Of a DNA stretch of 64,000 nt, positions 1 through 64,000 are shown piece after piece (the stretch's first letter is position 1; each line of letters starts with the position of its first letter). The notes under the pieces are model-generated. The model was not told where the DNA came from. It made no database searches and saw nothing but the letters and a program-made list of their open reading frames with translations. Both the position numbers and the translations under genes were made by a program. Location of the stretch: positions 62,001 through 126,000 of IMG/VR virus record IMGVR_UViG_3300044641_009805; one strand, written 5' to 3'.

Positions 1-135
1 AATGGTCAACCGATCAAGAAGAAGCGTGGGCGTCCGCCGGGGACCAAGAACCGACCGAAGGAGATCGTGGTTGCGGAACGTAAGGCCAAGGCAGAGATGA
101 AGGCCAAGAAGAAAGCAAAGCGTAAGAAGGCTTGA
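1..135 (+). CDS. 3' end of a basic AT-hook-containing protein (partial)
   Basis: Frame 1 reads NGQPIKKKRGRPPGTKNRPKE...KAKKKAKRKKA-stop(133-135); KRGRP is an AT-hook core. Confidence 0.6.
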   Translation, partial: NGQPIKKKRGRPPGTKNRPKEIVVAERKAKAEMKAKKKAKRKKA

Positions 136-142
136 TGGCCAT

Positions 143-216
143 GCCGCTGTAGCTCAGACGGATAGAGCAGATCATTCCTAACGATCAGGCCACAGGTTCG
201 ACTCCTGTCAGCGGTG
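143..216 (+). tRNA. tRNA-Arg (anticodon CCT)
   Basis: Acceptor GCCGCTG/CAGCGGT, D-arm GCTC/GAGC, anticodon loop TT-CCT-AA (175-181) with one A-C mismatch closing the stem, T-loop TTCGACT; CCA not encoded. Confidence 0.9.
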
Positions 217-249
217 CAAAGTTAACCTCAAACAAGGTAAGGTAGAACC

Positions 250-1092
250 ATGGACACGCAAGAGACGCTTCAACGGGCAGCTCAGCTATTGCGAGTAGCT
301 GACGCACTCATCATCACGGCTGGAGCAGGAATGGGGGTGGATAGCGGTCTGCCCGATTTCCGAGGAGATGAAGGTTTCTGGAACGCCTATCCGGCGTACA
401 AGCACCTTGGTCTCACCTTCTCCGACATGGCCAACCCGAGGTGGTTTGAGGATAACCCGGCGTTGGCATGGGGATTCTATGGTCACCGGCTCAACCTGTA
501 CCGAGCGACCCAACCTCACGCAGGCTTCGACGTTCTTAAGCGTCTTGCTCGAGGCATGAAGCATGGTGCCTTCGTCTTCACGTCTAACGTGGATGGTGCC
601 TTCCAGAAGGCTGGTTTCGACCCTGATCGTATCGTGGAATGCCATGGATCCATCCATCACGTCCAGTGTACAAAGGGATGTGGCATCGGCATTCTGCCTG
701 CAGAACGTGTTAAGATCGACGTGGATTCCAAGACGTTTGAGGCCCAGAGCCCGCTACCCGCCTGCCCGCGCTGCGGAGAGCTCTTGAGGCCAAACATCCT
801 GATGTTTGGCGATCCGGGATGGAATTTCTCTCGTGCCGATGAGCAAGACGAGAGGATGACGGAGTGGGTCCGGACCTTAGCAGATCGTCATGTCGCAACC
901 GTTGTCATCGAGTTGGGCGCAGGCAAACACATCCCCAGCGTGCGGGCGAAGAGTTCTTTGTTGTCAAACAAACTCAATGCTCCACTCATTCGCATCAATA
1001 CTCGAGATTCCGATGGTTTCCCCAATACGTTGTCGTTGCCGATGAAGGCAAAGGAGGCTCTCATCGAACTGGAAATCTTGTCAAAATCTTAA
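250..1092 (+). CDS. Sir2/CobB-family NAD-dependent deacylase
   Basis: GAGMGVDSGLPDFRG, TSNVDG, ECHGS, two Cys pairs, RPNILMFGD, ELGAG sirtuin motifs. Confidence 0.92.
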   Translation: MDTQETLQRAAQLLRVADALIITAGAGMGVDSGLPDFRGDEGFWNAYPAYKHLGLTFSDMANPRWFEDNPALAWGFYGHRLNLYRATQPHAGFDVLKRLARGMKHGAFVFTSNVDGAFQKAGFDPDRIVECHGSIHHVQCTKGCGIGILPAERVKIDVDSKTFEAQSPLPACPRCGELLRPNILMFGDPGWNFSRADEQDERMTEWVRTLADRHVATVVIELGAGKHIPSVRAKSSLLSNKLNAPLIRINTRDSDGFPNTLSLPMKAKEALIELEILSKS

Positions 1093-1183
1093 CACCACGC
1101 GGTGCAAACCTTAGACCCATCGTGATATACTGATTTCAACGCTGGCCACTAACCACAACCTCTTGACCTTGAAAGAAAAAGAA

Positions 1184-1375
1184 ATGAGCAACGAGAACAG
1201 CAACATCAGCACGGACACCTGCGACGACTGCGGACGACATGGCCCCGGGACACGTTACGTGCAGGACGACTCGACGACATACTTCATCTGCATGTCGTGT
1301 GGGCCAAAGCAATTCGAAAAGACCGCACGTCGGGACATCGACTCATGGCTGGCAGGAGGTGACTTCGGGGGATGA
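1184..1375 (+). CDS. Small Zn-finger-like hypothetical protein
   Basis: CDDC...CMSC; ATG at 1184 downstream of promoter copy 1103. Confidence 0.65.
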   Translation: MSNENSNISTDTCDDCGRHGPGTRYVQDDSTTYFICMSCGPKQFEKTARRDIDSWLAGGDFGG

Positions 1376-1626
1376 GCTGGAATTACCGAGTTGTCCGCAA
1401 GATCCTCTCTGGTGAAGGATACACCACAACTCAGTACGGAATCCATGAGGTCTACTACGATGACGATCACGTACCGACTTCATGTACCGTCAACCCTGTC
1501 ACCCCTTATGGTGAGTCCGAGGACGAGTTGGCCCAAGACGTGCGGCATTACGCCTCGGCCTTGGAGAAGCCGGTTCTTGATTACGATTCGATCGGTGTAA
1601 AGTCAGAGTCGAACGTGGTAGAGTAG
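1372..1626 (+). CDS. Phage hypothetical protein (WNYRV...IHEVYY type)
   Basis: ATGA overlap with the upstream stop; similar to 2579-2839. Confidence 0.75.
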   Translation: MSWNYRVVRKILSGEGYTTTQYGIHEVYYDDDHVPTSCTVNPVTPYGESEDELAQDVRHYASALEKPVLDYDSIGVKSESNVVE

Positions 1627-1630
1627 AACC

Positions 1631-1765
1631 ATGAAGAACAAGAGGAAGCAAAACCCTATCGCCGTGGCCATGACTCTTCGACACGCCACGACGACAACCC
1701 GTATGAAGGATCGTCGTAACCGGCGCCCGAAGGACGCCCGCCACAAGGAGGACTGGTACAAGTAG
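1631..1765 (+). CDS. 44-aa basic peptide, leaderless (not in ORF track)
   Basis: ATG 6 nt after TAGAGT box; MKNKRKQNPIAVAMTLRHATTTTRMKDRRNRRPKDARHKEDWYK. Confidence 0.75.
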   Translation: MKNKRKQNPIAVAMTLRHATTTTRMKDRRNRRPKDARHKEDWYK

Positions 1766-1782
1766 ACCCAACGGGTTTACCA

Positions 1783-2082
1783 TTGGCGCAGCAGAGATAC
1801 ATTGCGGCAATGGCACGAAAGAAGAAGCAAGAGGCACAAGATAAGCAAGCCTCGATAATCGAGATTCAAATACCGGAAGCAAAGATGGTTCCTGCAAATC
1901 AAGTGGTGCCTGGACAGGTCGTCAAAATTCCAGGCGGTGAGTTTCACAAGGTCGTATCTGTGGATCCCATCCTCGACCCGTCTCACCCTCAGCTCTGGGG
2001 CAATGAAGTCATTGCCAGGGTACAAGATGGCGGGGGAACGAAGCTGGTGATCCTGAAGGGACGGGTCGAACTAGCGGCTTGA
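1783..2082 (+). CDS. Hypothetical protein
   Basis: ORF fills the gap co-directionally; start uncertain. Confidence 0.55.
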   Translation: MAQQRYIAAMARKKKQEAQDKQASIIEIQIPEAKMVPANQVVPGQVVKIPGGEFHKVVSVDPILDPSHPQLWGNEVIARVQDGGGTKLVILKGRVELAA

Positions 2083-2093
2083 TCCTGACACCC

Positions 2094-2172
2094 GGATGAC
2101 CCAGGAGAGGTTTTTAGCAAATCATGGAAGGTTACCAAGGGGTGGCTTTTCGTAACCTCTCCTGGGTCATCC
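2094..2172. repeat. 79-bp palindromic element, copy 1
   Basis: GGATGACCCAGGAGAGG-N45-CCTCTCCTGGGTCATCC with GGTTACC (2130-2136) on the dyad axis. Confidence 0.95.
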
Positions 2173-2214
2173 TCAGGTAGTGTAAAGTCTCAAGGAAAGT
2201 GATATATTAAGACC

Positions 2215-2493
2215 ATGACCGAGGTTCTTGAGTCGATTCCGATTGATCCCATCGTAGAACACCCGACGGATGACATCGCAGCTGGGCCTCTACTTGAGAT
2301 CATGTTCGAAGGAGTTTGGATCCTGGCAGAGGAGGACGTGTTCGGGTGTTGGACTGGGTTGCGGAGGAAGAACGGCGAAGAGATCCATGGGTCGATCTAT
2401 CCTCTCGGGGGGAAGACGTTCTACACAGGTTCTCGGGTCTGCGGGTGCAAGGCATGTCAGGAACATGTGGAGGCGAAGTTCAAGAAGAACTGA
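2215..2493 (+). CDS. Hypothetical protein, leaderless
   Basis: ATG 6 nt after TATATT box; C-terminal CGCKAC. Confidence 0.75.
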   Translation: MTEVLESIPIDPIVEHPTDDIAAGPLLEIMFEGVWILAEEDVFGCWTGLRRKNGEEIHGSIYPLGGKTFYTGSRVCGCKACQEHVEAKFKKN

Positions 2494-2495
2494 TC

Positions 2496-2582
2496 ATGGA
2501 TGAGATGACATTTGGCGACAAAGTTCTGGCTGTTCTCACCATCGGCATCGTGCTGATGGTCTTCGCGATGGAGTTGAAATGA
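2496..2582 (+). CDS. 28-aa single-TM peptide
   Basis: MDEMTFGDKVLAVLTIGIVLMVFAMELK; tightly coupled to both neighbours. Confidence 0.55.
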   Translation: MDEMTFGDKVLAVLTIGIVLMVFAMELK

Positions 2583-2839
2583 AGTCAGACCAACGCATCG
2601 TGAGGCAGATCCTTCCATCAGGTGCCACCTACGATGGTATCTATGAGGTCTACTATGATGAGGAAGGTAGACCTACATCCAGGGCCACTCAACTGTCTAC
2701 TCTCCTCGCCCCAACAACAAAGGCTCTTGTCATAGGACTGAGCGACATGAGACGGGCTTTTGATCGACCTATCTTGCTCGAGGTGAACGATGAACAAGGA
2801 AGATTCGTAGAGATATCTACACAAGGAGACATGACATGA
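2579..2839 (+). CDS. Hypothetical protein, paralog of 1372-1626
   Basis: YDGIYEVYYDEEGRPT vs YGIHEVYYDDDHVPT; AFDRPIL vs ALEKPVL. Confidence 0.7.
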   Translation: MKSDQRIVRQILPSGATYDGIYEVYYDEEGRPTSRATQLSTLLAPTTKALVIGLSDMRRAFDRPILLEVNDEQGRFVEISTQGDMT

Positions 2840-3057
2840 CGACATTCTACAACCAAGAAAAAGCAGCGCTGCTCCAGGCTTTCGTTGCAATCCTCAATGA
2901 TGCAGAGGCCATCCTAGACAAGATCGAAGCCCTTGACATCACGCACAAAGGAGAACCTGATCACGATCATCTGGCTCTGAACGACCTGGTGGCCGACGCC
3001 ATCGAACTCGCGGAGGGGCTACGCGACGCCGCAGACAGCGTCAAAGAAGGAATCTAA
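2836..3057 (+). CDS. Hypothetical helical protein
   Basis: AGGAG SD and ATGA overlap. Confidence 0.7.
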   Translation: MTTFYNQEKAALLQAFVAILNDAEAILDKIEALDITHKGEPDHDHLALNDLVADAIELAEGLRDAADSVKEGI

Positions 3058-3065
3058 CCAAGCGG

Positions 3066-3284
3066 TTGGAAGATACCTTAGACCTGCACGGGGTGTCTCA
3101 TGAGGATGCCTCTGAAATGGTCCACAGGTTCATCAATGATCATTGGGTAGAAGGGTGGACCCTTCACGTCATCACGGGAAACTCTACGAAGATGAAGTCC
3201 ATCGTTCAATCCGTCCTGAACCTGTATCAGGTCGACTGGATTGATGACGAATGGAACGCTGGCAGCATCAAGATTTTTACATAG
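3066..3284 (+). CDS. Stand-alone Smr (small MutS-related) domain protein
   Basis: LDLHGVS.EDA...LHVITGNS...NAGSI Smr signature; TTG start. Confidence 0.8.
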   Translation: MEDTLDLHGVSHEDASEMVHRFINDHWVEGWTLHVITGNSTKMKSIVQSVLNLYQVDWIDDEWNAGSIKIFT

Positions 3285-3324
3285 CTTGTTGTAAAGTCAC
3301 TGAAACAAATGATAGGGTATAATC

Positions 3325-3537
3325 ATGCGGATCTTGCCGACAGACAACGTCGACCTGACGTACTACTCTTCTTCACATCTTAGGTCGATCGGCGAAGCTC
3401 TTGTCGAACGTTTGAAGAAGGGTCAGGTAAGCCTGGTCGGGCTAGATCAAGCTGCTCTAGCGGCTGCAAAATCAGGGATGCCGACACTCCGCGATGTTCT
3501 CAGGTTGAAGGAGGCCTGCAGGCTTGCGGGGGTGTGA
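3325..3537 (+). CDS. Hypothetical protein, leaderless
   Basis: ATG 6 nt after TAGGGT box of copy 3290. Confidence 0.7.
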   Translation: MRILPTDNVDLTYYSSSHLRSIGEALVERLKKGQVSLVGLDQAALAAAKSGMPTLRDVLRLKEACRLAGV

Positions 3538-3803
3538 CAGTGGCGTGGATTGATGACCATAGGATCCTGTTCATCTTCAGAACGGCCATGGAATCATTGA
3601 AGAGAGGAGATGAGGCCTCAGCTCAGTTCTATCTGAAACAAATCCCCCCAGAACAAATGGAGTATGTTTGGGGTCTTGTATCCCAGGCGACGGGTCGACC
3701 CATCCATGAACTTCGTAAACCTTGGTGGAAACGCCACATCAAACTGTTCGTTTCGGGGTTTGTGATTCTTGGAACCATTCTTTACTATACCACACGAGGG
3801 TAA
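3534..3803 (+). CDS. Hypothetical protein with C-terminal TM
   Basis: GTGA overlap; hydrophobic LFVSGFVILGTILYY. Confidence 0.65.
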   Translation: MTVAWIDDHRILFIFRTAMESLKRGDEASAQFYLKQIPPEQMEYVWGLVSQATGRPIHELRKPWWKRHIKLFVSGFVILGTILYYTTRG

Positions 3804-4025
3804 ATGAACAACGATGAATTCAATGACTTGATCATGCGACTCCGCGACTCCTCCACCCCACCACATCTGCGTGAGGAGGTCATCATGGCACTCAAACACC
3901 AACGTCAGATGTTAGAGGATATTTACCTAGGGGCGCGCAACGGACTTCACGTAGCACCAGAGCACCTTGCAGGGGTCGCCCTCGGTAAAACAGGTTACGG
4001 GGGATTGGGTGACATGGGATTCTGA
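3804..4025 (+). CDS. Hypothetical protein
   Basis: Abuts upstream stop; GAGG SD. Confidence 0.65.
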   Translation: MNNDEFNDLIMRLRDSSTPPHLREEVIMALKHQRQMLEDIYLGARNGLHVAPEHLAGVALGKTGYGGLGDMGF

Positions 4026-4026
4026 T

Positions 4027-4251
4027 ATGCAAACGATGACGTCATGCTGGGTGATTCGCACCAAAAATGGTGTTCGAGGTGGACAAGAATTCGTCTACTG
4101 GAACCTTAATGAGGGTTGGGTCTACGATCCAATGTTAGCGACTCGTTATGCAGACGAAGCGGAGGCCTGCGGGTCGATTGCAAACTATGCTGCGAACGGG
4201 TTGTTTCCAGAAAATGGTGTGTCCGCTGTGCAAATCTTCACGACGTCGTGA
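4027..4251 (+). CDS. Hypothetical protein
   Basis: ATG 1 nt after upstream stop; 3' end contains promoter copy 4229. Confidence 0.6.
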   Translation: MQTMTSCWVIRTKNGVRGGQEFVYWNLNEGWVYDPMLATRYADEAEACGSIANYAANGLFPENGVSAVQIFTTS

Positions 4252-4263
4252 TACAGTACGAAT

Positions 4264-4485
4264 GGGTCCATAAATGTGGTTGCGATGGTGACATCGATTC
4301 TGGTTCGAATCCAGATGGATCCCCTGGGATACAGGTCGTGGTAACTTGTAATCCTGACCAAACAATCGTTATGATTGTGGTCATTAGCGGCATGAAGGGC
4401 TGCCACGACAGGAAGCTGCCGATTAAGTAGGTGAACGGAGGACCTTCTTCCTCCATAGTAACTAACCCCGGGTTTCGGAGGAAAC
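4264..4485 (+). ncRNA. Candidate structured RNA: 5' tRNA-like module (4264-4323) plus multi-hairpin domain
   Basis: Starts exactly 6 nt after TACAGT box; acceptor GGGTCCA/TGGATCC, T-arm TCTGG-TTCGAAT-CCAGA, no D-stem, GNRA-capped CGATG/CATCG hairpin, then four more hairpins. Confidence 0.7.
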
Positions 4486-4486
4486 A

Positions 4487-4831
4487 GTGTACAACGATTC
4501 GATTTTCAAGCTAAAGTTGCAGATCGAATTTCTGAATAAGGGTGTCGTACCCCTTGCGTGGAGGCAAGAAAGTGGAGCTCCGACCCACTTCGACATCAAC
4601 AAGATCCTTGCCGAGTTCCCCCCGGACGAGGCCCGCGCGATGAAGCGCAAGTTCCGCAAGCTCTGGAGGAAGCTGGTTGAGCACAGCCTGAAGCGTCCAG
4701 GAAAAAACTCCAGGCGCCGGCTTCATAACATCGAACATGGCGAGGCGATCCCATCCCGCAAGGCGAAGAACTTCAGAAAGGGCGAGGTCCTCAATGCCAT
4801 TCACCGCAAAGTTGCCAAGGCACCCAAATGA
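4487..4831 (+). CDS. Basic hypothetical protein
   Basis: GGAGG SD at 4477-4481, GTG start; MKRKFRKLWRK. Confidence 0.75.
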   Translation: MYNDSIFKLKLQIEFLNKGVVPLAWRQESGAPTHFDINKILAEFPPDEARAMKRKFRKLWRKLVEHSLKRPGKNSRRRLHNIEHGEAIPSRKAKNFRKGEVLNAIHRKVAKAPK

Positions 4832-5109
4832 AGCTGACAGGAACCATGTGGCAGGTGAAGCCCTACGCTCCATCGATATGGGGTAACATCACGGATCATC
4901 CAGCGACGTACGTTGACGTCATCAACAACCGGGTGACCATGATGGGATGCATCCGGCCAGGAGACACGATCCTCATCATCTCTGAGAGAACGAGGTTCTC
5001 CGGTCTGGACAAATACCTCGAGGCTGTCAAAGTGGCCACTCCTGTCCCTGGGTGGTGCAATGCCACATATTTCACCAGCGACTCCTTGTGGATGGAAAGA
5101 ATCGCATAG
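4828..5109 (+). CDS. Hypothetical protein
   Basis: ATGA overlap; stop abuts promoter copy 5111. Confidence 0.65.
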   Translation: MKLTGTMWQVKPYAPSIWGNITDHPATYVDVINNRVTMMGCIRPGDTILIISERTRFSGLDKYLEAVKVATPVPGWCNATYFTSDSLWMERIA

Positions 5110-5146
5110 GTGCAAATCTGCACCTGAACAAGATATAAACAGCATG

Positions 5147-5317
5147 ATGACTCGTGAGGAAATGAAGGCCGCGGCCGACTTCTTGAGGAAGTACGCCACT
5201 GCCGTGGAGACGAAGTTGTACTGGAACATGTCGACCAGTGAGGCGAAGGCTGAAATCAAGGAGGCCAAACATCTAGCAACGTTATTGGACGAGGCAGCAG
5301 AAAAAGAGTGCAACTAG
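5147..5317 (+). CDS. Small hypothetical protein
   Basis: ATG 5144 or 5147 just after TATAAA box. Confidence 0.65.
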   Translation: MTREEMKAAADFLRKYATAVETKLYWNMSTSEAKAEIKEAKHLATLLDEAAEKECN

Positions 5318-5351
5318 TTACACGCACGTGTACACGGGAGCGGTTTTTTGA

Positions 5352-5738
5352 ATGAAGCGATCTGACACCGAGATGTTGCTGATGGCCGCCGGTGCAGGCC
5401 TGCGTAAGTCCGACCTACGGGCATTCAGACTTGGTGCAGTAGGCATCCGGAACGATGGTATCCTCGTATCGGCATCCAATGGTCCTGCCCCTTTCCCCCA
5501 TCCTGATGCCCATGCTGAGGCTCGGCTGACGATGAAGCTGACTCCCGGGTCTGAGATCTGGGTGGCACGTGTTCGGAAGGATGGAACCCTTGGTATCGCC
5601 CGGCCTTGTCCCCGGTGCATGGTGCGTATCCGGGCCGCCGGGGTATCTCGAGTGGCCTACACGATTTCAGATATAGAACATGGAGTGATCCATTTGCACT
5701 CCGGTGGTGAAGTAATGAAGCCGATGAGAGGGCGATGA
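5352..5738 (+). CDS. Zn-dependent cytidine/dCMP deaminase-fold protein
   Basis: HAE ... PCPRC deaminase motif. Confidence 0.85.
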   Translation: MKRSDTEMLLMAAGAGLRKSDLRAFRLGAVGIRNDGILVSASNGPAPFPHPDAHAEARLTMKLTPGSEIWVARVRKDGTLGIARPCPRCMVRIRAAGVSRVAYTISDIEHGVIHLHSGGEVMKPMRGR

Positions 5739-5741
5739 AGC

Positions 5742-5933
5742 ATGCGTGTCAAGAGAATGAAAGAAGGCAAACGTGTGACGCATGAGATGTCGCACAGGGA
5801 GAAGCTTCACTACGATCCTCACCTCGACGTGTACTGGATCGTGACGTTGTTGCCTGACGGGACGCAACACATCGGGTCGCCGTTCGCCACGAGCGCCTTG
5901 GATACCCTGTACAACGCATCTTGGGGGTCGTGA
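5742..5933 (+). CDS. Hypothetical protein
   Basis: Co-directional ORF; start uncertain. Confidence 0.5.
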   Translation: MRVKRMKEGKRVTHEMSHREKLHYDPHLDVYWIVTLLPDGTQHIGSPFATSALDTLYNASWGS

Positions 5934-5987
5934 AAAAAAAGCGCGGGAGCAGTGCAAAGTTTGCGGAAGAAAGTGTATACTGGGACC

Positions 5988-6176
5988 ATGGACCACGTCA
6001 AGAAGCTCACGGTCGTCGACGCAGACAACTCCCGCGAGTACCGCATCGAGGTGGAAGAGGGCCCGCTGCCTTACACGACGCGGATCGTGTTCGGGCCAAG
6101 CTTCTCGATCACCCTCCAGAACGAGGACGTCGCGACGCTCGCTCAGCTTCTCATGCAGGCTTCTTCGGACGTCTGA
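5988..6176 (+). CDS. Hypothetical protein, leaderless
   Basis: ATG 6 nt after TATACT (5976-5981). Confidence 0.75.
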   Translation: MDHVKKLTVVDADNSREYRIEVEEGPLPYTTRIVFGPSFSITLQNEDVATLAQLLMQASSDV

Positions 6177-6230
6177 AAAAAGTTCTCCACCCGGTGCAAA
6201 GTTCCACTTCGAAAATGTATATATAGGATC

Positions 6231-6593
6231 ATGAACAGCATCAAGTACGTGGCCATCCTCAACGACACCATCAAGACCCTCCGACTCAATGTCGATCCGG
6301 CGCAGCTGAACCACCTGCGTGCCGCCGCCGCGGAGATCGACCAACTCCGTGGAGAGGTCGCCGACCTCGCCTTCGGCCTGTCGAAACGGCTCGCCGCCTA
6401 CGCGGCCGACATCGACGCTGGCCGCACCAGCGTCGAGCTACCTACCGCGTCGATGAAGGGTGCGAACGACCTTCTCTTCATGCAAAAGAAGAACGACGCC
6501 CTCCTGCGAAAAGCCGAGGGCTTCCCGCTCCTCCTCACCGGGGCTCTCGGTTTCGAAGCCGAGAAGAAGTTCTTCGAACTCATCCGGGGCTGA
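6231..6593 (+). CDS. Hypothetical protein, paralog of 13595-13957
   Basis: Promoter copy 6195; AAAEIDQLR...KRLAAYAADIDAGRT...FFELIRG. Confidence 0.8.
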   Translation: MNSIKYVAILNDTIKTLRLNVDPAQLNHLRAAAAEIDQLRGEVADLAFGLSKRLAAYAADIDAGRTSVELPTASMKGANDLLFMQKKNDALLRKAEGFPLLLTGALGFEAEKKFFELIRG

Positions 6594-6647
6594 AAAAAAG
6601 TTCTCCCCTCGGTGCAAAGTTCTACCTCGAAAAGGTATACTGAAGCC

Positions 6648-6920
6648 ATGAACACCTTCCCGATCATCCTCGACGGTTCGAAGTTCGACTGGTACAACGC
6701 CTCCGCCGCGCACGGCATGGGATCGATCAGCGATCATCCTGGCTTCCCGCAGTCCGGCTGGGCACCGGGTCAGGTCGCGGTCCGCAGCCACCGTACGGGC
6801 AAGGTGGTGGCCTTCAAGTTCGTCGAGATCGCCAACGACGGCGAGGGCAACGTCAGCCTCAACTACGAGGGCACTCTCCCCGACGGCCGCTACTGCGCAC
6901 TTTCTCTCGCGGTCGGCTGA
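6648..6920 (+). CDS. Hypothetical protein, leaderless
   Basis: ATG 6 nt after TATACT (6636-6641). Confidence 0.75.
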   Translation: MNTFPIILDGSKFDWYNASAAHGMGSISDHPGFPQSGWAPGQVAVRSHRTGKVVAFKFVEIANDGEGNVSLNYEGTLPDGRYCALSLAVG

Positions 6921-6961
6921 GGGCAGTGCAAAGTCAACCTCAGGTAAGGTAAGGTAGAACC

Positions 6962-7192
6962 ATGAAGCGAAACTCCTCTCCCAAGTCGAAGGTTCTCGAG
7001 CTGGCTTCCTTCTGCGTCTCGGAAGGCACACCCCTCGAGGTCCGCAGCACCCGCATCAAGGGGCGGTTCGGTGGCGACTTCCTCGTCGAGGTCGACGCGG
7101 GCACTCAGGTCTTGGCCCGAGCCCGCCACCGCAACTGGCGCACGGCCTACAAGCTTCTCGGCATCGAACTGTCACGCCGGGGTGTCGCCTGA
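6962..7192 (+). CDS. Hypothetical protein, leaderless
   Basis: ATG 6 nt after TAAGGT. Confidence 0.75.
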   Translation: MKRNSSPKSKVLELASFCVSEGTPLEVRSTRIKGRFGGDFLVEVDAGTQVLARARHRNWRTAYKLLGIELSRRGVA

Positions 7193-7228
7193 GTGCAAAG
7201 CGCACGGTGAATGAGGTAAGATAGAACC

Positions 7229-7960
7229 ATGGACGCCACACCCCGGATCGAAGCCCTCCGCACCGCTAAGGCCATCATCGGCTCTCACGGTGTGGTTGCG
7301 CACATGAACAAGTACAACCGAGAAGTCCTCGCTCGGGAGGTGACCGAGGGATCGACGGGGATGCGGTGCGACTTCAACCTGGACCCCGCTCGCAGCGCCT
7401 GGCACGAGTCCAACCCGTCGGTCACGTTGGTGGTCGCCTACAATGCGGACCCGAAGGGGGCACAGCTCAATGATGAAGGTGCCATGGTGCTAGAAAACTA
7501 CCTACGTATCGCCGTGGGGACTTCAGGCGGCGACATGGACCTAGAGACGCTGAAGCAGCGGGAAAGCATGGTCTCGATGGTTGCCATGCTGGGAGAAATG
7601 CTGACAACGACGTTGCCCCAGAAGATCACGTTGACCATGGAGTCACCCGCTCAGGTGGTCGAGAGGACACAACGCCAGCACGAGCAGTTCGTTGGCAAGC
7701 AAATCTACGACAACCTCGGTGAGGCGGCCTTCAAGGGCCTCCGCGTCGATGGCTCAGGCCGATTCGTACGCCTCACTTCCACCTACGCTTCTGTGGCCGG
7801 AAAGTACCCGGATTCTGGGACCTACCGGTTCCGTCACGTCCGTCGAGTTGACCGTAGGGGTTGCCCCAAGGAAGTCGCCAACTATTCGATCCGGGTGTTC
7901 GGGTGTGGAGACGGTAGCCTCCCTCCTTCGGTCGCGATTCATCGCATCAAGGCAGTGTAA
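7229..7960 (+). CDS. Hypothetical protein, leaderless
   Basis: ATG 6 nt after TAAGAT; its TAA lies inside the next TGTAAA box. Confidence 0.8.
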   Translation: MDATPRIEALRTAKAIIGSHGVVAHMNKYNREVLAREVTEGSTGMRCDFNLDPARSAWHESNPSVTLVVAYNADPKGAQLNDEGAMVLENYLRIAVGTSGGDMDLETLKQRESMVSMVAMLGEMLTTTLPQKITLTMESPAQVVERTQRQHEQFVGKQIYDNLGEAAFKGLRVDGSGRFVRLTSTYASVAGKYPDSGTYRFRHVRRVDRRGCPKEVANYSIRVFGCGDGSLPPSVAIHRIKAV

Positions 7961-7990
7961 AGTTCCTCAGAGAGGTGATAGAGTAGAACC

Positions 7991-8017
7991 ATGGAAACGA
8001 TCAAGATCGGCATCTGA
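7991..8017 (+). CDS. 8-aa leaderless upstream ORF METIKIGI
   Basis: ATG at the canonical position 6 nt after TAGAGT; TGA at 8015-8017. Confidence 0.45.
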   Translation: METIKIGI

Positions 8018-8055
8018 CCCAATCCACCCGCCAACCTTCCGCCCAGGAGAACTAC

Positions 8056-8451
8056 ATGTCGACTCGCTCTTTCATCGGAATCCAGAATCTCGACGGCACG
8101 GTCACCGGCGTCTACTGCCACCATGATGGATATCTCGACGGCGTCGGAGCGACCCTCAAGGCCCACTACACGACGGTCCGCCAGGTGCTCGACCTCGTGG
8201 CGCTCGGCTCGTTGTCCTCTCTCCATGAGGACCTCGACTACACGCAGGCCTACCATCGTGACCGTGGTGATGACCTCGACATCTCCACCTACGACTCCCC
8301 TGTTGACATCAGCTTCGACGACGGAGGCTACGAGTTCGTCTACCTCTTCCGGCCGTCGGATGAGCGAGGATCGACCTATAGCTGGCACTACGCAGACCGT
8401 GAGGTCTTCGGCAAAGGTCCCGAGTTCAAGCCCCTCGCCTTCGCGGTGTAA
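8056..8451 (+). CDS. Conserved phage hypothetical protein (STRS.IG...YCHHDGY type)
   Basis: AGGAG SD; motif I recognise from other phages, function unknown. Confidence 0.8.
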   Translation: MSTRSFIGIQNLDGTVTGVYCHHDGYLDGVGATLKAHYTTVRQVLDLVALGSLSSLHEDLDYTQAYHRDRGDDLDISTYDSPVDISFDDGGYEFVYLFRPSDERGSTYSWHYADREVFGKGPEFKPLAFAV

Positions 8452-8481
8452 AGTCAACCCCCAACAAGATAAGGTAACAAC

Positions 8482-8724
8482 ATGACACGACGAGTTACGA
8501 ACAAGCTTCTCGAGATGATGGAAGAGGGCGCCTTGGATGCCGAGGTGCTGGTGAGGGCCTGCCTGACCTTCATGTCGGAGGCCGACGTGGCCGAGATGGC
8601 CGTGGGTGAGGGGTTCCTCGAGGAGGAGGACGCAGAGATCGACGAGGACGAAGATGAGGATGAGGTAGGCGAGGATGATGAGGAGGAAGAGCCCCTCTCA
8701 ACCTTCGGGGTGGACGACGACTGA
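8482..8724 (+). CDS. Highly acidic small protein, leaderless
   Basis: C-terminal D/E tract EEEDAEIDEDEDEDEVGEDDEEEE. Confidence 0.8.
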   Translation: MTRRVTNKLLEMMEEGALDAEVLVRACLTFMSEADVAEMAVGEGFLEEEDAEIDEDEDEDEVGEDDEEEEPLSTFGVDDD

Positions 8725-8776
8725 AAAAGTGCGGGCGGCGGTGCAAAGTCCTGTGTGATCGTGGTAGATTGGAACC

Positions 8777-9520
8777 ATGCCGATCATCAAGAAGAGCTAC
8801 GCCTACGGTCCCGGCCCCTCCACGTCGGAGGTGTACTTCCAGCACCGCGTCCTGCGGATCGAGAAGACCACGGAGACCCGCAACTGGTCGGACACGCTCG
8901 ACTACTCGGACCACCGCTCGACGGAGTGCACCTGGGCCCTCGTGTGGCTCGGTACCCGCGGCGTTCCAGCCCGCGATGCCCACTACGCCGGCGGTCGCAC
9001 CGTCGCCTACTTCGACGCCCTCAAGTGGGACGCCGACAAGATCCGCGACCTCGAGGTCCACGAGCAGTTTGCCTGGGTGGATTGCACCAACCTCTTCGTG
9101 GATCGTAACGGCTACTCGCTGGTGCCTTCGGTCGATCCTTTCGACATGCAGCTCCTCCACGGCGGTCCGGAGATGATCGAGGGGCTCGCGGTCTGGGAGG
9201 CCTACCACACGGCTCGGATCGCCCGTGCGGAGGCGGAACGGATGGCCAAGGTCGCCGAAGCTGCTGCCCAGGTCGCCGCCGAGAAGGCGAAGAGGGATGC
9301 CCGCCAAGCAAAGCGAGATGCCAAGCTCCAGGCCGAGAAGGCGGTGGCTGAGGGTCAGTTGGCCCGGATCCCCGCCAAGGGCACCACGGTCACGGTCGAT
9401 GGGTTCACCGGCAAGGTCTTCTGGATCGGTGTCTCCAAGTACCGCGGCAAGTGGAATGCCCGGGCAGGGGTGAAGGACCCCAAAGGGAACGTCCAGTGGG
9501 TCCCGGCAGATAAGTTCTGA
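8777..9520 (+). CDS. Hypothetical protein with Ala/Lys coiled coil and C-terminal beta domain
   Basis: ATG 6 nt after TAGATT; GC3-rich codon pattern. Confidence 0.8.
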   Translation: MPIIKKSYAYGPGPSTSEVYFQHRVLRIEKTTETRNWSDTLDYSDHRSTECTWALVWLGTRGVPARDAHYAGGRTVAYFDALKWDADKIRDLEVHEQFAWVDCTNLFVDRNGYSLVPSVDPFDMQLLHGGPEMIEGLAVWEAYHTARIARAEAERMAKVAEAAAQVAAEKAKRDARQAKRDAKLQAEKAVAEGQLARIPAKGTTVTVDGFTGKVFWIGVSKYRGKWNARAGVKDPKGNVQWVPADKF

Positions 9521-9537
9521 CCCTCGTCCCACCCCCA

Positions 9538-9616
9538 GGATGACCCAGGAGAGGTTCCTGAAACTGGGGGTGGGGTAACCTAGGTCGAATTGTCCTAGGC
9601 CTCTCCTGGGTCATCC
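9538..9616. repeat. 79-bp palindromic element, copy 2
   Basis: Same 17-bp arms (extendable to 21 bp, 9534-9620), N45, GGTAACC (9574-9580) on the dyad axis. Confidence 0.95.
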
Positions 9617-9682
9617 TGGGTGACCTGAGAAAAAGTGCCCATGTCGGTGCAAAGTTCCACCGGGAAAGGGTATACTGGGACC

Positions 9683-9769
9683 ATGAAGAACGCCGCCGCT
9701 GACATCCTCGGAGCCATCGTCACCGTCGCCACCACGGCCTTCGCGGCCTGGTGGATGATGGCCGCCTGA
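9683..9769 (+). CDS. 28-aa hydrophobic peptide, leaderless (not in ORF track)
   Basis: MKNAAADILGAIVTVATTAFAAWWMMAA; own promoter copy 9648. Confidence 0.7.
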   Translation: MKNAAADILGAIVTVATTAFAAWWMMAA

Positions 9770-9809
9770 ACCCGGTGCAAAGTCACCCATGACAAGATAT
9801 ATACTTGTC

Positions 9810-10136
9810 ATGAAACTGACCACGAAACAGCTAAGAAGCTTGATCAACGAAGTCCTTGAAGAAGAAGGAGTGACACCGGCCATGACCACCGACCAACTCA
9901 AGGAGATCGCGGCGGAACTCACCAAGGCGGAGAAGGCGGCCTTCCTCAACGCCCGGCCTTACCCCCCGGATGGTCGGGTCCAACTGCCTTCGGGCCGGGT
10001 CCTCGACGTCGGCTCTTGGGAAGCCGCCATGGAACTCAACACCCTCGTCATGTTGCCGCAGAAGAAGATCGGAACAGGCCGAGGTGGTCTGAAGGGTCGC
10101 CCGGCCTGGCTGAAAAAAGCGCTCGGCTACTACTGA
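9810..10136 (+). CDS. Hypothetical protein with MKLT..QLR.LI.E N-terminal motif
   Basis: MKLTTKQLRSLINEVLEEE; promoter copy 9776. Confidence 0.8.
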   Translation: MKLTTKQLRSLINEVLEEEGVTPAMTTDQLKEIAAELTKAEKAAFLNARPYPPDGRVQLPSGRVLDVGSWEAAMELNTLVMLPQKKIGTGRGGLKGRPAWLKKALGYY

Positions 10137-10175
10137 GCGGTGCAAAGTCAACCTCGAACAGGATAAGGTAGAACC

Positions 10176-10397
10176 ATGGACAACATCAAGATCTTCGTGG
10201 TGCAGCAGGGTGCAATGTCCTATTCCAACGTCGACGAGGTCACCTACGTGTTCCTCAACGAGGCGGACGCTCGGGTCAAGTACGCGTACCTCCTCGAGAA
10301 CCGGGTGGTCGAGTGCGACTCTTACGACAGGACCTGGACTTCCCTCCACGCGGTGACTCCTGGCGACGAGGTGTCGCAGGACAACAAGATCGCCTGA
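10176..10397 (+). CDS. Hypothetical protein, leaderless
   Basis: Promoter copy 10141. Confidence 0.75.
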   Translation: MDNIKIFVVQQGAMSYSNVDEVTYVFLNEADARVKYAYLLENRVVECDSYDRTWTSLHAVTPGDEVSQDNKIA

Positions 10398-10433
10398 GTG
10401 CAAAGTCAACCTCGAACAGGATAAGGTAGAACC

Positions 10434-10751
10434 ATGAACATCATCGAGTACGTCTCCGGCGGCCGTAGGTACCGGGCCACCCTCGTCCCTGGGAAGCACA
10501 TCATCGTGGAGTGCTTCCGGGATGATCAGTTCGTCTCCATGCGGAAGTTCGAGGTCGGCGATGTGGCCGAGTACGACTCCTTCAACCTCCGCTACACCGC
10601 GCCCATCGTCTCCATCGGCAAGTCCACGGTCACGTTCAATGTGTACGACAGCAAGAGGCGCCTCAAGGCTGAGAACTTCGCCTGGCGCAATTGGAACTTC
10701 AACGCCGAGGAGATCGCCCGTCGGAACGCGGAGACGAGCCAGCACATCTGA
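10434..10751 (+). CDS. Hypothetical protein, leaderless
   Basis: Promoter copy 10399 (identical to 10141). Confidence 0.8.
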   Translation: MNIIEYVSGGRRYRATLVPGKHIIVECFRDDQFVSMRKFEVGDVAEYDSFNLRYTAPIVSIGKSTVTFNVYDSKRRLKAENFAWRNWNFNAEEIARRNAETSQHI

Positions 10752-10792
10752 ACCCGGTGCAAAGTTCGACCGTGATAGGGTATACTAGGACC

Positions 10793-11035
10793 ATGAACAA
10801 GTTCGATGCTTTCGCGGCCAAGGCGAAGATCCTCGGGGAGATGCTGGAGACCGTCGGCAAGCTGCGGGACTCCGACCTGGAGAAGCTCGTGGCGCCGATG
10901 GAAGGCATGACGGTGTGGTCCCACGACGATGTTGAGTCGCTGACTGACTCGATCAACCACCTCTTCGAGGAGCTGATGATGCTCCAGGAAGAACTCCAGT
11001 CCTTCACCAGCCCGGCTGAGAGGTCGAGTGGCTGA
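10793..11035 (+). CDS. Hypothetical protein, leaderless
   Basis: ATG 6 nt after TATACT (10781-10786). Confidence 0.75.
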   Translation: MNKFDAFAAKAKILGEMLETVGKLRDSDLEKLVAPMEGMTVWSHDDVESLTDSINHLFEELMMLQEELQSFTSPAERSSG

Positions 11036-11039
11036 CCCA

Positions 11040-11117
11040 GGATGACCCAGGAGAGGCCCTGAGAATTCCCGGTGGGGTAACCTCCGCCTCGAACCTCCGG
11101 CCTCTCCTGGGTCATCC
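11040..11117. repeat. 78-bp palindromic element, copy 3
   Basis: Same 17-bp arms, N44, GGTAACC at 11076-11082. Confidence 0.95.
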
Positions 11118-11174
11118 TCGAGGGAGTGCAAGGGGACGGTGCAAAGTTCCACCGGAGAGGGATAAGATGGACCC

Positions 11175-11705
11175 ATGACAGTGATATCGTGGATCGCCCT
11201 CCTCGTCGCCATAGTGGCCCTTGCTGACTCGCAAGAGACTCGAGCACGCCTCAAGACACTCAGCCGCATCCCCGGTCCACGAGGGCTCCGAGGTCTACGT
11301 GGGGCGCCAGGACCGAGAGGAGAGGCCGGAGAGGTAGGCCCATGTGGCCCACCAGGACCCCAAGGTGAAACAGGTCCCCAAGGAACCCCAGGCATTCCTG
11401 GGCCAAAGGGAGACCCAGGAGACGGTGGGCCAATGGGACCCCAAGGCCCGACAGGGGAAGCAGGACCCAAGGGTGAGACCGGTCTAACGGGTGACCAGGG
11501 TCCAAGCGGCCCAACAGGTCCCCAGGGTCCTCGAGGTGAGGCAGGACCGACCGGACCCCAAGGTGATATGGGACCACCTGGCCCACGGGGAGAAGTGGGA
11601 CCTAGAGGTCCCCAGGGCTTCAAGGGTGAGTCCAGCGGACCGGCCGAACGGGAACTCCTCGCCCATTGGGCCCACGAGGCACTGAAGCCCCGAGGCGAAG
11701 AATGA
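11175..11705 (+). CDS. Membrane-anchored collagen-like protein
   Basis: N-terminal hydrophobic [14 protein letters not shown] followed by a long uninterrupted Gly-X-Y tract. Confidence 0.85.
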
Positions 11706-11751
11706 CACGAGATCGGTGCAAAGTCACCCCTGAATAGGGTATACTGGGACC

Positions 11752-11949
11752 GTGAAGATCATCTACCTGTTGTTCAGCGACGTGACCTTCGGGACCCACG
11801 AGCACGGCTTCATCCCGCGCAAAGTCGTTCAGGATCCGGACGACGAGGACGCCCGCTACGAGCGCCACCTGAAGTCCAAGGGCATCAATGCCCGTGTGTA
11901 CGACGGCAAGGTGAAGCTCCTTGAGCCCGGGGAAAAGTTCACGATCTGA
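11752..11949 (+). CDS. Hypothetical protein, leaderless (GTG)
   Basis: GTG 6 nt after TATACT. Confidence 0.7.
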   Translation: MKIIYLLFSDVTFGTHEHGFIPRKVVQDPDDEDARYERHLKSKGINARVYDGKVKLLEPGEKFTI

Positions 11950-11985
11950 GTGCAAAGTTCAACCTCGAAAGGATATACTAGGATC

Positions 11986-12213
11986 ATGAACAACGCAATC
12001 CAACCCGGCGATCGAGTCATCCTCTCCCCCGTCAACGGCCTCGGGTGCAGTGCCTTCCTCGTCCTGGAGGTCGACCCCAACGTGCATCCGACCCACCGCC
12101 TCTACGTCGAAGGCCGGAATGGCCAGCGCTGGTGGGCCCGGATCGAGGGAGCGCGGATCCTCCCGGAGGAACCTGAGGGGAACTTCACCTCGAGCCGTCA
12201 CGGCGATTGGTGA
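11986..12213 (+). CDS. Hypothetical protein, leaderless
   Basis: ATG 6 nt after TATACT. Confidence 0.75.
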   Translation: MNNAIQPGDRVILSPVNGLGCSAFLVLEVDPNVHPTHRLYVEGRNGQRWWARIEGARILPEEPEGNFTSSRHGDW

Positions 12214-12267
12214 GAAAAAGCCCTCCATCCGGTGCAAAGTCAACCCCGAACGAGGTAAGGTAGAACC

Positions 12268-12462
12268 ATGGACACCGCATTCGAAGTCTTCATCTCCGAC
12301 ACCATCCATGGCACCTCCGACCGTCGGGCATACAAGACCCGGGAGCGGGCCGTGGCTCGGTACGAGGAGCTGACGCGGAACCACAAACGCAATGGCCACT
12401 CCGCCGTGATCCTCCGCCAGGGCAAAGCACAGATCTTCCCGGCACCGATCTGCGGCCGCTGA
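12268..12462 (+). CDS. Hypothetical protein, leaderless
   Basis: ATG 6 nt after TAAGGT. Confidence 0.75.
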   Translation: MDTAFEVFISDTIHGTSDRRAYKTRERAVARYEELTRNHKRNGHSAVILRQGKAQIFPAPICGR

Positions 12463-12498
12463 GTGCAAAGTTCACAGAGGAAAGGATATACTAGGACC

Positions 12499-12714
12499 AT
12501 GAAGAACATCATCACCCTCCTCAACGACGGCGAGACCTTCACCTCCGCGGAGGGCACCTCGGTCTGCTTCCTCTCCGACGACGACGTGGATCTCCTCGCC
12601 TCGGGTGAACGCACCATCGACGAGCTGGTCGGTGCCGTGGGCCGGCGACGGTACGACCTCACCAACCCGGCCCACCTCCGCCTCCTCGCGGACCGGCTCG
12701 AAAAGAACCGCTGA
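12499..12714 (+). CDS. Hypothetical protein, leaderless
   Basis: ATG 6 nt after TATACT. Confidence 0.75.
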   Translation: MKNIITLLNDGETFTSAEGTSVCFLSDDDVDLLASGERTIDELVGAVGRRRYDLTNPAHLRLLADRLEKNR

Positions 12715-12753
12715 CCGGTGCAAAGTTCGACTCCGAAAGGATATACTAAGACC

Positions 12754-12936
12754 ATGAAGATCTCCCGCGCCCAAATGACCTTCGACCGCAACAAGGACGC
12801 CGTGGGCATCCACCTCACCCTCGACGACGCGAAGCGGATCCGGGCAGCCTTGAGCGACCTGGACGGGGAAGACCTGGACAACTACGGCGGGATCCTCGAA
12901 CGCCTGCGGAAGGCCATTCCCCAACAGTGGGGCTGA
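12754..12936 (+). CDS. Hypothetical protein, leaderless
   Basis: ATG 6 nt after TATACT. Confidence 0.75.
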   Translation: MKISRAQMTFDRNKDAVGIHLTLDDAKRIRAALSDLDGEDLDNYGGILERLRKAIPQQWG

Positions 12937-12988
12937 AAAAGTTCACCCCTCGGTGCAAAGTTCGACCCCGAAAGGATAAGGTAGAACC

Positions 12989-13174
12989 ATGGACGCCAAA
13001 CACATCGCCCAGCTCATCGCCCAGGTGACCGACCTCCTCACCGCGGGGAAGATCGACCACGAGATGCAGGCCAACCTCACCGCCTCCCTCTGGGAGCTGG
13101 CGGCGCGGAAGGACCTCCGCGAGGAGGTGACGGAAATCCTTCGCCAGGACGCCCTCGAAGAGATGGGGGTGTGA
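12989..13174 (+). CDS. Hypothetical protein, leaderless
   Basis: ATG 6 nt after TAAGGT. Confidence 0.75.
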   Translation: MDAKHIAQLIAQVTDLLTAGKIDHEMQANLTASLWELAARKDLREEVTEILRQDALEEMGV

Positions 13175-13242
13175 CGGGGACCCTCTGAAAAAAAAGCCTC
13201 GGGGCGGTGCAAAGTTCCACCGGGAAAAGGTATACTAAGACC

Positions 13243-13521
13243 ATGGAAAACATCTCCAAGGGTTTCAAAAGCTGGCAAGGCATCGCTCGGATTCCGTCGG
13301 CGGACAATGCCGTCCAAATCTGGGATCTCATGGCAGCCGACTGGACCTACCACAAGGACAACTTTCCGGACCGCGTCCCGGCCGGGTTCGAAAACTGCTC
13401 CTTTGAGGACCTCGAGTTCACCTCCCATCCCCGCAAGGACCGTCTCCTGGCTCGGCCGGCCGGCACCAAAATCCCCTTCCACATCTGGCGGGGAGCCCTC
13501 CAAGGCTTCAATACAAAGTGA
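13243..13521 (+). CDS. Hypothetical protein, leaderless
   Basis: ATG 6 nt after TATACT. Confidence 0.75.
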   Translation: MENISKGFKSWQGIARIPSADNAVQIWDLMAADWTYHKDNFPDRVPAGFENCSFEDLEFTSHPRKDRLLARPAGTKIPFHIWRGALQGFNTK

Positions 13522-13527
13522 CCGGTT

Positions 13528-13556
13528 GGGGGAGGACCTTCGGGTCCTCCCCCTTT
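13528..13556 (+). terminator. Intrinsic terminator-like hairpin
   Basis: GGGGGAGGACC-TTCG-GGTCCTCCCCC-TTT (cUUCGg loop) just after a stop. Confidence 0.8.
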
Positions 13557-13594
13557 CCGTGCAAAGTTCCCACCAGAAAAGGTACACTGAGACC

Positions 13595-13957
13595 ATGAAG
13601 AACCCCGGCAAGGGCGAGTCCACCCTGGCCACCACCATCCAGTCACTCGGCCTCGAGGCACACATGGACAAGGCCAACTTCCTCGAACTCCGTGAGGCGG
13701 CCTACACGATCGACCGCCTCCGTGCCGACCTCACCGACTGCTCTCGGCTCATGGCGAAACGTCTCACCTCCTTCGCGGATGACATCGCCGATGGCCGCAC
13801 TCACATGTCTCCCCCCACGGGCAGCTCCCTCCTCGACGACATCACGGAGAAGACCGCGGTGCTCAATGAGAAGACCTCGGCCTTCCCCACCCTCCTCCGC
13901 CTCGTGCTCGGCCCCGACGGGTCGAAGGAGTTCTTCCGGATCCTCCGCGGAGTGTGA
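13595..13957 (+). CDS. Hypothetical protein, paralog of 6231-6593
   Basis: ATG 6 nt after TACACT; AAYTIDRLR...KRLTSFADDIADGRT...FFRILRG. Confidence 0.8.
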   Translation: MKNPGKGESTLATTIQSLGLEAHMDKANFLELREAAYTIDRLRADLTDCSRLMAKRLTSFADDIADGRTHMSPPTGSSLLDDITEKTAVLNEKTSAFPTLLRLVLGPDGSKEFFRILRGV

Positions 13958-14007
13958 AGCTCCACCTCGTCAGCAGCTGACACGCGGGAGGATGATATAT
14001 ATCCTCC

Positions 14008-14295
14008 ATGAAGCTAACGTCAGAACAACTACGCATCATCATCGACGACGTCATCGCCGAGGACCTCAAGAACGTCCGCGGCAAACACGAACACACCATC
14101 GCAGGCACCACCGCCCTTCGACGAATGCACGATGCGCCCGGCGTACTCGAGGCGCTATCACAGATCACGGACCCCAAAGAACTGGCGCAGGTCATCGAGG
14201 CCATCATCGACGCGGTGCCCATGGTCAAACGCGGCGACGTCCTGGAAACATTGGCGAAGGTGACGCGCCACGAACGATCAACGCGGAGGTTCTGA
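14008..14295 (+). CDS. Hypothetical protein with MKLT motif
   Basis: MKLTSEQLRIIIDDVIAE; preceded by GATATATAT. Confidence 0.75.
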   Translation: MKLTSEQLRIIIDDVIAEDLKNVRGKHEHTIAGTTALRRMHDAPGVLEALSQITDPKELAQVIEAIIDAVPMVKRGDVLETLAKVTRHERSTRRF

Positions 14296-14296
14296 C

Positions 14297-14395
14297 ATGA
14301 ACCTCAACAGATCACACCTCATAGCCTTCCTCGAAGGCGCGGCCATCGGCATCATCATCGGCTGGGTGCTGTGGTGGGGCCTGCTGCAAGGTTGA
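14297..14395 (+). CDS. 32-aa single-TM peptide
   Basis: MNLNRSHLIAFLEGAAIGIIIGWVLWWGLLQG, 1 nt after upstream stop. Confidence 0.55.
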   Translation: MNLNRSHLIAFLEGAAIGIIIGWVLWWGLLQG

Positions 14396-14400
14396 ACTAC

Positions 14401-14585
14401 AAGGGGCCTGTGGAGAGAGCAAACGGGCCTAGGGGCCGCCCCCTTGCAAGGGCCCCTCAAAGGCCCCTCTTTAGGCCCCTAAAATGGGGCCCCGGCCCCG
14501 CCCCTAAAAGGGGCATTTTCTGTGGGGTTTTTGGGGCCGCCGGGGGGCGCTAAACCCGCGCGCAAATCTCGAGAAATTTTGAGAT
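14401..14585. other. Non-coding GGCCCC/GGGGCC repeat tract; candidate replication origin
   Basis: GGCCCCT at 14451, 14462, 14474, further GGCCCC/GCCCCT to 14505, inverted GGGGCC copies; + strand is C/A-rich to the left and G/T-rich to the right. Confidence 0.5.
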
Positions 14586-14634
14586 TAAAGCGGTCCTTAC
14601 CCACGCTCGTGGGGGCACATGCCTATTTATAAGC

Positions 14635-14817
14635 ATGTTAAAGCTCAGCCCCGGAGATCTGTGCGTCTACGAAGATGATGGCGTGGCACCGAGAGAGATC
14701 TTGGATCGAGTCTTGGTGTTCCTGTATCATCTCGATGAACAGCCGGATGAGGGAATCTTCCTGTGCAACGACGGGACGGTTGACTTCGAGTACATAGCCT
14801 TTCTAAAGAGGTTGTGA
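14635..14817 (+). CDS. Small hypothetical protein
   Basis: CTATTTAT immediately upstream; plausible composition. Confidence 0.55.
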   Translation: MLKLSPGDLCVYEDDGVAPREILDRVLVFLYHLDEQPDEGIFLCNDGTVDFEYIAFLKRL

Positions 14818-14948
14818 ATTGAGTTCCGGCTCCGCGGATTTTCTGGAGCTGTTGTGGTGCTCGAAAATTTCTCGGGAAATTTTTTGCGTCGAAATGACCG
14901 TTGTTCTTCGCGTCTGGAGCGACGTACCATGGTGGCTGAGGTGATGAG

Positions 14949-15053
14949 ATGCGTATGAGGTATGGTAAGATGTTTGAGAGGATGTTCGTGGCTTCGGTGT
15001 TTCGGTTGATCATTGGAGCCTTGTTGGCCCCGTTGCGGCGGCTCTTTCGGTAG
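14949..15053 (+). CDS. 34-aa basic/hydrophobic peptide
   Basis: GAGGTG SD; MRMRYGKMFERMFVASVFRLIIGALLAPLRRLFR. Confidence 0.4.
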   Translation: MRMRYGKMFERMFVASVFRLIIGALLAPLRRLFR

Positions 15054-15096
15054 ATGTCAGGTAGCGTGATATATATGTGTTGAGACAGGAGACGAC

Positions 15097-15474
15097 ATGA
15101 AGCTGACGCTGCCGAGATTGAGACAGATCATCAAAGAAGAACTTGAGACGCTGACGGGAGGAGATGGGCCTGGGGGACAGTGGAGGCTCACGGCAGAGCC
15201 TGCGATGGACATTTTGGCGGATGAGGCGGCGTCAAATCCTGCTCTCGTGTACGACGCGAATCCTGATGTGGATGAGACTCGTGAGGGCGTCCTTTCCAGG
15301 TTGAGTGATCCTGAAACGGGCGCGTTCGTGGAGCTCTCTCTAAGAGAGACCGACCAAGTTGTCGTGCGCTGGGCAGCCTCGAGGGCGCGCCCCAAGGTCA
15401 GCGTTTTGAAAGGCGATTCTCGTGACGACCGTACCATGATGGACGTGATGGACGACGCCTTTGGTGGCGTCTGA
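15097..15474 (+). CDS. Hypothetical protein with MKLT motif
   Basis: MKLTLPRLRQIIKEELE; AGGAG SD; GATATATAT upstream. Confidence 0.8.
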   Translation: MKLTLPRLRQIIKEELETLTGGDGPGGQWRLTAEPAMDILADEAASNPALVYDANPDVDETREGVLSRLSDPETGAFVELSLRETDQVVVRWAASRARPKVSVLKGDSRDDRTMMDVMDDAFGGV

Positions 15475-15604
15475 GAATCTTTTTAAATTGTCGTGTGTGG
15501 AAAACCAATAAATTATCGAAGAATGATTCTTGGGCTTTGTGGTGCATAGAGGCACCGACTTGTTGTACAAGTGACCTTAAGGAATTAAGGTAGTAATCAA
15601 GCTT

Positions 15605-16540
15605 ATGGCATTAGGCGTTTGTTGCCATTGGATTCGGCGCGAGACCGCGCCGCGGAGTGGCAAGTTGCAAGTCATTAACGAGTTGGATGAGAAGACGCTG
15701 CAGTTGGGTCGGTACGAACGAGGAGCGTATTCCGAAGATGCGATTCGTTCGTTGTACCTTCACAACGCTCGAATGTTACGCGACGTGTTGCGGAAGGTGG
15801 CCGCGAGTGGCGTGCGGTTATTTCGCGTGTCAAGCGCCATGTTTCCGTTGAGCGATCGCGTGCCTCGGAGGTTGTGGGACAACGATGCCTTGCGGGGCGA
15901 GCTGGCGTTGTGTGGCGAGGTGGCTCGGAAGTGTGGTATTCGGTTGACGACGCATCCGGGTCAGTTCTGCGTGTTGTCGTCGGATTCTGACTCGGTGGTT
16001 GAGAAGGCGATCGTCGAGCTCGAGCATCACGCGTGGATGTTTGATTCGATGGGGATGCCGCGGAGTCCGTACGCTGCGATCAACGTGCATGGTGGTAAGG
16101 CGGATCGGCAGACGAGGTTGATCGACGCGATTCGGTCATTGCCGGAGGCTAGTCGATCGCGATTGACGCTGGAGAATTGCGAGACGTGTTATTCGTTGGT
16201 GGATCTGTTGCCGGTGTCGATGGAGACGGGTGTGCCGATCGTGTGGGATTCGCATCATCATGTTTTCAACGACGGTGGATTGGACGGCGCAGAGGCTGCG
16301 GACGCAGCCGATGAGACGTGGCCTAAGGGTGTGAAACCCCTGCAACACATCAGCAATACCGAGCCAGGCATGGAAGGTGGATCTTTCACCGAGCGGCGCA
16401 AGCACAGCGACATGATCCATTATATTCCTGCGGTGCAGCTCGAGCGCCTGCGGCGCGATGCAGTGGATCTAGAGGTGGAGGCGAAGATGAAAAATCTCGC
16501 TGTCCTCGAGATGCCTAAGAAATTTGATGTGCCCCTTTAA
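15605..16540 (+). CDS. uvsE: UV DNA damage endonuclease (UvsE/UVDE)
   Basis: LFRVSS.MFP, RLTTHPGQFCVLSS, INVHGG, RLTLEN, WDSHHH, HSD, EVEAKMK. Confidence 0.93.
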   Translation: MALGVCCHWIRRETAPRSGKLQVINELDEKTLQLGRYERGAYSEDAIRSLYLHNARMLRDVLRKVAASGVRLFRVSSAMFPLSDRVPRRLWDNDALRGELALCGEVARKCGIRLTTHPGQFCVLSSDSDSVVEKAIVELEHHAWMFDSMGMPRSPYAAINVHGGKADRQTRLIDAIRSLPEASRSRLTLENCETCYSLVDLLPVSMETGVPIVWDSHHHVFNDGGLDGAEAADAADETWPKGVKPLQHISNTEPGMEGGSFTERRKHSDMIHYIPAVQLERLRRDAVDLEVEAKMKNLAVLEMPKKFDVPL

Positions 16541-16623
16541 TCTTCCAGTGCAATGTTAATGTTGCATGGTATAAAAAGAATTTGTTCCCTGGATTTGATG
16601 AACGCACGAAAGTGAGAAAAAAA

Positions 16624-16905
16624 ATGGCAAAGAAAGCAAAGACAAACAAGATCAACGTTGATTCCCCGATTCCTTTTCCTCAGGTGCACACGTTCGATGA
16701 GTTGGCTGTCATCGATGACGATTCATTGAACAACATGCAGCGATCGCTGACGGATTCCATCTCTAGGGTGAATAGTCATGGGTTGAATCCTTCAGCATGG
16801 GAGGTTGAGATGTGTTATGTACAGCGAGAGCTGCAGATTCGAACAGCTCGTCGTGAGGCCCACGCAAAGTATGTTTCGACTGTTTCCGTCACGGAGGAGG
16901 ATTGA
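16624..16905 (+). CDS. Hypothetical protein
   Basis: WEVEMCYVQRELQIR; overlaps the sigma start. Confidence 0.7.
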   Translation: MAKKAKTNKINVDSPIPFPQVHTFDELAVIDDDSLNNMQRSLTDSISRVNSHGLNPSAWEVEMCYVQRELQIRTARREAHAKYVSTVSVTEED

Positions 16906-17735
16906 ATTTGAGTTCTCAAGGCACAATTTCTCGAGAAAACTCTCGAGAGTCAGCCTTCGGCGGCGATTCAATGAATCGCTACTTTTCTTCTCTAAAGAAC
17001 CATCAACAGCTTTCGCATGAGCAGATGATGGAGCTCTTTAAGGTCCTCGAAGCAGGGGGTCTTGACGCGCCTCTCGCGAAGAAAAAGTTGATCGAGACCA
17101 ATCTTCGTTTGGTCGTTTATGTGGCGAAGCAGTACAAGAACCACAGCATGCCTCTCGAAGACATCATTCAAGAAGGCAACATGGGGTTGATGAGAGCGAT
17201 TGAGAAGTTTGATTGGAAGAAGGGATTTAGGTTCTCAACCTACGCGACCTGGTGGGTTAGGCAAGCGATTGGTCAACACATCCTGAAGCAGAAGCGGGTC
17301 ATCAGAATGTCCGCGCATGCCGTGAATACTCAAAAGAAGTTGTTGACAGCCGCCGAAGAATACAGGAACGCGATGGGATGTGAGCCAACTCCTGAAGAGT
17401 TGAAGGAGTTGACAGGCACTTCAGATGCAATCTTCAACGCGATGAGGATCAGTGGTCGATCGATTATTTCGCTTGATCAACCTCTGTCCTCAGATCCAGA
17501 TGCTGACACGATTGAAGATAAGATTGAGGCGGATCCTACGTCAGATCCACTCGAGATTTTTTCTTCCAAGCAAATGTTAGAGTTGGCTCAACGAGTCATC
17601 GTGGGCCTTTCTCCAAAGGAAGCTGCGATTTTGAGGTTACGGTTCGGGCTGGTCGACGACGTGTTGAGCGATGAATCTTATAAGATCACTCAAGAGCAAG
17701 TTGAGAAGATCTCAATGGGAGAAGGTCTCACGTGA
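16902..17735 (+). CDS. Sigma70-family RNA polymerase sigma factor lacking region 4.2 HTH
   Basis: LIETNLRLVVYVAKQY, DIIQEGNMGLMRAIEKFD, GFRFSTYATWWVRQAI, SLDQPL, LSPKEAAILRLRFGL; then ends without a TLEEIG...TRERIRQIE-like segment. Start may be ATG 16971. Confidence 0.93.
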   Translation: MNLSSQGTISRENSRESAFGGDSMNRYFSSLKNHQQLSHEQMMELFKVLEAGGLDAPLAKKKLIETNLRLVVYVAKQYKNHSMPLEDIIQEGNMGLMRAIEKFDWKKGFRFSTYATWWVRQAIGQHILKQKRVIRMSAHAVNTQKKLLTAAEEYRNAMGCEPTPEELKELTGTSDAIFNAMRISGRSIISLDQPLSSDPDADTIEDKIEADPTSDPLEIFSSKQMLELAQRVIVGLSPKEAAILRLRFGLVDDVLSDESYKITQEQVEKISMGEGLT

Positions 17736-17992
17736 CCAGCGAAAGTCTGATTCTTGTCCTATGTTCGATCAATCTGGTCACTTCTTTTGTTAGTTTGTAC
17801 ATGTTGATCCGTGACAAGAAATCTGATGAAATTGAGGAGGAAGAAGACGTAAAAGAAGATCTGCTGGTCGAACGGAACTTAAATTCAAGATTGCGATACT
17901 TGCAGACGACCAGATTTGGTCCATCAATGGTACCTCATTCTAGGGGCGAGACATTTCATAGGAAAAATGACAATGACAATGAAAAAAGGTAG
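17732..17992 (+). CDS. Membrane-anchored hypothetical protein
   Basis: N-terminal TM; GTGA overlap. Confidence 0.65.
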   Translation: MTSESLILVLCSINLVTSFVSLYMLIRDKKSDEIEEEEDVKEDLLVERNLNSRLRYLQTTRFGPSMVPHSRGETFHRKNDNDNEKR

Positions 17993-18281
17993 CAAATTTG
18001 TTGGTGGGTACGCAACAATTGACGATAATGGTGTTAATTATCGTGATATTGCGGATACAATGACAGAGCTTGGGTATAAAATGAACCATTCCTCAGCGAG
18101 GAATTACGTACTTCGAGTCATGCGCAAGTTTGTTGATGCAATAGCAGATCAGCATAACATTCACGTCGATTCTGAATCAGCTGAGATGATTTCGAAATCT
18201 CCGTTGTTCCAAAGTGGAATCTCTGACTTGTTACAAGATCTAGAGTCTCATAGAAAATTGGTGAAAAATGAAAGCAACTAA
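17967..18281 (+). CDS. HTH-like protein (resembles sigma region 4)
   Basis: GVNYRDIADTMTELGYKMNHSSARNYVLRVMRKF. Confidence 0.6.
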   Translation: MTMTMKKGSKFVGGYATIDDNGVNYRDIADTMTELGYKMNHSSARNYVLRVMRKFVDAIADQHNIHVDSESAEMISKSPLFQSGISDLLQDLESHRKLVKNESN

Positions 18282-18696
18282 GTATCAAAAGAAGTCTTTG
18301 ATCAGACTAGAAGATCTTCTTCGTCGCAGAAAGACCACGTTAAAAAAGTTTTTGATTGAGAGAGGTATCACCACCTACAGCGTTCTTGAAGAGACTTGCA
18401 ATAGATTAGGTGTTGTGACTCCTGGTTTCGAAGCATTCAATTTATGCATTCCTTCGTACGTTTCTGATCCAACGGCAGGCGTCGTTGTTGTTCCTCCGTT
18501 AGATGTCGTTGCAGAGGCGACTGGTGAGAAAGAAAATTTGAACGAGGTTTTTGCAGCTATTCCTCCAACTACCGCGTATGAAGACGTTCTGTCTCAAGAA
18601 AATCTTTCTCTCGTCGAAGATGAAGATGGAGATGCATCCAAGCTAGACCCAACATCAGAAACGAAGAATTACCAGAAGAAGAAGTTAAAAAAGTAG
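18268..18696 (+). CDS. Hypothetical protein
   Basis: Coupled ORF in operon. Confidence 0.7.
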   Translation: MKATKYQKKSLIRLEDLLRRRKTTLKKFLIERGITTYSVLEETCNRLGVVTPGFEAFNLCIPSYVSDPTAGVVVVPPLDVVAEATGEKENLNEVFAAIPPTTAYEDVLSQENLSLVEDEDGDASKLDPTSETKNYQKKKLKK

Positions 18697-18963
18697 GTGA
18701 AAACAAAGATGAGACGAGTCGTATACGAAGTAGAAAAGATCAATAGTAATAAAGTGAGCGAAAAGCAGAATGATTGGTCGTTCGAAAAGCAAAAAATTGC
18801 TTTTAAGTTGATTAACAATGCTTCAATTTTGACCGACGCAGTACAGACGTGTAGGAGCGTTCTAGAAAAGAATCCTGATTCTGAACTGAAAGTTGCGATC
18901 GCTAAGATCGACGGAGTGATCGAAGAGCTAAAGATAGATTTCAGAAAAAACTACAAGTTTTGA
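18697..18963 (+). CDS. Hypothetical protein
   Basis: Coupled ORF; start uncertain. Confidence 0.55.
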   Translation: MKTKMRRVVYEVEKINSNKVSEKQNDWSFEKQKIAFKLINNASILTDAVQTCRSVLEKNPDSELKVAIAKIDGVIEELKIDFRKNYKF

Positions 18964-19044
18964 GAAACTCGAATGAATCTAGGTTAGATTCTTGTCAAGA
19001 AAACTGTGAAATCTGTGAGTAGGGTTGGTTAATATAACCTCATA

Positions 19045-20382
19045 ATGACAGTCATCGACATTCTTGAATCTCTAGAGTCTAACAATTCTCGAATCTTTAA
19101 AGAAGAGTTGTTGGACACTCATAGTAACAATCAACTCTTGCAAAGGATTTTTGTATCTGTTGGTGATCCTTACACGAACTTTTTTGTCAACAAGTTCAAG
19201 ATGCCTTCTTCTTGTGGTGTTGGAGATGATGATGATGAAGTCATTGATAGTTTTTTGGATTTCGTAAATCATTCGTTGGCTCAACGCAACATCACAGGAA
19301 ATGCTGCAAAAGATGCCGTCGTTTCTTTTTTTGCACGTTTGACGGCAAACCAACAGAAGTGGTGTCTCAGAATTTTATTGAAAAATTTACGATGTGGTGT
19401 GCAGTCCACCACTGTCAATAAGATTTGGCCGAATTCTATCGTCGGGTTTTCAGTGCAGTTAGCTGAGAGCTTGCAGACGAGATTCGATCCTAATTCAGGA
19501 ATCATCATCAACGACAGCATCAGCTATCCTGTCCGCGTTGAGCCTAAGTTGGACGGATTGCGATGCATCATCGTGAAGAAAGATGGTCTAGCCACCATGT
19601 TTACCAGAAGTGGTACGGTTCTAGAGACGCTTCCGAAGATTAAGAAAGCGATCGAAGACGCGCCATGGGACAACTTTGTCTTGGATGGTGAGGCGATGGG
19701 TTCCGATTGGAATGAATCTGCGTCTGTGGTGATGTCTCACAAACGAGGCAAGGATGATTCTAACATCATGTTTCATGTGTTCGATTCCATGCCTTTTTCT
19801 GATTGGCACGATCAAGAAAGTTCGATGGAGCTGCTGACTCGAGTTGAACTGACCGAAGAACTAGTTTCGCAGGTCAATAACTCTTCGGTGGCACATGTTA
19901 AAGGCATCACCGTTAATGATTCAGGTGAACTATTGGATTTTTATTCAAAAAATCTAGAAAGCGGATTCGAAGGAATCATGATCAAGGATCTCTCGGCTCT
20001 TTATTCGTTTAAGAGATCTAACTCAGTTAAAAAGATGAAGCCGATTGCCACCTATGAAGGTATGATTGTCGGTCACTACATGGGAAACAGAGGTTCAAAG
20101 AGAGAAGGTCTGTGGGGTGGATTTGAGGTCATGATGCCAAACGGGATCATCACACGTGTGGGTGGAGGTTTCACCGACGCATTAAAAGCTGAGATCGGAA
20201 TGGATCCTGACTCATGGATTGGAAAAGTGGTTGAGCTAGAAGGTCAACCTGAACCTTCCACGTCGAATGGATTGACGAAGGACGGAAAAGTCAGATTTCC
20301 TGTCTTTATCCGCGAGAGAAGCATCAACGATGTCGATCCTAAAATTGCTGAGGTCGGTCAAAAATTCTTAAACATAGTTTGA
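19045..20382 (+). CDS. ATP-dependent DNA ligase
   Basis: EPKLDGLR (KxDG), LDGE, FHVFD, EGIMIK, C-terminal OB fold with RFP. Confidence 0.95.
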   Translation: MTVIDILESLESNNSRIFKEELLDTHSNNQLLQRIFVSVGDPYTNFFVNKFKMPSSCGVGDDDDEVIDSFLDFVNHSLAQRNITGNAAKDAVVSFFARLTANQQKWCLRILLKNLRCGVQSTTVNKIWPNSIVGFSVQLAESLQTRFDPNSGIIINDSISYPVRVEPKLDGLRCIIVKKDGLATMFTRSGTVLETLPKIKKAIEDAPWDNFVLDGEAMGSDWNESASVVMSHKRGKDDSNIMFHVFDSMPFSDWHDQESSMELLTRVELTEELVSQVNNSSVAHVKGITVNDSGELLDFYSKNLESGFEGIMIKDLSALYSFKRSNSVKKMKPIATYEGMIVGHYMGNRGSKREGLWGGFEVMMPNGIITRVGGGFTDALKAEIGMDPDSWIGKVVELEGQPEPSTSNGLTKDGKVRFPVFIRERSINDVDPKIAEVGQKFLNIV

Positions 20383-20451
20383 ATTTACCTTATAGTTATG
20401 TCACGGGTTGTATCACAATTGAACACAGCCTCTTACAGGAGATTATATAAA

Positions 20452-20673
20452 ATGTCAAAGTTTGTATTCGTTATCGCTTCAGTTTGTCTCGTCGCATGTG
20501 CATCAACCGACGCACCAGCACCAGCTGCATCCGCTACAGCCACGGCTGATGTTGCAGTTTCGGCAGAGCCTGCTGCTTCTGCAGCTCCTGCAACGGCGGC
20601 AACTGTTGTCGAGTCAGCTGCACCTGTGGTTGCTCCAAGCGCCGCAGTCAGTGCAACACCAGCTGCAAAGTGA
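20452..20673 (+). CDS. Ala/Pro-rich lipoprotein
   Basis: AGGAG SD; MSKFVFVIASVCLVAC lipobox then low-complexity ASAAPA tail. Confidence 0.75.
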   Translation: MSKFVFVIASVCLVACASTDAPAPAASATATADVAVSAEPAASAAPATAATVVESAAPVVAPSAAVSATPAAK

Positions 20674-20716
20674 TTTGAACAAATGGGACTGCTTGTATTA
20701 TAAGTAGTCCCATAAT

Positions 20717-20788
20717 GGTCCCATCGTCTAGAGGTTAGGACAGTGCCCTTTCAAGGCGCTTGCGGGGGTTCAATTCCCCCTGGGATCG
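20717..20788 (+). tRNA. tRNA-Glu (anticodon TTC)
   Basis: Acceptor GGTCCCA/TGGGATC, anticodon arm GTGCC-CTTTCAA-GGCGC, T-loop TTCAATT; CCA not encoded. Confidence 0.92.
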
Positions 20789-20791
20789 CTG

Positions 20792-20819
20792 AAAGCCATC
20801 TTTTATAGATGGCTTTTTT
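20792..20819 (+). terminator. Intrinsic terminator
   Basis: AAAGCCATCT-TTTAT-AGATGGCTTTTTT after tRNA-Glu. Confidence 0.75.
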
Positions 20820-20822
20820 ATT

Positions 20823-21017
20823 ATGAACTCTTTACCTGAAATTGGCGAAAGAATCGTCGTTTATGGAATGCTACAAGAAGCAAAGGTAGCATCTGTTTGT
20901 TGGGATACTACCTCTTTTGATTGGATCATCAATCTTGATTGGGGATTTCACGGACAATCTAAAGTTAGATTGCACGATGAGAACAAGACCTGGTATAGAT
21001 TTTCAAAGGTCAATTAA
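20823..21017 (+). CDS. Small hypothetical protein
   Basis: ORF fills the gap. Confidence 0.6.
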   Translation: MNSLPEIGERIVVYGMLQEAKVASVCWDTTSFDWIINLDWGFHGQSKVRLHDENKTWYRFSKVN

Positions 21018-21018
21018 A

Positions 21019-21345
21019 TCAAGAACCTGTTTTAATCTGTTTTATTAACCCAATGATAGACTGGATATCTCCTGGATCAGATATTATGATCTTTAAGAAA
21101 GCCGTTCCTAACGCTTGTCTTTCCATCTTGTCGATAAGTTTTTCGTCGCTTATAGCAGCAGCTGCATCTTTAGATTTTGCCACGTCTTTTATTGCCGAAG
21201 CTAGTTTTGTTGCATTCGCTTCGGGGGCTAACTTTTGAAGTTTGGTGCGTAATTGATCTATAGGTCCTTCGACTTCTCCTGCTTCGTGAATGTTCTTTAT
21301 TTCTTCTAGTATGATCTTGCGTAGCTGACGTTCTGTTAATTTCAT
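21019..21345 (-). CDS. Hypothetical protein with MKLT motif
   Basis: MKLTERQLRKIILEEIKNIHEA; AAGGA SD. Confidence 0.8.
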   Translation of the reverse strand: MKLTERQLRKIILEEIKNIHEAGEVEGPIDQLRTKLQKLAPEANATKLASAIKDVAKSKDAAAAISDEKLIDKMERQALGTAFLKIIISDPGDIQSIIGLIKQIKTGS

Positions 21346-21419
21346 GTTGGGTCCTTCGGTAATATATCTATGTAATTAACCACGATAGTTTGCAAAAAAG
21401 ATTATATTTAAGATTCGAA

Positions 21420-22658
21420 ATGAAGAACAAGAGAACCAATCGTCGTCCGCTCGTAGAAATGAAGAAGGCTTCTGGACTAGGGAAGTTATTCGATTCTTTA
21501 TACGAAGACATCTTAAAAGATTCTGGTGGAGATAAGAAACAAGCTCTTGATAATTTCATAGATCAAGTCATGGCATACACTGCTGGTGGATCTCCTGATA
21601 TGGGTTCTTCTAGATTGGCAGTCATTCACGGAGATGAAGTTATTAAGGTTGCTCTTAATGAAGCAGGCTTCGCGCAGAATGGAATTGAGGCCACAGCAGG
21701 AAATGACTCTGAAGTGAGCGATATAGTCGTTCCTGTGCTTAGTGCTAGCGATTTCACGGATCATGACGGATACTTGTGGATAGTTTCGCAGAAGGTCAAA
21801 CCCCTGACAATCCCGGGATTTTCTAAAGAATGGCAGATGGTTAGATCAGCATTGAAGCAAGCAGCAAGCGACGCGGCTTCAGGAAAAACTCCTAAGGCCC
21901 CTCCACCACCAGCAGCCCCCACTTCTGCCGCAACAAAAAAGGCTCCTAATGCGCAGGTTGATCCTGATGCCACAAAGGTTGCAGTTCCTCAAGGTGCTGC
22001 AATGAAGCAAGCAGCTAATGTGACTTCTCAGCTTCAGTCGACTGGATTGGACAAAATGTTGACTGATGAATTCCTTGGATCCTTTGCAAAACTTGTCACA
22101 AGGTATTCTGAGATAAACACAGGAGATCTATACAAGCCTGATTCTTGGGGTGTGGATGGCGATAACATCAAGTTATTGGACGCTGGATTAACAAAGTCAA
22201 TCAGCAAGAGCTATTATAAGAGCACAGGTTCTGGTCTAATATTTGCTGGATCAGAGCAGGCCAAGCAAGCCAAAGCCGAAAAAGAATCTTCTAGAACCTC
22301 CTCTATTGAATCTAGACGATCTCAAAATGAGGAGTTTGCCAAGGATGCTTTACAATTATCTTCGTATCCTGAAGAAACAGCGTTGCTTCTCTACGTGAGA
22401 GGATTGGTTGAACCTCTTCCTCGTTCTATCTTTTCCTACGATCCCGACAAGGGATTGTCAAAGTTTGACATACGTTCTGCTTCTAAAACGTTGCGAGACC
22501 AGTACGACAAGGTCGTCGGACTCATTGAAAAAATCTCAGATTCTTCTTTGAAAGATTCTCTTCTCAACGGGCTGGACGGGATCTTGACGTTGCAGGAATC
22601 TGTAGGACGATCTCAACTCAGAAGCCTCATCAGGATGCATCTGAAGACTCTGATTTAA
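21420..22658 (+). CDS. Protein-kinase-like (PKL fold) protein
   Basis: GSSR loop, VIKVA Lys, QNGIE Glu, WIVSQKV hinge, GDLYKPDSWG catalytic-loop-like, LLDAG DFG-like. Confidence 0.6.
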   Translation: MKNKRTNRRPLVEMKKASGLGKLFDSLYEDILKDSGGDKKQALDNFIDQVMAYTAGGSPDMGSSRLAVIHGDEVIKVALNEAGFAQNGIEATAGNDSEVSDIVVPVLSASDFTDHDGYLWIVSQKVKPLTIPGFSKEWQMVRSALKQAASDAASGKTPKAPPPPAAPTSAATKKAPNAQVDPDATKVAVPQGAAMKQAANVTSQLQSTGLDKMLTDEFLGSFAKLVTRYSEINTGDLYKPDSWGVDGDNIKLLDAGLTKSISKSYYKSTGSGLIFAGSEQAKQAKAEKESSRTSSIESRRSQNEEFAKDALQLSSYPEETALLLYVRGLVEPLPRSIFSYDPDKGLSKFDIRSASKTLRDQYDKVVGLIEKISDSSLKDSLLNGLDGILTLQESVGRSQLRSLIRMHLKTLI

Positions 22659-22989
22659 TCTTCATAACGACCAACGGGTTATCTTTTATTTTCCAAAATT
22701 GTTTTTCTAACGGTGGTTCTTGTCCTTCCTTGAACCACATCAACTTGCGGCCTTCGGTCGAGTCGTAGACGCCGATGATCGTTATTTGCCCTGCATGAAT
22801 TAAATCGTGACAGACATGACACACGACGCTGAGATTGTAGTTGTTGTTCGTTGATCTAGGATCTCTACGAGGAATTATGTGATGAATGTTAAGAGCTGCG
22901 GGATTGTTGTACCTGCAAATCTCACACTCATTCTTCTTTAATTTCTCTTGATTTCTAAACCTACGTTGAACCATCATAGTATTATACAA
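22630..22989 (-). CDS. HNH endonuclease
   Basis: CEIC...HHIIPR...NNNYNL...CHVCHDLIH. Confidence 0.88.
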   Translation of the reverse strand: MYNTMMVQRRFRNQEKLKKNECEICRYNNPAALNIHHIIPRRDPRSTNNNYNLSVVCHVCHDLIHAGQITIIGVYDSTEGRKLMWFKEGQEPPLEKQFWKIKDNPLVVMKIKSESSDAS

Positions 22990-23004
22990 ACGCGTGCGGA
23001 ACTC

Positions 23005-23406
23005 TTATCCCGTTCTATCATTCAACGAGTTCTGTGGGTCAGATGTTCGTCTTTGCGATTCGACCGCGGGACCCTTGTAGGTCTCTAACATCCTGCGCAG
23101 AGTCTTAACGATTGCGTCATACCCAACAACAGACACGCCGCCTGAAAGCGTGTAAGCTAGTATCGATCCCGCTAGCGTCTTTCCAAATGCGATTGGCACG
23201 GGCAAACCATATTCGTATCCGATCAATCCGACTCCTGCTCCCACAGCTAGGGCGTGAAGAGGTAAGGTTGCCCAGTAGATTCTTCTCCATCCGACGTGCC
23301 CATCAGATTCTCGCCTCTTGTTTCCAAGGATGATGTTACGAACTACCTGACCACACATCCCTATGATGAAGGGAACCACCCCTAGAATAATTATCCAATC
23401 TTGCAT
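23005..23406 (-). CDS. Multi-pass membrane protein (holin-like)
   Basis: Three hydrophobic segments and a charged C-terminal tail; holin function is a guess. Confidence 0.55.
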   Translation of the reverse strand: MQDWIIILGVVPFIIGMCGQVVRNIILGNKRRESDGHVGWRRIYWATLPLHALAVGAGVGLIGYEYGLPVPIAFGKTLAGSILAYTLSGGVSVVGYDAIVKTLRRMLETYKGPAVESQRRTSDPQNSLNDRTG

Positions 23407-23467
23407 GACCAATAACTATAAGAATTATTCATAGATTATCACGCGTCATCCTCACATTATGATATAC

Positions 23468-23495
23468 TTCAAAAGCCTCTTCCGAGGCTTTTGAA
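23468..23495 (-). terminator. Terminator-like hairpin
   Basis: TTCAAAAGCCTC-TTCC-GAGGCTTTTGAA just past the 23518 stop. Confidence 0.7.
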
Positions 23496-23517
23496 AAGTG
23501 CATTTGAATCTTAGGTT

Positions 23518-24315
23518 TTACTTTACGATTCCTGCAAGACGCTGCCAACGCTCAACAATTATATTTCCATCATTGTGAAGAGATTCTTTTTTTGTCTCTG
23601 AATTTAATTTTATGACTACTAATGGCGCGCTTCTTTCACCTCCCGCATATTTCAAGATAGTGCTTGAGGGCTGTTCCATGTTCAAAGAGATTTTTTCTTG
23701 CATCTTTTCTCCCAATGCTTCTGTCACGCCTTCTCTTTTTTGTTTTTTAGCATGAATTGCTTGAAATGAATCTACACACTCGTTCCAAAAATCAACAAAT
23801 GTTTTACCAATAGATTGAGCTGCTTCCAACTTCCCAGTTTTTTCATAAAAGTTAGCCCATCCATATACGGTTTTTGGTTCGTAATTTTTATCATATCCAG
23901 AGACAGAAGAAGGCGGATTATCATCCATGAAATTTTTAGGTGCTAACAACCCTTTAAAACTTTCCCCAAACCCAATTGCGTACACAGCATCACTCTTGGG
24001 TAAAACACGCGTCAAAGATACTCTTCCTTGAGGAGTTAAGTCTATTCTTATACCGCTACGGACTTGTGTTGAAAAGTCCTTAAAATGAGCATTTACAGCT
24101 TTTTCGTACTGTTGCTGTCTATCGTTACATATTTTTTCAAACTCTTCAAAAGACTTGACTGCTGGTAAGATTTCTTCTTTAGGTTCTTCTTTTTTTCCAC
24201 TAAAAGCGCTTTTTATCGTGTCAAAAAAACCTTCTTTTGTTAACTCGGTTTTTTTAGTTTGTTGTGATATTTCTTCTACAACTAGTTCTCTAAGTCTTGA
24301 TTTCGTTAACTTCAT
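23518..24315 (-). CDS. Putative internal head protein (MKLT N-terminus, ERWQRLAGI C-terminus)
   Basis: MKLTKSRLRELVVEEI...VERWQRLAGIVK; directly downstream of the major capsid gene. Confidence 0.7.
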   Translation of the reverse strand: MKLTKSRLRELVVEEISQQTKKTELTKEGFFDTIKSAFSGKKEEPKEEILPAVKSFEEFEKICNDRQQQYEKAVNAHFKDFSTQVRSGIRIDLTPQGRVSLTRVLPKSDAVYAIGFGESFKGLLAPKNFMDDNPPSSVSGYDKNYEPKTVYGWANFYEKTGKLEAAQSIGKTFVDFWNECVDSFQAIHAKKQKREGVTEALGEKMQEKISLNMEQPSSTILKYAGGERSAPLVVIKLNSETKKESLHNDGNIIVERWQRLAGIVK

Positions 24316-24393
24316 GGATAGAGTCTCTTTCTAAAACTTTGATAATTATAGATCTCTCGATCAATCAATTAAAATTTAAGCAAAATTAAATGT

Positions 24394-24419
24394 CAAAGGC
24401 CACCTTTCGGTGGCCTTTG
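24394..24419 (-). terminator. Terminator after the major capsid gene
   Basis: CAAAGGCCACC-GAAA-GGTGGCCTTTG on the - strand. Confidence 0.85.
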
Positions 24420-24441
24420 TTACATACATCTAAATTTTACT

Positions 24442-26328
24442 TCAGATGATGTTCATGTCGAGAACCGTGACCGTTCCGTAGAAGTCCGAACGGACCATCT
24501 TCTTACCGTAGCGGGTCATCACGCCCTTACGTGGTGTGAAGTCCTCTGGTGCGAAGATTGTTGGTGTCACGATGAGTGGAACGTATGGTGCGTATACGTA
24601 GCCTGTCTCGAGGTAGCTGCCACCCTTGTAACCGACGAGGATCTTGTTACGTGGGAAGTAAGGATCCTTGTAGACCGTGAAGCGGTTGCTGACCGTGCCG
24701 ATTGCCTCTGCACCGATTGTGAAGGGGCTGCCGACCTGACCTTCACCGTCGATCGAGAACTTGGGCTTGTAGAGGACCGAGCTCTCGAGGATTGTTGCAA
24801 CGTCTGGTCCTGTGACCATGAAGTTTGCTGATCCGCGGAGTGTCTTGCGGTGGATCGTGTTGGCAACGTCGATGACTGTCTCAACGAGCGTCTCATACCA
24901 CTCGCGAACCGTACCGGTGAATTGTGGTCCGATTGAGAGGCTTGAGGCGAGTGTTACAGGCTGTCCTGTTGTCTTGTTGACGAACTTACCAGGAGCGCGT
25001 GACCAGTAGTAGTTGGCGCCGTTGGCCTGTGTGACGAGGTCGTTGAGGATCTCGCGGTCGATCTCGAGGGCGATCTGCTCCGAGAGGATCGAGGTGAGCT
25101 CAACCTCTGCGTCCATGCTGTGGTAGGCGTTGAGGTCCTGTGCGAGCTCTGGTGACCAGCGAGCACGGAGCTTGCGGGTTGTTGCTGTGATTGCAATCGA
25201 CTCGATCTTGATGTCGATCTCTGGGATTGCTGGTGCTGGTGTTGCTCCGAAGTCAGACTCGAATGAAGGTACTGTGAGAGTTGCACCAGTCGAAGCGACT
25301 TCGAGTGAAGCTGCCTTCGAGAAGGTGACTCGTCCAGCGCCTGAAGTGAGAACTGACAATCCATTTGCTCCCTTGATAACGAATTGGAGATAGTTACCAT
25401 TCAATGCATCAGGAGTGAATGTATGTGCTGATGTACCGCCACCCGTGAGAGTGCCGCGCTTCGTGAGTCTACGGAGGTTGAGTACGCCTGTTCCTCCTTG
25501 GAATGTCTCGCCCCATGCTGTTGCGTTTGCTCCGAATCCGCTGAATACCGCGACCTGTTCAGCCGAGAGGAGGTCTGCTCCTGCTGCGGTGAATGCCGTC
25601 GTAGGAACGTAAACGAAGAGCGCATCGAGCTGATTGGCTTCGATAGAATTCTGAACCTGCGAATCAAAATCCATGAGACGTGCGTTCGAGCCGCTGAAGT
25701 CAGCTAACGTTGCAACGGTTGCACCGTTTGACCAGGTGAGTCCGTCAACTCCCTTGTATGAACCTGAGTAGACCGTGCCTGCTGAGAAGTCGAATGTCTG
25801 AAGTGAACCAGTTACTTTTGAGTAACCTGCTCCGACAAGATCATACATACCACCCGTCGCGAGTGATCCGCTTTGAACCCCTCTGCCTGTTGGGTTGTTG
25901 TAGATTGATTGACCTCTTGTATAGGTCGACTCTCCTGATGCTCCTACTGCCTGTCCAACGTTCGTACCGTATGTGTAATCGAGGTAGAAGATGAGACCTG
26001 AGGGGAGGCTCATTGGCTGGATCGAAACGAGCTCGTTTGAAACGAGACCGCCGAATACGCGGCGGACGATTGGGAATGCGATGTTTGTGAAGCCCTGGAT
26101 CTGTCCGCTGGATGTCACGTTGCCGCCGCCTGTTGAGAGGCTGTTGCTCTCCTTGAGGACCTGTGCTGCCTGGTTCTCAAGAAGCTGTGCCATTACTTCG
26201 CGACGTGTGCCATCGAGGCCACGGAGGAGGCCTGTGCGGCTCCACTTCTCTGTAAGACGGGCACGCTCGGCGCCTACGTGACGCTCTTTGATGCCCTGTG
26301 CAAGCTGATCAATTGTAAAAGATTTCAT
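24442..26328 (-). CDS. Major capsid protein (T4 gp23-like)
   Basis: QPMSLPSGLIFYL, TRKLRARWSPELAQDLNAYH, EIDREIL, YAPYVPL, FTPRKGVMTRYG. Confidence 0.97.
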   Translation of the reverse strand: MKSFTIDQLAQGIKERHVGAERARLTEKWSRTGLLRGLDGTRREVMAQLLENQAAQVLKESNSLSTGGGNVTSSGQIQGFTNIAFPIVRRVFGGLVSNELVSIQPMSLPSGLIFYLDYTYGTNVGQAVGASGESTYTRGQSIYNNPTGRGVQSGSLATGGMYDLVGAGYSKVTGSLQTFDFSAGTVYSGSYKGVDGLTWSNGATVATLADFSGSNARLMDFDSQVQNSIEANQLDALFVYVPTTAFTAAGADLLSAEQVAVFSGFGANATAWGETFQGGTGVLNLRRLTKRGTLTGGGTSAHTFTPDALNGNYLQFVIKGANGLSVLTSGAGRVTFSKAASLEVASTGATLTVPSFESDFGATPAPAIPEIDIKIESIAITATTRKLRARWSPELAQDLNAYHSMDAEVELTSILSEQIALEIDREILNDLVTQANGANYYWSRAPGKFVNKTTGQPVTLASSLSIGPQFTGTVREWYETLVETVIDVANTIHRKTLRGSANFMVTGPDVATILESSVLYKPKFSIDGEGQVGSPFTIGAEAIGTVSNRFTVYKDPYFPRNKILVGYKGGSYLETGYVYAPYVPLIVTPTIFAPEDFTPRKGVMTRYGKKMVRSDFYGTVTVLDMNII

Positions 26329-26381
26329 TCTTATATTCTCCTATAAACAAATTGAAAGATTAATCTACATGCCCTCAAGCA

Positions 26382-28286
26382 TCACTTAGCTATGCCTGCG
26401 AGCTTTGCCCAACGCTCTGCTTCATAACCCTCGTTGAGGGGTTGTGCCGAAGCCGAACGTGTTGCCTGAGAAGAAGATCCAAGAACGCGACCTTCTGTTA
26501 CAGGCTTACGCGGAGCTGCCAATGTCTTGGCGAGGCTCTCATATACAAGCTTCACTTCGCGGAGCGTGGCTGCTTCATCGAGCTGCGCAATAACCTGCGA
26601 TTTCTGGCGCGAGGTTAAGGCTTCTGATTGAAGAAGCTTGTTCGTGAACATGAGCTTGGCGTTGAGCAGATTCGTTTCTGCCAACTTGTTGCGGAGCTGA
26701 ACATCGCCTGCGCTCGCACCAGGTTTCACGTTGCTATTAGAGCGAACGTTGCTTGGACGCTTTGCTTCAGCAAGCGCCTCTGAAAGTTTGTTGAATCGTT
26801 TAACAGATTCGTTGTAACGCTTTGCGAATCCCGTGTAGGCTGCCTTGTGAGCATCTCCATGACGAGCAATTTCCTTGCGTTCAGAAAGTGTGCGGGTCTT
26901 GTTGAACTTTGCTTTAGATGCCTCATAAAGGCGTGCTGCGCCGCGAGCTCTTGCACGGAGAGACTCTTGAAGCTTTAGCTCTGCGACCATCTGACGACGG
27001 ATTGACTCACACTTAGCTGCTTCGTCGGCAGGGTTTTCAGCTCCCTCTTCATCTTCGTCAGCTTCATTGACTGGAGAATCAGACTGGACATTTGGCTGCT
27101 CAGCTCCTGAAGGCTTTGTTAATGAATCAGTTCTTTTAGCTGCTTCACCCTCTACGCCATAGGCTTCGTAGGTCTCATCCGTCATGCTAGCTTCGTCGAC
27201 TTCACTCAATGTCATCTCAAGAGGCTCGCCTTCTTCTTCGGCGTCGCCGAAGTCGTCAAACTCATCTGATCCAGGGGCTTCTCCCTTGGTTGAAGGAACT
27301 GCCTCTTCACGAATAGCCTTCATGCGTGCAATTTCACGACGTAACATGCCTTCGTCGATCTCGACAATCAAATTATCGTTGAGACGACGAGATTCTGTCG
27401 TCGGCATATTAGGCATAGACATTTCTTCCATGTCTTCTTCGTCCTCAGCGCCTTCTTCGTCATCTCCGCCGAGGTCTTCCATGTCATCGCCACCCTCTTC
27501 CTCGCCACCGAGGTCTTCCATGTCTTCGCCTGCTTCTTCGTCTTCCTCTTCGCCGCCTCCGGAGACCAAATTGACTCCAAGGCTCTCGAGGTCGACGTCG
27601 TCAGGAACTCCTGTTAATTCAATGCTAATTGTTTCTTCATCCAAACGACCATTTCTCTTCTTCATTTTAATCTCCTGAAGCTTTTCTAGTTTTTTTAAGC
27701 AATTCTGTATTTTAAGGTTACAGCTCAACTTTTGAGTTGAACTTACGATACGCGTGTTTGCATGTTCATAAAGCTCTGAGATCGTTTCTTCAAGAGAAGA
27801 GACTTTGTTTTCAAAGCTTTTTGATTCTTTCATGCTTTGTTCAATTGATGATAACGAATCGATCATCTTTTCGACATAGCGTAACTTTTCTTCAAATTCG
27901 CGGAGCGTTTCGTTCTTGCTCTTCGACGCGATTATCTCCATGACATCTTCAAGCGTTACCTCGGAAGCGGTTTGGTCCTCTTCAACTTTTTTCTCATCTT
28001 CTTCTGAGGTTAATTCGCCAATTGACATGGACATTTCGTTATTTTTAGCTTCAGGTCCTTTTTTAGTAGGATCATCTGTCAATATTTTATCATGATTTTT
28101 ATCATCATGATCATCCTCCGCAGACATGTCTGCGGAGGATTCTTCCAATAACTCTTTTTCTATCAGCTCACGAATTCGTGGAGCAACTGCCTCGATAACT
28201 GCTCTTTTAGCGTTATCTTCAGCTATTTCTTTTAGTTTTTTTACGTCTGCTATTGCTTCTTCGTAGAGCTGTTTAGACATTTTCAA
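26382..28286 (-). CDS. Prohead core/scaffolding protein
   Basis: Acidic coiled coil immediately upstream of the capsid gene; LAETNLLNAKLMFTNKL; many [LIV]xE sites; ends ERWAKLAGIAK. Confidence 0.8.
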   Translation of the reverse strand: MKMSKQLYEEAIADVKKLKEIAEDNAKRAVIEAVAPRIRELIEKELLEESSADMSAEDDHDDKNHDKILTDDPTKKGPEAKNNEMSMSIGELTSEEDEKKVEEDQTASEVTLEDVMEIIASKSKNETLREFEEKLRYVEKMIDSLSSIEQSMKESKSFENKVSSLEETISELYEHANTRIVSSTQKLSCNLKIQNCLKKLEKLQEIKMKKRNGRLDEETISIELTGVPDDVDLESLGVNLVSGGGEEEDEEAGEDMEDLGGEEEGGDDMEDLGGDDEEGAEDEEDMEEMSMPNMPTTESRRLNDNLIVEIDEGMLRREIARMKAIREEAVPSTKGEAPGSDEFDDFGDAEEEGEPLEMTLSEVDEASMTDETYEAYGVEGEAAKRTDSLTKPSGAEQPNVQSDSPVNEADEDEEGAENPADEAAKCESIRRQMVAELKLQESLRARARGAARLYEASKAKFNKTRTLSERKEIARHGDAHKAAYTGFAKRYNESVKRFNKLSEALAEAKRPSNVRSNSNVKPGASAGDVQLRNKLAETNLLNAKLMFTNKLLQSEALTSRQKSQVIAQLDEAATLREVKLVYESLAKTLAAPRKPVTEGRVLGSSSQATRSASAQPLNEGYEAERWAKLAGIAK

Positions 28287-28308
28287 AAATTCTCCATTTC
28301 AATTATTG

Positions 28309-28803
28309 TCATGTTGATGAATCAGAGGTTCCCATTTTGGTGGCACCATTCAGCATCAAAGATCCAATTTTCTTAGCGTATTGTGCTGGTGAACGAGTGC
28401 CAGTTGCAGGACCTCCAGGGACATAGTTTGGTTTAACATCGACTGCCTTTATTCCAGGATCTGCGGACTTGTCGACGCCATCCGTCTTTCCAGGTCCAGG
28501 TGATGAAAGATCTGGTGTAAAAGAATTAGCAGGGTCTCCAGGATTTTTCCAAGCGCCATCAGCACCTGCTAATATATCTGGAGAATTTTCGTAGTTAAGA
28601 CTTACCTTGGGACCAAAGAATGCGTCGCCTGTCGTTGAAGAAGGAGCTAGATATGCATTGCCTGTGCTAACGACAGCTGCTCTATACTCATTTTCTTTTC
28701 CAACAAAATTTGCTGTCGGGGATTCTGGATACAGCTTGCTCATTAAATTATTTTTTGCGTTCGATTCCGGTGCGTACACCGTGTATTTCCCTTGTCCAGG
28801 CAT
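28309..28803 (-). CDS. Head-module hypothetical protein (Gly/Pro-rich)
   Basis: AGGAGG SD; position in head operon. Confidence 0.75.
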   Translation of the reverse strand: MPGQGKYTVYAPESNAKNNLMSKLYPESPTANFVGKENEYRAAVVSTGNAYLAPSSTTGDAFFGPKVSLNYENSPDILAGADGAWKNPGDPANSFTPDLSSPGPGKTDGVDKSADPGIKAVDVKPNYVPGGPATGTRSPAQYAKKIGSLMLNGATKMGTSDSST

Positions 28804-28830
28804 AATTTCCTCCTTAAAGATTAAGTAAGG

Positions 28831-29067
28831 TCACTTGTTTCGAAGAGCTCTTTTTGCTTCACGAATTTTCTCTAAACGTTTCACTAATCTAGCTTCTTCA
28901 AGACCAAGTGCCTTGTAATAATTATGAGGATTCTCAATAGTATCTGCAAATTCATCAGCATCTACTTCTTCGGCATCTTTTGCTGCATCTTCTGTGCTAC
29001 GTTCTGCCTTAAATTTTGCGACCTCTTGCATGATGATTCTCTTCAACAAATTCGATGTTAGTTTCAT
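28831..29067 (-). CDS. Small head-module protein with MKLT motif
   Basis: MKLTSNLLKRIIMQEV; AAGGTG SD. Confidence 0.75.
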   Translation of the reverse strand: MKLTSNLLKRIIMQEVAKFKAERSTEDAAKDAEEVDADEFADTIENPHNYYKALGLEEARLVKRLEKIREAKRALRNK

Positions 29068-29124
29068 AAAAAGACACCTTTCGTGCAAATATATAGGCTA
29101 AGTATTCTAATCTATTTTAAAACA

Positions 29125-29550
29125 TCAAAATTTCTTTGATGTGTCCATAAACGCTAGCGCTGCCCATTTCGACGCTGCTTCATCCCCAAATAGTTCTTCT
29201 GGATTTGTAGAAGCTACGATTCTTTCTACAGAACCAACCGGTTGTGGTGTGTGATTGTGACCTTCATTCATTAACATGTTTGGTAGTGTAGTTGAAGCTG
29301 TGTCAGCTAAAATTGCAGCAAGAATAGGATCACCTTTAGACTCTGTCTTTATGACTTCGCTTATTCTTTTCTTATCCATTATCTGATTTCTTTGGCCATA
29401 AGAAATCATATCAGCAGGTTTTTTATGCACTTTTTTTTCTTGAAAAGCGAATGACTCTTTTAATTTTGTGGAATTTCCCATGCCTTCGGATAAAATTTCC
29501 ACAAGACATTCTTTCACTAGATCTTTCAGTTCATTACGAGTCATTTTCAT
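29125..29550 (-). CDS. Head-module protein with MKLT-like motif
   Basis: MKMTRNELKDLVKECLVEILSE. Confidence 0.78.
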   Translation of the reverse strand: MKMTRNELKDLVKECLVEILSEGMGNSTKLKESFAFQEKKVHKKPADMISYGQRNQIMDKKRISEVIKTESKGDPILAAILADTASTTLPNMLMNEGHNHTPQPVGSVERIVASTNPEELFGDEAASKWAALAFMDTSKKF

Positions 29551-29580
29551 ATGGCTGCTTCCTTTTTGACCCTTACAATA

Positions 29581-30189
29581 TTACTTCTTTGTAGATAAAA
29601 TATCATTAATAATTCTATTGATTCTGTCAGAACGATTAAAAATTCCTCTTACCTCAGAGGGATTTATTGTTTTTCCTTCTGCCATCATGAACGCACCTGG
29701 TGTTGATGGTTCAGAAACATAGTCCCAACAGATCAATTGAAAATCATCTTGAACTATCTGATAATCGCCTTGCTTTTTTGTAGAACCAACTCCTCTAGAT
29801 GATATTCCTAATTTTACTCCGCTTTCGACTAAGGATTGTAGTATCTTACCAGAAGGGGTGTCTAGAATTTCCACGCTTCCATAGACGACATCTCCGTCTA
29901 AGTATGCTTCACGAACTATATGAGAAACATTTTTTAAATTTACCACTGAAGAATCAGGATGATCTAACTCTCCTAAAGCTCTATTTTCAGCTATAAACTT
30001 TTGATAGTTTCTTATTTCTCTTTCTAGAATATTTTTCGGGTAGATTCTGCCATTTTGATTCAAGGTATCTGCTTTTTGCAGAATACCTTTCATCAAGATT
30101 TTTCCATCGTTCTTTTCTCTGGACTCTTTTATAGTTTCAGAAGAATAATCAAATATTTCATAAGAATTTAAGAGTTTCAAGTCAGACAT
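29581..30189 (-). CDS. Prohead protease (T4 gp21-like)
   Basis: NQNGRIYP, ALGELDHP, VSH, GISSRGVGS, WDYVSEPS. Confidence 0.95.
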   Translation of the reverse strand: MSDLKLLNSYEIFDYSSETIKESREKNDGKILMKGILQKADTLNQNGRIYPKNILEREIRNYQKFIAENRALGELDHPDSSVVNLKNVSHIVREAYLDGDVVYGSVEILDTPSGKILQSLVESGVKLGISSRGVGSTKKQGDYQIVQDDFQLICWDYVSEPSTPGAFMMAEGKTINPSEVRGIFNRSDRINRIINDILSTKK

Positions 30190-31051
30190 TTGACCCTCCT
30201 GAAGTTAGTTCATCAACTAACTTTGCGTATAACATGTATTCAGAAATAGTGGAATCGTTAACTTCATTTAACGGTTCGAACAACTTATTCTTTACTTCTA
30301 ATAATTTAGTGTTCAAATACTTTGAAGATTCTTTTGACTCCAGATAATCATTGATAGATTCCAATAATCTTTCTCTTATTTCACTCAATTTTTTTAAGAT
30401 CGTAGAGCTGTCGTCATTGGCTGTAGCAAAAGCATAAGCTTTGATAAGAGATTTTTGATCAGACGTAAGAGCTCCATCGTATTTTTCGCTTAACTTCTTC
30501 ATCATGACTTTCATAAGAAGACGATTCGTTCCTACTGAGTTTTCGTTGACCTTTTCTTCTTGCAACTGACTCTTTGGAGAAACAAGCCACTTCATCAATG
30601 CTTCTTCATATTCAGCTGTTTTTTGCAAGTCAGAATTAGGGTTCCTCCAACTGTTGAGCAAATTCTGTATTGTTGCAAACATCTTGTATTCATTGATATG
30701 CTGGTCATAAAAATTATCGTCTTTTAATTGGTGGTTTATACTCCTAATTAAAATTGATTTTTCTCTGTCTAATTCATGCATATCATGACTTCTAGCAGCG
30801 TTTTTTGCTTCAAAAATTATTGAAGCAGCAATTGATTCTGATCCAACTGTAGTTTTCATTAAAGCATTTATGAGTCTAAATTCTCTATATAACTCAGTAC
30901 CAGATTTGAAATTTTGCTTAATGATTTTAAGCGCTTTTGATGATTGAGGTTTGTTATTTTCTACGAGCGCTTTTGATATGGTTTTAATTAGAAACTCGTA
31001 AATTAATCCAGTATTTCTTTTTTTATTATGTGAGGATGACATTCTGGTCAA
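30182..31051 (-). CDS. Head-module hypothetical protein
   Basis: HNKKRNTGLIYEFL; lies between portal and protease. Confidence 0.8.
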   Translation of the reverse strand: MTRMSSSHNKKRNTGLIYEFLIKTISKALVENNKPQSSKALKIIKQNFKSGTELYREFRLINALMKTTVGSESIAASIIFEAKNAARSHDMHELDREKSILIRSINHQLKDDNFYDQHINEYKMFATIQNLLNSWRNPNSDLQKTAEYEEALMKWLVSPKSQLQEEKVNENSVGTNRLLMKVMMKKLSEKYDGALTSDQKSLIKAYAFATANDDSSTILKKLSEIRERLLESINDYLESKESSKYLNTKLLEVKNKLFEPLNEVNDSTISEYMLYAKLVDELTSGGSNV

Positions 31052-31093
31052 TTCCTTTCAACAGTTGAATTACTCTAATGAATAGATATACTT

Positions 31094-33082
31094 TCAGTCT
31101 TCGATGTCAAGATCTAAAGCCGCTTCCTCGTTAGATTCTGTTAATAATCCTTCTTTATTTTTTTGAATCTTCAAAGCTACTGTCATCTTTTTTAGAGAAG
31201 ACATTACATCAGGAGGAAGACTTGTCACGTGATAAGTTTCGTTTATCGACTCTGATAATCCTAATGGATCTTTAAATTGGTTTTTTAACCACTTCGTATC
31301 ATACGGGTCATTCAACGCTTGATGAGTTGACGTCATTTTTACGAAATCTGGTTCATGTAGTTGCCATTTTTTTCTTCTAGAACTATCATACTGCGCTTTT
31401 TTATTGCTGTATTTAGTCTTATTTGATTTCTTTATGGGTAGCTTGTCTTTTTCGTATAAATTTGGCATTTGTTCGGGTTCATCTACCGATAATAGCAACT
31501 TTGCATCAGGAGATGCATCATCTGAAGGTTTATCTCCTGCAAATAATCCGCCTCCTCCGCCGCCTGCTTCTTCTTCTTCGCCTCCTGCTTCTTCTCCAGC
31601 AGGCGCTTCTTCTTCACCTCCGCCTGCTTCTTCTTCGCCACCAGCAGGCGCTTCTTCTTCACCTTCAGGTTTAGCAGCTTCTACTTCAGCATCAATGATC
31701 TTTTCTTGCTTTCTTTGTTCATTGATTGCAAGAATTTGTTCGTCATTCAATCCCCAAATTTCTTTTTGAATAAATCTTTTGCTTCCCATTCCTTCAGGTA
31801 AAGCACCACCTATTTCAAACTTTGATCTCCAGAGTTCTAGCTTCTGTTGTTGGGCAACAGTCGAAGGGTTAGAAAGACGTAAAGTAAAGTTTTGTAAATC
31901 TTCGTTGTCAAATCCATTTGCATAAAGATGTATAATCGCCAACTTATTAAGTTCAGAAACAATCGTCTTTTGAACCACATTTATCGTTCTAGAAAATCTG
32001 ATATCTTCTTGAGCTAATGTAGCTTTTGAAGACAACATTTCATCATATCCCAAATAAGCTCTTGGAATTTTTAATGCGGCAAATAGCTTTTTTTGAATGT
32101 AAGCTACATCTTCAACCGAAGCTGCATTTTGACCACCTGCCAAGGTGTCAATCTTTGTTCCGCTTTCTCCGCCTCTCACTGGAATGAAATAATCATCTTC
32201 TACACTCAAAGGAGAATATCTTAGATCGACCCTACCTGTGTTCCTATCAACAACTTGATTAGTTCTAAGGTTCTTTCTTTGTTCTTCAACGTACATTGGA
32301 ACGTTCTCGGCCGGAATATTCGCAACGTCTACGTAAAATACACGACGTTCTGGTGCGCGGACAACTCTATACACAAGCATAGCGTCTTCAAGAAGAATTA
32401 GTTGACGCCAGATTCTTCTGGCGGCTTCTATGACTGAAGATCCATAAGGTAGAAACATGTCATTTCCGATGTACCTAAAATGAGAAATTTCCCAATTTTC
32501 TAATGTTCTATTTCCCATAGTCGTCCAACGATATCTTACTGCAAATGGATCTTCTCTATCGTAATTTTCTTCTCTTTCAATTTCGTTTACTGGAATTGGG
32601 AATGCGTTGATAACTCCTTGCGTGGGAGATACATCATTATAGAGAAAGAAGTCTCCATACTTAACCAAATTTCTAGCCCATGAACGTAAGTTAAATTCTA
32701 CATTTAGAGTGTTGTAGAATAGATCTTCTAATATCTGTTTTATTTTTTCGTTATCTGAATAAATGTGAAGTACTCTACCCTTTTCATCTTGCGCGCATGT
32801 TTCGTCGGCGTAGATATCGAGCGCCGCAGCAATTTCAGGCGTATATTCCATCTCTGCAAAATCTTGATATCTCATCAAACGTTCTGACAAGTTATAAGAA
32901 TTTGCAGTTATAGTAGAATAAGTGGGAGACATTGAACGCTGAAACAACAAGGCCGCTGACGATTTAGCTTTGTCAGCAACCGCTATTGTAGTGTCTAATG
33001 TCCGAATCTTTCTCTTGACTACAGGACCGCTTTTAAATAAGCGAGTAAGACGCTGAAATAAATTTTTTTCTTCTTTTGCCAC
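31094..33082 (-). CDS. Portal protein (T4 gp20-like)
   Basis: QLILLEDAMLVYRVVRAPERRVFYVDV, EDDYFIPVRG, IDTLAGG, LFAALKIP; acidic Gly/Glu tail. Confidence 0.96.
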   Translation of the reverse strand: MAKEEKNLFQRLTRLFKSGPVVKRKIRTLDTTIAVADKAKSSAALLFQRSMSPTYSTITANSYNLSERLMRYQDFAEMEYTPEIAAALDIYADETCAQDEKGRVLHIYSDNEKIKQILEDLFYNTLNVEFNLRSWARNLVKYGDFFLYNDVSPTQGVINAFPIPVNEIEREENYDREDPFAVRYRWTTMGNRTLENWEISHFRYIGNDMFLPYGSSVIEAARRIWRQLILLEDAMLVYRVVRAPERRVFYVDVANIPAENVPMYVEEQRKNLRTNQVVDRNTGRVDLRYSPLSVEDDYFIPVRGGESGTKIDTLAGGQNAASVEDVAYIQKKLFAALKIPRAYLGYDEMLSSKATLAQEDIRFSRTINVVQKTIVSELNKLAIIHLYANGFDNEDLQNFTLRLSNPSTVAQQQKLELWRSKFEIGGALPEGMGSKRFIQKEIWGLNDEQILAINEQRKQEKIIDAEVEAAKPEGEEEAPAGGEEEAGGGEEEAPAGEEAGGEEEEAGGGGGGLFAGDKPSDDASPDAKLLLSVDEPEQMPNLYEKDKLPIKKSNKTKYSNKKAQYDSSRRKKWQLHEPDFVKMTSTHQALNDPYDTKWLKNQFKDPLGLSESINETYHVTSLPPDVMSSLKKMTVALKIQKNKEGLLTESNEEAALDLDIED

Positions 33083-33140
33083 GTTCTATAACCCTACGTA
33101 TGAATATATTACTATAGAGTTATCTTGGGTAATAAATTCT

Positions 33141-33449
33141 TCAATCAACATCTTTAGTTGGTTTAAAAGTTACTCTTTGCTTTTCGGCCATTGTTGTTGA
33201 TTGTGGCACGTAGCTTGTAGGATTCTCTATCATTTTTTCAAGAGTGTCCTTCACGTTTTTTAAATGAGGAGTCAATGCATTAATAGCATCGGCGGTTGCA
33301 TTCTGTTCGAAATCTATGATTTCTTCATATAAATCTGCTGCAGAAGAAATTAAAGATTTTACCCCTGAAGAATCCACTCCTTCCATTAGTGCTTCTTTTT
33401 GTAGCAAAATTTTTGCATGAAGTTCAACAGAATTTAACTTTTTTGGCAT
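33141..33449 (-). CDS. Hypothetical protein
   Basis: ORF between terminase and portal. Confidence 0.7.
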   Translation of the reverse strand: MPKKLNSVELHAKILLQKEALMEGVDSSGVKSLISSAADLYEEIIDFEQNATADAINALTPHLKNVKDTLEKMIENPTSYVPQSTTMAEKQRVTFKPTKDVD

Positions 33450-33495
33450 ATTAGTCTCTTTTATCGTAACAGTAATGTCAAATATTTATTACGCT

Positions 33496-35139
33496 TCAAC
33501 GATACAACCAAGATAAATCTGCAATTAGTGGATCAGAATTAGCGTTGACATGTTTAACGTCGGTTGGTTCTCGCAATTTATACACATTTTGAGGATTAAT
33601 TCCAGTTGAAGCTCTTAATGAAGGACTGATGTATGGACTAGCTGAATTAGGGCCATTAGGAATTTCATTTAATTCTCTTCTAGAGATACCCGTCGCTTTT
33701 AGCATAGCATATGCCATAGCCATAGCAGATTCATTAGCACCACTTCCGTCTTCAACTAGCCACGCACCAATAGCAAGACTCATGATTAAATCATCATGAC
33801 TATCTTTAGAAGCCATAGGCTTATTACCATTCCAAATAAAAGCCTGAAGTTGATCGTACAGGCGTTGAGAATGGCACCTTAAAACCTTATTTCTTATAAG
33901 TTCTTCAAGCTTTGTTAAAACTTGAACTCTCGTTTTTTGATTCGTTGGGAATCCTGGTAGTTCTGAAGGATCTACTGAAGAGTAAGAAAACGGATCACCT
34001 TTATTGTTGTGGTAATACAATCGTGGATATCCGGAGTCTCTAAGCTTAACATTCACGAAATATCCAAATGTGTTATTCTCTGGACAGATGAAAGCATTAT
34101 TATATTTTTTACCCCATTCAGCCAATAACTCTGCAAACTTTTCTGGAGGTATTTTACCCATGTATTCTGCTACAATCTCACAAGCAGATTGATCTATTAC
34201 ATGAAACGCAGAATAATCTGATGCATCGCCTCTAGCAACATCTGCAGAAATTACATATGATTTTTCTGGTGAAGGGTGATCCCATATCCAAACGTTTCTA
34301 TCAAATCCTGATTTTTCAATAGGAGGAGATATTTTGGATCTTAAATCTTCTAGATCTTCTGACTGTAAGAACGTATCTCCAGACGTGATAAAATCGCAAA
34401 GATATTCTTGACTAACTTTTCTTTTTGGTAGATTTCTAGTTTCTTTTGTAAACCAAACTTCATCGTGCTCTGGGTGAACAGTCCACGGAAGTCTTATCGG
34501 ATTAAATTCGTTAGCCCCAGCTTCTGCTTCAACCCATAATCTGTAATATAAACCACCTACTCCATTAGGAGAAGAAATTAGAATAGCGTTACCACCTGTC
34601 GTAAGCGTGGGATAGAGACCTGTCCATATCGTGTCAAAATCTCTAATAAATGCACACTCGTCTACAATTAGCAAAGATAGAGCTTCAGAACGGCCTGCAT
34701 CTTCCGACGTAGGTACAGCCTTTATCTGAGATCCATTGCTAAAAGATATTTGTTGCTTTGATGGCTCAAACTTGGGCATCAAAAGCCATTTTGGCAAAGA
34801 TTGTAGTAAAACAGCTACTTTCTTAATAAAGTTCTGAGCAGTAGCAAGTTTTGTTGCAATAACTAATACGTTTTTATCTTTGTAAAAAATAGCTAACCAA
34901 GTGGCATATGCAGCTGAAACCGTTGATAAACCCAGCTGTCTGGATTTTAGCACAATGTTAAATCTATGCTTTTGAAAGTTTTCTAAGCATTCATCTTGAA
35001 AAGGATACAACTCAAATGGAATCGTGCCTTTTAATGGATGCTGGATTCTTGCGTAGTGCTTTATAAAATACGACGGATCTTTACCACAACGAATTATCTC
35101 GTTGACTTGTTGCTGTTTTGTTAACGTTTTTTCAGACAT
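33496..35139 (-). CDS. Terminase large subunit (T4 gp17-like)
   Basis: LYPFQ, KSRQLGLST, LLIVDECAF, ISSPNG, SADVARG...DYSA, HDDLIMS. Confidence 0.96.
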   Translation of the reverse strand: MSEKTLTKQQQVNEIIRCGKDPSYFIKHYARIQHPLKGTIPFELYPFQDECLENFQKHRFNIVLKSRQLGLSTVSAAYATWLAIFYKDKNVLVIATKLATAQNFIKKVAVLLQSLPKWLLMPKFEPSKQQISFSNGSQIKAVPTSEDAGRSEALSLLIVDECAFIRDFDTIWTGLYPTLTTGGNAILISSPNGVGGLYYRLWVEAEAGANEFNPIRLPWTVHPEHDEVWFTKETRNLPKRKVSQEYLCDFITSGDTFLQSEDLEDLRSKISPPIEKSGFDRNVWIWDHPSPEKSYVISADVARGDASDYSAFHVIDQSACEIVAEYMGKIPPEKFAELLAEWGKKYNNAFICPENNTFGYFVNVKLRDSGYPRLYYHNNKGDPFSYSSVDPSELPGFPTNQKTRVQVLTKLEELIRNKVLRCHSQRLYDQLQAFIWNGNKPMASKDSHDDLIMSLAIGAWLVEDGSGANESAMAMAYAMLKATGISRRELNEIPNGPNSASPYISPSLRASTGINPQNVYKLREPTDVKHVNANSDPLIADLSWLYR

Positions 35140-35519
35140 TATGCTAGTTCAAATATACACTTTCTTCTGTACAAAGCAGTTCTTTTTGGATTGTGAACAT
35201 TAAGACCAATTATTTCAACAGATTCGCCTGAAGAAACTTCTTTAACTTTTAAAGACTGTCCAGACAGATCTTTATATTTGCTTTTAACGTTATCAACTAT
35301 CGATTTCACATTTTTTACAGCTTGCTCAGACTCAAATAATTTTACTCTAAGCATTTCTCGCTCTGAAGCAAAGTTAATCACAGTCTGATAAACCAAGTGA
35401 AGTTGATTTTGACCAGCAAGCGACATTTTTGCTGAAAAACCTGAAGTCAAAGGCATGGAAGATCTACCCCATGATGTATCGATTGCTTCTCCAAGAGAAC
35501 TAAGATCAATATCAGCCAT
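35139..35519 (-). CDS. Hypothetical protein
   Basis: GAGG SD; coupled to terminase. Confidence 0.75.
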   Translation of the reverse strand: MADIDLSSLGEAIDTSWGRSSMPLTSGFSAKMSLAGQNQLHLVYQTVINFASEREMLRVKLFESEQAVKNVKSIVDNVKSKYKDLSGQSLKVKEVSSGESVEIIGLNVHNPKRTALYRRKCIFELA

Positions 35520-35561
35520 TTTTTCCTCTTCAAAAACAAAGATAACTATGTATCATCACAT

Positions 35562-35855
35562 TTAAAATTCTAAATGAATATCTAACTTTTTTTGTTCTGC
35601 TTTCAAAAGAACAATCTCTTTTTCAGGTCTCCACCCATTTTTCCATTTTTCTTGGTTGGGTCTTGCCCATAACGTCTCACAGCTTTCACAGCATCCAAAG
35701 CTTTTATAAGATTTTTCATCTTCTGAAGATCTAAAAATACATTCGCAGACTGGACAAATCAATGGTACAATTTCTCTTGCAATTTTTGGTTTGATCACGT
35801 AGTAACCTGAACATTCTTTAATCAATCTTTCGTGCGAATAATCTTTCCACGTCAT
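35562..35855 (-). CDS. Zn-finger hypothetical protein
   Basis: CPVC...CCESC, WKNGWRP. Confidence 0.75.
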   Translation of the reverse strand: MTWKDYSHERLIKECSGYYVIKPKIAREIVPLICPVCECIFRSSEDEKSYKSFGCCESCETLWARPNQEKWKNGWRPEKEIVLLKAEQKKLDIHLEF

Positions 35856-38800
35856 GTGACAACCACCTTGGAATCTTTTTCTTGCTTGGTTATTTCGATA
35901 ATATGATCTGCCATATCTTTTATTCCATCCACATGGGTAATCATCAAAATTGTCTTAAAATACCTCTTCAGGCTATTGAGCAATCTACTACATGCTTCCA
36001 CTCCAGATTCGTCTAACGTTCCAAATCCTTCGTCAATTATAAACATATCCAATTTTGGAAGAGTTGAAATATTAACTAAGGCTACTCTAATTGCAATTGA
36101 TGAGATGGTTTTTTCCATTCCTGAACATAACTCAATTATCCTCCTGCTGTCTCCATAGTTGATGTATATTTCCGTAGAGTCTGTTTCATCATCATTTTCA
36201 AGTTCTACTGTAAAATCTACGATACCTTGTAAGATTTTTGAAATCTCTTGATTGATGACAGGAAGCTGAGTTTTCGTGATCATTAAAGGAAGACCTTTTT
36301 TTGAAAAGGCATCGCATATCATTTCCGTCGATTTCATCTCACGAATCAAACTCTCTCTAGAATCTTTTTCAGATTTCAATTTTTCTAGATCAGATAAAGC
36401 TCTTCCATGCTGAGTCGCTAATCGTATCTTTTCATCGTCATGATCTCTAGCAATACTAGATAATTCTTCTAATTTTGAACGTAAGGCAACAACCTCATAA
36501 TTTTCATTATTTTTTAAAGCCTTTTGAATGTCAACTAACTTGGTCTTTGCTTCTTTTAAGTTCTCTAAACAAATCTCGCAGGAAGATTTGCACTTTTCAA
36601 TTTCTGTTTCTTTCTTAGAGATTTCCAATTTGATGTTAGACAATAAACCAACAGCTTTTTCATATTTAGAGATTTTTGAAATTATGGAATTTTTATCTAA
36701 CAAATTTAAAGAGTTGATTGCCTTGTCAAGAGATGCTTTTATATTGGCTTCTTTTTCTTTTTGATTTTGAAATTTTGACTTATCTAAGTGAGCATCTTTG
36801 ATGAATTTGCACGTGGGGTATTCATCACCACAAGGGACTTCATCCAACAACGCAAGAGATTTTTGTTGTTGTTTTAAAGTAGCAGTTTCTAACTCGTAAG
36901 AATGTTTTAGACTTGTGATAGATTTTTCGATAGAATCTATTGCGGTAAGTTTGGTTTTAAGTTCATCAATGTCTTCACTTTCAATAAAAGAATTGACAGT
37001 TTCAAGTTTTGAAGTTAAAGATGATATTTCTGCTTTTAATGAATCGATATAAGAAGAGCATTCTTGCGCTTGCTTTTCTAGCGAAGAAACTTTTTTCTCT
37101 TGAGCTTCAAGCTGAATTTTTGTTACTGGCTTTAGATCTTTATGCAAAGACAGTTTGTACTTGACGTCCGTTAGCAAATTTTGAGTATCAGATATTTTGA
37201 TCTGCAGATCTTCAATCTTTTTTTGAAGGTCTATACAAAGATCTTCTCCTTGTTTCTTCAAGGCATCCCAATCTTTTTCTGGGTAATTCTTTAACCTTGC
37301 TTTAAATCCATTTAGCTCTTTGTTGCAATTTTCGTACATTTTATCAAAGACATCTAAATCTAGAAATCTAGACAACAATGATCTTCTTTTGGCTGATGAT
37401 AATGCAATGAATGCGTTGGTTTCTCCTTGCGCAGAAAAAGAAGTCAGCAAGAAGTCATCAGGAGATCCTAACAACGATCTAATGATCTTTTCAGTGTCTG
37501 TTCTTTGCTCGCCGCCTAGATCTTCTGCTTCATCGTCATTAATCTTAAAAAGGTTAAGAGCTGTTGAAGCACTTACTCCGCCTTTTTTATTCAGCTGTTT
37601 TGTCGTTTGCCTTTCTACAACATAAGATTTACCGTTATGTTCAAATATTGCCCTGGATGAACAGTAAGGCTTTCTTACGTTACAAACGTAAATGTTCTTC
37701 ATGGATCCTCTATCGGTCGTGTTGAATAAAGAATACATGATTGTGCCTATAATCGAAGATTTTCCAATCCTGTTGGGACCAAAAATTCCTACTATTCCAT
37801 TCAAGTTTGAAAAATCTATCTCATTGCCTTCGCCATAAGCAAAAATGTTATCCCATTTCAACTGTTTAAGAGACCATGAAGATCCTCTAGCTAAATCATC
37901 CGTCGTTGTGACCAAAGAAAGATACTTTTTTACATCATTTTCTACCGCTTCCCAGTTTACGTTAGAATACTTGTTTTCTTTTGCATAAGAACGCAAAAGA
38001 GATAAGATCACTTCATTAGATCTAATATCAGATTTCTCTATTACAACATCTGACGTTGAGATTTTTTTCGTCTCTACTTTACAGTCTGTTTTAAAAGTAA
38101 CTTCCGTTGCTTGAAATGTAGTTTTCAGTTGATTAGAAATCGTCTGAATGTCACCTTGTGACATTGGTACGTTAGATCTAATACGAAATCTTGACTGCTT
38201 TGGATAAAGCAAAGCTTCGTTGATTAACTTTTCATGATTCTCTTGCCAATCAATCGTTACGTAAGGCTTAACATTAGGAAGTTGACAAAACTTAACATCC
38301 CAGTTGGATGCTGAACCAATATCCCAAAGCAAATATCCATGATCTAACTCTTCTGCGTAGTTTTGCTGAATGGGTGTACCTGGAAATCCTATCCAAGGCT
38401 TTCCATCTCTGTAGGCTAACATTTGTCGTTTGTGTATGTCACCTAGAAATACAAAGTCATATTCATTGAAAAAATCAGTGCTGATGCCTTCTGTTATGTC
38501 CCATCCTGTTTCCGTTACGCATCCTCTTACTGATCCATGGAAACACGCGATGTTGATCATTCCTGGGACTGGTTTTACATCTTTCCAACCTTCTTCGTCA
38601 AAGAGACTAAAAACACACCAATTGTATCCAGGAGAAAATTCGTAAGTACCACTTTTCTTGTAGAGCTTTATCCGATCATTTTTCATTGCATCAACAATCG
38701 GAGAAACTGCGTCTTGCCTAGAAAGATTAGTTAGGTTACCATCATGGTTACCCAATATGATGTGCACCACTGCAACTTCAGACATGGCATTTAGCCACCA

Positions 38801-38989
38801 CGTTAGTTGGTTGATGTATTCAGGAGAAATTCCTGATGTTTTTGTATGAAAGATATCACCACCAATGAAGATGTGGTCGACGCGGCTCTTCTTACAGTCA
38901 TTTATAAAAGCAGAAAATATCTCTCGATATTCATCATGTCGACTAAGCCCACGCCAGTGCACGTCTGCTGTATGCGCAATTCGTAGCAT
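35852..38989 (-). CDS. Fused Mre11/SbcD nuclease - Rad50/SbcC ATPase (gp47-gp46-like)
   Basis: DVH, GDIFH, GNHD, FHG, GDIH phosphoesterase motifs; Walker A GPNRIGKS, coiled coil, CSGME signature, Walker B FIIDEGFGTLD, ITH. Confidence 0.93.
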   Translation of the reverse strand: MLRIAHTADVHWRGLSRHDEYREIFSAFINDCKKSRVDHIFIGGDIFHTKTSGISPEYINQLTWWLNAMSEVAVVHIILGNHDGNLTNLSRQDAVSPIVDAMKNDRIKLYKKSGTYEFSPGYNWCVFSLFDEEGWKDVKPVPGMINIACFHGSVRGCVTETGWDITEGISTDFFNEYDFVFLGDIHKRQMLAYRDGKPWIGFPGTPIQQNYAEELDHGYLLWDIGSASNWDVKFCQLPNVKPYVTIDWQENHEKLINEALLYPKQSRFRIRSNVPMSQGDIQTISNQLKTTFQATEVTFKTDCKVETKKISTSDVVIEKSDIRSNEVILSLLRSYAKENKYSNVNWEAVENDVKKYLSLVTTTDDLARGSSWSLKQLKWDNIFAYGEGNEIDFSNLNGIVGIFGPNRIGKSSIIGTIMYSLFNTTDRGSMKNIYVCNVRKPYCSSRAIFEHNGKSYVVERQTTKQLNKKGGVSASTALNLFKINDDEAEDLGGEQRTDTEKIIRSLLGSPDDFLLTSFSAQGETNAFIALSSAKRRSLLSRFLDLDVFDKMYENCNKELNGFKARLKNYPEKDWDALKKQGEDLCIDLQKKIEDLQIKISDTQNLLTDVKYKLSLHKDLKPVTKIQLEAQEKKVSSLEKQAQECSSYIDSLKAEISSLTSKLETVNSFIESEDIDELKTKLTAIDSIEKSITSLKHSYELETATLKQQQKSLALLDEVPCGDEYPTCKFIKDAHLDKSKFQNQKEKEANIKASLDKAINSLNLLDKNSIISKISKYEKAVGLLSNIKLEISKKETEIEKCKSSCEICLENLKEAKTKLVDIQKALKNNENYEVVALRSKLEELSSIARDHDDEKIRLATQHGRALSDLEKLKSEKDSRESLIREMKSTEMICDAFSKKGLPLMITKTQLPVINQEISKILQGIVDFTVELENDDETDSTEIYINYGDSRRIIELCSGMEKTISSIAIRVALVNISTLPKLDMFIIDEGFGTLDESGVEACSRLLNSLKRYFKTILMITHVDGIKDMADHIIEITKQEKDSKVVVT

Positions 38990-39027
38990 TATCTAAATGT
39001 AACGTAGATAATGCGTATGTTCATATC

Positions 39028-39942
39028 TCATGCTCCGCTGACAATTTTTCGAACGTCAGCAAATCCTTTTGCTAGTTCGATACCTTTCACTGTTGTTGCA
39101 GTTCCCTCAACGAATCCTAACAATGATGCACCAGCTTTAAGCGCGCCTGCTAATCCTTGAAAAGCAAAATATATCAATAAAGCCTTATAGATTAATTCTG
39201 CTGTTTTTTGTTCTGACTTCGAAGATTTATATCTTTCGTAAGATAAAACTTCTTTTTCGCCAGCCGTGTGAAATCCTTTTTCAGCTAAAAACTTATATAC
39301 GAAATACGAAAGTTTGCTAGGGATTACAAATTTTATAAATTTTTGCTCAAAAGCGTGAGTAACATGTTCAGCTTTTTCAAAGATTGAAGCTAATTTTTCA
39401 GCTTTCAAATAGACAGCCAACTTAGTTAAGCCTTTAAATAACAAAGGTAAACCTCCGATGATCGCTAATCCTACTCCTACGCCAGCTATTATTCCTGCTT
39501 CATGTAAGTTTTTTCTTTGTTCGACGTAAGAATTATCGGACAATACAACATACATTTCTTTTAATTCTTTTGCTTTTGCGTAGATAGGACCAGATAATTC
39601 TTCTTCAGCAGAAGCAAGAGGATTTTCTTTACCGAGAGACTGAGCTAGCTTTAATGTTTCATCTAACTCTATTGATTCTCCTGTCGACTTCATTCCTTCT
39701 TTGAGTGCATTGACGATTGTCAATATCTCTGGAGGGATCGTCTGCATCATGTTTATCTTTTCAGAGATAACGTTTGCCCACTCGTTTGCCGCTTCCTTAA
39801 ATCTATTAGTAACTGCAACTGACAATTTTTTTATTGCATCTTTAGCAGAATCTAAAAATCCTTCTTCAAGGAGCTGTTGAATTGCTATTTCTTCTTGGAT
39901 TATTTCTCTAATCCTAGCTTCTGTAATTACGTACTTTCTCAC
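39028..39942 (-). CDS. Hypothetical protein with ITEARIREIIQEE motif and hydrophobic helices
   Basis: N-terminus resembles the MKLT family; GIIAGVGVGLAIIGGL segment. Confidence 0.75.
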   Translation of the reverse strand: MRKYVITEARIREIIQEEIAIQQLLEEGFLDSAKDAIKKLSVAVTNRFKEAANEWANVISEKINMMQTIPPEILTIVNALKEGMKSTGESIELDETLKLAQSLGKENPLASAEEELSGPIYAKAKELKEMYVVLSDNSYVEQRKNLHEAGIIAGVGVGLAIIGGLPLLFKGLTKLAVYLKAEKLASIFEKAEHVTHAFEQKFIKFVIPSKLSYFVYKFLAEKGFHTAGEKEVLSYERYKSSKSEQKTAELIYKALLIYFAFQGLAGALKAGASLLGFVEGTATTVKGIELAKGFADVRKIVSGA

Positions 39943-39957
39943 AATAACTAATTATCA

Positions 39958-40941
39958 CTAAAATGCAAAACTTACTGCAGTAGCTTTTTTTAACTTTCTA
40001 CTAAAGTTATCATCCCAGCTCATTGGTTTTGCTTCTTTTAATGCTTCTTCAAATTCAATTTTAGACATGCTACCTGGGTCTCCCCATGGACGAACATCGA
40101 CTACGATGACGTCTATATTATATTCCTGCAACTTTTTCGCTATTTTAGGAGTCTTTTTGTCCCACATGTCTCCGTCTAAAGATAATGCAATTGGTGTGTT
40201 GTGTAGTAAGATTTTATTAAAGATTTCGTGTCTCTCGTCAAGATCCGATCCTAATATTGCAGTAGAGTTTTCTGGGCACTTTACTAGATCGAATGAACCT
40301 TCTACTAGCACCAATCTCTTTGACCAATCTATGTTTAGATCGTTAAAGACGATAGGATTTTTATCTACGTCTGGGCTATCATACTTTGGCTTTTTGTCCT
40401 TATCGATCGCTCTAGCTACAAAAAAATTTAAATTTCCTTGCGCGTCAAATGAAGGCATGATGATTCTTCTCTTCCATCTAGGCTCATCAGAAACTCCTAG
40501 TTTGAAGTACCAAGCATCTCTGTCAGTAAGTCCTCGAGAGTACACATAGCGCCAGGCGGCCTTTACGTCAGGATCCATACTATTTGCTAACGTCAAAAGC
40601 CTAAAATCTTTTGGAAGTTCGAGCTTTTGTTTTTCTTCTTTTTCACCAGTCACTAGCTGAAAAGAGTTGTCAAATAGCCCAAACAACTCTTTGAATTCTG
40701 CTAGTTGATTTTGCGTTCCAAATTTTCTTATTAGGGGAATTACGGTACGAGATTTCCACCCACAAACCCAACAATGATTTGCGGTGGTGTCAGTGCGAAT
40801 AGAAAGTTTCTTTTTCGTTGGATCTGCCGAGGCGCATATTGGACAACGAACATCAAAGTTGATGCCGTTGGAAGATATACGTCCCTTACCAAAAACAGAT
40901 TCAAAAAAATTAATGCTATCAGAGACCGAACGAATGGCCAC
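39958..40941 (-). CDS. DNA primase (Zn finger + TOPRIM)
   Basis: CPIC...HCWVC, RRIIMP, LVEGSFD, LDGD, DPG. Confidence 0.9.
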   Translation of the reverse strand: MAIRSVSDSINFFESVFGKGRISSNGINFDVRCPICASADPTKKKLSIRTDTTANHCWVCGWKSRTVIPLIRKFGTQNQLAEFKELFGLFDNSFQLVTGEKEEKQKLELPKDFRLLTLANSMDPDVKAAWRYVYSRGLTDRDAWYFKLGVSDEPRWKRRIIMPSFDAQGNLNFFVARAIDKDKKPKYDSPDVDKNPIVFNDLNIDWSKRLVLVEGSFDLVKCPENSTAILGSDLDERHEIFNKILLHNTPIALSLDGDMWDKKTPKIAKKLQEYNIDVIVVDVRPWGDPGSMSKIEFEEALKEAKPMSWDDNFSRKLKKATAVSFAF

Positions 40942-40973
40942 GGTTCAACCGTAACACATTCTAGGCGAGTTGT

Positions 40974-41531
40974 TCACATGAGGCTGGCTGCTCTTGCAAT
41001 CACATATGCATCCGTCATGTCTCTTGATGCATCAATAGGTTGACCATTTTTTTTCTTTGGCCAATCAACATGCTTCAAATCATTTTCAGACATGTGTTTG
41101 AAGACTTGTTCCTTGCCATTCATTCCGGCGATGGACGTACGCTGCATCTTTATTCCGCATAATTTTCTGGCGTGCGAGGATGAGATGTAGGTTGGATCGA
41201 CCTGAAATATTCTTCTACCGATATAAGAAACTATACCGTTAAACCTCATGAGGGTGGTGATGGTTGTTGCTGATGACATTCCTTTTTGAAATCCTAACAA
41301 CGGTTCCTCAAGAGCGAATACGACTGGTGTTAGTTTCTGTCGATGGAATATGTCTGACAAAACTGATTCAATAACATCAGACTTCTCCCAAAACGTTTTA
41401 CACTTCTTGAACTCTACTTTGTCGAGGAGAAGGATGTGAGAACCTTTGTCATCAGGTTGAACATCTTTATCTATAACGCAAACACCTGTTACTGAAGTTG
41501 AAACGTCAAGACCTAAAACAATTTTTGACAC
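40974..41531 (-). CDS. RuvC-like Holliday junction resolvase
   Basis: LGLDVSTSVTG, ALEE, DMTDAYVIA. Confidence 0.85.
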   Translation of the reverse strand: MSKIVLGLDVSTSVTGVCVIDKDVQPDDKGSHILLLDKVEFKKCKTFWEKSDVIESVLSDIFHRQKLTPVVFALEEPLLGFQKGMSSATTITTLMRFNGIVSYIGRRIFQVDPTYISSSHARKLCGIKMQRTSIAGMNGKEQVFKHMSENDLKHVDWPKKKNGQPIDASRDMTDAYVIARAASLM

Positions 41532-41571
41532 ATCTGATTATCATCATCAGGTGACATCAGGTAAAATCTTT

Positions 41572-41964
41572 TTATAAGATTCCCATATCTTTTAATTCTA
41601 ATTCAGTAAGAATTAAGAAAGAGGCATTGTTGATCATGCACCACTGTTGTGCCGCTGCCGATTTTTTCTTGACGGCCGAGGAATCTAACTTCCTTTTTTG
41701 TTTGATCTCCACGACGAGTAGATCGCCATTTTTCATCTTCACAAAAAAATCAGGATAGTACTTTCGAATTTTTCCTGAAGACTTATTAGAGATGTATTTG
41801 ATAACGATCTTTTCGTAAGACCAAGATTCTACGTTTGGGTCAGCATCTAAATACTCCATGTACTTTTGCTCCCATCCTGAACGAAACTTACACTCGCCAG
41901 CTAGAGGAGAATTATGAGTACCTCTATGATACCTTCCTTTTTTCTTTCTCTTTTTTACTGTCAT
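41572..41964 (-). CDS. TnsA-like PD-(D/E)xK nuclease (T4 gp4 head-completion-like)
   Basis: FRSGWEQKYMEYLD, WSYE, YYPDF, VEIK. Confidence 0.85.
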   Translation of the reverse strand: MTVKKRKKKGRYHRGTHNSPLAGECKFRSGWEQKYMEYLDADPNVESWSYEKIVIKYISNKSSGKIRKYYPDFFVKMKNGDLLVVEIKQKRKLDSSAVKKKSAAAQQWCMINNASFLILTELELKDMGIL

Positions 41965-41976
41965 GAACTAGATCTG

Positions 41977-44472
41977 TTACCAATCGTATTTCACTCTGAA
42001 AGCTATCTTGTCAGAGTGTCGTTTCATGATGGGCTGTGCAAGCTGAGTTTTCATGATCACGTTTAGATTATCATCATGAAAATTTATGCCTGAAATATAC
42101 ACAAAGTCAGAGTCATATTCATTAGGATTCAGCGTGGATGGAACCTTCACGAATGTGGGATTTGAAGATGAATTTAAATGATTGACTGGTGCTGACATGT
42201 CTAACTTCAAAACGTGAATGTTTTGTTCACCTTTAAATGAAACTTCAAAGTTTTCCTTACCAAAGAAATACAAATGCGGACTCTTTATTGCAATGATTCC
42301 TTCATTGTAATAAATGGTTCCCACAGTATTCCACTTGCAAGTAGGTGAATCGCTATCTGCTCTATACAATCCTCCGTTGCCGTTGTCTCTAATGGTAATC
42401 TTCATTTCTCCGTTAGAGCCTGAAAGAGAAACATCTTTTATCATGAAACTGCCGGGTAAAATACTCATCCCATAGTACAGATTGCTGATATCAAAGAAAG
42501 TTACTTGATTAGAGCTAGAATCTCCTGTTCTTTGATATATCGTCAATGGAGCATTTTCTTGAAGACCTTGTCCTGATTGTCCTGCATAAATTGCTTTGTT
42601 GGTATTTCTCAAATAATTCTTGTAAGCAGGCCCACCAGACGAAGCGGGATTTTCAGGCGTGACGCCGATCGTCTCTTTTATGAAGAAATCTGGGTCTTTT
42701 TCTGCTTTATTAGTAGATTCAGAATCTTCAAAAGAGGTGTTAAACACTAATGAAGATGTCAAAAGCATGTTATTAAGGCTGATAAATCCAGGAGTGAAGT
42801 TATCTAAATCATCTGAATAGAGGTTTTGCAATTCTTCATTTTTAAGCAAATCGTAATCAGGATAGAAATTTCCATCATCACACGGCGTGATCAACAAGTT
42901 TCTTTTTCTGACCATGGGTTGATCGTAAAGAAATTCATTCGCTGATCTAGCTGTCGTTGTGCTGTTTAATGCTGATGCTGAAAGGTGATGTTGCCTAGGA
43001 AAGTTGTTGGTGGCAAAATCTTTTAAAAAGTTTTCAGTGTTGATGTAATGGCCTGCCACACCAAATGCCATTGCAATGTTGAATGGATCAGCCGTGGTTC
43101 CATCGACTTCAATAAAAGGAGTTTGTAGTATTCCTCCCCACGTATTTACGAATTTTCTAACAGGCGTTGCTTCGACAAAGAAAGGAGGAACATAAAAAGC
43201 CACTCTAGAATCAATGCTTGAAGGACCTATCGAGCTAGAAACTTGTAAGTCGGCTTCTGACATATAGTAGTTTTTTATTGATAAATCATGGACCTCTGCT
43301 CTAAGAGGGTGATTAAAAGCATATTTGTCAGGTTCATCTACGCCCGTCGCTGGATCTAGTTCTAACAGACCTTCTCTGTTAGACGTGTCTCTTGCAAAAA
43401 AACTTTTAAGAGTATTAAATCCACTATTACTTCCTTCGTAATAATTTCCGATGCACAAAACATCTGGATTTGTTGGATCAGTTCCGTTGTCTGGAAATAC
43501 CAACGGAGCTATTGTTCCGGAAGGAACTACAAAGTAACCCTTGTCAACTCCGTCAACATTGAACGAACCTGTACCTGCATTAATTTCGCTTGTACCCCAC
43601 CTAACGACTACGTGGTGCCATTTATTAAATGTCAATGCATTGTCCTGAGACTCAAATACTAAATTATTTGGGTAAGAACCTTGCGTGGCAATTGATGGAG
43701 GAATATCGGCACTGTGACTTAGCTGTAACAGCATCTTAAACCCCAGGGGTCGTCCTCGACCATCTTTTAAGCTACCTGACACCAAAGACAACGCATACGT
43801 TGATGACAGATGAAAAATGGTTCCTGCTTTAAATCCTTCATCTATATTGTTATATCTGGGATTTATGTAAAAATCAAAACTGATGGCTCCACTTGGCATG
43901 TAAGCGCCGTAGGAGTAACCTTCATGGATTGTCCCATTGTCATAGTTGGGGTACAACAGGACCGATGAAGATGGGATACCGGAAGAAGAAAAAAAATTTA
44001 AAGAATTATAGTTAACATAAGCCCAGTGAGATGATGGGTATGCACCTCTGTAATAAGAAGATAAGTTCTCTTTTATCACCATCTTTCGCACTGTGTTCGA
44101 AGTGAAGTTAAAAGAAGGTGTGAATCTTATTACGTCAAGAACTTTTTTCTTCTTTGCAGATACGCCCTGATCATTTACGAAATTTAAAAAAGATTCGACT
44201 GCATTTTTTACATCTATCGAGCCTGTCGTCGAATTCTTTTTACTTTTTATCTGCTGCTTTATTCCTTGTATCGTCGAAGCGATGTCAACGTCATTGTGCG
44301 TCGCTTCAATGAAGGAAGATAAAGGCGCTGTCTCTTTTTCTATTTTCGATCTGCGCGCAAAAACGTGAACGGATCCCGTGACGCCACTTGAGCTTGAAGA
44401 ATAATATCTACTAGGATTAGTGGCGACAGTGATGCTTTGAAAGTCGGTCGGGTTTACTTTGTATATTGACAT
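41977..44472 (-). CDS. Virion structural protein with LamG/concanavalin-like region
   Basis: FNKWHHVVVRW, SFDFYINP; C-terminal VGTIYYNEG...YISGINFHDDNLNVIMKTQLAQP. Confidence 0.7.
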   Translation of the reverse strand: MSIYKVNPTDFQSITVATNPSRYYSSSSSGVTGSVHVFARRSKIEKETAPLSSFIEATHNDVDIASTIQGIKQQIKSKKNSTTGSIDVKNAVESFLNFVNDQGVSAKKKKVLDVIRFTPSFNFTSNTVRKMVIKENLSSYYRGAYPSSHWAYVNYNSLNFFSSSGIPSSSVLLYPNYDNGTIHEGYSYGAYMPSGAISFDFYINPRYNNIDEGFKAGTIFHLSSTYALSLVSGSLKDGRGRPLGFKMLLQLSHSADIPPSIATQGSYPNNLVFESQDNALTFNKWHHVVVRWGTSEINAGTGSFNVDGVDKGYFVVPSGTIAPLVFPDNGTDPTNPDVLCIGNYYEGSNSGFNTLKSFFARDTSNREGLLELDPATGVDEPDKYAFNHPLRAEVHDLSIKNYYMSEADLQVSSSIGPSSIDSRVAFYVPPFFVEATPVRKFVNTWGGILQTPFIEVDGTTADPFNIAMAFGVAGHYINTENFLKDFATNNFPRQHHLSASALNSTTTARSANEFLYDQPMVRKRNLLITPCDDGNFYPDYDLLKNEELQNLYSDDLDNFTPGFISLNNMLLTSSLVFNTSFEDSESTNKAEKDPDFFIKETIGVTPENPASSGGPAYKNYLRNTNKAIYAGQSGQGLQENAPLTIYQRTGDSSSNQVTFFDISNLYYGMSILPGSFMIKDVSLSGSNGEMKITIRDNGNGGLYRADSDSPTCKWNTVGTIYYNEGIIAIKSPHLYFFGKENFEVSFKGEQNIHVLKLDMSAPVNHLNSSSNPTFVKVPSTLNPNEYDSDFVYISGINFHDDNLNVIMKTQLAQPIMKRHSDKIAFRVKYDW

Positions 44473-44494
44473 TCACGCTTCAACTCGTTAAGGA

Positions 44495-45703
44495 TCAGAA
44501 ATCTAGACGTACTCTAAAGGTCAAGTCTCTTTCTGGACTCTTCTCTACTGGTCTACTTAACTTAGCAACTGCGAGCAAGTTATCATTCGGATCATAAAGT
44601 CCAACCGACGTCACGAAAGTGAAAGTCTGTTGCGTGTCTTCTTGCCCCGAATCAATTACAACTATTCTGTTTTGTGAATCTGTAAAAGTAGGATTCGAAG
44701 AATAGTTGAACTCATCAGCCGCTGCTCTGCAAAAGACTAACGTGCTGTTAATATTTGTCGTGTTTTGAAAAGTAATTGCCGTCTGCGATCCCGAACTAAA
44801 CCTGGTGGCACAAATGTGGTCTACTACGTTGTCAATAGAAGCTGAAACTATAAAGTCAGGAATAAACTTAGAGATTCCTGATGTTTCAGTCCCAGGTCCA
44901 CCTAACACGGCCAATCCTGTTGGAGACATGGCGTCAATATTTCCAGACACGAATTGGCTAGCTGATGTGATCTTTTCTAGATCCATCACGGCAATTCCTC
45001 TGTCATAGAACAGCAGACCGACAGTTCTATTCGTGTCAGCGGCATCAACTATGTTGCCTAGTTGACCACCAAACTCAGTTAGTTTGTTGGTAGAAGCTCC
45101 GATATCAGTGTAAATTGACATTCCAATCTCTGATGTTTTATAAAGATTAGGGATGTTAGGAGCTCCGTCGTATCTGCAAAGAGAAGCTGATTGAAAGAAT
45201 CTCATTGCAAATGATTCTCTCTTTATCGCATCACGAGCGAATAATCTCTTAAATGCTATAAAGAATGCGGCATCAATTTTATCATTCGCACTAACTGATC
45301 CATACGGAGCAACAAACTGAGAATTAGCATCTCCTAATAGAAGCTGCGCAAACTGACGATAGTTGTCAAGTTTTTCTCTCATCATCAATGAAGATGAAGG
45401 AAAAATTTCTTTTCCTGCGGAGTCTACTGACGACAAAGAAGACGAAGTAATATCAGAGTTGGGATAAATTCCAACAGTGCAGTCAAAAACAGGGTTAGCC
45501 GTTTGTAACGTAAAATCTTGATCATAGACGGTTTGAAATAACGAAGATGTAATTCCAGGACCAACACCTCCAGTTACGAAAACTTGATATTTTCTTCTTG
45601 AAGTTGATCCGCTGATGTCTTCTTGAATTACGTCAATCAATTGACTTAAAAAAGAACGAGCAGTTTTTACGTCTGATGGATCTAAGTTTTTATAGGTGGC
45701 CAT
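44495..45703 (-). CDS. Virion structural protein
   Basis: VGLLFYDRG, EFNYSSNPTF, VTSVGLYD...LLAVAKLSRP; C-terminus similar to 41977-44472. Confidence 0.7.
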   Translation of the reverse strand: MATYKNLDPSDVKTARSFLSQLIDVIQEDISGSTSRRKYQVFVTGGVGPGITSSLFQTVYDQDFTLQTANPVFDCTVGIYPNSDITSSSLSSVDSAGKEIFPSSSLMMREKLDNYRQFAQLLLGDANSQFVAPYGSVSANDKIDAAFFIAFKRLFARDAIKRESFAMRFFQSASLCRYDGAPNIPNLYKTSEIGMSIYTDIGASTNKLTEFGGQLGNIVDAADTNRTVGLLFYDRGIAVMDLEKITSASQFVSGNIDAMSPTGLAVLGGPGTETSGISKFIPDFIVSASIDNVVDHICATRFSSGSQTAITFQNTTNINSTLVFCRAAADEFNYSSNPTFTDSQNRIVVIDSGQEDTQQTFTFVTSVGLYDPNDNLLAVAKLSRPVEKSPERDLTFRVRLDF

Positions 45704-45715
45704 ATATTTCTTTTT

Positions 45716-46435
45716 TCAACGTTTGAGTTCAACGGCTATGTCTTTCACAGCGCCTGATTGCATACCTGTCACGCGGACATAGGTCTTTATTGTATTTTTT
45801 TGCGTGCCTGTTCCATACACGTCAAATACAGTTTGCGTTAAAGATTTTGCATTAACAGTAAACATTAAAGTAGATCCAGCCGTGCTATTAGTTCCTGATT
45901 TGGTAAGAGTGTAATATGCTCTTTGCTGATTGTCTATATTGTTCGGAGATTTGTTACCAGAATCTACCAACAAGAACAAGTTTGGTACGTCAACAATAAA
46001 AGTTTGATCTCTCAATTCGACGTCAATTAACGTCTCATTCAGCACTGTCTGTTCTAAATTAACCTTAGAAGATGTAGCTTTTCCAGAAGTAGACACAGTG
46101 TATAAAGTTATAACACCCCCAGATGAAGCTGCATCTCCTGTGTATGTGAAGCTAGGTAATCTAACCAAATTAGGATTAGACACGCTTATGAGCCTATATT
46201 TCTGAGAATGAGCTTGATTCGTTAATGCTTCAAAAATAGGAGTGTTTTTTTCGATTTTTTCTCTGCCTACCGTTCTACCATATTTTTGTATAATGCTGTA
46301 GTTTACTTCATCATCTCCCAGAGCGAACTTAGTTAAAGTAAAATCGCCATTATTTCTTGACAAAAATTGTCGGCCCGTGTCTGTTAAAACGGCATCAAGG
46401 ATGATGTTATTGGTCGAATGATCAAGAAAACCCAT
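45716..46435 (-). CDS. Virion structural protein
   Basis: MGFLD...ILDAVLTDTGR...KFALGDDEVNY; beta-rich. Confidence 0.7.
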   Translation of the reverse strand: MGFLDHSTNNIILDAVLTDTGRQFLSRNNGDFTLTKFALGDDEVNYSIIQKYGRTVGREKIEKNTPIFEALTNQAHSQKYRLISVSNPNLVRLPSFTYTGDAASSGGVITLYTVSTSGKATSSKVNLEQTVLNETLIDVELRDQTFIVDVPNLFLLVDSGNKSPNNIDNQQRAYYTLTKSGTNSTAGSTLMFTVNAKSLTQTVFDVYGTGTQKNTIKTYVRVTGMQSGAVKDIAVELKR

Positions 46436-46517
46436 AATTCCTCTACTCTTAAATCTACACGTAAGTATTAGTTAGTTAAATATTGCTTTCCTTTATTTGC
46501 CAAGAATTGATTAACGC

Positions 46518-48347
46518 CTATCGAAAATCTTTCAAGTTAATAGTGAGTTGCGTAGAAGCTTGATTCTCTATGTTTATAAAATTTATTTTATATCTTCCAT
46601 TTTCTGTCACAATGACATCAGTTTTGACGTTATCATTATTGACTGAATAACAGGTTGGTGTGAAATAAACATGCATCGTATTTTTGTTGCTTGTTTTTAC
46701 TGAATCCAAAAATAGATCTTTTTCAAGATACATGTTAGGATAACTCTTAGGCGCATTTTGAGTAGAAACTAATCTTATTATTAGCTTATTTGCATATTGA
46801 TCAAATTTCACTTGAAACTGTTCAGAATAATTAGAACTAATTCCATGAGCATCTACAGATGCGACTGCGTAAATGTACTCCGAATTTTTGAAGAAATCAT
46901 CATCGTAATAAGAAGATTCTGGATTTGGTGTGACTACTTCTACTAACTTTTGATCAATCTTTTTTTCATCATCTGGAAATTTGATGGACGCATCGTTAAA
47001 GTCAAAAACTTTTAATAACTCAAATGGGTGTTCTAAACTTTTTCGTCTAAATACTTGAAATTTTTTGATGTCCATCTGCGAATTTACTGGAAATGACCAA
47101 TAAATTAACAAACTTCCTCTAATACCAGTTCCGGGTATGGTACCGTTTGAGATATGATCAAATTCTGCGGTCACAGGATTTATCCTATCAAAATCCCAAA
47201 CAAACTTTAATCCCGTAGGCGGAGGGGGAGCTATATCCTCTGTCGTTTCTACATAAGAAATCACGGGTTTTGAACTGATCAAAGAGCTGATCATCGATAT
47301 GCCTAGTCCGACATTATCGACAGCGGCAAAGGTTGCTTCCATTATTGATTTAACTTGATAAATGTAGACAGTACCATACCGTACATCAAAATCTGCATAG
47401 CTAGTTGATCTTGGATCCTCTATAATAATTGGATTAAAATCTCTTTGGGTTCCATCGGGGAAGATTTCTGTTTTTTCTATAACATAACCAACAAGCTTGT
47501 ATGTCGTTGGAACATTCGCATCATCTGCTGAGGATACTACGTTGATATATTGTACGTTCGTCTTAAATTCATCTTCGGTCAGGTCAAAATTACTGTTGTT
47601 ATTCCTTTTATTACCAACCGAATTTTTTAATTTTTTAAAAGAGTCCTTGTTTAAATTCAATGAATCATTGGATGCTCTTTGAACCAAGTCGTATAACAAA
47701 TTATTACTAATCTGCATGTTGGTCGAAACATTCTTTAAACTATTCAAGTAGTTGTTTATTGTTTTTTTACCATCATTTTTTTTATAGATAGTGTTGGAAA
47801 TGTATTCTTGCTGGCTTAGCACATTTCCTACTACTTTTTCATTAGAACTTCCCACCAAATTTTTTACAGATTGTACAGACTTTGAAGAATCAATTTCTTC
47901 AGTATCATGAAGCAGCATTGAAGCATTTTTAAAAATCGAAGCAGTCTGTTTGTCTATTTCATTATTTTTTAAATTTACAGCAGTGTAATAGCTGGTAGCA
48001 AACTGACTTTCTGACACAATCTTGTCAAAATTTTGAGCAATTATGTCATTCTCTTCTCCAGATTCTATGTAAGGTATCTTTTTAGGACCTTTGAATGTAA
48101 TTTTTACGTACCTTGGGAATTTTCTGCTACCATAATCCAAATAAGATTCTGCTAACTCAGTACGTGGTTTAGAGATGATATTTTGCGATAAATTCATATT
48201 TTTTATCGCGTCATCGGTTAAGATATCTTTGTCTCTGACAGCTTCATTAGGAACATAATAATTGTAAACAAATTCTGTCTTCAACTCAGTGACTTCAGGT
48301 ACGTCTACTGAATAGATGATTCTTGTCGGTATTGATTTTATTCCCAT
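46518..48347 (-). CDS. Putative structural protein with FN3/Ig-like segments
   Basis: YADFDVRYGTVYIYQV, PPPPTGL, YIYAVASVDAHGISSNYS. Confidence 0.65.
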   Translation of the reverse strand: MGIKSIPTRIIYSVDVPEVTELKTEFVYNYYVPNEAVRDKDILTDDAIKNMNLSQNIISKPRTELAESYLDYGSRKFPRYVKITFKGPKKIPYIESGEENDIIAQNFDKIVSESQFATSYYTAVNLKNNEIDKQTASIFKNASMLLHDTEEIDSSKSVQSVKNLVGSSNEKVVGNVLSQQEYISNTIYKKNDGKKTINNYLNSLKNVSTNMQISNNLLYDLVQRASNDSLNLNKDSFKKLKNSVGNKRNNNSNFDLTEDEFKTNVQYINVVSSADDANVPTTYKLVGYVIEKTEIFPDGTQRDFNPIIIEDPRSTSYADFDVRYGTVYIYQVKSIMEATFAAVDNVGLGISMISSLISSKPVISYVETTEDIAPPPPTGLKFVWDFDRINPVTAEFDHISNGTIPGTGIRGSLLIYWSFPVNSQMDIKKFQVFRRKSLEHPFELLKVFDFNDASIKFPDDEKKIDQKLVEVVTPNPESSYYDDDFFKNSEYIYAVASVDAHGISSNYSEQFQVKFDQYANKLIIRLVSTQNAPKSYPNMYLEKDLFLDSVKTSNKNTMHVYFTPTCYSVNNDNVKTDVIVTENGRYKINFINIENQASTQLTINLKDFR

Positions 48348-48359
48348 GTTCGTTTCTCT

Positions 48360-51300
48360 TTATAGCTTACCAACGCTTTTTTTCGTTATGGATTTTTTGT
48401 CTTGTTGCTTTCTTGCTGATTCCTGCGCATTTTCGCTCTTTTGAATTGAAGTTAACAATTTTGGATCCGCAACAAAAGGCTCTGCATGAGTTTCTACGAC
48501 CGCAAAAAAAGCGTCTAGGGATGGATTTTCAAAAGATTTATCTACATCAACATAGACATTGGGATTACTTTTTTGTTTAATAGATTTTGCAGTTTTTATT
48601 AAAAATTCTAATTTAGAAGAACTACTTTGGGTTGATGTTGATTTTTCATAATCTATTTCAAACTCAGGATCAAATATAATGTTAAAGACTCTATCAAATT
48701 TTTTAGGCTGAACCAAGTTCTTAATATACAAATCTTGTCTTGGAATCAAAACATCTGCAACTATCAAATTTTTTAAAGCTTCATTCTTTATCTTCGGTAT
48801 CTTATTGAGACCAGAAGAATTTAAAACAGATTTTCCTGCATTTCCTAATCCTTTAGATAAAGAGTTAGAAGATTTAGAATCTTTAGTGGTCGAAGTAGAA
48901 CTTTGCAAATTCTTAGTTACATCATCGTTAGTTGAATTACCAGCTTCAGCAAGAGCATCTGCTTCTGTATTCGATAGATTAAATTGAACATCACCAACGT
49001 CAAACCCGGTCAAGATTTTTATGTAATTTTCTAGAAGAAAACTAGTTATATGATTTTCTATAATTTCATTTTTTTCTCTTGCTGTTAGAAAATTATATTC
49101 TTCTCCAAAAGAGCTGGTTTTATCGTCCCAATACGTAGATGCTCCTGTGTCTATCAAGTTCAAGCTTGTAAATAAAGAATAATTTCTAGTTGGAATTGCA
49201 TTAGCTATGTCGCTAATTCCTCTCACATTTGTATTGATTGGCTTTACTGATGAATAAACTCGTGTCGGGAATCTAGATGCTTCGAACAAAAATTCTTTTG
49301 GTTTATACACAATATCACTGTTAAAGATGTCTATCTTATAGATTAAGATCTTTATAATATCATTATGCTTATTGCTATCAGCCATTAAAGGATTTTTTAA
49401 CAACCCTTTAAGCAACCCTTGAGGAATTCCGATTGTGGCAATTTTTTTGTTATATCCTTTTGTCTCAGTGAATTCTGCGTCTGAAAAGAATCTTTGTAAA
49501 ACTGATACCATTTGTGGAGAATAATGCAAGCTTTTAAGATACTTGGTCGCCAAGATCATATCAGGATCTGTTTCTTCTGTCGAAAAGTTTTCAGTAAAAG
49601 TTTGAAAGTTCTGGTAGACGTCTTCCACTGATGATAGCAACATCATAAGTTGTTGTTCTCTCATCAAAATTGACAACTTTTCAGTCGTTTCCAGATATCC
49701 TAACAAATAAGCTATTGCTTCTTTATTGAATTTGTTAATCGTGTTGTATATAGTTTGAATTTTTCCATTCAGCGTATCCAAAAAATTGGCCACGGAAAAC
49801 ATCATTGAAGTTAAAGTTTTCATTTCATCTTCAATTATAGAGATGATTTCTTGCTGGCCTATAGAATGATTTGTTGGTGCAGAATCAACGTACACAACAA
49901 GTTCGTAGAAAGAAGCTCCTATGCTTGTAAAGTATTTTCTATTTTCAGGAGTTAATGAAAAAAAGCCATTTAATTCAACTGATTCAAATCCAAGAGCTGA
50001 TCCTATTATTCCGCCGCTTGAGGTTTTTACAGGATTTATAGTCTTTGAATATGGCGTTAAAAAATCTTGAAATGCATTTGTCGCAACTAAATTGTTGTCG
50101 GAAAATTTCTTAACTAAAGAGCAGATAACAGTAAAAGCCAACACAATTATAGTGTTAATGTTTAATTCAGAAAAAATAGTACTGTTAGTAGAACTTGAAG
50201 TTGCATAGTTAGAGAATGCATCCTTAATATCTTTTATTATGTTAACGATTGAAAGAAAAAGTTTGTTATTTCTTAGAGAATTTCCCAAATCTGCTGAGTT
50301 ATCATATTTGCAAGGAATTCTGTTGATTATATTTTTGCTTTCGTAATTTGCTACCAACGATATTTTAAGAGTTTTTTCTGTAAGATTTTTAAAGATATCA
50401 TTGTAATCATTCAAGTTCACGTTAAAAAGAGACGAAAATGCGATGCGGTCTGCTATTATTTGAGACAATAATTCCGGAGGAACGTTTTTTGATTCATTAA
50501 TTAAGAGCAACTGTAGATTTTCATCATTATTACCTGCGTTAACAGAATCTTCCACTAATTCAATCAAAGAAATTAATAGAGAAGCTCTTAGTTCTCTACC
50601 AAAATTGCTGTTCTCTCCAGCTTTTGCTAAAATAGCAACTATTCCCCTGTCTTTTTGAGCAAATATCTCAAGATCTGATTCTCTATCGGCAAAATCATAT
50701 GTTTTAGAGTTTCCTTCTCCATCGACAAGAACATTAAGAATATTTTTAGCAAAAGTTGCTGGATTGAAGGATGTAAATGAAGGTTTTTGAGAACTGTCAT
50801 TTTTCATGGTCTCAAACATGCTGTCATCTATCGGCAAAAATCCAAAATTTGAAATAATTTCAAAAAAGCCAGAATCTAATCTTTCAATTTCTCTAGAAAT
50901 TTCAAACATTCTAGATAAATTTATGCTATTTTGAGATATGTTATTGAATAGCGCTTGTGAATCAAAAAAATAACGACCTCCAGGAACCAATGTTGTAGAC
51001 ATGTTAGAAGATTCATTCTCTTCAAGAGTTAACACTATTTTAGAGCTATCTTCTACATGTCTAGAGTAAGTAAGATCAAATAAAGAAAATGAATTTACGT
51101 TAACGTTTTTGCTGGGTGCTTGAAAAACTTCAAAACCTGATTGATCTTGTCCAAATATTTTTTCAATGTAATTCGTGGAATTAATGACCCCTGTCCCAGT
51201 TGAACGAAAATTTCTTAAAAACTGAAAGTTTTGATCAAAACAAGCAGAATGTCTCAACTCTTTTGATAACAGATGAATCAATACAGGAGCTATATAATTT

Positions 51301-52400
51301 TCGCTTTTTAAGTTATTATCAAGAGACGTATCTATCTCTAACATAGACATTTTCAAATCAAAAACAAGAGTCTTTAAATCGGCATTCAACTTTGATTTAT
51401 CTAATTTTTGATCTTTTACGCTTGTTGGAATCTCTAAAGAAATTCCAATATTTTTTAAGTCTTTTTGCGCTTTTTCTAAATTTGATTGCTCCGATTCAGA
51501 AAGAGAATTTTGAAAAGTGGGAGCAACCACTAAATTTGAAGGTATATTAGCGTTTTTTTGAATGTTTTTTAATGATATTCTGTTTTTTCCGCCGTCAATT
51601 ATAGGAATTTGTCCTTTGATAGATGCTTGCTTTTCTTCAAGCGAATTTACATTCAAAGACTTCTTTGAATGAGTTTGTATTAATTTTGATAATTCACTTA
51701 CGCACGTCAACCATAGCTTTGTAGAAGAATAATTCTTTACAGTAGAAGGTGTAGAGATGATAGCATCCGCCAGAGATGTTTCTAAGGTCAATGTTTCAGG
51801 TAGCTTTTCTGCTATGGCGTCTAAATCTTCTTTTTTAGTTTTTCTTTGTGAGCCTTCAAACATTCTAGAAACAAACTCAGTTGGAGAAAATCTGTATATT
51901 GAGTTGTGAGAATTAATGTTCTTGTTGGCTGTTGCTAACATCTTAAGAATGTTATTGAGTTCGCTCAATCTGTTTCTTAAAATGGAAATTTGCTGTTTAA
52001 ACTGTTTGTTGTTATCTTTTATTAACTTCTTATTTTTTTCTGAGCTCATGGCAGATTGAGTTGAAGCATCAATCTGCCTTAATGTTTCTACGTATAGATC
52101 GAATAATTCTCCATATGCAGTCTTTGTTTGAGAATCAGTCAAGATAGGAGAAAAATTAGTTAGCGCAATCATTTCAGGTCTGTCTTCTGAAAGATTTGCT
52201 AGTTCTTCATATTTTGTTAACTTACGTTTATGAGAATTTGTAGAAGTTGCAGACGGATCAGAAGACGGATCTAGGTCTTTTTTTGGTATATAAACGGTAG
52301 ATGTTTTTCTAGAGTTGTTTGAATCAGAACTAACAACTCTTGTTTGCATGTTTCCTGACTTAAGAAACGTTCCATTGCTTGACTTAGGGAATCTAAACAT
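48360..52400 (-). CDS. Large hypothetical protein (1346 aa), probably virion-associated
   Basis: Long uninterrupted ORF in the structural operon; no motif recognised. Confidence 0.7.
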   Translation of the reverse strand: MFRFPKSSNGTFLKSGNMQTRVVSSDSNNSRKTSTVYIPKKDLDPSSDPSATSTNSHKRKLTKYEELANLSEDRPEMIALTNFSPILTDSQTKTAYGELFDLYVETLRQIDASTQSAMSSEKNKKLIKDNNKQFKQQISILRNRLSELNNILKMLATANKNINSHNSIYRFSPTEFVSRMFEGSQRKTKKEDLDAIAEKLPETLTLETSLADAIISTPSTVKNYSSTKLWLTCVSELSKLIQTHSKKSLNVNSLEEKQASIKGQIPIIDGGKNRISLKNIQKNANIPSNLVVAPTFQNSLSESEQSNLEKAQKDLKNIGISLEIPTSVKDQKLDKSKLNADLKTLVFDLKMSMLEIDTSLDNNLKSENYIAPVLIHLLSKELRHSACFDQNFQFLRNFRSTGTGVINSTNYIEKIFGQDQSGFEVFQAPSKNVNVNSFSLFDLTYSRHVEDSSKIVLTLEENESSNMSTTLVPGGRYFFDSQALFNNISQNSINLSRMFEISREIERLDSGFFEIISNFGFLPIDDSMFETMKNDSSQKPSFTSFNPATFAKNILNVLVDGEGNSKTYDFADRESDLEIFAQKDRGIVAILAKAGENSNFGRELRASLLISLIELVEDSVNAGNNDENLQLLLINESKNVPPELLSQIIADRIAFSSLFNVNLNDYNDIFKNLTEKTLKISLVANYESKNIINRIPCKYDNSADLGNSLRNNKLFLSIVNIIKDIKDAFSNYATSSSTNSTIFSELNINTIIVLAFTVICSLVKKFSDNNLVATNAFQDFLTPYSKTINPVKTSSGGIIGSALGFESVELNGFFSLTPENRKYFTSIGASFYELVVYVDSAPTNHSIGQQEIISIIEDEMKTLTSMMFSVANFLDTLNGKIQTIYNTINKFNKEAIAYLLGYLETTEKLSILMREQQLMMLLSSVEDVYQNFQTFTENFSTEETDPDMILATKYLKSLHYSPQMVSVLQRFFSDAEFTETKGYNKKIATIGIPQGLLKGLLKNPLMADSNKHNDIIKILIYKIDIFNSDIVYKPKEFLFEASRFPTRVYSSVKPINTNVRGISDIANAIPTRNYSLFTSLNLIDTGASTYWDDKTSSFGEEYNFLTAREKNEIIENHITSFLLENYIKILTGFDVGDVQFNLSNTEADALAEAGNSTNDDVTKNLQSSTSTTKDSKSSNSLSKGLGNAGKSVLNSSGLNKIPKIKNEALKNLIVADVLIPRQDLYIKNLVQPKKFDRVFNIIFDPEFEIDYEKSTSTQSSSSKLEFLIKTAKSIKQKSNPNVYVDVDKSFENPSLDAFFAVVETHAEPFVADPKLLTSIQKSENAQESARKQQDKKSITKKSVGKL

Positions 52401-52429
52401 CTTTGATCCTTCTTTAATTTATTGCGCTT

Positions 52430-54919
52430 TTAATTTGCCTGTTCTATTAAAATCTTAGAAGATTCTACAGTATTACCTGAAGTGTAATCTAAATAAACGG
52501 GCGTCAAAAGGTAAGAAACAAGTCCTATATCATCTTTTGTTAAGTTATGAATAAAATTATGCAAATCAGAAAAGCTAGCCGACTTGCCCACCAAGGTTCT
52601 AACGTCATCAGTTGTTTTCATTACAAGTATATGATCAATTAAATTAGGATCTCCATCAATTTTCCAAGTTAGATAATTTTTGCTATTCGTTTGTCTAATT
52701 GAAAGACCATTTATCCGCGGATTTTTATTGGCAAATGAGATAGGAACTTCATAACTAGTTCCAAGCATACCTTTCATCATCTCTGGTCTTGGGTCGTTTT
52801 TTATAAAGTGATCTGATACAACATTTCCTTTTAACAAGGTCGCTGGATGGTGATGTTTTTGTGGGGTTATTTTGTAACTTTTCTTTGTTTCAGTATCAAC
52901 CATGTCTATGACTTTGTCAACGACAGTATTTGGATCTCTGACCAACGGATATATCACATACTTGTAAGATTGGCCGATTTCTACTGTCTTTATTCCTCTT
53001 TTACCTGATTCTATAGAATCAGAAAAAGTAGAATCATTGGAAATGATTCCCATGTCATCGACGTCACCCGTTAACGTGTTGTATCTGGTTATGCTGAATG
53101 CTATTAATTCAGAAAGTGTGCTTCTACCTACAGGATCTGAAATCTGCAATTGATCCAACATAGTCCTCAACATCTTGGTTTGATCATCAACTACGCTAGC
53201 AGCCACAGAAAATTGAACATCTATGGTATTTCCTCTGTTAGAAACAGTTAATGGTTTAGATATAACAACGTTTAGCGGAGTTCCGACGGGCGGAATATAC
53301 TCTAGACAAGCAGAATAATTTGATGGTATTTCATCTCCCATTTCGGTAATTAAAATCGTCTTAAATTCGTAAAGGTTATATGGGATTAAATTTTTTACAA
53401 TTAATCTAGAACTGTTTTGTTTATCAGAAAAATTGAAATTATTTACAACTTCAAAGTTTTTCTTACCGGTCGTCGCATTTCTTACTAAGAGTTTAGCGGC
53501 GACGACGTCTGGCAAATAATCGTTATATGCTGTTATCTCTATTCCTTCTCCTCCTTGTTTCGATAAGGAAGGAATAATGATTAATTTTCTTTCATTTACT
53601 CTAGGATTATCTCTTATCACCACATCAGTAAATTCATAAGATTGAATTTTTGTTATCCCGTTAAAAGGCACAAATCGAAAAATCGCTATGTTGTCTTTTA
53701 AATTAATAATGTTGAAACTAGCTTCTCCTTCTTTCGTTGTAACAGGAACAGAAGCTAGTTTTACATATTTCTCTCTTAAATTTCCATTGTTTATTGTTCG
53801 TTTATACACCGAAACAAAATTAGCGTTTGCATCCAATTGTTTTATTTTGAAAGTGATGTTTTGATTTGTCTTTGAAAATCTAACAAGAGGCGGAGTCGTA
53901 GGACGAAAAAGATTCGAAATGTAAGACTGTATGTTTAGATCTTTTTCTATTTTTTCAATGACCTTAACTTCTTTAACACCAGATTTTTTTGCTGTTGACT
54001 TCAAAAGTTCAAAGCTGACCAAAACCGTAGACTGATCTTTTGCAACTGATTCTTTTATATTAATTTCAGTATCTATCGAAATCTTATCATCAAAGATATC
54101 TTGAATAGACGCAAAAAAATCTTTTTTTGTTTCAAGACTTCTTTGACCTTCAAAAAGATGAGCATTAAGTAATTTTGTTTTTATATCTCCTACATATTCT
54201 TCTGTTTTTTGTTTTCTAGAAGTTCCTGAAGATGCATTATGAATTGATAAAGATCTATCTGAGAGTTGCGTTATTTGAGATGGCGAATTTTCTTTATTGA
54301 ATATTAGCTTTAATCTTTCATTTTTGACATTAACGAATGTAGAAAGATTGTTTTTCAGCAGTGTATCATTGTCTTTTATTTCTACAGTGTTGTGACCTAC
54401 TTGAGCTTCTAAAATAGAGTTCTTTGAAAAATTATTTATTTCGTTCTTTGCTAAGAACACTAGTTTGGATTTTTTTAATCCTTTAAGCTCACTTATGTCA
54501 TCACCATTTTTTAGAGCATTTAAGATTTGGTTGTTTACTCTTGAACCAATATCAGATTCTTTGATTAGTATTATAGAATCTTTTTCTTCTTTGTTTGAAT
54601 TGACAATGTTTATCTTTTGCATTAAGATATTTTCTACTAATTTTTTAGTATCAACTGATCCTACTTTAGTAGATTGAGTAATGCTATTTTTTGTTTTGTT
54701 TTTCTTTTTTACTGTGATTCTAACTGACAACGCATTCTCTTGCGTGACTTTTATTTGAGAAACCTTGTAAGTAAATTTGAACTTTAAACATGAATCAATG
54801 CGTTGGCTTTTAAAATCAGAACTAGAAGAAGCTGGTGGTCCTGTAATTTCTACCAACTCGGCAAAATTATCATCTATTTCTAATAATCCTTTTACGTTAT
54901 TTGCTGGATTAAAGTACAT
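52430..54919 (-). CDS. Putative structural protein with FN3-like segments
   Basis: VKNLIPYNLYEF, GQSYKYVIYP. Confidence 0.65.
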   Translation of the reverse strand: MYFNPANNVKGLLEIDDNFAELVEITGPPASSSSDFKSQRIDSCLKFKFTYKVSQIKVTQENALSVRITVKKKNKTKNSITQSTKVGSVDTKKLVENILMQKINIVNSNKEEKDSIILIKESDIGSRVNNQILNALKNGDDISELKGLKKSKLVFLAKNEINNFSKNSILEAQVGHNTVEIKDNDTLLKNNLSTFVNVKNERLKLIFNKENSPSQITQLSDRSLSIHNASSGTSRKQKTEEYVGDIKTKLLNAHLFEGQRSLETKKDFFASIQDIFDDKISIDTEINIKESVAKDQSTVLVSFELLKSTAKKSGVKEVKVIEKIEKDLNIQSYISNLFRPTTPPLVRFSKTNQNITFKIKQLDANANFVSVYKRTINNGNLREKYVKLASVPVTTKEGEASFNIINLKDNIAIFRFVPFNGITKIQSYEFTDVVIRDNPRVNERKLIIIPSLSKQGGEGIEITAYNDYLPDVVAAKLLVRNATTGKKNFEVVNNFNFSDKQNSSRLIVKNLIPYNLYEFKTILITEMGDEIPSNYSACLEYIPPVGTPLNVVISKPLTVSNRGNTIDVQFSVAASVVDDQTKMLRTMLDQLQISDPVGRSTLSELIAFSITRYNTLTGDVDDMGIISNDSTFSDSIESGKRGIKTVEIGQSYKYVIYPLVRDPNTVVDKVIDMVDTETKKSYKITPQKHHHPATLLKGNVVSDHFIKNDPRPEMMKGMLGTSYEVPISFANKNPRINGLSIRQTNSKNYLTWKIDGDPNLIDHILVMKTTDDVRTLVGKSASFSDLHNFIHNLTKDDIGLVSYLLTPVYLDYTSGNTVESSKILIEQAN

Positions 54920-54937
54920 AACAGTTATTTACCTTTG

Positions 54938-55921
54938 CTATTCAAAAACCACTGTAAAAAGTCTAACGAACGTGTTAGTACCATTATCATCCAACAACAC
55001 TTTTCCAACGAAAAATGCTTGTTTCATCTTATTTTTGTAACGATAAGATCCATAATCTATAACGTCTAGCTTTTTCATTTCTTCTTCATTTACTTCAAAG
55101 AATTGAGAAACTAATTTATTATTTAAAGATGTCGGATCAAAGACTATCGTTTTTTTGTATCCTAATTTTTCAAAGTTTGCTAAATCATCTTCTAACTTAA
55201 CAAAATCATACTTTTCAGCTTGATTTAAAGGCTGGTAATCGCCTATCTTGTTAGATTCAATTATTTCTTTTGAAGATTTATCCACCAAGTCGTTTTGCAC
55301 CTTATTTATTGGCGGCAAAAATTTGAAATTTAATACGTTGCTAAGCAACTTATCATTGAATAAACTTGGTATATCATTCAAGTTTTTTTCATAAAATTGG
55401 GGGCTAGAAATTGGATTATCTTTCAATATCTTAAATTCTATCTCACTATTTCCAATACCAAATCCATCATCTTCAAACAAATAATCTCTAGTCCCTAAGA
55501 CATAAAGCTTTTTGTAGTTATCTATTGAAGAGTTCAACAGGCTCTCTGCTGTTGAAGCAAACTGAGAGCCTGTCAAATAAACAGTCTCTTCTCTAGAAGA
55601 ACCTTCAAAGACTTGATTAATGACTTTTTTGGATAATTTTCCATTCAATACATCAATTTCATTAGCATTTTTGAATGGTTTTAATTTTCCTGAATCATCT
55701 GCTTCAAAAGTGATTTGATCTTGAGGTAAATGACATTGCTCAAAATACAACCTTTTAGTTACATCAGCAGATCCGCTAACGACATCCGCGCTATAAAAAG
55801 TGGAACTATCAGTAAAGCTGATGTATTCTATCTTTAATTTTCCATCAGCAATTTGCTTCCTGCCTTCCAACGTAACGATGGTATCCATGATACGTTTTCG
55901 GCTGTCTAATATACCACTCAT
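54938..55921 (-). CDS. Putative structural protein, N-terminus similar to 45716-46435
   Basis: GILD...IMDTIVTLEGRKQIADG...SFTDSSTFY. Confidence 0.7.
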   Translation of the reverse strand: MSGILDSRKRIMDTIVTLEGRKQIADGKLKIEYISFTDSSTFYSADVVSGSADVTKRLYFEQCHLPQDQITFEADDSGKLKPFKNANEIDVLNGKLSKKVINQVFEGSSREETVYLTGSQFASTAESLLNSSIDNYKKLYVLGTRDYLFEDDGFGIGNSEIEFKILKDNPISSPQFYEKNLNDIPSLFNDKLLSNVLNFKFLPPINKVQNDLVDKSSKEIIESNKIGDYQPLNQAEKYDFVKLEDDLANFEKLGYKKTIVFDPTSLNNKLVSQFFEVNEEEMKKLDVIDYGSYRYKNKMKQAFFVGKVLLDDNGTNTFVRLFTVVFE

Positions 55922-55964
55922 AGCAATAAATTATGTTTGATGTCATTATATGCAACCAAACAAT

Positions 55965-57356
55965 TTACAATATTTGAGAAGCCAATGTAGCAAGTTCGCT
56001 TCTTTCTCCTTTTAGCATAGTAACGTGTCCAGCTATATCATACTCTTTAAATTTTTCAATTGCGTATGTTAAACCGCATGTGTATGCATCAACATGCACA
56101 TTGTCGATCTGTTCAATATCTCCAGTAAGAACTATCTTTGTTCCGTCTCCTACTCTGGTTATGATCGTCTTTAATTCATGCATTGAAAGGTTTTGAGCCT
56201 CATCAATGACTATAAAAGAATTAGGTATAGATCTTCCTCTGATGAAGGTAATCGCTTCAATCTCAATTAACCCTTTTTCTTGCATTAAAGACAAATACGC
56301 ATTGCTATCGGTCTTGTTCCACCCGCTGTCTGCTTTTGTTCCGCCTCTGACTTTTGCTGCGTTACCTCTCTTACTTCCCATTAAGAAATTTAAATTGTCT
56401 TTGATGGGAGATATCCAAGGTTCCATTTTTTCTTGTAAAGTTCCAGGTAAAAATCCGATGTCTTTTCCTACAGGCTGAACTGGCTTTGTTACTATTAATT
56501 TTGAATACCTGGCTACTTCTGGACTTCCTATTCCTTTTAGCTGTTCTAGTGCTGCGGCTAACGCTAACAGGGTTTTTCCGCTTCCGCTTAATCCGACCAA
56601 GGTTAAAAGCTTAACGTCAGGATCAAAAAGCAAATCTAAAGAAAATGCTTGTTCTTTGTTCCTAGGTTTTAACCCAAAGACATTTTCAAACTTCTCGATT
56701 GGAACAAGCGTTTTAACTCCGTCAACAACTTTTAACTTTGTTATTGCTGATTTTACTGTCTTTTCGTTCTCTACGTGCTTGATTATGACGACTTGGTTTG
56801 GATATCTGACTTGAGGAACATCGATTACTAATTTTTCCTGATGATAAAAATTGTCTATTTCATCTTCAGATAGCTCTACAACTTCTACTCCTTTGTAAAA
56901 AGTTTTTGGATCATTAGTAATTCTTAATTTCAAATAATCTTCAGATACTATTCCTAAAGCATCACACTTAATTCTTACGTTAATATCTTTAGAAACCAGT
57001 ATGTAATCTCTTGGTAATCCTAACATTAAGCTTATGATTACGTTGTCTGCCTTCGTTGGATCTAGTTCTACTGGTAGTTTTTCTTTTACAACTGTAGAAT
57101 CAACTGATACTACTCGTAAAATTCCGCCTTCAGGCAATGCAACTCCGTCTATCAAACTATCATTAGATGATCTCATACCATCCAATGTTCTGCTCACGCT
57201 TCTGGCGTTGTGTCCTACTTCATCCATTCTGCTTTTATGGTGGTCTAATTCCTCTAAAACCACCATTGGAATAATGACATCATTATCTTGAAATGAAAAT
57301 ATAGCATTAGGATCGCTTAAAAGAACGTTCGTGTCAAGGACGTATGTTTTTTTCAT
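55965..57356 (-). CDS. phoH: PIN-PhoH (PhoH2-type) ATPase
   Basis: YVLDTNVLL PIN, SKDINVRIK, GLSGSGKT, GFLPG, IRGRS, IDEAQN, GDIEQID. Confidence 0.93.
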   Translation of the reverse strand: MKKTYVLDTNVLLSDPNAIFSFQDNDVIIPMVVLEELDHHKSRMDEVGHNARSVSRTLDGMRSSNDSLIDGVALPEGGILRVVSVDSTVVKEKLPVELDPTKADNVIISLMLGLPRDYILVSKDINVRIKCDALGIVSEDYLKLRITNDPKTFYKGVEVVELSEDEIDNFYHQEKLVIDVPQVRYPNQVVIIKHVENEKTVKSAITKLKVVDGVKTLVPIEKFENVFGLKPRNKEQAFSLDLLFDPDVKLLTLVGLSGSGKTLLALAAALEQLKGIGSPEVARYSKLIVTKPVQPVGKDIGFLPGTLQEKMEPWISPIKDNLNFLMGSKRGNAAKVRGGTKADSGWNKTDSNAYLSLMQEKGLIEIEAITFIRGRSIPNSFIVIDEAQNLSMHELKTIITRVGDGTKIVLTGDIEQIDNVHVDAYTCGLTYAIEKFKEYDIAGHVTMLKGERSELATLASQIL

Positions 57357-57418
57357 GTTGATTTCAATATCTTCTTTGAACAATGTACCTTTTTTGCCTA
57401 AAGTATAAACAAATTCTA

Positions 57419-57697
57419 ATGACAAAAAGCAAAAGTTTACCAATACTAAAACAATCAGCTACTTGCTTTGAGACGCATGCTAAATACAACGTCAACTGCA
57501 ATAAAGACAGCTGCAAAAATTACATGAATGATAAAAATAATCAAAACTGTGTAATCGTTGCAGCTCAAAAAGGACCATATACCCTACAAAATATAGGAAA
57601 AATATATGGATTGACAAGAATGAGAATTTGTCAAATAGAAAAAAACATCATTCAAAAGTTAAAGTTTCAGCTGTTGTTTGATAATGATTTCTTTTGA
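57419..57697 (+). CDS. Stand-alone sigma70 region-4.2 HTH protein with Cys-rich N-terminus
   Basis: YTLQNIGKIYGLTRMRICQIEKNIIQKLK resembles RpoD TLEEVG..F.VTRERIRQIE..ALRKL. Confidence 0.8.
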   Translation: MTKSKSLPILKQSATCFETHAKYNVNCNKDSCKNYMNDKNNQNCVIVAAQKGPYTLQNIGKIYGLTRMRICQIEKNIIQKLKFQLLFDNDFF

Positions 57698-58086
57698 AAT
57701 AATTGCTTTTTCTTTTGCTTTTCTGACTGTTCATCAACACTTTTATCAGTTGAAAAATTAACTTCCACTTTTTCTTCAAGAATTGCGGATTCAGCGTCAG
57801 CTTCTTTTTCTTTTAAGGAAGCATTAGTAGTAATGGTAGCTTTTTCGTTTTCAACTCTAGGACTAACGTCCACAATTTCGGTAAGCTTTTCTTGCTTTAA
57901 AGTTTCTACCTTAGTGGATTCTTCTTGCGCCGGTACAAAAACGAAACCTGGTTTAAGATTAAGATCTTTCTTCTTTTTTGAAGAAACATTCTTAAGCTTT
58001 CCATCTTTAGACAAAGATCTATGGGATTTTTTTGGATCTAATCCCAAGTTTAAGATATCTGCTAGGACTGCTCTAGGTGCTGGCAT
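57667..58086 (-). CDS. Hypothetical charged protein
   Basis: GAGG SD. Confidence 0.65.
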   Translation of the reverse strand: MPAPRAVLADILNLGLDPKKSHRSLSKDGKLKNVSSKKKKDLNLKPGFVFVPAQEESTKVETLKQEKLTEIVDVSPRVENEKATITTNASLKEKEADAESAILEEKVEVNFSTDKSVDEQSEKQKKKQLFQKKSLSNNS

Positions 58087-58124
58087 TTTTTCCTCTTATT
58101 CAATTTAAATTTGAATATTAATTC

Positions 58125-58148
58125 AAACGGGTGCTGAAGCACCCGTTT
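58125..58148 (-). terminator. Terminator-like hairpin
   Basis: AAACGGGTGC-TGAA-GCACCCGTTT downstream of the Hc1-like gene. Confidence 0.75.
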
Positions 58149-58157
58149 AATAATTAT

Positions 58158-58361
58158 TCACTTTGAATCTTTTGAACTTTTTTCAAAAGCAATCGTTGTT
58201 TTCACCATGTCGGATGCTTTTGTTTTTAATTCTCTCAAACCTTTTCTGACTCTGACGCCAGCCGCAGCAACTCCTCTAGCTGATTTTGCAACGTCATGTT
58301 CAAGAGATTCAACTAAAGATTTAACTTCATTCCATTTTGCTAAAACTTCATTATCGGACAT
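58158..58361 (-). CDS. Histone H1-like (Hc1-family) protein
   Basis: DVAKSARGVAAAGVRVRKGLRELK resembles the GNKAAGTRARK Hc1 motif; GGAGG SD. Confidence 0.78.
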   Translation of the reverse strand: MSDNEVLAKWNEVKSLVESLEHDVAKSARGVAAAGVRVRKGLRELKTKASDMVKTTIAFEKSSKDSK

Positions 58362-58414
58362 TTGATTGTTACCTCCAGAATTAATATACGGAATCACGTT
58401 TGCAGGTAAATATC

Positions 58415-60070
58415 TTAAAAAATTTTAAATGTTTCGTCAAACAATGTTCGATTCATTCTAAAAAACTTTTCCCAATCAGAATCTAATATGTAAGAGATTG
58501 CATGGTCACTTTCATTCCTAATTGATCTACCTAAAGATTGGATTATAGATTTGGCTGTCATATAAGGATACCAAAACTTGTTTTTTTCCATTCTCTTTTT
58601 TACGACCAAGTCTCCTAGATAAGGAAAAGGAATCTTACATATAATTTGAAAACGACTTAAATCGTCATGTAAGTCTACTCCTTCCATCATAGAAGGGCTG
58701 ACTAGCACAGTTGGATCCTTGCTGTTGACATGAAACTTTAGCATTTCTTCTCTATTGCTTGAATCATGAAGTACTAACCTGTGAGAATCTACGTTCTCTT
58801 TGATGTATTTTGCTACTTTGAAATTGGTACAATGAATGATTCCTTTTTCTTGAGGATGCTTTTCTAGCAACAATTTTACAACCTCTACCATTTTTGGAAG
58901 TGTAGAATCAATTGTCGATTTTGACATAGATCCTACAGGCAAAAAATGAACAGGCCTGTTTTCTACAGGAAATGGCGAAGGTATAGAAAGATAAGAAACA
59001 TCTTTCTCTTCAATGCCGATAGATCGAGAAAAAATTTCTTTGTTGACAATTGTTGCAGACATTAGCAACACTCTATTTCCTAATCTAAAAAAACTTGAAT
59101 ATGCGTAAGGTGAAACATCAATTGGTTTAAATTCGAATTTTTTACCTGCCTTCTTGTTATCGTATGAAGGTAATGCTACGTTCATGATCCAATTTTCAGG
59201 TTTATAGACTTCTATAAATCGATTGATCTTACACACATGTTTATCTAAAATCTCATATTGCTTTGAAAAATTGCCATATCCTTCAATATCATTGCTAAGT
59301 TTTTCTAGAGCCTTTTCTACTTCTTTGATGTGCTTCAACAAGGCTTTTTTGTAAGTCGAATTGATCCATTCAAAAATAGCAGATTGAGATTCTGATTTTG
59401 GAGACTTACACTTTAGAATGTCTCTAGCAAATTTTTCTGAAAAAGTAATCTCAATGAATTTTCCGAGCTCAGTTTCAGCATTGTGAGCTTCGTCTACGAT
59501 AAGCATAGCTCTAGGTTCTAATTTCCCTGCGTAAGTAGATTCTGCAAGAAGATAAGGAAAATTAGTAACAGCGATAGAAGAATCTATAAATTCTTGCTTT
59601 TCTATAGAATACTTGCAATTAGTTTTACAGTTTTTTTGAAAATCAGTTCCATTTAACTGTTTTCCTAAATTCATCAAGATTCTTTTAGATTCAGCGCACG
59701 TTTGATCTGAATAAAAAGAACACATATAATTGCTGGAAGATTTTATAGATTTGACAAGATTCTTCCCACAGCTTGGACCGAAGTCTCTTAGATACTGCTC
59801 TTGAAGAATTTTTTGCGTTGTAACCACATAAGAACCAACCAAACGATCACCATTCTCTCCAATTGAAATTGGAGCATGATTTTCCATGTATCTAGCAATT
59901 GTAATTCCTGTTGCGGATTTACCCACGCCAGTACCTAGCTCTAAGATTACATACTTCTTATTTTCGTTTAAGAAAGAGTTTAAAGCAAAGTTAATTGCTA
60001 CTTCTTGCTCTTTGCGAATCTTATCGAATGGAAAATACATTTTCCAATCTTCAATAGAGATTTTTTTCAT
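58415..60070 (-). CDS. DinG/YoaA-family helicase
   Basis: IRKEQ, GTGVGKS, VDEAH, MSAT, EGVD, KIPFP, QSLGRSIR. Confidence 0.9.
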   Translation of the reverse strand: MKKISIEDWKMYFPFDKIRKEQEVAINFALNSFLNENKKYVILELGTGVGKSATGITIARYMENHAPISIGENGDRLVGSYVVTTQKILQEQYLRDFGPSCGKNLVKSIKSSSNYMCSFYSDQTCAESKRILMNLGKQLNGTDFQKNCKTNCKYSIEKQEFIDSSIAVTNFPYLLAESTYAGKLEPRAMLIVDEAHNAETELGKFIEITFSEKFARDILKCKSPKSESQSAIFEWINSTYKKALLKHIKEVEKALEKLSNDIEGYGNFSKQYEILDKHVCKINRFIEVYKPENWIMNVALPSYDNKKAGKKFEFKPIDVSPYAYSSFFRLGNRVLLMSATIVNKEIFSRSIGIEEKDVSYLSIPSPFPVENRPVHFLPVGSMSKSTIDSTLPKMVEVVKLLLEKHPQEKGIIHCTNFKVAKYIKENVDSHRLVLHDSSNREEMLKFHVNSKDPTVLVSPSMMEGVDLHDDLSRFQIICKIPFPYLGDLVVKKRMEKNKFWYPYMTAKSIIQSLGRSIRNESDHAISYILDSDWEKFFRMNRTLFDETFKIF

Positions 60071-60138
60071 AAATGATAATCGTCTGAGGATTTACTCCCC
60101 AGACGATCATAAAGCAAACTATCGATCAATTACAAAGT

Positions 60139-60756
60139 TTATGCACCAATAATTTTATCCACGATGCCTAATTTGATTGCTTCTTCAGGAGTCACATAAA
60201 AATCATGTCCAGATTTCATGATTTTTTCGACTTGCTCTTTTGTCATGTTGGATTCTTTTTGAAGAGATGAAACCATCAATTCTTGTAGCCTTTTGAATTC
60301 GTTGGTTTCACTCATGGATTCAAAAACGTTTCCGTAAAAACCTCCTGATATAGGATGCATCATAAGTCTTGCTGATGATCCAATTAAGCGTTTGCCTTTC
60401 ACGCCAGAAGCTAGCAGTAGCACACCTGCTGACATTACTTTACCCAACGCTATTGTATGGACAGGACATGGCAAAAATCTGATGGTATCATAAAGCGAAA
60501 ACATTTCATCTACAGACCCTCCATAAGTAGAAACCACTAGATGAATTGGTTTGTGGTTTTGATTTGCTAAATACAAGAGCTGATAGATTACTGCGGAAAT
60601 TGATTGTTCGCTGACCCCTCCGTATAATACTACGATTCTAGAATCTTCTCCATGTTTTGGATGAGGGAGCAAAGCTGCTAACTCAGCTTCATCATGATCG
60701 CCGGTTTTATTTTTTGTTGTAAACGGAGTTTTTACGTTAATTGATCTTCCCATCAT
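60139..60756 (-). CDS. clpP: ClpP-family protease subunit
   Basis: STYGGSV, VMSAG (Ser), MMHP (His), DFYVTPEEAIKLGIVDKI. Confidence 0.9.
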   Translation of the reverse strand: MMGRSINVKTPFTTKNKTGDHDEAELAALLPHPKHGEDSRIVVLYGGVSEQSISAVIYQLLYLANQNHKPIHLVVSTYGGSVDEMFSLYDTIRFLPCPVHTIALGKVMSAGVLLLASGVKGKRLIGSSARLMMHPISGGFYGNVFESMSETNEFKRLQELMVSSLQKESNMTKEQVEKIMKSGHDFYVTPEEAIKLGIVDKIIGA

Positions 60757-60985
60757 CGCTCCTTGAGACAAAAATATCGTCTCCTGCAATTTCTTTAATC
60801 ACTTCTGTTAGGTCTTTTACATATTCTATATTCTCTAATTCAAGAGAAAGTAAATAAATAAGGAACATTTGTTGCCTTTGCGTAAGACCTACATTCAAAA
60901 TTTCTTTTACGATCTTTCGACATTCTTCATTTTCTTCTGCTAATTTTTCAGAAGAAAGCTTACCAAAAGTTTGCATATTACTCAC
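60737..60985 (-). CDS. Hypothetical protein
   Basis: Coupled ORF. Confidence 0.7.
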   Translation of the reverse strand: MSNMQTFGKLSSEKLAEENEECRKIVKEILNVGLTQRQQMFLIYLLSLELENIEYVKDLTEVIKEIAGDDIFVSRSDDGKIN

Positions 60986-61493
60986 CTAATGTTTCTTTTC
61001 TTATGTGAGAATCTACTTTGAATAATGAATCGCCTAAAATTCTGACGTATTTTATAACTTTATCTTCTTTTTCTACGTCAGTAGACAATATGACAATTTC
61101 TCCCCACTTTTTATTCTCAAGAATGTATTGAGCAAACTCCCAAGTAGGTAAATCACAATTGTGTCTATCTAATATCGAAGATAAGCTTTTGTTCATGGAA
61201 GATCTAATGTCTTCTATAGTCATAATAGAACTCATTGCATCTTTTCCACTCATTATTTCCGAAGAACATATGTCAACAACCTTGTGAACCACACCACAGT
61301 TATTACATTGAGAAAATTTCGGTTTTATTTGACCTTCAAATACTTCAGAAAAAACCACAAAACAATGAGGAGCAGGATTTGCAGTATTTTTCATTTGTGG
61401 CAAAATGCATCTACATTTTATTAGATGCTTTTGTCCAAAAGATTCTTTTAAGCTTGTTCCAGAATCCTGGATTTGGGCTTTTCTTTTCTTCAT
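60978..61493 (-). CDS. Cys-rich hypothetical protein
   Basis: HLIKCRC, QCNNCG..H. Confidence 0.75.
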   Translation of the reverse strand: MKKRKAQIQDSGTSLKESFGQKHLIKCRCILPQMKNTANPAPHCFVVFSEVFEGQIKPKFSQCNNCGVVHKVVDICSSEIMSGKDAMSSIMTIEDIRSSMNKSLSSILDRHNCDLPTWEFAQYILENKKWGEIVILSTDVEKEDKVIKYVRILGDSLFKVDSHIRKETLGE

Positions 61494-61499
61494 GATCTA

Positions 61500-61742
61500 C
61501 TATTTTTTTTTCTTTGGCTGTTCTTCAGTCATGTTTGATAAAGCGTTTAAGAAATTATTGTGGCCCTTATTGAATCCTTCATTAACTGACACATCAATAA
61601 GCCCTAAAATAGCAGGTAGTAAGCTTTCATTTACGTTAATTTGCTTCGTGTTGACAGCCGTGACTAAATTTCTCTTGGCGATTTCTTTTGTAACTTCAAA
61701 AAAATCCCAAGTTAATTTGCTTACTTTATTCTTGTTTAACAT
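61500..61742 (-). CDS. Hypothetical protein
   Basis: Co-directional ORF. Confidence 0.6.
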   Translation of the reverse strand: MLNKNKVSKLTWDFFEVTKEIAKRNLVTAVNTKQINVNESLLPAILGLIDVSVNEGFNKGHNNFLNALSNMTEEQPKKKK

Positions 61743-61763
61743 AAGTAAGATATAATTTATTAC

Positions 61764-62588
61764 ATGAGTGAAGTAAACAAAGTTAATGAAGATATCGTAG
61801 CGTTAAAAATCGCTTTATTAGAATCTAAGGTTCTAAAAGAGATATCTGAGAAGCAGCAAGAAGAATTGGAAAATTTTGTTGAAAAATCACAAAAAGCAGT
61901 AGAGTTGTTTTTAGACGCAATTACTAGCGAGAACATAAGTTCTACTGCTATTAAGGGATTTTTAGAAAAAGCAGAAGAAAAACAACGAGAATATCTAGAA
62001 AAGATTCAATCTGGTTCTTTAAAACCTAAAGACGAACAAAAAGCAATAGAGAACATAAAAAAAATAAATGGAGCTTTTGCAGGATTTGCCGTGGCAATGA
62101 AAAATATTCCAAAAGCAGGAATAGCAATAAAAGACTTCAAGAAAATATTAAAAAAAGAATTAGAAGACAGTAGAAATGATAATAGAACTTCTAAAAAAAT
62201 GTCAGAGCTATTTCCAAATGATTATCAGAAATTTTCAGCAGCCTTAAGTTCTTCTTTTAAAACTAAGATTAGCGTTTATGATCCTGTAAAATTGGGAATT
62301 CCTTGGGATACAAATGCTGTAGTTTCTGAATTCGTGAACATGCCTGTAAAAGCTTTAAATAGATTTACTGGTAAAGTTCAAGACAGCGAACCGCCTCCAA
62401 CTCCTCCTGCACCGACACCACCAGGGTCTCCACCGACACCTGCCGCACCTGATGTGAAAATTAAAGATATTTTCAAAGGTGCAAATGAACAAGACATTAG
62501 AAAGTTTAATGAAAAGTTTAAAGAAAAATTTGGATTTGAACTTTCTGATAAAGATGACCTAGCTGCAATACTTGCTAGTATGACATAA
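61764..62588 (+). CDS. Hypothetical protein with Pro-rich linker
   Basis: LKIALLES N-terminus; ATAATTTAT directly upstream. Confidence 0.7.
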   Translation: MSEVNKVNEDIVALKIALLESKVLKEISEKQQEELENFVEKSQKAVELFLDAITSENISSTAIKGFLEKAEEKQREYLEKIQSGSLKPKDEQKAIENIKKINGAFAGFAVAMKNIPKAGIAIKDFKKILKKELEDSRNDNRTSKKMSELFPNDYQKFSAALSSSFKTKISVYDPVKLGIPWDTNAVVSEFVNMPVKALNRFTGKVQDSEPPPTPPAPTPPGSPPTPAAPDVKIKDIFKGANEQDIRKFNEKFKEKFGFELSDKDDLAAILASMT

Positions 62589-63768
62589 TGACAGAGTTAT
62601 GTATTACTGCACCTAATGAATTTAATTTTTCAAAAAACAATTTAGAATATAAGTTAGAAGAGACATAAGATCCGTAAAGCTTAGAATCATTTATCACTCC
62701 AAATTCTATCATAGATTTTATTGATCTAAGACAATAATCAACAGATTGTCTTTTTACGACAAAATCGCTGGTATCTGGAAGTCTAATAATGACATTATTT
62801 GCTGACAAAGATCTTATTCTATCTTCATAGATTTCTTCTACATTTTTTGATTCTTCTCTTTTAGATAATAGAAATTTAATATGAGAATTGACATCAGATT
62901 TTGATGATTGATTTTTTATGCAAATTGAATTAACGTAAATAGAGATTTCATCTACTTTTCTTGCATCATCTATAGAAATATTAGAAATCAGTTGGCCTAA
63001 ATTGCTAGAAAACAAAGATGCAGAACAAGCTATTGAGATATCATTAAGTTTGTTTATTCCTTCCAGATTAAACTCAACTACAATAGGATAAACTTCAATA
63101 GCTCCTCTAATTCTATTGACTTTCAGTGTATTTAAAACTTCGTCATGAAGTCCTCTAGCTATTAGAATTACAGGGTGTTTTGTTGAACTTGCTCCTTCAA
63201 GCAATAAATTAATCTCAGAAACAGATTCAACAAATCCATCAATAACGATGACTCTAGGATTTACTATTTTTATTGGTTTTTCTTCAAAAGTTTTTACTTT
63301 AAAGGTAAAACCATCAATAGCTTCAATTGAAGTAAAGTTATTGCTAGACTTTTCTACAGATATTCTGCCACCAAACCCAGCTAAAAGCACAGCGTCAAAT
63401 AATAAGTTGCTTAACGTGTTATCGTCTTTTGTTTGAGAAAAAATGATTTTTTTTAGATCATTCAAAGTAGCCTTGTTTGAAGATCTGGTTTTATCATCAA
63501 GATTAGAGTTTAATATCCTGTGTAACGTAAAGTCAAACCCACCAGGAGATATTTTTTCTGATAAAATACAATGTTCTATAATCAACCTATGAATAGCTAA
63601 TTTCAGTTGATTAGAATATTTTAAATTAAAAATTCCTTGAAATGAAGTTTTTAACAAAACTTGATCTTTTTCAAGGAATAATACTTTTTCTGTATTTAAA
63701 AAATTTCTTAAATCATCGCATACTTCTTTAAATGATTCAAGTATTTCTTTTTTTAGAAAAATTGTCAC
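62575..63768 (-). CDS. Divergent GroEL/Cpn60-like protein
   Basis: GRISVEKS, NPRVIVIDG.VESVSEINLLLE, PVILIARG..DEVLNTLKVNRIRG, EDRIRSL follow the GroEL intermediate/apical pattern; no GDGTT. Confidence 0.75.
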   Translation of the reverse strand: MTIFLKKEILESFKEVCDDLRNFLNTEKVLFLEKDQVLLKTSFQGIFNLKYSNQLKLAIHRLIIEHCILSEKISPGGFDFTLHRILNSNLDDKTRSSNKATLNDLKKIIFSQTKDDNTLSNLLFDAVLLAGFGGRISVEKSSNNFTSIEAIDGFTFKVKTFEEKPIKIVNPRVIVIDGFVESVSEINLLLEGASSTKHPVILIARGLHDEVLNTLKVNRIRGAIEVYPIVVEFNLEGINKLNDISIACSASLFSSNLGQLISNISIDDARKVDEISIYVNSICIKNQSSKSDVNSHIKFLLSKREESKNVEEIYEDRIRSLSANNVIIRLPDTSDFVVKRQSVDYCLRSIKSMIEFGVINDSKLYGSYVSSNLYSKLFFEKLNSLGAVIHNSVIMSY

Positions 63769-63799
63769 AAAATCATTGTAGCTTATTTTTGGCTAATGT

Positions 63800-64000
63800 T
63801 CAAATAATTTGAATATGCGAATTAATGTAAGCATGTATTATCTTACCAATAGCACCTAAAATTGCTGTACCTACTGCAATTGAAAGCCATCTAGTAAAAG
63901 CTGCTTGTTTTTGATACCAAGATTGTAATTCTTTAATTACTTCAGAATGTTGATTTATAATCTTTGCAAGATTTTCATCATTTAGTTCTTCTTTTTGAGC
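63800..64000 (-). CDS. 3' end of a coiled-coil plus C-terminal TM protein (partial)
   Basis: ...IKELQSWYQKQAAFTRWLSIAVGTAILGAIGKIIH...-stop at 63800-63802. Confidence 0.6.
   Translation of the reverse strand, partial: AQKEELNDENLAKIINQHSEVIKELQSWYQKQAAFTRWLSIAVGTAILGAIGKIIHAYINSHIQII

What the first reader, a model, noticed from the sequence alone, without database searches (positions are those of the whole stretch)
215..13597. Array of about 29 single-gene promoters that put the start codon at +1 (leaderless early programme)
Seen: TG(C/T)AAA-N17-TANNNT recurs 29 times. In about 25 copies ATG/GTG follows the -10-like box after exactly 6 nt (AGAACC, GGGACC, AGGACC, AAGACC), leaving no room for a normally spaced Shine-Dalgarno. 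Known: sigma70-type promoters initiate about 7 nt downstream of the -10 box. Inference: nearly every small gene here is transcribed as its own leaderless mRNA from a non-canonical -35 (TGCAAA rather than TTGACA). The early genes would then be independent of SD-led initiation and possibly resistant to host translation shut-off. Many late genes in the window do carry SD motifs, so the phage would use two initiation modes.
Basis: partly seen in the sequence, partly recalled or inferred. Interest (0 to 1): 0.85.

Follow-up and report, generated by a model that had tools for sequence, protein, structure and literature searches.

The report
Leaderless promoter-gene cassette array in phage
A large uncultivated T4-like phage carries about 29 near-identical promoter-like boxes, 25 of them placed so that transcription should begin on the A of the start codon of one small gene. 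This combines two known things, T4-type promoter cassettes and leaderless mRNAs, on an unusual scale, but it has not been confirmed by experiment.

Summary
TGYAAA-N17-TANNNT occurs 27 times in the window against 1.7 expected, and 25 copies lie on the + strand between 215 and 13588. With four spacing or hexamer variants there are 29 boxes. In 25 of them ATG (24) or GTG (1) follows the hexamer after exactly 6 nt. The ORFs run to the next box and show coding periodicity (GC1/2/3 = 0.63/0.44/0.80). The geometry matches a sigma70-family promoter with +1 on the A of AUG: invariant T-12, A-11 and T-7, G at -14, a 17-bp spacer, and C at -1 before A at +1. This is the arrangement validated for leaderless genes in Deinococcus. 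It is conserved in a family of 200-300 kb T4-like phages from metagenomes: 242 of 286 independent boxes have the start codon at the same offset. Homology blocks between relatives begin and end at the boxes, so these are shuffling single-gene cassettes like T4-type PeSLs, mostly without the stem-loop. No experiment supports initiation at these sites. The host, the "early" timing and any resistance to shut-off remain unknown. Only about a quarter of late genes have a Shine-Dalgarno motif. The array also differs sharply from the late genes in codon composition (GC3 0.80 against about 0.3). Verdict: a real feature and a new variant of known kinds.

The parts
215..252 (+). box 1: TGCAAA-N17-TAAGGT-AGAACC-ATG; gene 250-1092 (Sir2-family, 280 aa)
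   Evidence: the -35 box overlaps the 3' end of tRNA-Arg 143-217
1103..1131 (+). box 2: TGCAAA-N17-TATACT with no adjacent start; 52-nt leader to gene 1184-1375
1596..1633 (+). box 3: TGTAAA/TAGAGT, 6 nt, ATG; gene 1631-1765 (44 aa)
   Evidence: upstream gene 1372-1626 ends inside the box
2181..2217 (+). box 4: N16 variant, TATATT, 6 nt, ATG; gene 2215-2493
   Evidence: preceded by hairpin 2094-2172
3290..3327 (+). box 5: TGTAAA/TAGGGT, ATAATC, ATG; gene 3325-3537
4229..4257 (+). box 6: TGCAAA/TACAGT followed by a non-coding conserved structured RNA candidate (about 4264-4480)
5111..5149 (+). box 7: TGCAAA/TATAAA, ATG at 4 nt and again at 7 nt; gene 5144-5317
   Evidence: atypical spacing
5953..5990 (+). 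box 8: TATACT-GGGACC-ATG; gene 5988-6176
   Evidence: A-tract at about -50
6195..6233 (+). box 9: TATATA, 7 nt, ATG; gene 6231-6593 (paralogue of 13595-13957)
6613..6650 (+). box 10: TATACT-GAAGCC-ATG; gene 6648-6920
   Evidence: homology block with L015 starts here
6927..6964 (+). box 11: TAAGGT-AGAACC-ATG; gene 6962-7192
7194..7231 (+). box 12: TAAGAT-AGAACC-ATG; gene 7229-7960 (243 aa)
   Evidence: 1 nt after the previous stop
7956..8017 (+). box 13 plus leaderless 8-codon mini-ORF 7991-8017; SD-led gene 8056-8451 follows
   Evidence: a homologue in L027 is fused directly to a box
8447..8484 (+). box 14: TGTAAA (holds the stop TAA of gene 8056-8451)/TAAGGT; gene 8482-8724
8742..8779 (+). 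box 15: TAGATT-GGAACC-ATG; gene 8777-9520 (247 aa)
9648..9685 (+). box 16: TATACT-GGGACC-ATG; gene 9683-9769 (28 aa, hydrophobic)
   Evidence: preceded by hairpin 9538-9616
9776..9812 (+). box 17: N16 variant, TATATA-CTTGTC-ATG; gene 9810-10136
10141..10178 (+). box 18: TAAGGT-AGAACC-ATG; gene 10176-10397
   Evidence: identical over 38 nt to box 19
10399..10436 (+). box 19: gene 10434-10751
   Evidence: block 10397-10800 shared with L009 and L012
10758..10795 (+). box 20: TATACT-AGGACC-ATG; gene 10793-11035
11140..11177 (+). box 21: TAAGAT-GGACCC-ATG; gene 11175-11705 (collagen-repeat protein)
   Evidence: preceded by hairpin 11040-11117
11717..11754 (+). box 22: TATACT-GGGACC-GTG (the only GTG); gene 11752-11949
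11951..11988 (+). box 23: TATACT-AGGATC-ATG; gene 11986-12213
12233..12270 (+). box 24: gene 12268-12462
12464..12501 (+). box 25: gene 12499-12714
   Evidence: single-cassette block in L044
12719..12756 (+). box 26: gene 12754-12936
12954..12991 (+). box 27: gene 12989-13174
13208..13245 (+). box 28: gene 13243-13521
   Evidence: A8 tract upstream
13560..13597 (+). box 29: TACACT-GAGACC-ATG; gene 13595-13957
   Evidence: terminator-like hairpin 13527-13556 lies directly upstream
13993..14010 (+). possible 30th leaderless start without the TGCAAA box: TGa-TATATA, 6 nt, ATG; gene 14008-14295
   Evidence: read from the sequence; not tested further
2094..2172 (+). 79-nt hairpin element with invariant 17-nt arms, copy 1 (copies 2 and 3 at 9538-9616 and 11040-11117), each just 5' of a box

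Best explanation
The region is the hyperplastic, small-gene part of a large (at least 278 kb) uncultivated T4-like phage. It is built from single-gene cassettes.

Each cassette begins with a promoter of about 38 bp of sigma70-family architecture:
- a -35-like box G-TGCAAAGT;
- a 17-bp spacer with G at -14;
- a -10 hexamer TANNNT;
- a purine-rich discriminator ending in CC.
The A of the start codon is the seventh base after the hexamer. RNA polymerase holoenzyme is therefore expected to start on that A and make an mRNA with no 5' leader. That mRNA would be translated by direct 70S/initiator-tRNA binding to a 5'-terminal AUG instead of Shine-Dalgarno pairing.

Most cassettes have no terminator, so nested read-through transcripts are expected. 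On those, a downstream gene has no usable ribosome site, so its output depends on its own promoter.

The conserved boxes also act as homology for recombination. Whole promoter-plus-gene units are gained, lost and reordered between related phages, as with T4-type PeSL cassettes.

Shown here: the motif, its geometry, coding of the ORFs, conservation across a phage family, and breakpoints at the boxes. Inferred: promoter activity, the position of +1, leaderless translation, early timing and use of the host sigma.
For: Enrichment and strand bias.

Start codon exactly 6 nt after the hexamer in 25 of 29 boxes, ATG in 24 of those 25.

Conservation profile anchored only on TGCAAAGT: T-12, A-11 and T-7 are invariant, positions -10 to -8 are free, G is at -14, ACC at -3 to -1, and 3-nt periodicity follows the ATG.

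In related phage contigs:
- 266 of 286 unique boxes have TANNNT at N17, and 242 of 286 have the start codon at the same offset (239 ATG).
- Among boxes not selected by the search pattern the figures are 96 of 116 and 72 of 116.
- The offset distribution has 328 of 419 at 6 nt and 7 each at 5 and 7 nt.

No SD: 2 of 24 box-linked starts against 8 of 16 internal genes.

Coding: GC1/2/3 = 0.63/0.44/0.80. ORFs end -5 to +19 nt from the next box in most cases. Orthologues diverged to 50-60% amino-acid identity still keep the box.

One gene family is found both fused to a box (L027) and SD-led (window 8056-8451).

Homology blocks with L015, L009, L012, L044 and L032 begin and end at boxes, and gene order differs.

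Experimental precedent: in D. radiodurans, TANNNT 6-7 bp before an ORF is the -10 element of leaderless genes, and a -35 placed 17 bp upstream boosts it (PMC12340547). High-GC phyla show TAnnnT with uninformative middle positions (PMC3160421).
Against: There are no transcript-end, promoter-activity or ribosome data. The one attempt to find transcript-like contigs starting at an ATG found only DNA contigs.

The -35-like box matches TTGACA in only 3 of 6 positions and is conserved over 9-10 nt, longer than a normal -35 hexamer. It may be read by something other than the host primary sigma.

The host is unknown, so its capacity for leaderless translation is unknown. The only cultured-phage homologues of an array protein are in T4-like phages of Vibrio, cyanobacteria and Caulobacter, hosts not known for heavy leaderless use.

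Four of 29 boxes do not abut an ORF at 6 nt.

Part of the motif's similarity could be identity by descent through cassette duplication (boxes 18 and 19 are identical).
Confidence: 0.7

Rival explanations
1. The promoter and leaderless geometry are the same, but the boxes form a phage-factor-dependent (middle-type) class, not host-sigma early promoters. The 9-10 nt box G-TGCAAAGT would be bound by a phage activator, in the way the T4 MotA box replaces the -35. Alternatively the promoters are read by host core polymerase carrying the phage's own RpoD-like sigma.
For: The box is longer and better conserved than a -35 hexamer, and the -10 is only TANNNT, as in T4 middle promoters. The canonical promoter scan does not see these sites. 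The window encodes an RpoD/RpoS-like sigma (16902-17735) whose sequence stops inside the region 4.2 recognition helix, and it has no Pfam region-4 hit.
Against: The box is not the MotA box (TGCTTtA, 11-13 bp from the -10). No MotA or AsiA domain appears among 45 small proteins of the window. A sigma without region 4.2 would be expected to serve promoters that need no -35, not ones with a strong -35-position box. The sigma gene lies downstream on the same strand and could itself be fed by read-through from the array. T4 early promoters are also conserved beyond the hexamers.
Confidence: 0.2
2. The repeat acts at the RNA level on polycistronic transcripts. It would be a processing site or a translation signal that exposes or marks the AUG, not a promoter.
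For: Few terminators lie between cassettes, so long transcripts containing the repeat are likely. The ACC-AUG junction is highly conserved.
Against: The conserved positions are those read by sigma region 2 on DNA (T-12, A-11, T-7), with a partner box at 17 bp. No base-pair covariation is seen within the repeat. No SD-like element lies at a usable distance. The repeat is strictly on the coding strand and at a fixed distance.
Confidence: 0.06
3. The boxes are promoters, but transcription starts 2-5 nt upstream of the ATG, at one of the purines of RGRACC. The mRNAs would then be near-leaderless and not strictly leaderless.
For: Start-site choice can vary by a few bases. The discriminator is purine-rich. 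Two boxes have 4-nt or 7-nt gaps.
Against: The offset is held at exactly 6 nt in 328 of 419 family sites, with only 7 each at 5 and 7 nt. That argues for a constraint on the exact position of the A. C at -1 followed by A at +1 is the preferred start context.
Confidence: 0.1

Closest known systems
PeSL (promoter-early stem-loop) cassettes of T4-type phages (Arbiol et al. 2010, PMC2839356; Comeau et al. 2014, PMC4122927)
   Same: Both lie in a T4-like genome (gp23, gp20 and T4-type terminase). Both form a hyperplastic region of small ORFan genes, each flanked by a short conserved promoter motif. Indels, replacements and reordering between related phages have their breakpoints at the motifs.
   Different: The stem-loop/terminator half is absent from 25 of 29 boxes, and often only 1-19 nt separate the previous stop from the box. 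The -35 is non-canonical. The start codon is part of the cassette, so there is no leader and no SD. The array is GC3-rich while the rest of the genome is AT-rich. Mini-circle formation cannot be tested here.
Leaderless genes with a TANNNT -10 element 6-7 bp before the ORF in Deinococcus-Thermus and Actinobacteria (PMC12340547; PMC3160421; PMC4633059)
   Same: The same -10 signature with uninformative middle positions, the same 6-nt gap, AUG at +1, no SD, and a -35 at 17 bp.
   Different: Here the feature is in a phage, not a cellular genome. About 30 near-identical copies lie head to tail, with an unusual extended -35-like box. The host phylum is unknown.
Thermus phage phiYS40 leaderless transcripts (Sevostyanova et al. 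2007, J Mol Biol 366:420; cited in PMC12340547; the paper was not held, so details are from my own knowledge)
   Same: A large AT-rich myovirus (about 33% GC) of a GC-rich host that expresses many genes as leaderless mRNAs from promoters abutting the start codon.
   Different: As I recall, in phiYS40 it is the middle and late classes, which lack a -35, that are leaderless. Here the leaderless class has a strong -35-position box and covers the small-gene (presumed early) region. No sequence relationship was found.
Predicted leaderless SigA-like promoters of Cluster O mycobacteriophages (PMC4351075)
   Same: [quoted passage not shown]
   Different: There are three such promoters per genome, heading operons. 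They do not form an array of single-gene cassettes.
T4 early and middle promoters (PMC2988021; MotA box as quoted in PMC9004378)
   Same: Dozens of strong phage-specific promoter variants drive small pre-replicative genes, with A-tracts upstream of some of them.
   Different: T4 transcripts have leaders and SD sites. The box sequence and spacing differ from both the T4 early -35 and the MotA box.

Membership tests
sigma70-family promoter | -10 hexamer with conserved T-12, A-11 and T-7 | tested here: met
   The profile anchored on the upstream box alone shows these three positions near-invariant and -10 to -8 free.
sigma70-family promoter | -35 element related to TTGACA, 17 +/- 1 bp upstream | tested here: inconclusive
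   The spacing is 17 bp in 27 of 29 boxes and 16 bp in 2. The sequence TGCAAA matches the consensus in 3 of 6 positions, and the canonical scan misses the sites.
sigma70-family promoter | RNA polymerase initiates there | not testable with these tools
   No transcript data are available. The metagenome scan found only DNA contigs.
leaderless mRNA gene | -10 element 6-7 bp before the start codon, so that +1 is the first base of the codon | tested here: met
   25 of 29 boxes at 6 nt and 1 at 7 nt. In the family, 328 of 419 sites are at 6 nt. This is geometry only.
leaderless mRNA gene | no Shine-Dalgarno site; AUG strongly preferred | tested here: met
   SD-like duplex in 2 of 24. ATG in 24 of 25 in the window and in 239 of 242 in the family.
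leaderless mRNA gene | mapped primary 5' end at the start codon and translation from it | not testable with these tools
   This needs dRNA-seq or 5'-RACE plus ribosome profiling or toeprinting.
PeSL cassette of T4-type phages | conserved promoter motif between small genes in a hyperplastic region of a T4-like genome | tested here: met
PeSL cassette of T4-type phages | stem-loop terminator joined to the promoter | tested here: not met
   Only 4 of 29 boxes have an upstream hairpin: three 79-nt elements and one terminator-like hairpin. Most gaps are too short for one.
PeSL cassette of T4-type phages | breakpoints of indels and replacements between related phages lie at the motifs | tested here: met
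   blastn blocks with L015, L009, L012, L044 and L032 start and end at boxes.
PeSL cassette of T4-type phages | excised mini-circles | not testable with these tools
   This needs PCR or long reads on phage DNA.
T4 MotA-dependent middle promoter | MotA box TGCTTtA centred near -30, 11-13 bp from the -10; MotA and AsiA genes present | tested here: not met
   The box sequence and spacing differ. No MotA or AsiA domain is found in the window's small proteins, but only 64 kb of the genome was seen.

The most novel reading that the evidence does not exclude
This family of jumbo T4-like phages may run two separate expression compartments.

The first is a recombining array of dozens of single-gene, leaderless cassettes. 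They are GC3-rich (about 0.8) and matched to the host codon pool, and they would be switched on at injection from an unusual -35-type box.

The second is the AT-rich remainder of the genome (GC3 about 0.3). It uses SD or non-SD leaders, phage tRNAs and a phage sigma that lacks -35 recognition.

The infection programme would then switch promoter class, translation-initiation mode and codon/tRNA supply together. This could let the phage disable leader-dependent host translation early without harming its own first genes.
Probability: 0.25. Interest if true: 0.8.

Novelty: new variant of a known kind. Interest (0 to 1): 0.6.

Why it matters
If the boxes fire as predicted, this would be, to my knowledge and within the literature searched, the first T4-like phage group whose small-gene programme is expressed almost wholly from leaderless mRNAs. 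It would also be one of the densest natural arrays of leaderless genes, about one per 365 bp.

It offers about 30 natural variants of one compact 38-bp promoter-plus-start module for studying leaderless initiation. It shows that cassette shuffling can carry the translation start inside the mobile unit. It also points to a host, still unidentified, in which leaderless translation must be efficient.

The two-compartment codon usage makes a link between timing, tRNA supply and initiation mode testable.

Tried and rejected
- Nucleotide searches of the array against cultured phages found nothing (megablast; blastn). No cultured relative is available.
- Host identification by scanning species-representative genomes for the box. 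Multi-copy hits lie only on short contigs binned into MAGs of unrelated phyla: Chloroflexota, Bdellovibrionota, Proteobacteria and Acidimicrobiales. These are most likely mis-binned phage DNA and I did not accept them as host evidence. The single hits in Bacteroidales MAGs are palindromic divergent promoters unrelated to this phage.
- A hairpin inside the promoter spacer (TTCC..GGAA or TTCG..CGAA). Mutual-information and pairing tests over 268 boxes showed only a 1-nt register difference between two box subfamilies and no pairing signal. Rejected.
- Leaderless geometry for late genes. TANNNT lies 6-7 nt before 4 of 34 starts, about what AT-rich sequence gives by chance (reading). Not claimed.
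- Chimeric assembly as the cause of the GC jump. Rejected, because independent contigs from other samples carry both the array and the capsid genes, and all array loci of the family are GC-rich.
- Stop-codon recoding. Long standard-code ORFs fill the late region. The sigma ORF does not continue after its stop.
- Function of the cassette proteins. Among 45 small proteins there was one Pfam hit (Smr) and five PHROGs of unknown function.
- Search for transcript-like contigs beginning at an ATG. None found.

Full report
**What the window is**

The minus strand from 22.6 to 64 kb carries long standard-code ORFs. They include a T4 gp23-type major capsid protein (24442-26328), a gp20-type portal (31094-33082), a T4-type large terminase (33496-35139) and a helicase. 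The plus strand from 0.2 to 22.6 kb carries:
- small genes;
- a Sir2-family deacylase;
- a cytidine/dCMP-deaminase-like protein;
- a UvdE endonuclease;
- an RpoD-like sigma factor;
- an ATP-dependent ligase;
- two tRNAs.

The nearest cultured phages are distant: the capsid is 35-43% identical to Microcystis phage Mel-JY01 and Flavobacterium phage immuto. The same or a nearly identical genome is present in IMG/VR. The small proteins are 100% identical on the 278-kb contig 3300044641_009805, and the capsid is 100% identical on contigs from two other metagenomes.

**The observation**

TGYAAA-N17-TANNNT occurs 27 times against 1.67 expected, and 25 copies lie on the plus strand between 215 and 13588. 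Four variants (N16, or a hexamer ending in A) bring the total to 29.

In 25 boxes ATG (24) or GTG (1) follows the hexamer after exactly 6 nt. In 24 of them an ORF of 28-280 aa follows. The four exceptions are:
- a 7-nt gap (6195);
- a 4-nt gap, or 7 nt to a second ATG (5111);
- a leadered gene (1103);
- a box that drives a non-coding RNA candidate (4229).

The ORFs are real genes. GC at codon positions 1/2/3 is 0.63/0.44/0.80 in the 6-14.3 kb part. Most ORFs end between 5 nt inside and 19 nt before the next box. Orthologues in other contigs have diverged to 50-60% amino-acid identity while keeping the box.

**Anatomy of the box**

I anchored on the 8-mer TGCAAAGT alone and tabulated the flanks. 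The information profile is that of a sigma70-family promoter:
- a conserved block G-TGCAAAGT-y at the -35 position;
- a variable 17-bp spacer with G at -14;
- near-invariant T-12, A-11 and T-7, with free positions in between (TATACT, TAAGGT, TAGGAT, TAGAGT, TACACT and others);
- a purine-rich discriminator ending in CC;
- ATG, followed by 3-nt periodicity.

With six bases between the hexamer and the ATG, the A is the seventh base after the -10. That is the modal start position, and it sits in the preferred C(-1)A(+1) context (established knowledge).

About ten boxes also carry an A5-A8 tract near -50, merged with the TGA stop of the preceding gene. A standard TTGACA/TATAAT scan does not detect the array.

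SD-like pairing at a usable distance is found before 2 of 24 box-linked starts, 8 of 16 box-less genes in the same region, and 8 of 34 other genes.

**Conservation**

The box-plus-ATG pattern is found in 68 stretches of IMG/VR contigs, several from contigs of 211-298 kb. One of these also encodes a capsid 83% identical to the window's.

- Of 286 unique TGCAAAGT-anchored sites in those loci, 266 have TANNNT at N17 and 242 have a start codon at the exact offset (239 ATG).
- Among the 116 sites that do not match the search pattern, and so were not selected for it, the figures are 96 and 72.
- With a relaxed motif the gap is 6 nt in 328 of 419 sites and 5 or 7 nt in 7 each.

Such a tight constraint on one base position is what a requirement for +1 = A of AUG predicts. 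A leadered mRNA would not need it.

One gene family shows both solutions. In the window (8056-8451) it is SD-led, 65 nt behind a box that carries a conserved 8-codon mini-ORF. In locus L027 its homologue (42% identity, E = 5e-26) is fused directly to a box.

**Cassette behaviour**

Nucleotide homology between the window and five related loci comes in blocks whose ends coincide with boxes. Examples are 6612-9689, 8445-8749, 10397-10800, 12459-12737 and 12953-13251.

Gene order differs between phages, and one relative lacks ten consecutive cassettes. This is the behaviour described for PeSL cassettes in T4-type phages (PMC2839356, PMC4122927).

The terminator half of a PeSL is mostly missing here. 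Only four boxes are preceded by a hairpin, and no enrichment of terminators is seen.

**Interpretation**

The best-supported reading is an array of promoters that produce leaderless mRNAs, one per small gene in the 5.9-14 kb part. In the 0.2-5.9 kb part a box heads a short operon.

The strongest outside support is experimental work in D. radiodurans. There TANNNT 6-7 bp before an ORF is the -10 of leaderless genes, and a -35 at 17 bp enhances it (PMC12340547). A genome survey also found the TAnnnT form typical of high-GC phyla rich in leaderless genes (PMC3160421). Predicted leaderless promoters are known on a small scale in Cluster O mycobacteriophages (PMC4351075). From my own knowledge they are also known in Thermus phage phiYS40. 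PhiKZ has none (PMC8244752). I found no report of such an array in a T4-like phage.

**What remains open**

1. No transcript or ribosome data exist. A metagenome scan for contigs starting at an ATG found only DNA contigs.
2. Timing and the factor that reads the box are unresolved. The box is 9-10 nt long and non-canonical. The phage sigma aligns with RpoD through regions 1.2 to 4.1 but ends inside the 4.2 recognition helix, with no continuation after the stop. That sigma more plausibly serves promoters that need no -35, but a phage-dependent class for the boxes cannot be excluded.
3. The host is unknown.
4. The idea that leaderless starts protect against a shut-off of translation is untested.

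**Composition**

The array is a separate codon-usage compartment. GC3 values are:

| Genes | GC3 |
|---|---|
| 6-14.3 kb | 0.80 |
| 0.2-6 kb | 0.62 |
| UvdE | 0.68 |
| sigma | 0.56 |
| most late genes | 0.17-0.35 |
| major capsid gene | 0.59 |

Array loci of all relatives have 50-63% GC, against about 40% around the capsid genes. Independent assemblies span both parts. This is therefore a family trait and not a chimera.

That the most abundant late protein also has raised GC3 suggests, by inference, that GC-ending codons are the efficient ones in the host and that the rest of the genome drifts towards AT. GC-biased conversion in a recombination-hot region is an alternative.

**Verdict**

The mechanism is well supported by geometry and comparative evidence but not by experiment. 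The feature is a new variant of known kinds: T4-type promoter cassettes combined with leaderless gene architecture.

Noticed in passing
window 2094-2172, 9538-9616, 11040-11117; also L009, L010, L015, L020, L023, L032, L040, L044, L057, L064: A 79-nt hairpin element with exactly invariant 17-nt arms (GGATGACCCAGGAGAGG and its complement) and a variable 45-nt centre holding GGTGGGGTAACC. Each copy sits between a gene end and a box. The arms and the arm spacing are identical across related phages. It has no Rfam family. It could be a terminator, a processing site or a small mobile element.
   Followed up: partly
window 4264-4480 (behind box 4229): A conserved non-coding stretch with a predicted multi-hairpin structure. 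There are 8 compensatory pairs among only 3 sequences. Its 5' part looks tRNA-like, with an acceptor-type stem and a GGTTCGAATCC T-arm. ARAGORN and Rfam do not call it.
   Followed up: partly
window 5988-14295 against 22630-63768: Extreme codon-composition split within one phage genome: GC3 is 0.80 in array genes and 0.17-0.35 in most late genes, but 0.59 in the major capsid gene. Leu is mostly CTC and Ile is 94% ATC in the array; late genes use TTA and ATT/ATA.
   Followed up: partly
window 16902-17735: The phage RpoD/RpoS-like sigma factor (277 aa) ends inside the region 4.2 recognition helix. The frame does not continue after the stop. It starts with TTG behind a strong SD.
   Followed up: partly
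window 7991-8017: A leaderless 8-codon mini-ORF (METIKIGI) is conserved at the nucleotide level in several relatives. It lies ahead of an SD-led gene. In other phages the same first codons open a full-length gene, so it may be the remnant of a replaced cassette.
   Followed up: partly
window 14400-14640: A non-coding stretch rich in GGGGCC and AGGCCCCT repeats lies between the end of the array and the next genes. Its function is unknown.
   Followed up: no
L150, L153, L155, L159 (Bacteroidales MAG contigs): Palindromic divergent intergenic regions in which the Bacteroidetes-type -7 box TAACTTTG is read on both strands, with ATG 4 nt after the G on each side. This suggests divergent leaderless-type starts in Prevotellaceae and Porphyromonadaceae. 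They are unrelated to the phage family and were picked up only because the reverse complement of the -7 box resembles TGCAAAGT.
   Followed up: no
window 11175-11705: One cassette encodes a 176-aa protein with an N-terminal hydrophobic segment and collagen-type G-X-Y repeats (Pfam Collagen, E = 5.5e-20).
   Followed up: no
window 143-217: The 3' end of tRNA-Arg(CCT) overlaps the -35-like box of the first promoter. In two other cases (7956, 8447) the TAA stop of the upstream gene lies inside a TGTAAA box. This shows how tightly the cassettes are packed.
   Followed up: yes

What the first reader, a model, noticed from the sequence alone, without database searches (positions are those of the whole stretch)
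2094..11117. Three 78-79 bp elements with invariant 17-bp inverted arms and GGT(A/T)ACC on the dyad axis
Seen at 2094-2172, 9538-9616 and 11040-11117: GGATGACCCAGGAGAGG-N45/45/44-CCTCTCCTGGGTCATCC. The arms are identical in all copies and the interior largely diverges, yet GGTTACC (copy 1) or GGTAACC (copies 2, 3) sits at the centre (2133, 9577, about 11079). All three are intergenic, between a stop codon and a promoter repeat. Fixed arm spacing plus a conserved central core is not what a terminator needs. Inference: a multi-part protein-binding or recombination site (arm sites plus central crossover; copy 1 core inverted relative to 2 and 3), a REPIN/MITE-like element, or a DNA entry/segregation signal. 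No cognate recombinase is visible in the window.
Basis: seen in the sequence. Interest (0 to 1): 0.8.

Follow-up and report, generated by a model that had tools for sequence, protein, structure and literature searches.

The report
Conserved intergenic hairpins in phage gene array
Three 78-79-base palindromic elements in an uncultured freshwater T4-like phage belong to a new, conserved family of long hairpin-forming spacers that sit between a gene's stop codon and the next gene's promoter; they most likely mark transcript boundaries, and nothing supports a recombination or mobile-element role.

Summary
The 17-nt arm occurs six times as three inverted pairs (0.07 expected), with 45/45/44-nt interiors and GGTWACC on the dyad. 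Related lake-phage contigs yield 22 distinct variants at six syntenic sites.

- Length is fixed at 77-79 nt.
- The 19-bp stem is 97.8% paired, and seven positions carry double (compensatory) changes.
- An asymmetric core (GGRRGGTWACCWAGG) points the same way as the genes at sites B, C and D, and probably at A. Copy 1 is therefore not inverted.
- The central heptamer is not invariant.
- Arms and core are more conserved than the flanking genes. The rest of the interior drifts.
- No copy occurs in 185,579 bacterial genomes, no recombinase is in the window, and no Rfam family matches.
- Relatives show no inversion or deletion between copies.

The setting is a GC-rich array of about 26 promoter cassettes placed exactly 36 nt before each ATG. 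Relatives shuffle genes at these cassettes, as described for PeSL cassettes of T4-type phages.

Best reading (confidence about 0.45): a transcribed boundary hairpin (termination, processing or insulation). The features that do not fit are the missing U-tract, the fixed spacing, the conserved centre, and a diverged untranscribed copy outside the window. These keep a protein-recognised DNA or hairpin site alive as a rival.

The parts
2094..2172 (+). Element copy 1 (site A), 79 nt. Arms 2094-2110 and 2156-2172. The stem extends to 19 bp (2094-2112 / 2154-2172).
   Evidence: I7; sense RNA MFE -55.9 kcal/mol, z -7.3. Orthologues are in L001, L003, L010, L014, L045 and L047.
2128..2140 (+). Core of copy 1, AAGGTTACCAAGG. 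GGTTACC lies at 2130-2136 on the dyad.
   Evidence: alignment columns 45-57; G47, G48, C52 and C53 invariant.
9538..9616 (+). Element copy 2 (site B), 79 nt. Arms 9538-9554 and 9600-9616. The palindrome extends to 21 bp (9534-9554 / 9600-9620).
   Evidence: I5; -58.2 kcal/mol. Orthologues include the arm-variant copies L007:5913 and L047:2999 and the 'E' copies L001:7897 and L028:3906.
9572..9584 (+). Core of copy 2, GGGGTAACCTAGG. GGTAACC lies at 9574-9580.
11040..11117 (+). Element copy 3 (site C), 78 nt. Arms 11040-11056 and 11101-11117. The stem extends to 20 bp.
   Evidence: I6; -65.8 kcal/mol. Orthologues are in L047, L050, L054 and L055.
11074..11086 (+). Core of copy 3, GGGGTAACCTCCG. 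GGTAACC lies at 11076-11082.
11030..11041 (+). Partial tandem duplicate of the arm start (GGCTGACCCAGG). It carries the TGA stop of the upstream gene.
   Evidence: The same arrangement is seen at the site B 'E' copies L001:7897 and L028:3906 in relatives.
5915..5935 (+). Empty site D (tcttgggggtcgtgaaaaaaaa). Relatives carry a 79-nt family member here, flanked by a 7-nt TCCTGGG repeat whose right copy overlaps the arm end.
   Evidence: ('between -4'). The upstream gene end is a diverged allele, so the element's absence sits inside a replaced segment.
2180..2217 (+). Promoter-like cassette 7 nt downstream of copy 1 (GTGTAAAGT...ATATAT...ATG).
9647..9685 (+). Promoter-like cassette 30 nt downstream of copy 2, preceded by TGAGAAAAAG.
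11139..11177 (+). Promoter-like cassette 21 nt downstream of copy 3.

Best explanation
The elements are cis-acting boundary hairpins of a promoter-cassette gene array in a distant T4-like phage. Transcripts from upstream promoters read through the stop codon of the preceding gene and copy the element into RNA. There it folds into a very stable 19-21-bp stem capped by a 41-45-nt interior that presents the conserved purine-rich core.

The hairpin would then define or protect the 3' end of the upstream message, or be cut as double-stranded RNA (RNase III-type). Either way it insulates the next promoter-driven unit. A sequence-specific factor probably reads the stem and core.

Together with the A-tract and promoter that follow, the element forms a composite stem-loop/promoter cassette like the PeSLs of T4-type phages. 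Such cassettes also serve as homology patches for module shuffling.

Shown: the family exists; the stem covaries; the core is polar; the position is fixed; the element is confined to this phage clade; genes are shuffled at the cassettes. Inferred: transcription of the element, termination or processing, and the existence of a binding factor.
For: - Position: the element lies 0-17 nt after a stop codon and 7-31 nt before the next promoter cassette at sites A-F in every genome examined.
- Stem: 19 pairs, 97.8% of cells paired, 7 pairs with changes on both sides, 0/500 shuffles reach this, and the signal collapses when partners are slid.
- Arm variants coexist within one genome. L007 has GGATGCCCTTGGGGAGG at site B and the consensus at site D. 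L047 has three arm versions.
- Polarity: the asymmetric core lies on the gene strand in all 42 copies that contain the motif, from loci of both orientations. A leave-one-type-out matrix favours the forward orientation by 20-50 bits for B and D, and in 6/6 but weakly for A.
- The sense strand folds better than the antisense strand in 18/22 variants, by a mean of 4.5 kcal/mol.
- Single-sided arm changes are G.U-compatible on the sense strand.
- No other terminator-like structure exists in the 16-kb array.
- The one copy that is not downstream of any ORF or repeat promoter (site G, L070:639-715) is the most degenerate and evolves like its flanks.
- Array and context match PeSL architecture and behaviour (PMC2839356, PMC4122927): a T4-type capsid and portal, and homology blocks between relatives that end at the cassettes.
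Against: - There is no U-tract after the stem; only one conserved U follows. Classical intrinsic termination is therefore unlikely.
- Arms are 85-99% identical between orthologues whose flanking genes are 69-83% identical, and the core is 92-100% identical. A plain hairpin does not need that.
- Interior length is fixed (45, rarely 44) although its sequence drifts to 56% identity.
- The invariant core bases are the symmetric G47, G48 / C52, C53 exactly on the dyad. Linear spacing and symmetry are more natural for duplex DNA.
- No inner secondary structure is shared between types.
- Site G keeps the central GGTTACC although it is not transcribed from the repeat promoters.
- Only 3 of about 26 cassettes in the window carry the element.
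- The G.U asymmetry consists only of C>T changes on the non-template strand and could be a mutation bias. Paired arm changes could arise by template switching within a quasi-palindrome rather than by selection.
- The RNA runs found were assembled contigs and gave no transcript ends.
Confidence: 0.45

Rival explanations
1. It is a protein-recognised DNA site. One version is duplex DNA with two inverted arm sites and a dyad-centred GGTNACC about three helical turns from each arm centre. The other is a hairpin folded from the transiently single-stranded sense strand. A phage-encoded or host factor would bind it to regulate the adjacent promoters, organise or insulate the heavily transcribed array (for example a topoisomerase or nucleoid-protein site), or prime or load replication proteins.
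For: - Sequence conservation of arms and core exceeds that of the flanking genes.
- Length is strictly fixed, and the only invariant interior bases are symmetric about the dyad.
- Arm centre to core centre is 31 bp.
- Two discrete arm types recur at different sites: alpha GGATGACCCAGG and beta GGATGCCCTTGG.
- Site G lies between divergent promoter arrays, 28 nt upstream of a promoter and outside any predicted transcript, yet keeps its arms and the central heptamer.
- Every copy lies within 31 nt upstream of a promoter cassette.
- A phage sigma-like protein is encoded at 16902-17735.
- The single-stranded DNA fold is also significantly stable.
Against: - Alpha and beta arms, and other paired variants, coexist in one genome while complementarity is always kept. 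One dimer reading both half-sites does not predict that.
- Spacing to the promoter falls in three classes (7, 21 and 28-31 nt) that are not in helical phase.
- A 45-bp spacer makes cruciform extrusion from duplex DNA unlikely.
- The motif never occurs alone near the other roughly 23 promoters.
- No candidate DNA-binding gene travels with the element.
- Site G evolves no more slowly than its flanks.
Confidence: 0.25
2. They are relics of a non-autonomous mobile element (MITE/REPIN-like). It once inserted near the 3' ends of genes, brought its own stop codons (the TGA in the arm), and is now immobile.
For: - The element has terminal inverted repeats and a uniform size, with several copies per genome.
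- One empty site in the window contrasts with occupied sites in relatives, with a 7-nt TCCTGGG repeat at the junctions. A remnant of the gene's original end (TGGGGGTCGTGA) lies after the element.
- Many copies are followed by a relic 'TGA + A-tract', like the junctions that lack the element.
- At sites C and E a partial arm duplication carries the upstream stop codon.
Against: - All copies are at the same six syntenic sites in all relatives, with no lineage-specific insertion.
- Orientation is fixed at all transcribed sites.
- Paralogous interiors are far more diverged than the arms, the opposite of a recent burst.
- No transposase or RAYT is in the window.
- No member occurs elsewhere in the 278-kb source contig beyond the four copies, in IMG/VR outside this clade, or in bacterial genomes.
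- The single empty site lies within a recombinationally replaced segment. Its junction repeat overlaps the arm, as expected for a palindrome-stimulated deletion.
Confidence: 0.12
3. It is a site-specific recombination site (arm sites plus a central crossover) used for inversion or deletion between copies.
For: - Inverted arms surround a dyad-centred near-palindromic heptamer.
- Gene order in the array is shuffled among relatives.
- In L055 a site C element is followed by the site B downstream cassette.
Against: - The supposed inverted core of copy 1 is not supported.
- The heptamer varies and loses palindromy in three lineages.
- The L055 junction lies outside the element, after the right arm.
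- Most synteny breaks fall at promoter cassettes, not at the elements.
- No hybrid interiors were seen among 22 variants.
- No recombinase is in the window.
- The arms are separated by 45 bp rather than by a short overlap region.
Confidence: 0.04
4. It is a trans-acting small RNA or decoy. The hairpin is excised from early transcripts and its conserved core and stem bind or titrate a host factor, for example a defence or RNA-processing protein.
For: - The core sequence is conserved and polar, sits at the apex of a long stem, and does not depend on local pairing.
- The element is located in an array of small orphan genes typical of host-takeover regions.
Against: - No Rfam family matches.
- No complementary target or standalone motif occurs in the window.
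- No similar sequence occurs in bacterial genomes.
- There is no evidence of expression.
- No own promoter lies in front of any copy.
Confidence: 0.1

Closest known systems
PeSL (promoter-early stem-loop) cassettes of T4-type phages (Arbiol et al. 2010, PMC2839356; Comeau et al. 2014, PMC4122927)
   Same: - A stem-loop sits between the upstream stop codon and an A/T-rich stretch plus promoter.
- The cassettes are repeated through a hyperplastic region of small orphan genes in a T4-type myovirus.
- They coincide with indels, replacements and gene-order changes between relatives.
   Different: - The stem is 17-21 bp with a 41-45-nt interior, and its sequence is nearly invariant. PeSL stem-loops are short and have no conserved loop motif.
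- Only 3 of about 26 cassettes carry the element.
- No U-run follows it.
- The promoter is not sigma-70 consensus, and there is no Shine-Dalgarno sequence: the ATG lies 6 nt after the -10-like box.
Intercistronic RNase III processing hairpins of T7-group phages, and 3' stabiliser hairpins such as REP elements (from established knowledge, not tested here)
   Same: Long, stable, sequence-related hairpins lie between co-transcribed genes. They act on the RNA and have a fixed orientation. A perfect stem of 19 bp or more is a plausible double-stranded-RNA substrate.
   Different: No cleavage or 3'-end data exist here. T7 sites have an internal loop and small apical loops. None has a dyad-centred conserved motif or a fixed 79-nt length.
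Bacterial MITEs and REPINs (for example Correia elements, REP doublets)
   Same: Short elements with terminal inverted repeats lie in intergenic 3' regions, can fold as RNA hairpins, and occur in several copies. One empty site exists.
   Different: Sites are syntenic and orientation is fixed. There is no transposase or RAYT and no GTAG-type REP signature. Paralogous interiors are diverged. The element is absent from bacterial genomes.
Integron attC sites and other folded single-strand recombination sites
   Same: Imperfect palindromes of 57-141 bp lie directly 3' of cassette ORFs. They are polar, and the stem is conserved more than the centre.
   Different: No R/L box consensus (GTTRRRY), no extrahelical bases and no unpaired central spacer. 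The stem is perfect. No integrase is present. The element does not follow every cassette.

Membership tests
PeSL cassette (T4-type phages) | A stem-loop lies between the upstream stop codon and the promoter of the next gene, preceded or followed by an A/T-rich stretch | tested here: met
   Stops are 4-17 nt upstream. Promoter cassettes are 7, 30 and 21 nt downstream. An A-tract (GAGAAAAAG) follows copy 2 and most copies in relatives.
PeSL cassette (T4-type phages) | Strong sigma-70-like promoter (-35/N17/-10) followed by a Shine-Dalgarno sequence and ATG | tested here: not met
   The repeat is GTGCAAAGT-N17-TATACT/TAAGGT with exactly 36 nt (35 in three cassettes) from its start to the ATG and no Shine-Dalgarno sequence. 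The sigma-70 consensus scan finds none of them.
PeSL cassette (T4-type phages) | Located in hyperplastic regions of a T4-type genome and associated with indels and replacements between relatives | tested here: met
   Gp23-type capsid, T4-type portal and terminase. Homology blocks between relatives end at the cassettes. The site D segment is replaced. L055 and contig joints support this.
PeSL cassette (T4-type phages) | The stem-loop is a short terminator hairpin present at most cassettes and acts as a transcription terminator | tested here: not met
   The stem is 17-21 bp with a 41-45-nt interior, found at 3 of about 26 cassettes, with no U-run. Terminator activity itself cannot be tested with these tools.
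Intrinsic (Rho-independent) terminator | G+C-rich hairpin immediately followed by a U-tract | tested here: not met
   The hairpin is present, but the tails are UCAGGUAG, UGGGUGAC and UCGAGGGA. The terminator scan does not report the elements.
MITE / REPIN | Terminal inverted repeats with target-site duplication | tested here: inconclusive
   TIR-like arms are present. The only junction comparison (site D) shows a 7-nt TCCTGGG repeat whose right copy overlaps the arm, which is equally compatible with a deletion. No consistent duplication is seen at sites A, B or C.
MITE / REPIN | Copies at non-orthologous, lineage-specific sites in either orientation, and a cognate transposase or RAYT somewhere | tested here: not met
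   Six syntenic sites are shared by relatives. Orientation is fixed. No transposase is in the window. The rest of the 278-kb genome was not examined for one.
Site-specific recombination site (att/dif/attC-like) | Recombinase-binding arms flank a short conserved crossover region, with a cognate recombinase and recombinant products | tested here: not met
   The arms are 45 bp apart. The central heptamer is variable (GGTTGCC, GGCTACC, GGTATCC). No recombinase is in the window. No inversion, deletion or hybrid interior appears among relatives.
Any described RNA family (Rfam 15) | Match to a covariance model at or above the gathering score | tested here: not met
   Only two tRNAs reach gathering score in the window. 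Permissive scans of copies 1 and 2 give only sub-threshold generic miRNA-hairpin hits.
RNase III-type intercistronic processing site | About two turns of double-stranded RNA in a co-transcribed intergenic region, cleaved on both strands | not testable with these tools
   The stem of 19-21 bp is predicted and covaries. Cleavage needs RNA end mapping, and the RNA runs available were assembled contigs only.

The most novel reading that the evidence does not exclude
The elements are recognition sites of an undescribed sequence-specific hairpin-binding system. A phage (or host) protein would read a 17-bp stem of one of two specificities (alpha or beta arms) together with a GGTNACC motif held at a fixed distance on the dyad. 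The substrate would be folded sense-strand DNA or RNA. The sites would delimit expression modules of a leaderless early-gene array, acting as a new kind of boundary or punctuation signal with its own reader, rather than as a passive hairpin.
Probability: 0.2. Interest if true: 0.7.

Novelty: new variant of a known kind. Interest (0 to 1): 0.45.

Why it matters
If the reading is right, this is a well-defined, easily recognisable punctuation element for a clade of uncultured freshwater T4-like jumbo phages. It extends the PeSL idea (composite stem-loop/promoter cassettes that both regulate and shuffle small early genes) to a very distant branch with leaderless genes.

The element is unusually constrained: invariant arms, a fixed 79-nt length and a dyad-centred core. 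It therefore probably has a specific reader, which could be found by pull-down. The 22 natural variants already amount to a mutational series for testing RNA-level against DNA-level function.

It is not evidence for a new recombination system.

Tried and rejected
- Megablast of 1500-12000 against 50,697 phage records gave no match.
- Rfam scans at gathering and permissive thresholds found no family.
- Transcript evidence failed. Four 'RNA' runs held related sequence, but only as assembled contigs of relatives. Two were flagged as probably DNA, and none gave end information.
- The bacterial/archaeal genome scan returned only unrelated palindromes that share the 10-nt ends by chance or belong to other repeat families, for example in Acidobacteriaceae MAGs.
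- A search for further empty site D alleles in IMG/VR found only the source contig.
- A shared inner secondary structure was looked for. The alignment fold predicted four extra inner pairs that 0-5 of the 22 variants break, but they are not symmetric about the dyad, and local folds differ between site types. I treated them as not a shared structure.
- The core resembles the arm's outer 12-mer (9/12). I estimated this to be only borderline against chance (about 0.05), and it does not covary with the beta arms, so I dropped it.
- From memory, the core and arm resemble the 3' end of 16S rRNA. The covariance scan of the element gave no SSU match, and I did not pursue it.
- Full-text search for the arm and promoter strings found nothing relevant.
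- G.U asymmetry was considered as proof of RNA folding. I downgraded it because all events are C>T on the non-template strand.

Full report
**1. Observation**

The 17-mer GGATGACCCAGGAGAGG occurs exactly six times in the window, as three inverted pairs. The positions are 2094/2156, 9538/9600 and 11040/11101. Dinucleotide-preserving shuffles give 0.07 matches at up to three mismatches. The elements span 2094-2172, 9538-9616 and 11040-11117, with interiors of 45, 45 and 44 nt. GGTTACC or GGTAACC is centred at 2133, 9577 and 11079.

Each element lies 4-17 nt after the stop codon of a plus-strand ORF and 7, 30 or 21 nt before a promoter-like repeat. As single strands they fold into 19-21-bp stems. 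The sense RNA energies are -56 to -66 kcal/mol, with z-scores of -4.2 to -7.3. DNA parameters also give significant folds.

**2. Genomic setting**

The window comes from a distant T4-type myovirus.
- It encodes a Gp23-type capsid protein, a T4-type portal and a large terminase.
- The nearest isolates by portal protein are a Microcystis phage and Flavobacterium phages, at about 40% identity.
- The same sequence is part of a 278-kb IMG/VR contig and is held by many lake-water metagenome runs.

Bases 1-14,000 have a G+C content of 0.51-0.62. The structural region has 0.30-0.39. Independent contigs of relatives span the junction between the two, so this is not an assembly chimera.

The G+C-rich part is an array of small, mostly orphan genes. 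Twenty-six of them are preceded by a cassette of the form GTGCAAAGT-N17-TATACT/TAAGGT. The cassette starts exactly 36 nt before the ATG, or 35 nt in three cases, and there is no Shine-Dalgarno sequence. This suggests leaderless messages. No canonical terminator occurs in the 16-kb region. No recombinase, transposase or partition protein is encoded in the window. The annotated genes include Sir2, a deaminase, UvdE, a sigma-70-family protein, a ligase, PhoH-PIN and ClpP.

**3. The family**

Pattern scans of IMG/VR and JGI metagenomes, followed by a covariance-model search of the fetched loci, gave about 50 copies. These collapse to 22 distinct variants plus a diverged type.

All come from related freshwater phage contigs. 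They sit at six syntenic sites, in the order G, A, D, B (the copies I first called type E are orthologues of B), then C or F.
- The window holds sites A, B and C.
- Site G of the same genome lies outside the window (L070:639-715).
- Site D is empty in the window.

A scan of one genome from each of 185,579 bacterial and archaeal species found no family member. Rfam has no match. The motif strings do not occur in the searchable literature.

**4. Anatomy from the 22 variants**

The alignment is essentially gap-free. Length is 79 nt, or 78 nt at sites C and F.

*Stem.* The stem has 19 pairs and 97.8% of cells are paired. Seven positions show changes on both sides. No shuffle out of 500 reaches these values, and the signal collapses when partners are slid by one column. 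Paired variants include:
- GGATGCCCTTGGGGAGG / CCTCCCCAAGGGCATCC
- GGATGACCTAGG... / ...CCTAGGTCATCC
- GGTTGGCCC... / ...GGGCCAACC
- GGGGAGG / CCTCCCC

Different arm versions coexist within one contig, for example in L007 and L047.

*Interior.* Only the central bases are constrained. G47, G48, C52 and C53 are invariant, and T49, A51 and G57 are nearly so (A2 columns). The conserved core is asymmetric and reads GGRRGGTWACCWAGG. The heptamer itself varies in three lineages (GGTTGCC, GGCTACC, GGTATCC), so neither its sequence nor its palindromy is obligatory. Apart from the arms and these three central pairs, the two halves are not complementary. The local folds predicted for the interior differ between site types.

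*Conservation between orthologues*:

| Segment | Identity |
|---|---|
| Arms | 85-99% |
| Core | 92-100% |
| Rest of interior | 56-90% |
| Flanking sequence | 69-83% |

**5. Polarity**

In all 42 copies that contain the core motif, from loci fetched in either orientation, the core lies on the strand of the promoter cassettes and genes. A position matrix trained without the tested site type favours the forward orientation strongly for B and D (+10 to +30 bits against -6 to -25). It favours forward for all six A variants too, though only weakly for the window copy. Site C variants were not scored in that matrix test because their alignment rows contain a gap; for C the polarity rests on the motif count alone.

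The flanks read the same way in all three copies.

The sense strand folds more stably than the antisense strand in 18 of 22 variants. Single-sided changes in the arms are nearly all G.U-compatible on the sense strand.

Two caveats apply.
- Those single-sided changes are all C>T on the non-template strand. They could reflect a transcription-linked mutation bias.
- Paired changes in a DNA palindrome can arise by template switching without selection for pairing.

**6. Empty site and recombination**

At site D the window reads tcttgggggtcgtgaaaaaaaa (5915-5935). Relatives read tcctgggcATGA-[79-nt element]-tgggggtcgtgagaaaaag at the same place. A 7-nt TCCTGGG repeat is at both junctions, and the right copy overlaps the arm end.

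This could be an insertion scar. It could equally be a deletion stimulated by the palindrome. The second reading gains weight from context: the last 30 nt of the upstream gene in the window are a diverged allele, whereas a close relative is 98.5% identical up to position 5902. The absence therefore sits in a replaced segment.

Across relatives, homology blocks end at the promoter cassettes, near 6612, 6926, 8446, 8741, 9647, 10398, 12718, 12953 and 13559. Contigs of relatives join one cassette to another. In L055 a site C element is followed by the site B downstream cassette, with the junction just after the right arm. No hybrid interiors were found, and no inversion or deletion between copies.

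**7. Site G**

This 77-nt copy has beta-type arms (GGATGCCCTTGG), a one-base bulge, and GGTTACC still exactly central. It lies between leftward and rightward promoter arrays, 28 nt upstream of the first rightward cassette, and it does not follow any ORF. It is therefore not part of any transcript from the repeat promoters.

It evolves about as fast as its flanks (84% against 88% between L010 and L019), and its orientation cannot be decided. This can be read two ways. It may be a relaxed, carried-along copy, which fits an RNA-level role for the other sites. Or it may show that the element works on DNA.

**8. Interpretation**

I favour a transcribed boundary hairpin. It would be part of a composite stem-loop, A-tract and promoter cassette like the PeSLs of T4-type phages. 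In those phages the stem-loops terminate transcription and the cassettes mediate modular shuffling and mini-circle formation (PMC2839356, PMC4122927).

The points in favour are position, covarying stem, polarity, sense-strand stability, the lack of any other terminator, and the shuffling. Because there is no U-tract, processing or 3'-end protection (an RNase III-type substrate) is more likely than classical intrinsic termination.

A passive hairpin does not explain the near-invariant arm sequence, the two recurring arm types, the fixed length, the dyad-centred core, or site G. These features point to a specific reader and keep a protein-bound DNA or folded-strand site as the main rival.

The mobile-element reading rests on a single ambiguous empty site. 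The syntenic positions, fixed orientation and absence from any host genome argue against it. The recombination-site reading is the weakest.

**9. Novelty**

The family is undescribed and restricted to an uncultured phage clade. Its architecture and context place it as a new variant of a known kind, namely intergenic stem-loop/promoter cassettes of T4-type phages, rather than a new class of system.

The element fails several PeSL criteria: no sigma-70 consensus, no Shine-Dalgarno sequence, no short terminator stem, and it is not present at most cassettes. I therefore describe it as working like a PeSL stem-loop, not as a member of that family.

The surrounding array is at least as remarkable as the hairpins. 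It consists of rigidly spaced, apparently leaderless promoter cassettes in a 60% G+C island of a roughly 35% G+C phage.

Noticed in passing
window 214-13597: Twenty-six promoter-like cassettes (GTGCAAAGT-N17-TATACT/TAAGGT) lie exactly 36 nt (35 nt in three cases) before an ATG or GTG, with no Shine-Dalgarno sequence. This looks like an array of apparently leaderless small genes, often preceded by a stop codon plus an A-tract.
   Followed up: partly
window 1-15000 versus 28000-64000: G+C is 0.51-0.62 in the small-gene array and 0.30-0.39 in the structural and replication region of the same phage. Relatives' contigs span the junction, so it is not an assembly chimera.
   Followed up: partly
L070:639-715 (source contig, outside the window); also L003:4291, L010:11029, L014:2659, L019:6269: A fourth, diverged 77-nt copy has beta arms and a central GGTTACC. 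It sits between divergent promoter arrays and does not follow any ORF.
   Followed up: yes
window 5902-6612, 9647, 10398, 12718, 12953, 13559 compared with L001, L007, L010, L028, L047, L055: Gene order and content in the array differ between related phages. Homology blocks end at the promoter cassettes, and assembled contigs of relatives join one cassette to another (for example 9685>10180, 9687>11155, 11134>9645).
   Followed up: partly
window 16902-17735 (+): A phage-encoded sigma-70-family protein has hits to regions 2 and 3 only and no region 4 hit.
   Followed up: no
window 11175-11705 (+): The gene just downstream of copy 3 encodes a protein with a hydrophobic N-terminus and collagen-like G-X-Y repeats. 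Its DNA contains 9-nt periodic repeats (repeat family D5).
   Followed up: no
window 9683-9769 (+): The cassette after copy 2 drives only a 28-codon hydrophobic ORF (MKNAAADILGAIV...). In L070 a leftward cassette drives an 8-codon mini-ORF.
   Followed up: no
window 143-217 (+) and 20717-20789 (+): tRNA-Arg(CCU) ends where the first promoter cassette (214) begins. A tRNA-Glu(UUC) lies at the transition to the low-G+C region.
   Followed up: no
window 2215-5933: A stretch of about 3.7 kb between site A and the empty site D has 13 or so tightly packed small ORFs, lower G+C (0.51-0.53) and only two degenerate cassettes. It looks like one operon-like module bounded by the elements in relatives.
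   Followed up: no
L040, L059, L063, L064 (Acidobacteriaceae MAGs and a soil contig): Unrelated 70-80-nt palindromes of the form (G)AAAATGACCCAGGAC...GTCCTGGGTCATTTTC recur in acidobacterial genomes. They may be a bacterial repeat family of their own.
   Followed up: no
window 24442-26328 (-): The major capsid protein is 628 aa. The best Gp23 stretch covers residues 350-619 (two stretches matched in all), so it may carry a long N-terminal extension.
   Followed up: no

What the first reader, a model, noticed from the sequence alone, without database searches (positions are those of the whole stretch)
4229..4324. Promoter-driven 60-nt tRNA mimic (acceptor + T arm, G3-U70, no D stem, no anticodon loop)
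Seen: promoter copy TGCAAA(4229)-N17-TACAGT(4252-4257) is followed after exactly 6 nt not by ATG but by GGGTCCA (4264). This pairs with TGGATCC (4316-4322) and stacks on a canonical T arm, TCTGG-TTCGAAT-CCAGA. Between them are an unpaired D-like loop (TAAATGTGGTTG) and a 5-bp hairpin closed by a GTGA (GNRA) tetraloop. Known: G3-U70 is the AlaRS identity pair, and a stemless D loop plus acceptor/T arm is the architecture of the tmRNA tRNA-like domain; however the discriminator here is C, not A. Inference: a tmRNA-TLD-like decoy (SmpB, EF-Tu, anticodon nuclease or Ro binding) or an RNase processing tag. Its 5' end at the predicted +1 independently supports the promoter model.
Basis: partly seen in the sequence, partly recalled or inferred. 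Interest (0 to 1): 0.85.

Follow-up and report, generated by a model that had tools for sequence, protein, structure and literature searches.

The report
Anticodon-less tRNA remnant heading phage leader
A 60-base piece of an uncultivated giant T4-like phage folds like the top half of a tRNA with no anticodon; evolution has kept this shape, it descends from a real lysine tRNA gene, and it most likely acts as a processing or stability handle at the start of a structured RNA leader, not as a tmRNA-like decoy.

Summary
The promoter copy (4229-4257) belongs to a family of about 21 promoters that otherwise sit 6 nt before a leaderless ATG. Here the same position is G4264, the first base of a 7-bp acceptor stem stacked on a canonical T arm.

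I found 10 distinct variants (50-60 nt) in related metagenomic phages.
- The acceptor stem is paired in 100% of cells and the T stem in 98%.
- Six pairs carry compensatory double changes; 0 of 500 shuffles reach this.
- The middle part is free to vary: the D-like loop shrinks from 12 to 0-2 nt and the tetraloop sequence is not kept.

At the same position a sister clade carries a full tRNA-Lys(UUU) with CCA, so the element is a truncated but selected tRNA derivative.

It is not a tmRNA tRNA-like domain.
- G3-U70 becomes A-U in one clade.
- The discriminator is C, U or A, and no CCA is encoded.
- ARAGORN and Rfam are negative.

The element always precedes a conserved, unannotated structured leader (GGUGAA-hairpin-AGUAAC plus a pseudoknot) and a small basic protein gene.

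Best reading (about 0.5): a cis tRNA-shaped processing or stability module. An alanine acceptor or an acceptor-end decoy remain possible. I rate it a new variant of a known kind, of moderate to high interest.

The parts
4027..4251 (+). Upstream small gene (74 aa, no family). Its last codons (GTG CAA ATC TTC = VQIF) contain the -35 element, and its stop TGA 4249-4251 lies in the promoter spacer.
   Evidence: The relatives' reads show the same GTGCAAATCTT overlap.
4229..4257 (+). Promoter copy: -35 TGCAAA (4229-4234), 17-nt spacer containing the palindrome CACGACGTCGTG (4239-4250), -10 TACAGT (4252-4257) preceded by TGA (an extended -10-like TGnTA). The predicted start is G4264.
   Evidence: family of about 21 copies followed by leaderless ATG. 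The promoter is conserved in relatives. The palindrome is not conserved.
4264..4270 (+). Acceptor stem, 5' strand GGGUCCA
   Evidence: All 7 pairs are paired in 10 of 10 variants. Pairs 6-67 (C-G/U-A) and 7-66 (A-U/G-C) covary.
4271..4282 (+). D-arm remnant, unpaired (UAAAUGUGGUUG). UGG is kept in the six long variants, and the segment is reduced to 0-2 nt in the four short variants.
4283..4296 (+). Short hairpin CGAUG-GUGA-CAUCG, standing where the anticodon arm would be. A 4-6 bp hairpin with a 4-5 nt loop is present in every variant, but its sequence, register and loop differ.
   Evidence: (helix 2)
4299..4315 (+). T arm UCUGG-UUCGAAU-CCAGA. The T loop is UUCRAAY in all variants.
   Evidence: 98% paired; 4 of 5 pairs with changes on both sides
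4316..4323 (+). Acceptor stem 3' strand UGGAUCC plus discriminator C4323. No CCA is encoded; CUGG follows.
4324..4486 (+). Conserved structured leader.
- P1: 4326-4335 with 4345-4354.
- P2: UGACC 4355-4359 with GGUCA 4379-4383, enclosing ACAAUC 4362-4367 with GAUUGU 4373-4378.
- P3: GCGGC 4387-4391 with GCUGC 4415-4419.
- GAAGG 4394-4398 pairs with the loop CCUUC 4443-4447 (pseudoknot).
- GGUGAA 4430-4435, hairpin GGAGGA 4437-4442 with UCCUCC 4449-4454, AGUAAC 4457-4462.
- Shine-Dalgarno GGAGG 4477-4481.
   Evidence: Compensatory changes read from the alignments: ACAAUC/GAUUGU to GCAAUC/GAUUGC; GAAGG/CCUUC to GAAAG/CUUUC and to AGAGG/CCUCU. No Rfam family.
4487..4831 (+). Downstream gene. GTG start, 114 aa, basic, all-helical, with the invariant motif LPPDEARAMKRKFRKLWR. 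It belongs to a large unannotated family.

Best explanation
**What it is (shown).** The element is a 60-nt, non-decoding RNA three-way junction that keeps only the top half of a tRNA.
- It has a 7-bp acceptor stem stacked on a 5-bp T stem with a canonical UUCRAAY T loop.
- It also has a remnant of the D region and a short hairpin where the anticodon arm was.
- It descends from a phage tRNA-Lys(UUU)-type gene that still exists at the same place in a sister clade.
- Selection has kept the two arms through compensatory changes while the middle drifts.
- It lies between a promoter that should start transcription at its first base and a conserved 163-nt structured leader of a small basic protein gene.

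**How it most likely works (inferred).** It acts in cis as a tRNA-shaped end module for that leader RNA.
- In the ancestral arrangement (promoter, small ORF, tRNA-Lys, leader, gene), host tRNA-processing enzymes cut the tRNA out and so define the ends of the neighbouring RNAs.
- After decoding was lost, the determinants those enzymes read (acceptor stem, T arm, T loop) were retained.
- In the clade where the element is internal to a transcript, it still carries the A-C-C that bacterial RNase P reads, and RNase P would create a 5' end at G1.
- In the window's clade, the promoter delivers G1 directly as a fully base-paired 5' end.
- Either way the transcript begins with a compact tRNA-like fold. 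That fold should resist 5'-end-dependent decay. It also offers a defined 3' cleavage point just before helix P1 of the leader.
For: - **Structure under selection.** Acceptor 100% paired and T stem 98% paired in 10 distinct variants; 6 pairs with double changes; 0 of 500 shuffles reach this; slid controls give 31-49% pairing.
- **Conservation by segment.** Against the window, the arms are 79-100% identical and the 5' acceptor strand 71-100%. The middle is 50-86% and the flanking coding DNA 52-81%.
- **Not coding.** Element lengths of 60, 59, 58, 57, 54, 52 and 50 nt differ by non-multiples of three.
- **tRNA origin.** L024, L026 and L027 carry a tRNA-Lys(UUU) with ACCA at the same site, followed by a homologous leader. 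Model R1 scores this tRNA at 34.6 bits (E = 1.4e-6), but the window's tRNA-Glu at only 8.6 bits.
- **Always attached to the leader.** All three clades place the tRNA or element 1-5 nt before helix P1.
- **Promoter fusion is conserved.** The -10 to G1 distance is 6-7 nt in the variants read upstream.
- **Processing signature.** R-C-C follows the acceptor only where 5' cutting is needed: ACCA in the tRNA-Lys clade; ACCC in the L038-L040 clade, which sits 6 nt after a stop codon with no promoter. It does not in the promoter-fused clade, which has N-CUGG.
- **No decoding.** Loops are 4-5 nt, and ARAGORN and Rfam are negative.
- **3' context.** The window's genuine tRNAs also lack encoded CCA, and tRNA-Glu has the same C-U-G after its discriminator.
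- **Precedents.** mascRNA at the MALAT1 3' end is processed by RNase P, RNase Z and the CCA-adding enzyme (PMC8457004). MHV68 TMERs have a non-aminoacylated viral tRNA-like module fused to downstream RNA hairpins, with RNase Z processing (PMC4337559).
Against: - There are no transcript data. The start at 4264, any cleavage at 4323/4324, and stability effects are all inferred.
- A plain hairpin would protect a 5' end just as well. Stability alone therefore does not explain why a canonical T loop and the first five acceptor pairs stay constant.
- In the window's clade the 3' trailer is partly base-paired into P1 (1-3 free nt). By what is reported for RNase Z (PMC8457004, citing Nashimoto 1999), this should hinder 3' cleavage. 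Whether the element is released or stays attached is open.
- G3.U70 is kept in all 9 variants of the window's clade although a single transition would strengthen the helix. This hints at a function that reads that pair.
- Thirty-two more distant members of the protein family have no tRNA or element at all, so the module is dispensable for the gene family as such.
Confidence: 0.5

Rival explanations
1. It is a free-standing alanine-accepting mini-tRNA, convergent on the tmRNA tRNA-like domain. The element is cut at C4323, receives CCA, and is charged by host AlaRS through G3.U70. AlaRS ignores the anticodon. The Ala-RNA then serves SmpB- or EF-Tu-dependent or non-ribosomal alanine transfer, or it sequesters these factors.
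For: - G3.U70 and G2-C71 are present and invariant in the 9 variants of the window's clade, while neighbouring pairs 6-67 and 7-66 changed on both sides.
- The ancestor-like tRNA-Lys has G3-C70, so U70 is a derived state.
- The bacterial alanine identity set includes G2-C71 and G3.U70, and minihelices are alanylated (PMC9976931, citing Francklyn and Schimmel 1989).
- The phage's real tRNAs also rely on post-transcriptional CCA addition.
Against: - The L038/L039/L040 clade has A3-U70.
- G-C, G.U and A-U at one pair across the three clades is an ordinary compensatory path.
- Other alanine determinants fail: the discriminator is C, U or A where A73 is expected, pair 4-69 is U-A and not G-C, and the G20 region is not conserved (PMC9976931).
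- There is no tag ORF or resume codon. Reading frames downstream are not conserved (read).
- ARAGORN and Rfam find no tmRNA.
- No SmpB or AlaRS was found among the 40 ORFs scanned.
Confidence: 0.12
2. It is a decoy or sponge that mimics the tRNA top half. Expressed early from its own promoter, the element titrates a host factor that recognises the acceptor and T-arm end of tRNAs. Candidates are a defence nuclease or transferase acting on tRNA 3' tails or acceptor stems, or a tRNA-end processing or repair enzyme.
For: - Only the acceptor stem, T arm and T loop are conserved.
- It has a dedicated promoter in the early-looking, promoter-dense region.
- The ancestor is a tRNA-Lys(UUU), the tRNA species that phages carry to neutralise tRNA-cleaving immunity (PARIS: PMC11464382).
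- Immunity that cleaves tRNA tails exists (Cas12a3: PMC12851939).
Against: - The element is physically joined to a conserved leader and gene in all three clades, which a trans-acting decoy does not need.
- There is one copy per window and no multi-copy arrangement.
- It encodes no CCA tail.
- There is no defence-related neighbour and no direct evidence of any target.
Confidence: 0.15
3. It is part of an autoregulatory operator. The basic 114-aa protein encoded downstream binds tRNA or rRNA-like structures. It also binds the tRNA-like element and/or the GAA/AGUA loop-E-like hairpin in its own leader to repress translation, as ribosomal-protein and ThrRS leaders do by molecular mimicry.
For: - The leader has a candidate anti-SD arrangement. 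CCUCC 4450-4454 can pair either with GGAGG 4437-4441 or with the Shine-Dalgarno GGAGG 4477-4481.
- The GGUGAA-hairpin-AGUAAC motif travels with this protein family even in distant relatives, where it lies downstream of the gene.
- The protein is very basic, with an invariant KRKFRKLWR helix.
Against: - Distant homologs keep the motif but have no tRNA-like element, so the element is not the conserved partner.
- Similarity to bL20 is not significant (PDB profile E about 2.7; Foldseek E 5.7-8.3; no Pfam hit).
- There is no evidence of RNA binding.
Confidence: 0.1
4. It is a decaying tRNA pseudogene with no function of its own, carried along between a promoter and a functional leader.
For: - It is a truncated tRNA derivative.
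- The middle third evolves as fast as, or faster than, the neighbouring coding DNA.
- Many relatives of the gene do without it.
Against: - Six stem pairs show compensatory double changes with 98-100% pairing.
- The T loop is invariant as UUCRAAY.
- The arms are more conserved than the flanking genes.
- It is retained in two clades whose downstream proteins share only about 36% identity.
- A simple deletion would remove it, yet none of the 10 variants has lost an arm.
Confidence: 0.05

Closest known systems
mascRNA at the 3' end of MALAT1 (and the MEN-beta tRNA-like element)
   Same: It is a ~60-nt tRNA-like fold without a usable anticodon loop, embedded in a longer functional RNA. It is kept because tRNA-processing enzymes (RNase P, RNase Z, CCA-adding enzyme) recognise it and so define the end of the neighbouring RNA (PMC8457004).
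   Different: mascRNA is eukaryotic and nuclear, and it lies 3' of its partner RNA. It keeps a cloverleaf with a D arm. Here the element lies 5' of its partner, lacks a D stem, sits at a promoter +1, and processing is unproven.
Murid gammaherpesvirus 68 TMERs (viral tRNA-like module fused to pre-miRNA hairpins)
   Same: It is a virus-encoded, non-aminoacylated tRNA-like module at the 5' end of a transcript, followed directly by functional RNA hairpins. RNase Z processing separates the modules (PMC4337559).
   Different: TMERs belong to an animal virus, and there the tRNA-like part also provides the internal pol III promoter. Those are full cloverleaf-like vtRNAs. Here a bacterial-type promoter lies upstream and the downstream RNA is an mRNA leader.
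tmRNA tRNA-like domain (TLD)
   Same: In the window's variant there is an acceptor stem with G3.U70, a T arm, an unpaired D-like loop, no anticodon, and a helix leaving the junction where the anticodon stem would be.
   Different: - The helix is a closed 4-6 bp hairpin, not P2 leading to pseudoknots and a tag ORF.
- The discriminator is not A and no CCA is encoded.
- G.U and the D-like loop are not conserved across the family.
- It is derived from a tRNA-Lys-type gene.
- ARAGORN and the Rfam tmRNA models do not detect it.
Phage T4 stable RNAs species 1 and 2 (rnaC, rnaD), and RNase P-processed phage RNAs such as P1/P7 C4 RNA (from memory, not checked here)
   Same: They are small phage RNAs next to or among tRNA genes, with tRNA-like ends handled by the host tRNA-processing machinery. 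The function of the T4 species is still unknown.
   Different: No sequence or model was available to compare. Those RNAs are 119-140 nt free species and are not promoter-fused 5' modules of a leader. No match was found in GenBank phages by DNA.
Bacterial and phage Y RNA-like YrlA (tRNA-like partner of Ro/Rsr)
   Same: It is a non-decoding RNA that mimics the tRNA elbow, with acceptor-like and T-arm-like helices. Some jumbo phages encode Ro/TROVE with a tRNA-like partner (PMC7824862).
   Different: In YrlA the RNA ends form the Ro-binding stem and the acceptor-like helix is closed by a loop (from memory). Here the acceptor is open and the opposite arm is capped. There is no Rfam hit, and no TROVE protein among the ORFs scanned.
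Phage-encoded tRNA-Lys(UUU) used against tRNA-cleaving immunity
   Same: The sister clade carries a bona fide tRNA-Lys(UUU) at the same locus. This is the likely ancestor state and the same tRNA species that phage T5 uses to neutralise PARIS (PMC11464382).
   Different: The window's element has no anticodon loop and cannot replace a cleaved tRNA in translation.

Membership tests
canonical tRNA | 7-bp acceptor stem closed by the 5' and 3' ends | tested here: met
   GGGUCCA/UGGAUCC. 100% paired in 10 variants, with covariation at pairs 6-67 and 7-66.
canonical tRNA | T arm: 5-bp stem and a 7-nt loop with U54 U55 C56 R57 A58 | tested here: met
   UCUGG-UUCGAAU-CCAGA. The loop is UUCRAAY in all variants and the stem is 98% paired. 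G53-C61 is A-U in L033 and L034.
canonical tRNA | D stem (pairs 10-25 to 13-22) | tested here: not met
   There is no pairing in 4271-4282. The segment is 0-12 nt long across variants.
canonical tRNA | Anticodon arm with a 7-nt loop | tested here: not met
   The loop is 4 nt (GUGA), and 4-5 nt in all variants.
canonical tRNA | Recognised by ARAGORN or Rfam RF00005 | tested here: not met
   There was no call at gathering threshold or at E <= 10. Relatives were also negative. The same tools do find the sister-clade tRNA-Lys (68.7 bits).
tmRNA tRNA-like domain | G3.U70 alanine identity pair, conserved | tested here: inconclusive
   It is present in the 9 variants of the window's clade, A-U in the L038-L040 clade, and G-C in the tRNA-Lys clade.
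tmRNA tRNA-like domain | Discriminator A73 and a 3' CCA end | tested here: not met
   The discriminator is C in the window and U or A in relatives. It is followed by CUGG, and no CCA is encoded. Post-transcriptional CCA addition cannot be tested here.
tmRNA tRNA-like domain | Helix P2 leaving the junction towards pseudoknots and a tag-peptide ORF with a resume codon | tested here: not met
   The helix is a closed 5-bp hairpin. The downstream frames are not conserved between variants (read). ARAGORN finds no tmRNA or tag.
tmRNA tRNA-like domain | Detected by tmRNA covariance models | tested here: not met
   There was no tmRNA-clan hit, even at E <= 10, on 4100-4500.
tmRNA tRNA-like domain | SmpB binding | not testable with these tools
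   No SmpB domain was found among the 40 window ORFs scanned in Pfam. Only 64 of 278 kb was seen.
cis tRNA-like processing module (mascRNA / TMER type) | A non-decoding tRNA-like fold directly abutting a conserved functional RNA in the same transcript | tested here: met
   The element lies 1-5 nt before helix P1 of a conserved leader in all three clades. That they share one transcript is inferred from the promoter position and the absence of a terminator.
cis tRNA-like processing module (mascRNA / TMER type) | The fold is conserved by covariation while anticodon function is absent | tested here: met
cis tRNA-like processing module (mascRNA / TMER type) | Cleavage by RNase P and/or RNase Z at the element's ends | not testable with these tools
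   The evidence is only indirect. An R-C-C motif is present exactly in the clades where the element is internal to a transcript.
YrlA / bacterial Y RNA | A Ro-binding stem formed by the RNA ends, a tRNA-like domain distal to it, and a gene next to rsr (Ro/TROVE) | tested here: not met
   The topology is the opposite: open acceptor and capped distal arm. There is no Rfam hit and no TROVE domain among the scanned ORFs.
plant-virus 3' tRNA-like structures | Located at the 3' end of an RNA genome, with a pseudoknotted acceptor arm and a CCA(-like) end | tested here: not met
   This is a DNA phage. The element is at the 5' end of a transcript with a plain 7-bp acceptor helix.

The most novel reading that the evidence does not exclude
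The element is released, CCA-tailed and used in trans as an anticodon-less mini-tRNA. Either it is an alanine acceptor charged through G3.U70, an independent reinvention of the tmRNA tRNA-like domain from a tRNA-Lys gene. Or it is a decoy that soaks up host immunity or enzymes that act on tRNA acceptor ends. It would be the first phage-encoded tRNA top-half mimic with a trans function.
Probability: 0.15. Interest if true: 0.85.

Novelty: new variant of a known kind. Interest (0 to 1): 0.6.

Why it matters
Phage tRNA genes are usually discussed as codon-usage helpers or as replacements for tRNAs destroyed by immunity. This locus shows a different fate. A phage tRNA gene lost decoding entirely, yet its enzyme-recognition half has been kept by selection and fused to a promoter and to a structured leader RNA.

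That gives a natural, minimal bacterial-virus counterpart to mascRNA and to the herpesvirus tRNA-like modules. It could serve as a compact, evolution-tested tag for defining or protecting RNA ends in bacteria.

It also exposes two unannotated partners that could be studied together. One is a new RNA motif (GGUGAA-hairpin-AGUAAC with a pseudoknot). The other is a large family of small basic proteins (541 clusters).

If the rarer reading is true, with charging by AlaRS or decoy action, it would bear on how tmRNA-like domains arise. It would also bear on the arms race around tRNA-targeting defence.

Tried and rejected
- **Known RNA families.** ARAGORN, Rfam at gathering threshold, and Rfam at E <= 10 on 4100-4500 gave no tRNA, tmRNA, Y RNA or other family. 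The only hit was a weak antisense match to Plastid-ycf2, which also matches the antisense strand of the real tRNA-Lys and so probably just reflects tRNA likeness.
- **GenBank phages.** Megablast and blastn with the locus, and tblastn with the 114-aa protein, found nothing.
- **Bacterial genomes.** A pattern scan of the genome collection found no copy.
- **Paralogs.** Model R1 run without filters found only this one copy in the window.
- **Coding explanation.** Several ORFs overlap the element (4116-4430 on the + strand and three on the - strand). I rejected them because the variants differ by non-multiples of three and the changes are stem-compensating.
- **Alternative pairing.** The D-like loop could pair with the 3' T-stem strand, as the minimum-energy folds of L010 and L028 suggested. 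I rejected this because it does not covary in L033.
- **Promoter-spacer palindrome** CACGACGTCGTG as an operator: it is not conserved in relatives.
- **bL20 lead.** The protein shares an RxKRxFRKLW motif with ribosomal protein bL20. The match is not significant in the PDB profile search (E about 2.7), is absent in Pfam for all 19 members, and reaches only E 5.7-8.3 and TM about 0.26 in Foldseek.
- **Order of events.** A protein tree to decide whether truncation happened once was unresolved.
- **Leader structure.** RNAalifold on the whole leader gave only a partial consensus. P2, P3 and the pseudoknot were read by eye from the alignments.
- **Missing DNA.** Two look-ups returned no DNA (P0011 and one P0008 contig).
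Full report
**1. The observation**

- -35 TGCAAA 4229-4234, a 17-nt spacer, -10 TACAGT 4252-4257, then six bases (ACGAAT).
- GGGTCCA 4264-4270 pairs with TGGATCC 4316-4322, giving a G.T at the third pair.
- T arm: TCTGG-TTCGAAT-CCAGA, 4299-4315.
- Twelve unpaired bases at 4271-4282.
- A 5-bp hairpin with a GTGA loop at 4283-4296.
- C4323 in the discriminator position.

The promoter is a true member of a repeat family. The relaxed pattern gives 23 hits against 6.2 expected, and no shuffle reaches 23. Twenty-one hits lie on the + strand between 215 and 13588. The repeat finder shows these copies followed, six bases after the -10, by ATG. That is a leaderless design in which the A of ATG is the expected start. 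At 4264 the same position holds G1 of the acceptor stem.

ViennaRNA predicts the proposed three-way junction for this sequence. The energy alone is unremarkable (z about -1.6 to -1.7). ARAGORN finds only tRNA-Arg(CCU) at 143-217 and tRNA-Glu(UUC) at 20717-20789. Rfam finds the same two. Even at E <= 10 there is no tRNA, tmRNA or Y RNA hit on 4100-4500.

**2. Where the window comes from**

Exact and degenerate pattern scans place the locus on IMG/VR contig 3300044641_009805 (278 kb). Locus coordinates put the window at about 62001-126000 of that contig. A near-identical 58-kb contig also carries it.

The window encodes a T4-type set of structural genes: Gp23 capsid protein, gp20 portal, large terminase and prohead protease. 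It also encodes a sigma-70-family factor, UvdE, a ligase, a PhoH-PIN protein, ClpP and a Sir2 protein.

The nearest cultured capsid relatives are only 35-43% identical: Microcystis phage Mel-JY01 and Flavobacterium phages. Neither the locus nor the downstream protein matches any GenBank phage. No copy was found in the bacterial genome collection.

**3. Homologs and covariation**

Several routes yielded ten distinct versions of the element, 50-60 nt long (list):
- loci fetched with the two flanking proteins;
- a metagenome scan anchored on the T loop and the downstream RNA, which left the acceptor free to vary;
- look-ups of contigs that encode homologs of the downstream protein.

On their alignment (A4), results per helix were as follows.

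| Helix | Cells paired | Pairs that change on both sides |
|---|---|---|
| Acceptor stem | 100% | 6-67 (C-G/U-A), 7-66 (A-U/G-C) |
| T stem | 98% | four of five: 49-65 (C-G, U.G, U-A), 50-64 (C-G, U-A, G-C), 51-63 (U-A, A-U), 53-61 (G-C, A-U) |

None of 500 column shuffles reaches the observed pairing or covariation. Sliding the partners by 1-3 columns lowers pairing to 31-49%.

Every variant folds on its own into acceptor, short hairpin and T arm.

The middle is not constrained in sequence.
- The D-like loop is 10-12 nt, with a conserved UGG, in six variants. It is 0-2 nt in four.
- The hairpin stem is different in sequence and register.
- The loop reads GUGA, GCGA, AUAG, ACGG, ACUA, GUGG, AUGG, GUUGG or GCGG.

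Against the window, identity by segment is as follows.

| Segment | Identity to the window |
|---|---|
| 5' acceptor strand | 71-100% |
| T arm plus 3' acceptor strand | 79-96% |
| Middle | 50-86% |
| Flanking coding DNA | 52-81% |

Length differences that are not multiples of three, together with stem-compensating changes, rule out the overlapping ORFs. The element is therefore a real RNA structure under selection, not a chance fold.

**4. Origin**

In the clade whose downstream protein is about 50% identical (L024, L026, L027), the same position holds a full-length tRNA-Lys(UUU). Its acceptor is GGGUCCG/CGGACCC and ACCA is encoded. ARAGORN calls it, and Rfam scores it at 68.7 bits. A homologous leader follows it.

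The covariance model built only from the truncated elements scores this tRNA at 34.6 bits (E = 1.4e-6). It gives the window's own tRNA-Glu only 8.6 bits. The resemblance is therefore specific and not generic tRNA likeness.

The 5' third of the element (GGGUCCA-UAAAUGU-GGUUG) still resembles the tRNA's acceptor and D region (GGGUCCG-UAGUGUAAC-GGUUAG). The region from the 3' D-stem strand through the anticodon arm and variable loop is replaced by the short hairpin.

A third clade (L038-L040, protein about 36% identical) has a 50-nt version with acceptor GGAUCCA/UGGAUCC, which gives A3-U70.

The protein tree does not resolve the order of the three clades. The two truncated clades share A7-U66 and U70 against the tRNA, which suggests one truncation.

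The most distant homologs examined (L025, L036, and 32 viral contigs L045-L076) have neither a tRNA nor the element.

**5. Context**

In the window's clade the -35 lies in the last codons of the upstream gene (VQIF), and that gene's stop lies in the spacer. The distance from the -10 to G1 is 6-7 nt in the variants whose upstream sequence was read.

In the tRNA-Lys clade a similar promoter is followed by what looks like a leaderless 27-codon hydrophobic ORF. The tRNA begins 7 nt after its stop (read by eye).

In the L038 clade the element begins 6 nt after the stop of an upstream gene, with no promoter. There its 5' end would have to be made by RNase P.

What follows the acceptor differs by clade.

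| Clade | Sequence after the acceptor | Position of the element |
|---|---|---|
| tRNA-Lys (L024, L026, L027) | A-C-C-A | internal to a transcript |
| L038-L040 | A-C-C-C | internal to a transcript |
| Window's clade | (C/U/A)-C-U-G-G | fused to a promoter |

Bacterial RNase P reads an R-C-C motif (established knowledge, from memory). That motif is thus present exactly where 5' cutting is needed and absent where a promoter supplies the end. This rests on three clades only.

The window's real tRNAs also lack encoded CCA, and tRNA-Glu is followed by C-U-G like the element.

**6. The leader**

The 163 nt between the element and the GTG start at 4487 are 63-91% identical among relatives, more than the flanking genes in most comparisons. 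They contain:
- helix P1 (4326-4335 with 4345-4354);
- P2 (4355-4359 with 4379-4383, enclosing 4362-4367 with 4373-4378; here A-U becomes G-C in L009);
- P3 (GCGGC 4387-4391 with GCUGC 4415-4419; GCCGC in L018, GGGGC/GCCUC in L033);
- a module GGUGAA 4430-4435, hairpin 4437-4454, AGUAAC 4457-4462. The hairpin stem covaries completely across clades.

The hairpin loop CCUUC (4443-4447) can pair with GAAGG (4394-4398). The partners change together: GAAAG/CUUUC in L018 and AGAGG/CCUCU in L038 (read from the alignment). This indicates a pseudoknot.

The GAA opposite AGUA looks like a loop-E (bulged-G) module. That is my inference and was not tested.

CCUCC 4450-4454 could pair either with GGAGG 4437-4441 or with the Shine-Dalgarno GGAGG 4477-4481.

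No Rfam family matches this leader or its counterparts.

In four distant relatives (L045, L046, L059, L074) the same GGUGAA-hairpin-AGUAAC module lies 100-150 nt downstream of the protein gene. A terminator-like hairpin follows it, and in L046 so does a promoter of the same GTGCAAAGT type. The motif is therefore linked to the protein family more widely than the tRNA-like element is.

**7. The downstream protein**

It has 114 aa, is basic, and carries the invariant motif LPPDEARAMKRKFRKLWR. The profile finds 541 clusters at E <= 0.001. There is no Pfam, PHROG or NCBIfam match and no informative name. The AlphaFold model is all-helical (pLDDT 77) and has no significant PDB neighbour. A short resemblance to ribosomal protein bL20 is not significant.

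**8. Interpretation**

What is shown:
- a conserved, non-decoding tRNA derivative reduced to the acceptor and T-arm half plus a variable hairpin;
- always placed directly 5' of a conserved structured leader;
- in the window's clade, fused to a promoter at +1.

What I infer: it is kept because host tRNA enzymes or RNA-decay enzymes read that half. It would serve as a cis module that sets and protects the 5' end of the leader RNA, and possibly gives a defined cut before P1. I put this at about 0.5. Known parallels are mascRNA (PMC8457004) and the MHV68 tRNA-like modules (PMC4337559).

The evidence against is real.
- A simple hairpin would protect an end equally well.
- The trailer is partly paired in the window's clade.
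- G3.U70 is held in all nine variants of that clade.

I therefore keep the following rivals.

| Rival | Weight | Main points |
|---|---|---|
| Alanine-accepting mini-tRNA | 0.12 | Weakened by A3-U70 in one clade, a variable discriminator, U4-A69 and no CCA. The bacterial alanine identity set is A73, G2-C71, G3.U70, G4-C69 and G20 (PMC9976931). |
| Top-half decoy for acceptor-end-targeting factors | 0.15 | tRNA-tail-cleaving and tRNA-Lys-cleaving immunity exist (PMC12851939, PMC11464382). |
| Operator for the basic protein | 0.10 | The motif, not the element, travels with the protein family. |
| Functionless relic | 0.05 | Contradicted by covariation. |

**9. Comparison with the known, and verdict**

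The element fails the defining tests for a canonical tRNA: it has no D stem, no 7-nt anticodon loop, and no detector calls it. It fails the tests for a tmRNA tRNA-like domain: no P2, pseudoknots or tag, no A73-CCA, G.U not universal, and no model hit. It also fails for YrlA and for plant-virus TLS. It meets the testable features of a cis tRNA-like processing module. The decisive feature, cleavage, cannot be tested here.

I found no description of such an element in phages, either in the literature searches or in GenBank phages. I rate it a new variant of a known kind, with interest 0.6.

Noticed in passing
window 4430-4462; L024 1718-1751; L038 108-143; L045 1889-1922; L046 1913-1945; L059 1920-1952; L074 1946-1980: A recurrent RNA module, GGUGAA, then a fully covarying 4-7 bp hairpin, then AGUAAC(Y)A. 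It may be a loop-E-like GAA/AGUA motif. In the window's relatives its hairpin loop forms a pseudoknot with an upstream GAAGG. It accompanies the 114-aa protein family, upstream of the gene in some clades and 100-150 nt downstream in others. There is no Rfam match.
   Followed up: partly
window 4487-4831: A small basic all-helical protein with the invariant motif LPPDEARAMKRKFRKLWR. The family has 541 clusters (at 50% identity) at E <= 0.001 and no Pfam, PHROG or NCBIfam model. No structural neighbour was found. Its resemblance to the bL20 motif RxKRxFRKLW is not significant.
   Followed up: partly
window 215-13600, + strand: About 21 copies of a promoter-like repeat, (C)GGTGCAAAGTY, about 14 nt, GGTAWRST, 6 nt, ATG. 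Each heads a small ORF that would be translated without a leader. Many copies are preceded by an A-rich run after a GC-rich hairpin. A sigma-70-family factor is encoded at 16902-17735. Whether it or the host sigma reads these promoters is unknown.
   Followed up: partly
window 1-16000 versus 28000-64000: There is a sharp composition split within one contig. The promoter-dense small-gene region has 51-62% G+C. The T4-like structural and replication region has 30-39%. This could reflect a mosaic origin, different selective regimes or an assembly chimera. I did not resolve it.
   Followed up: no
window 143-243: The 3' end of tRNA-Arg(CCU) (…CAGCGGTG) overlaps the -35 (GTGCAAAGTT) of the next promoter. 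Neither this tRNA nor tRNA-Glu (20717-20789) encodes CCA.
   Followed up: partly
window 2090-2173, 9534-9617, 11036-11118: Three copies of a long inverted repeat (CCCAGGATGACCCAGGAGAGG … CCTCTCCTGGGTCATCCT) lie between genes. They may be conserved terminators or another structured RNA.
   Followed up: no
window 11346-11575: Tandem 9-nt-periodic repeats (GGNCCNNNN) of the kind that encode collagen-like Gly-X-Y repeats.
   Followed up: no
L024 1437-1547; L026 1668-1778: In the tRNA-Lys clade the promoter is followed by an apparently leaderless 27-codon hydrophobic ORF (MLGIKLICIFVAFVLFPLGMAWRLDNR in L026). It ends 7 nt before the tRNA. This ORF is absent from the window's clade, where the promoter abuts the truncated element.
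   Followed up: no
window 250-1092; 5352-5738; 55965-57443: Three genes of note: a Sir2-family protein directly after tRNA-Arg, a small cytidine/dCMP deaminase-like protein two genes downstream of the locus (also kept in relatives L020 and L028), and a PIN-PhoH fusion protein.
   Followed up: no
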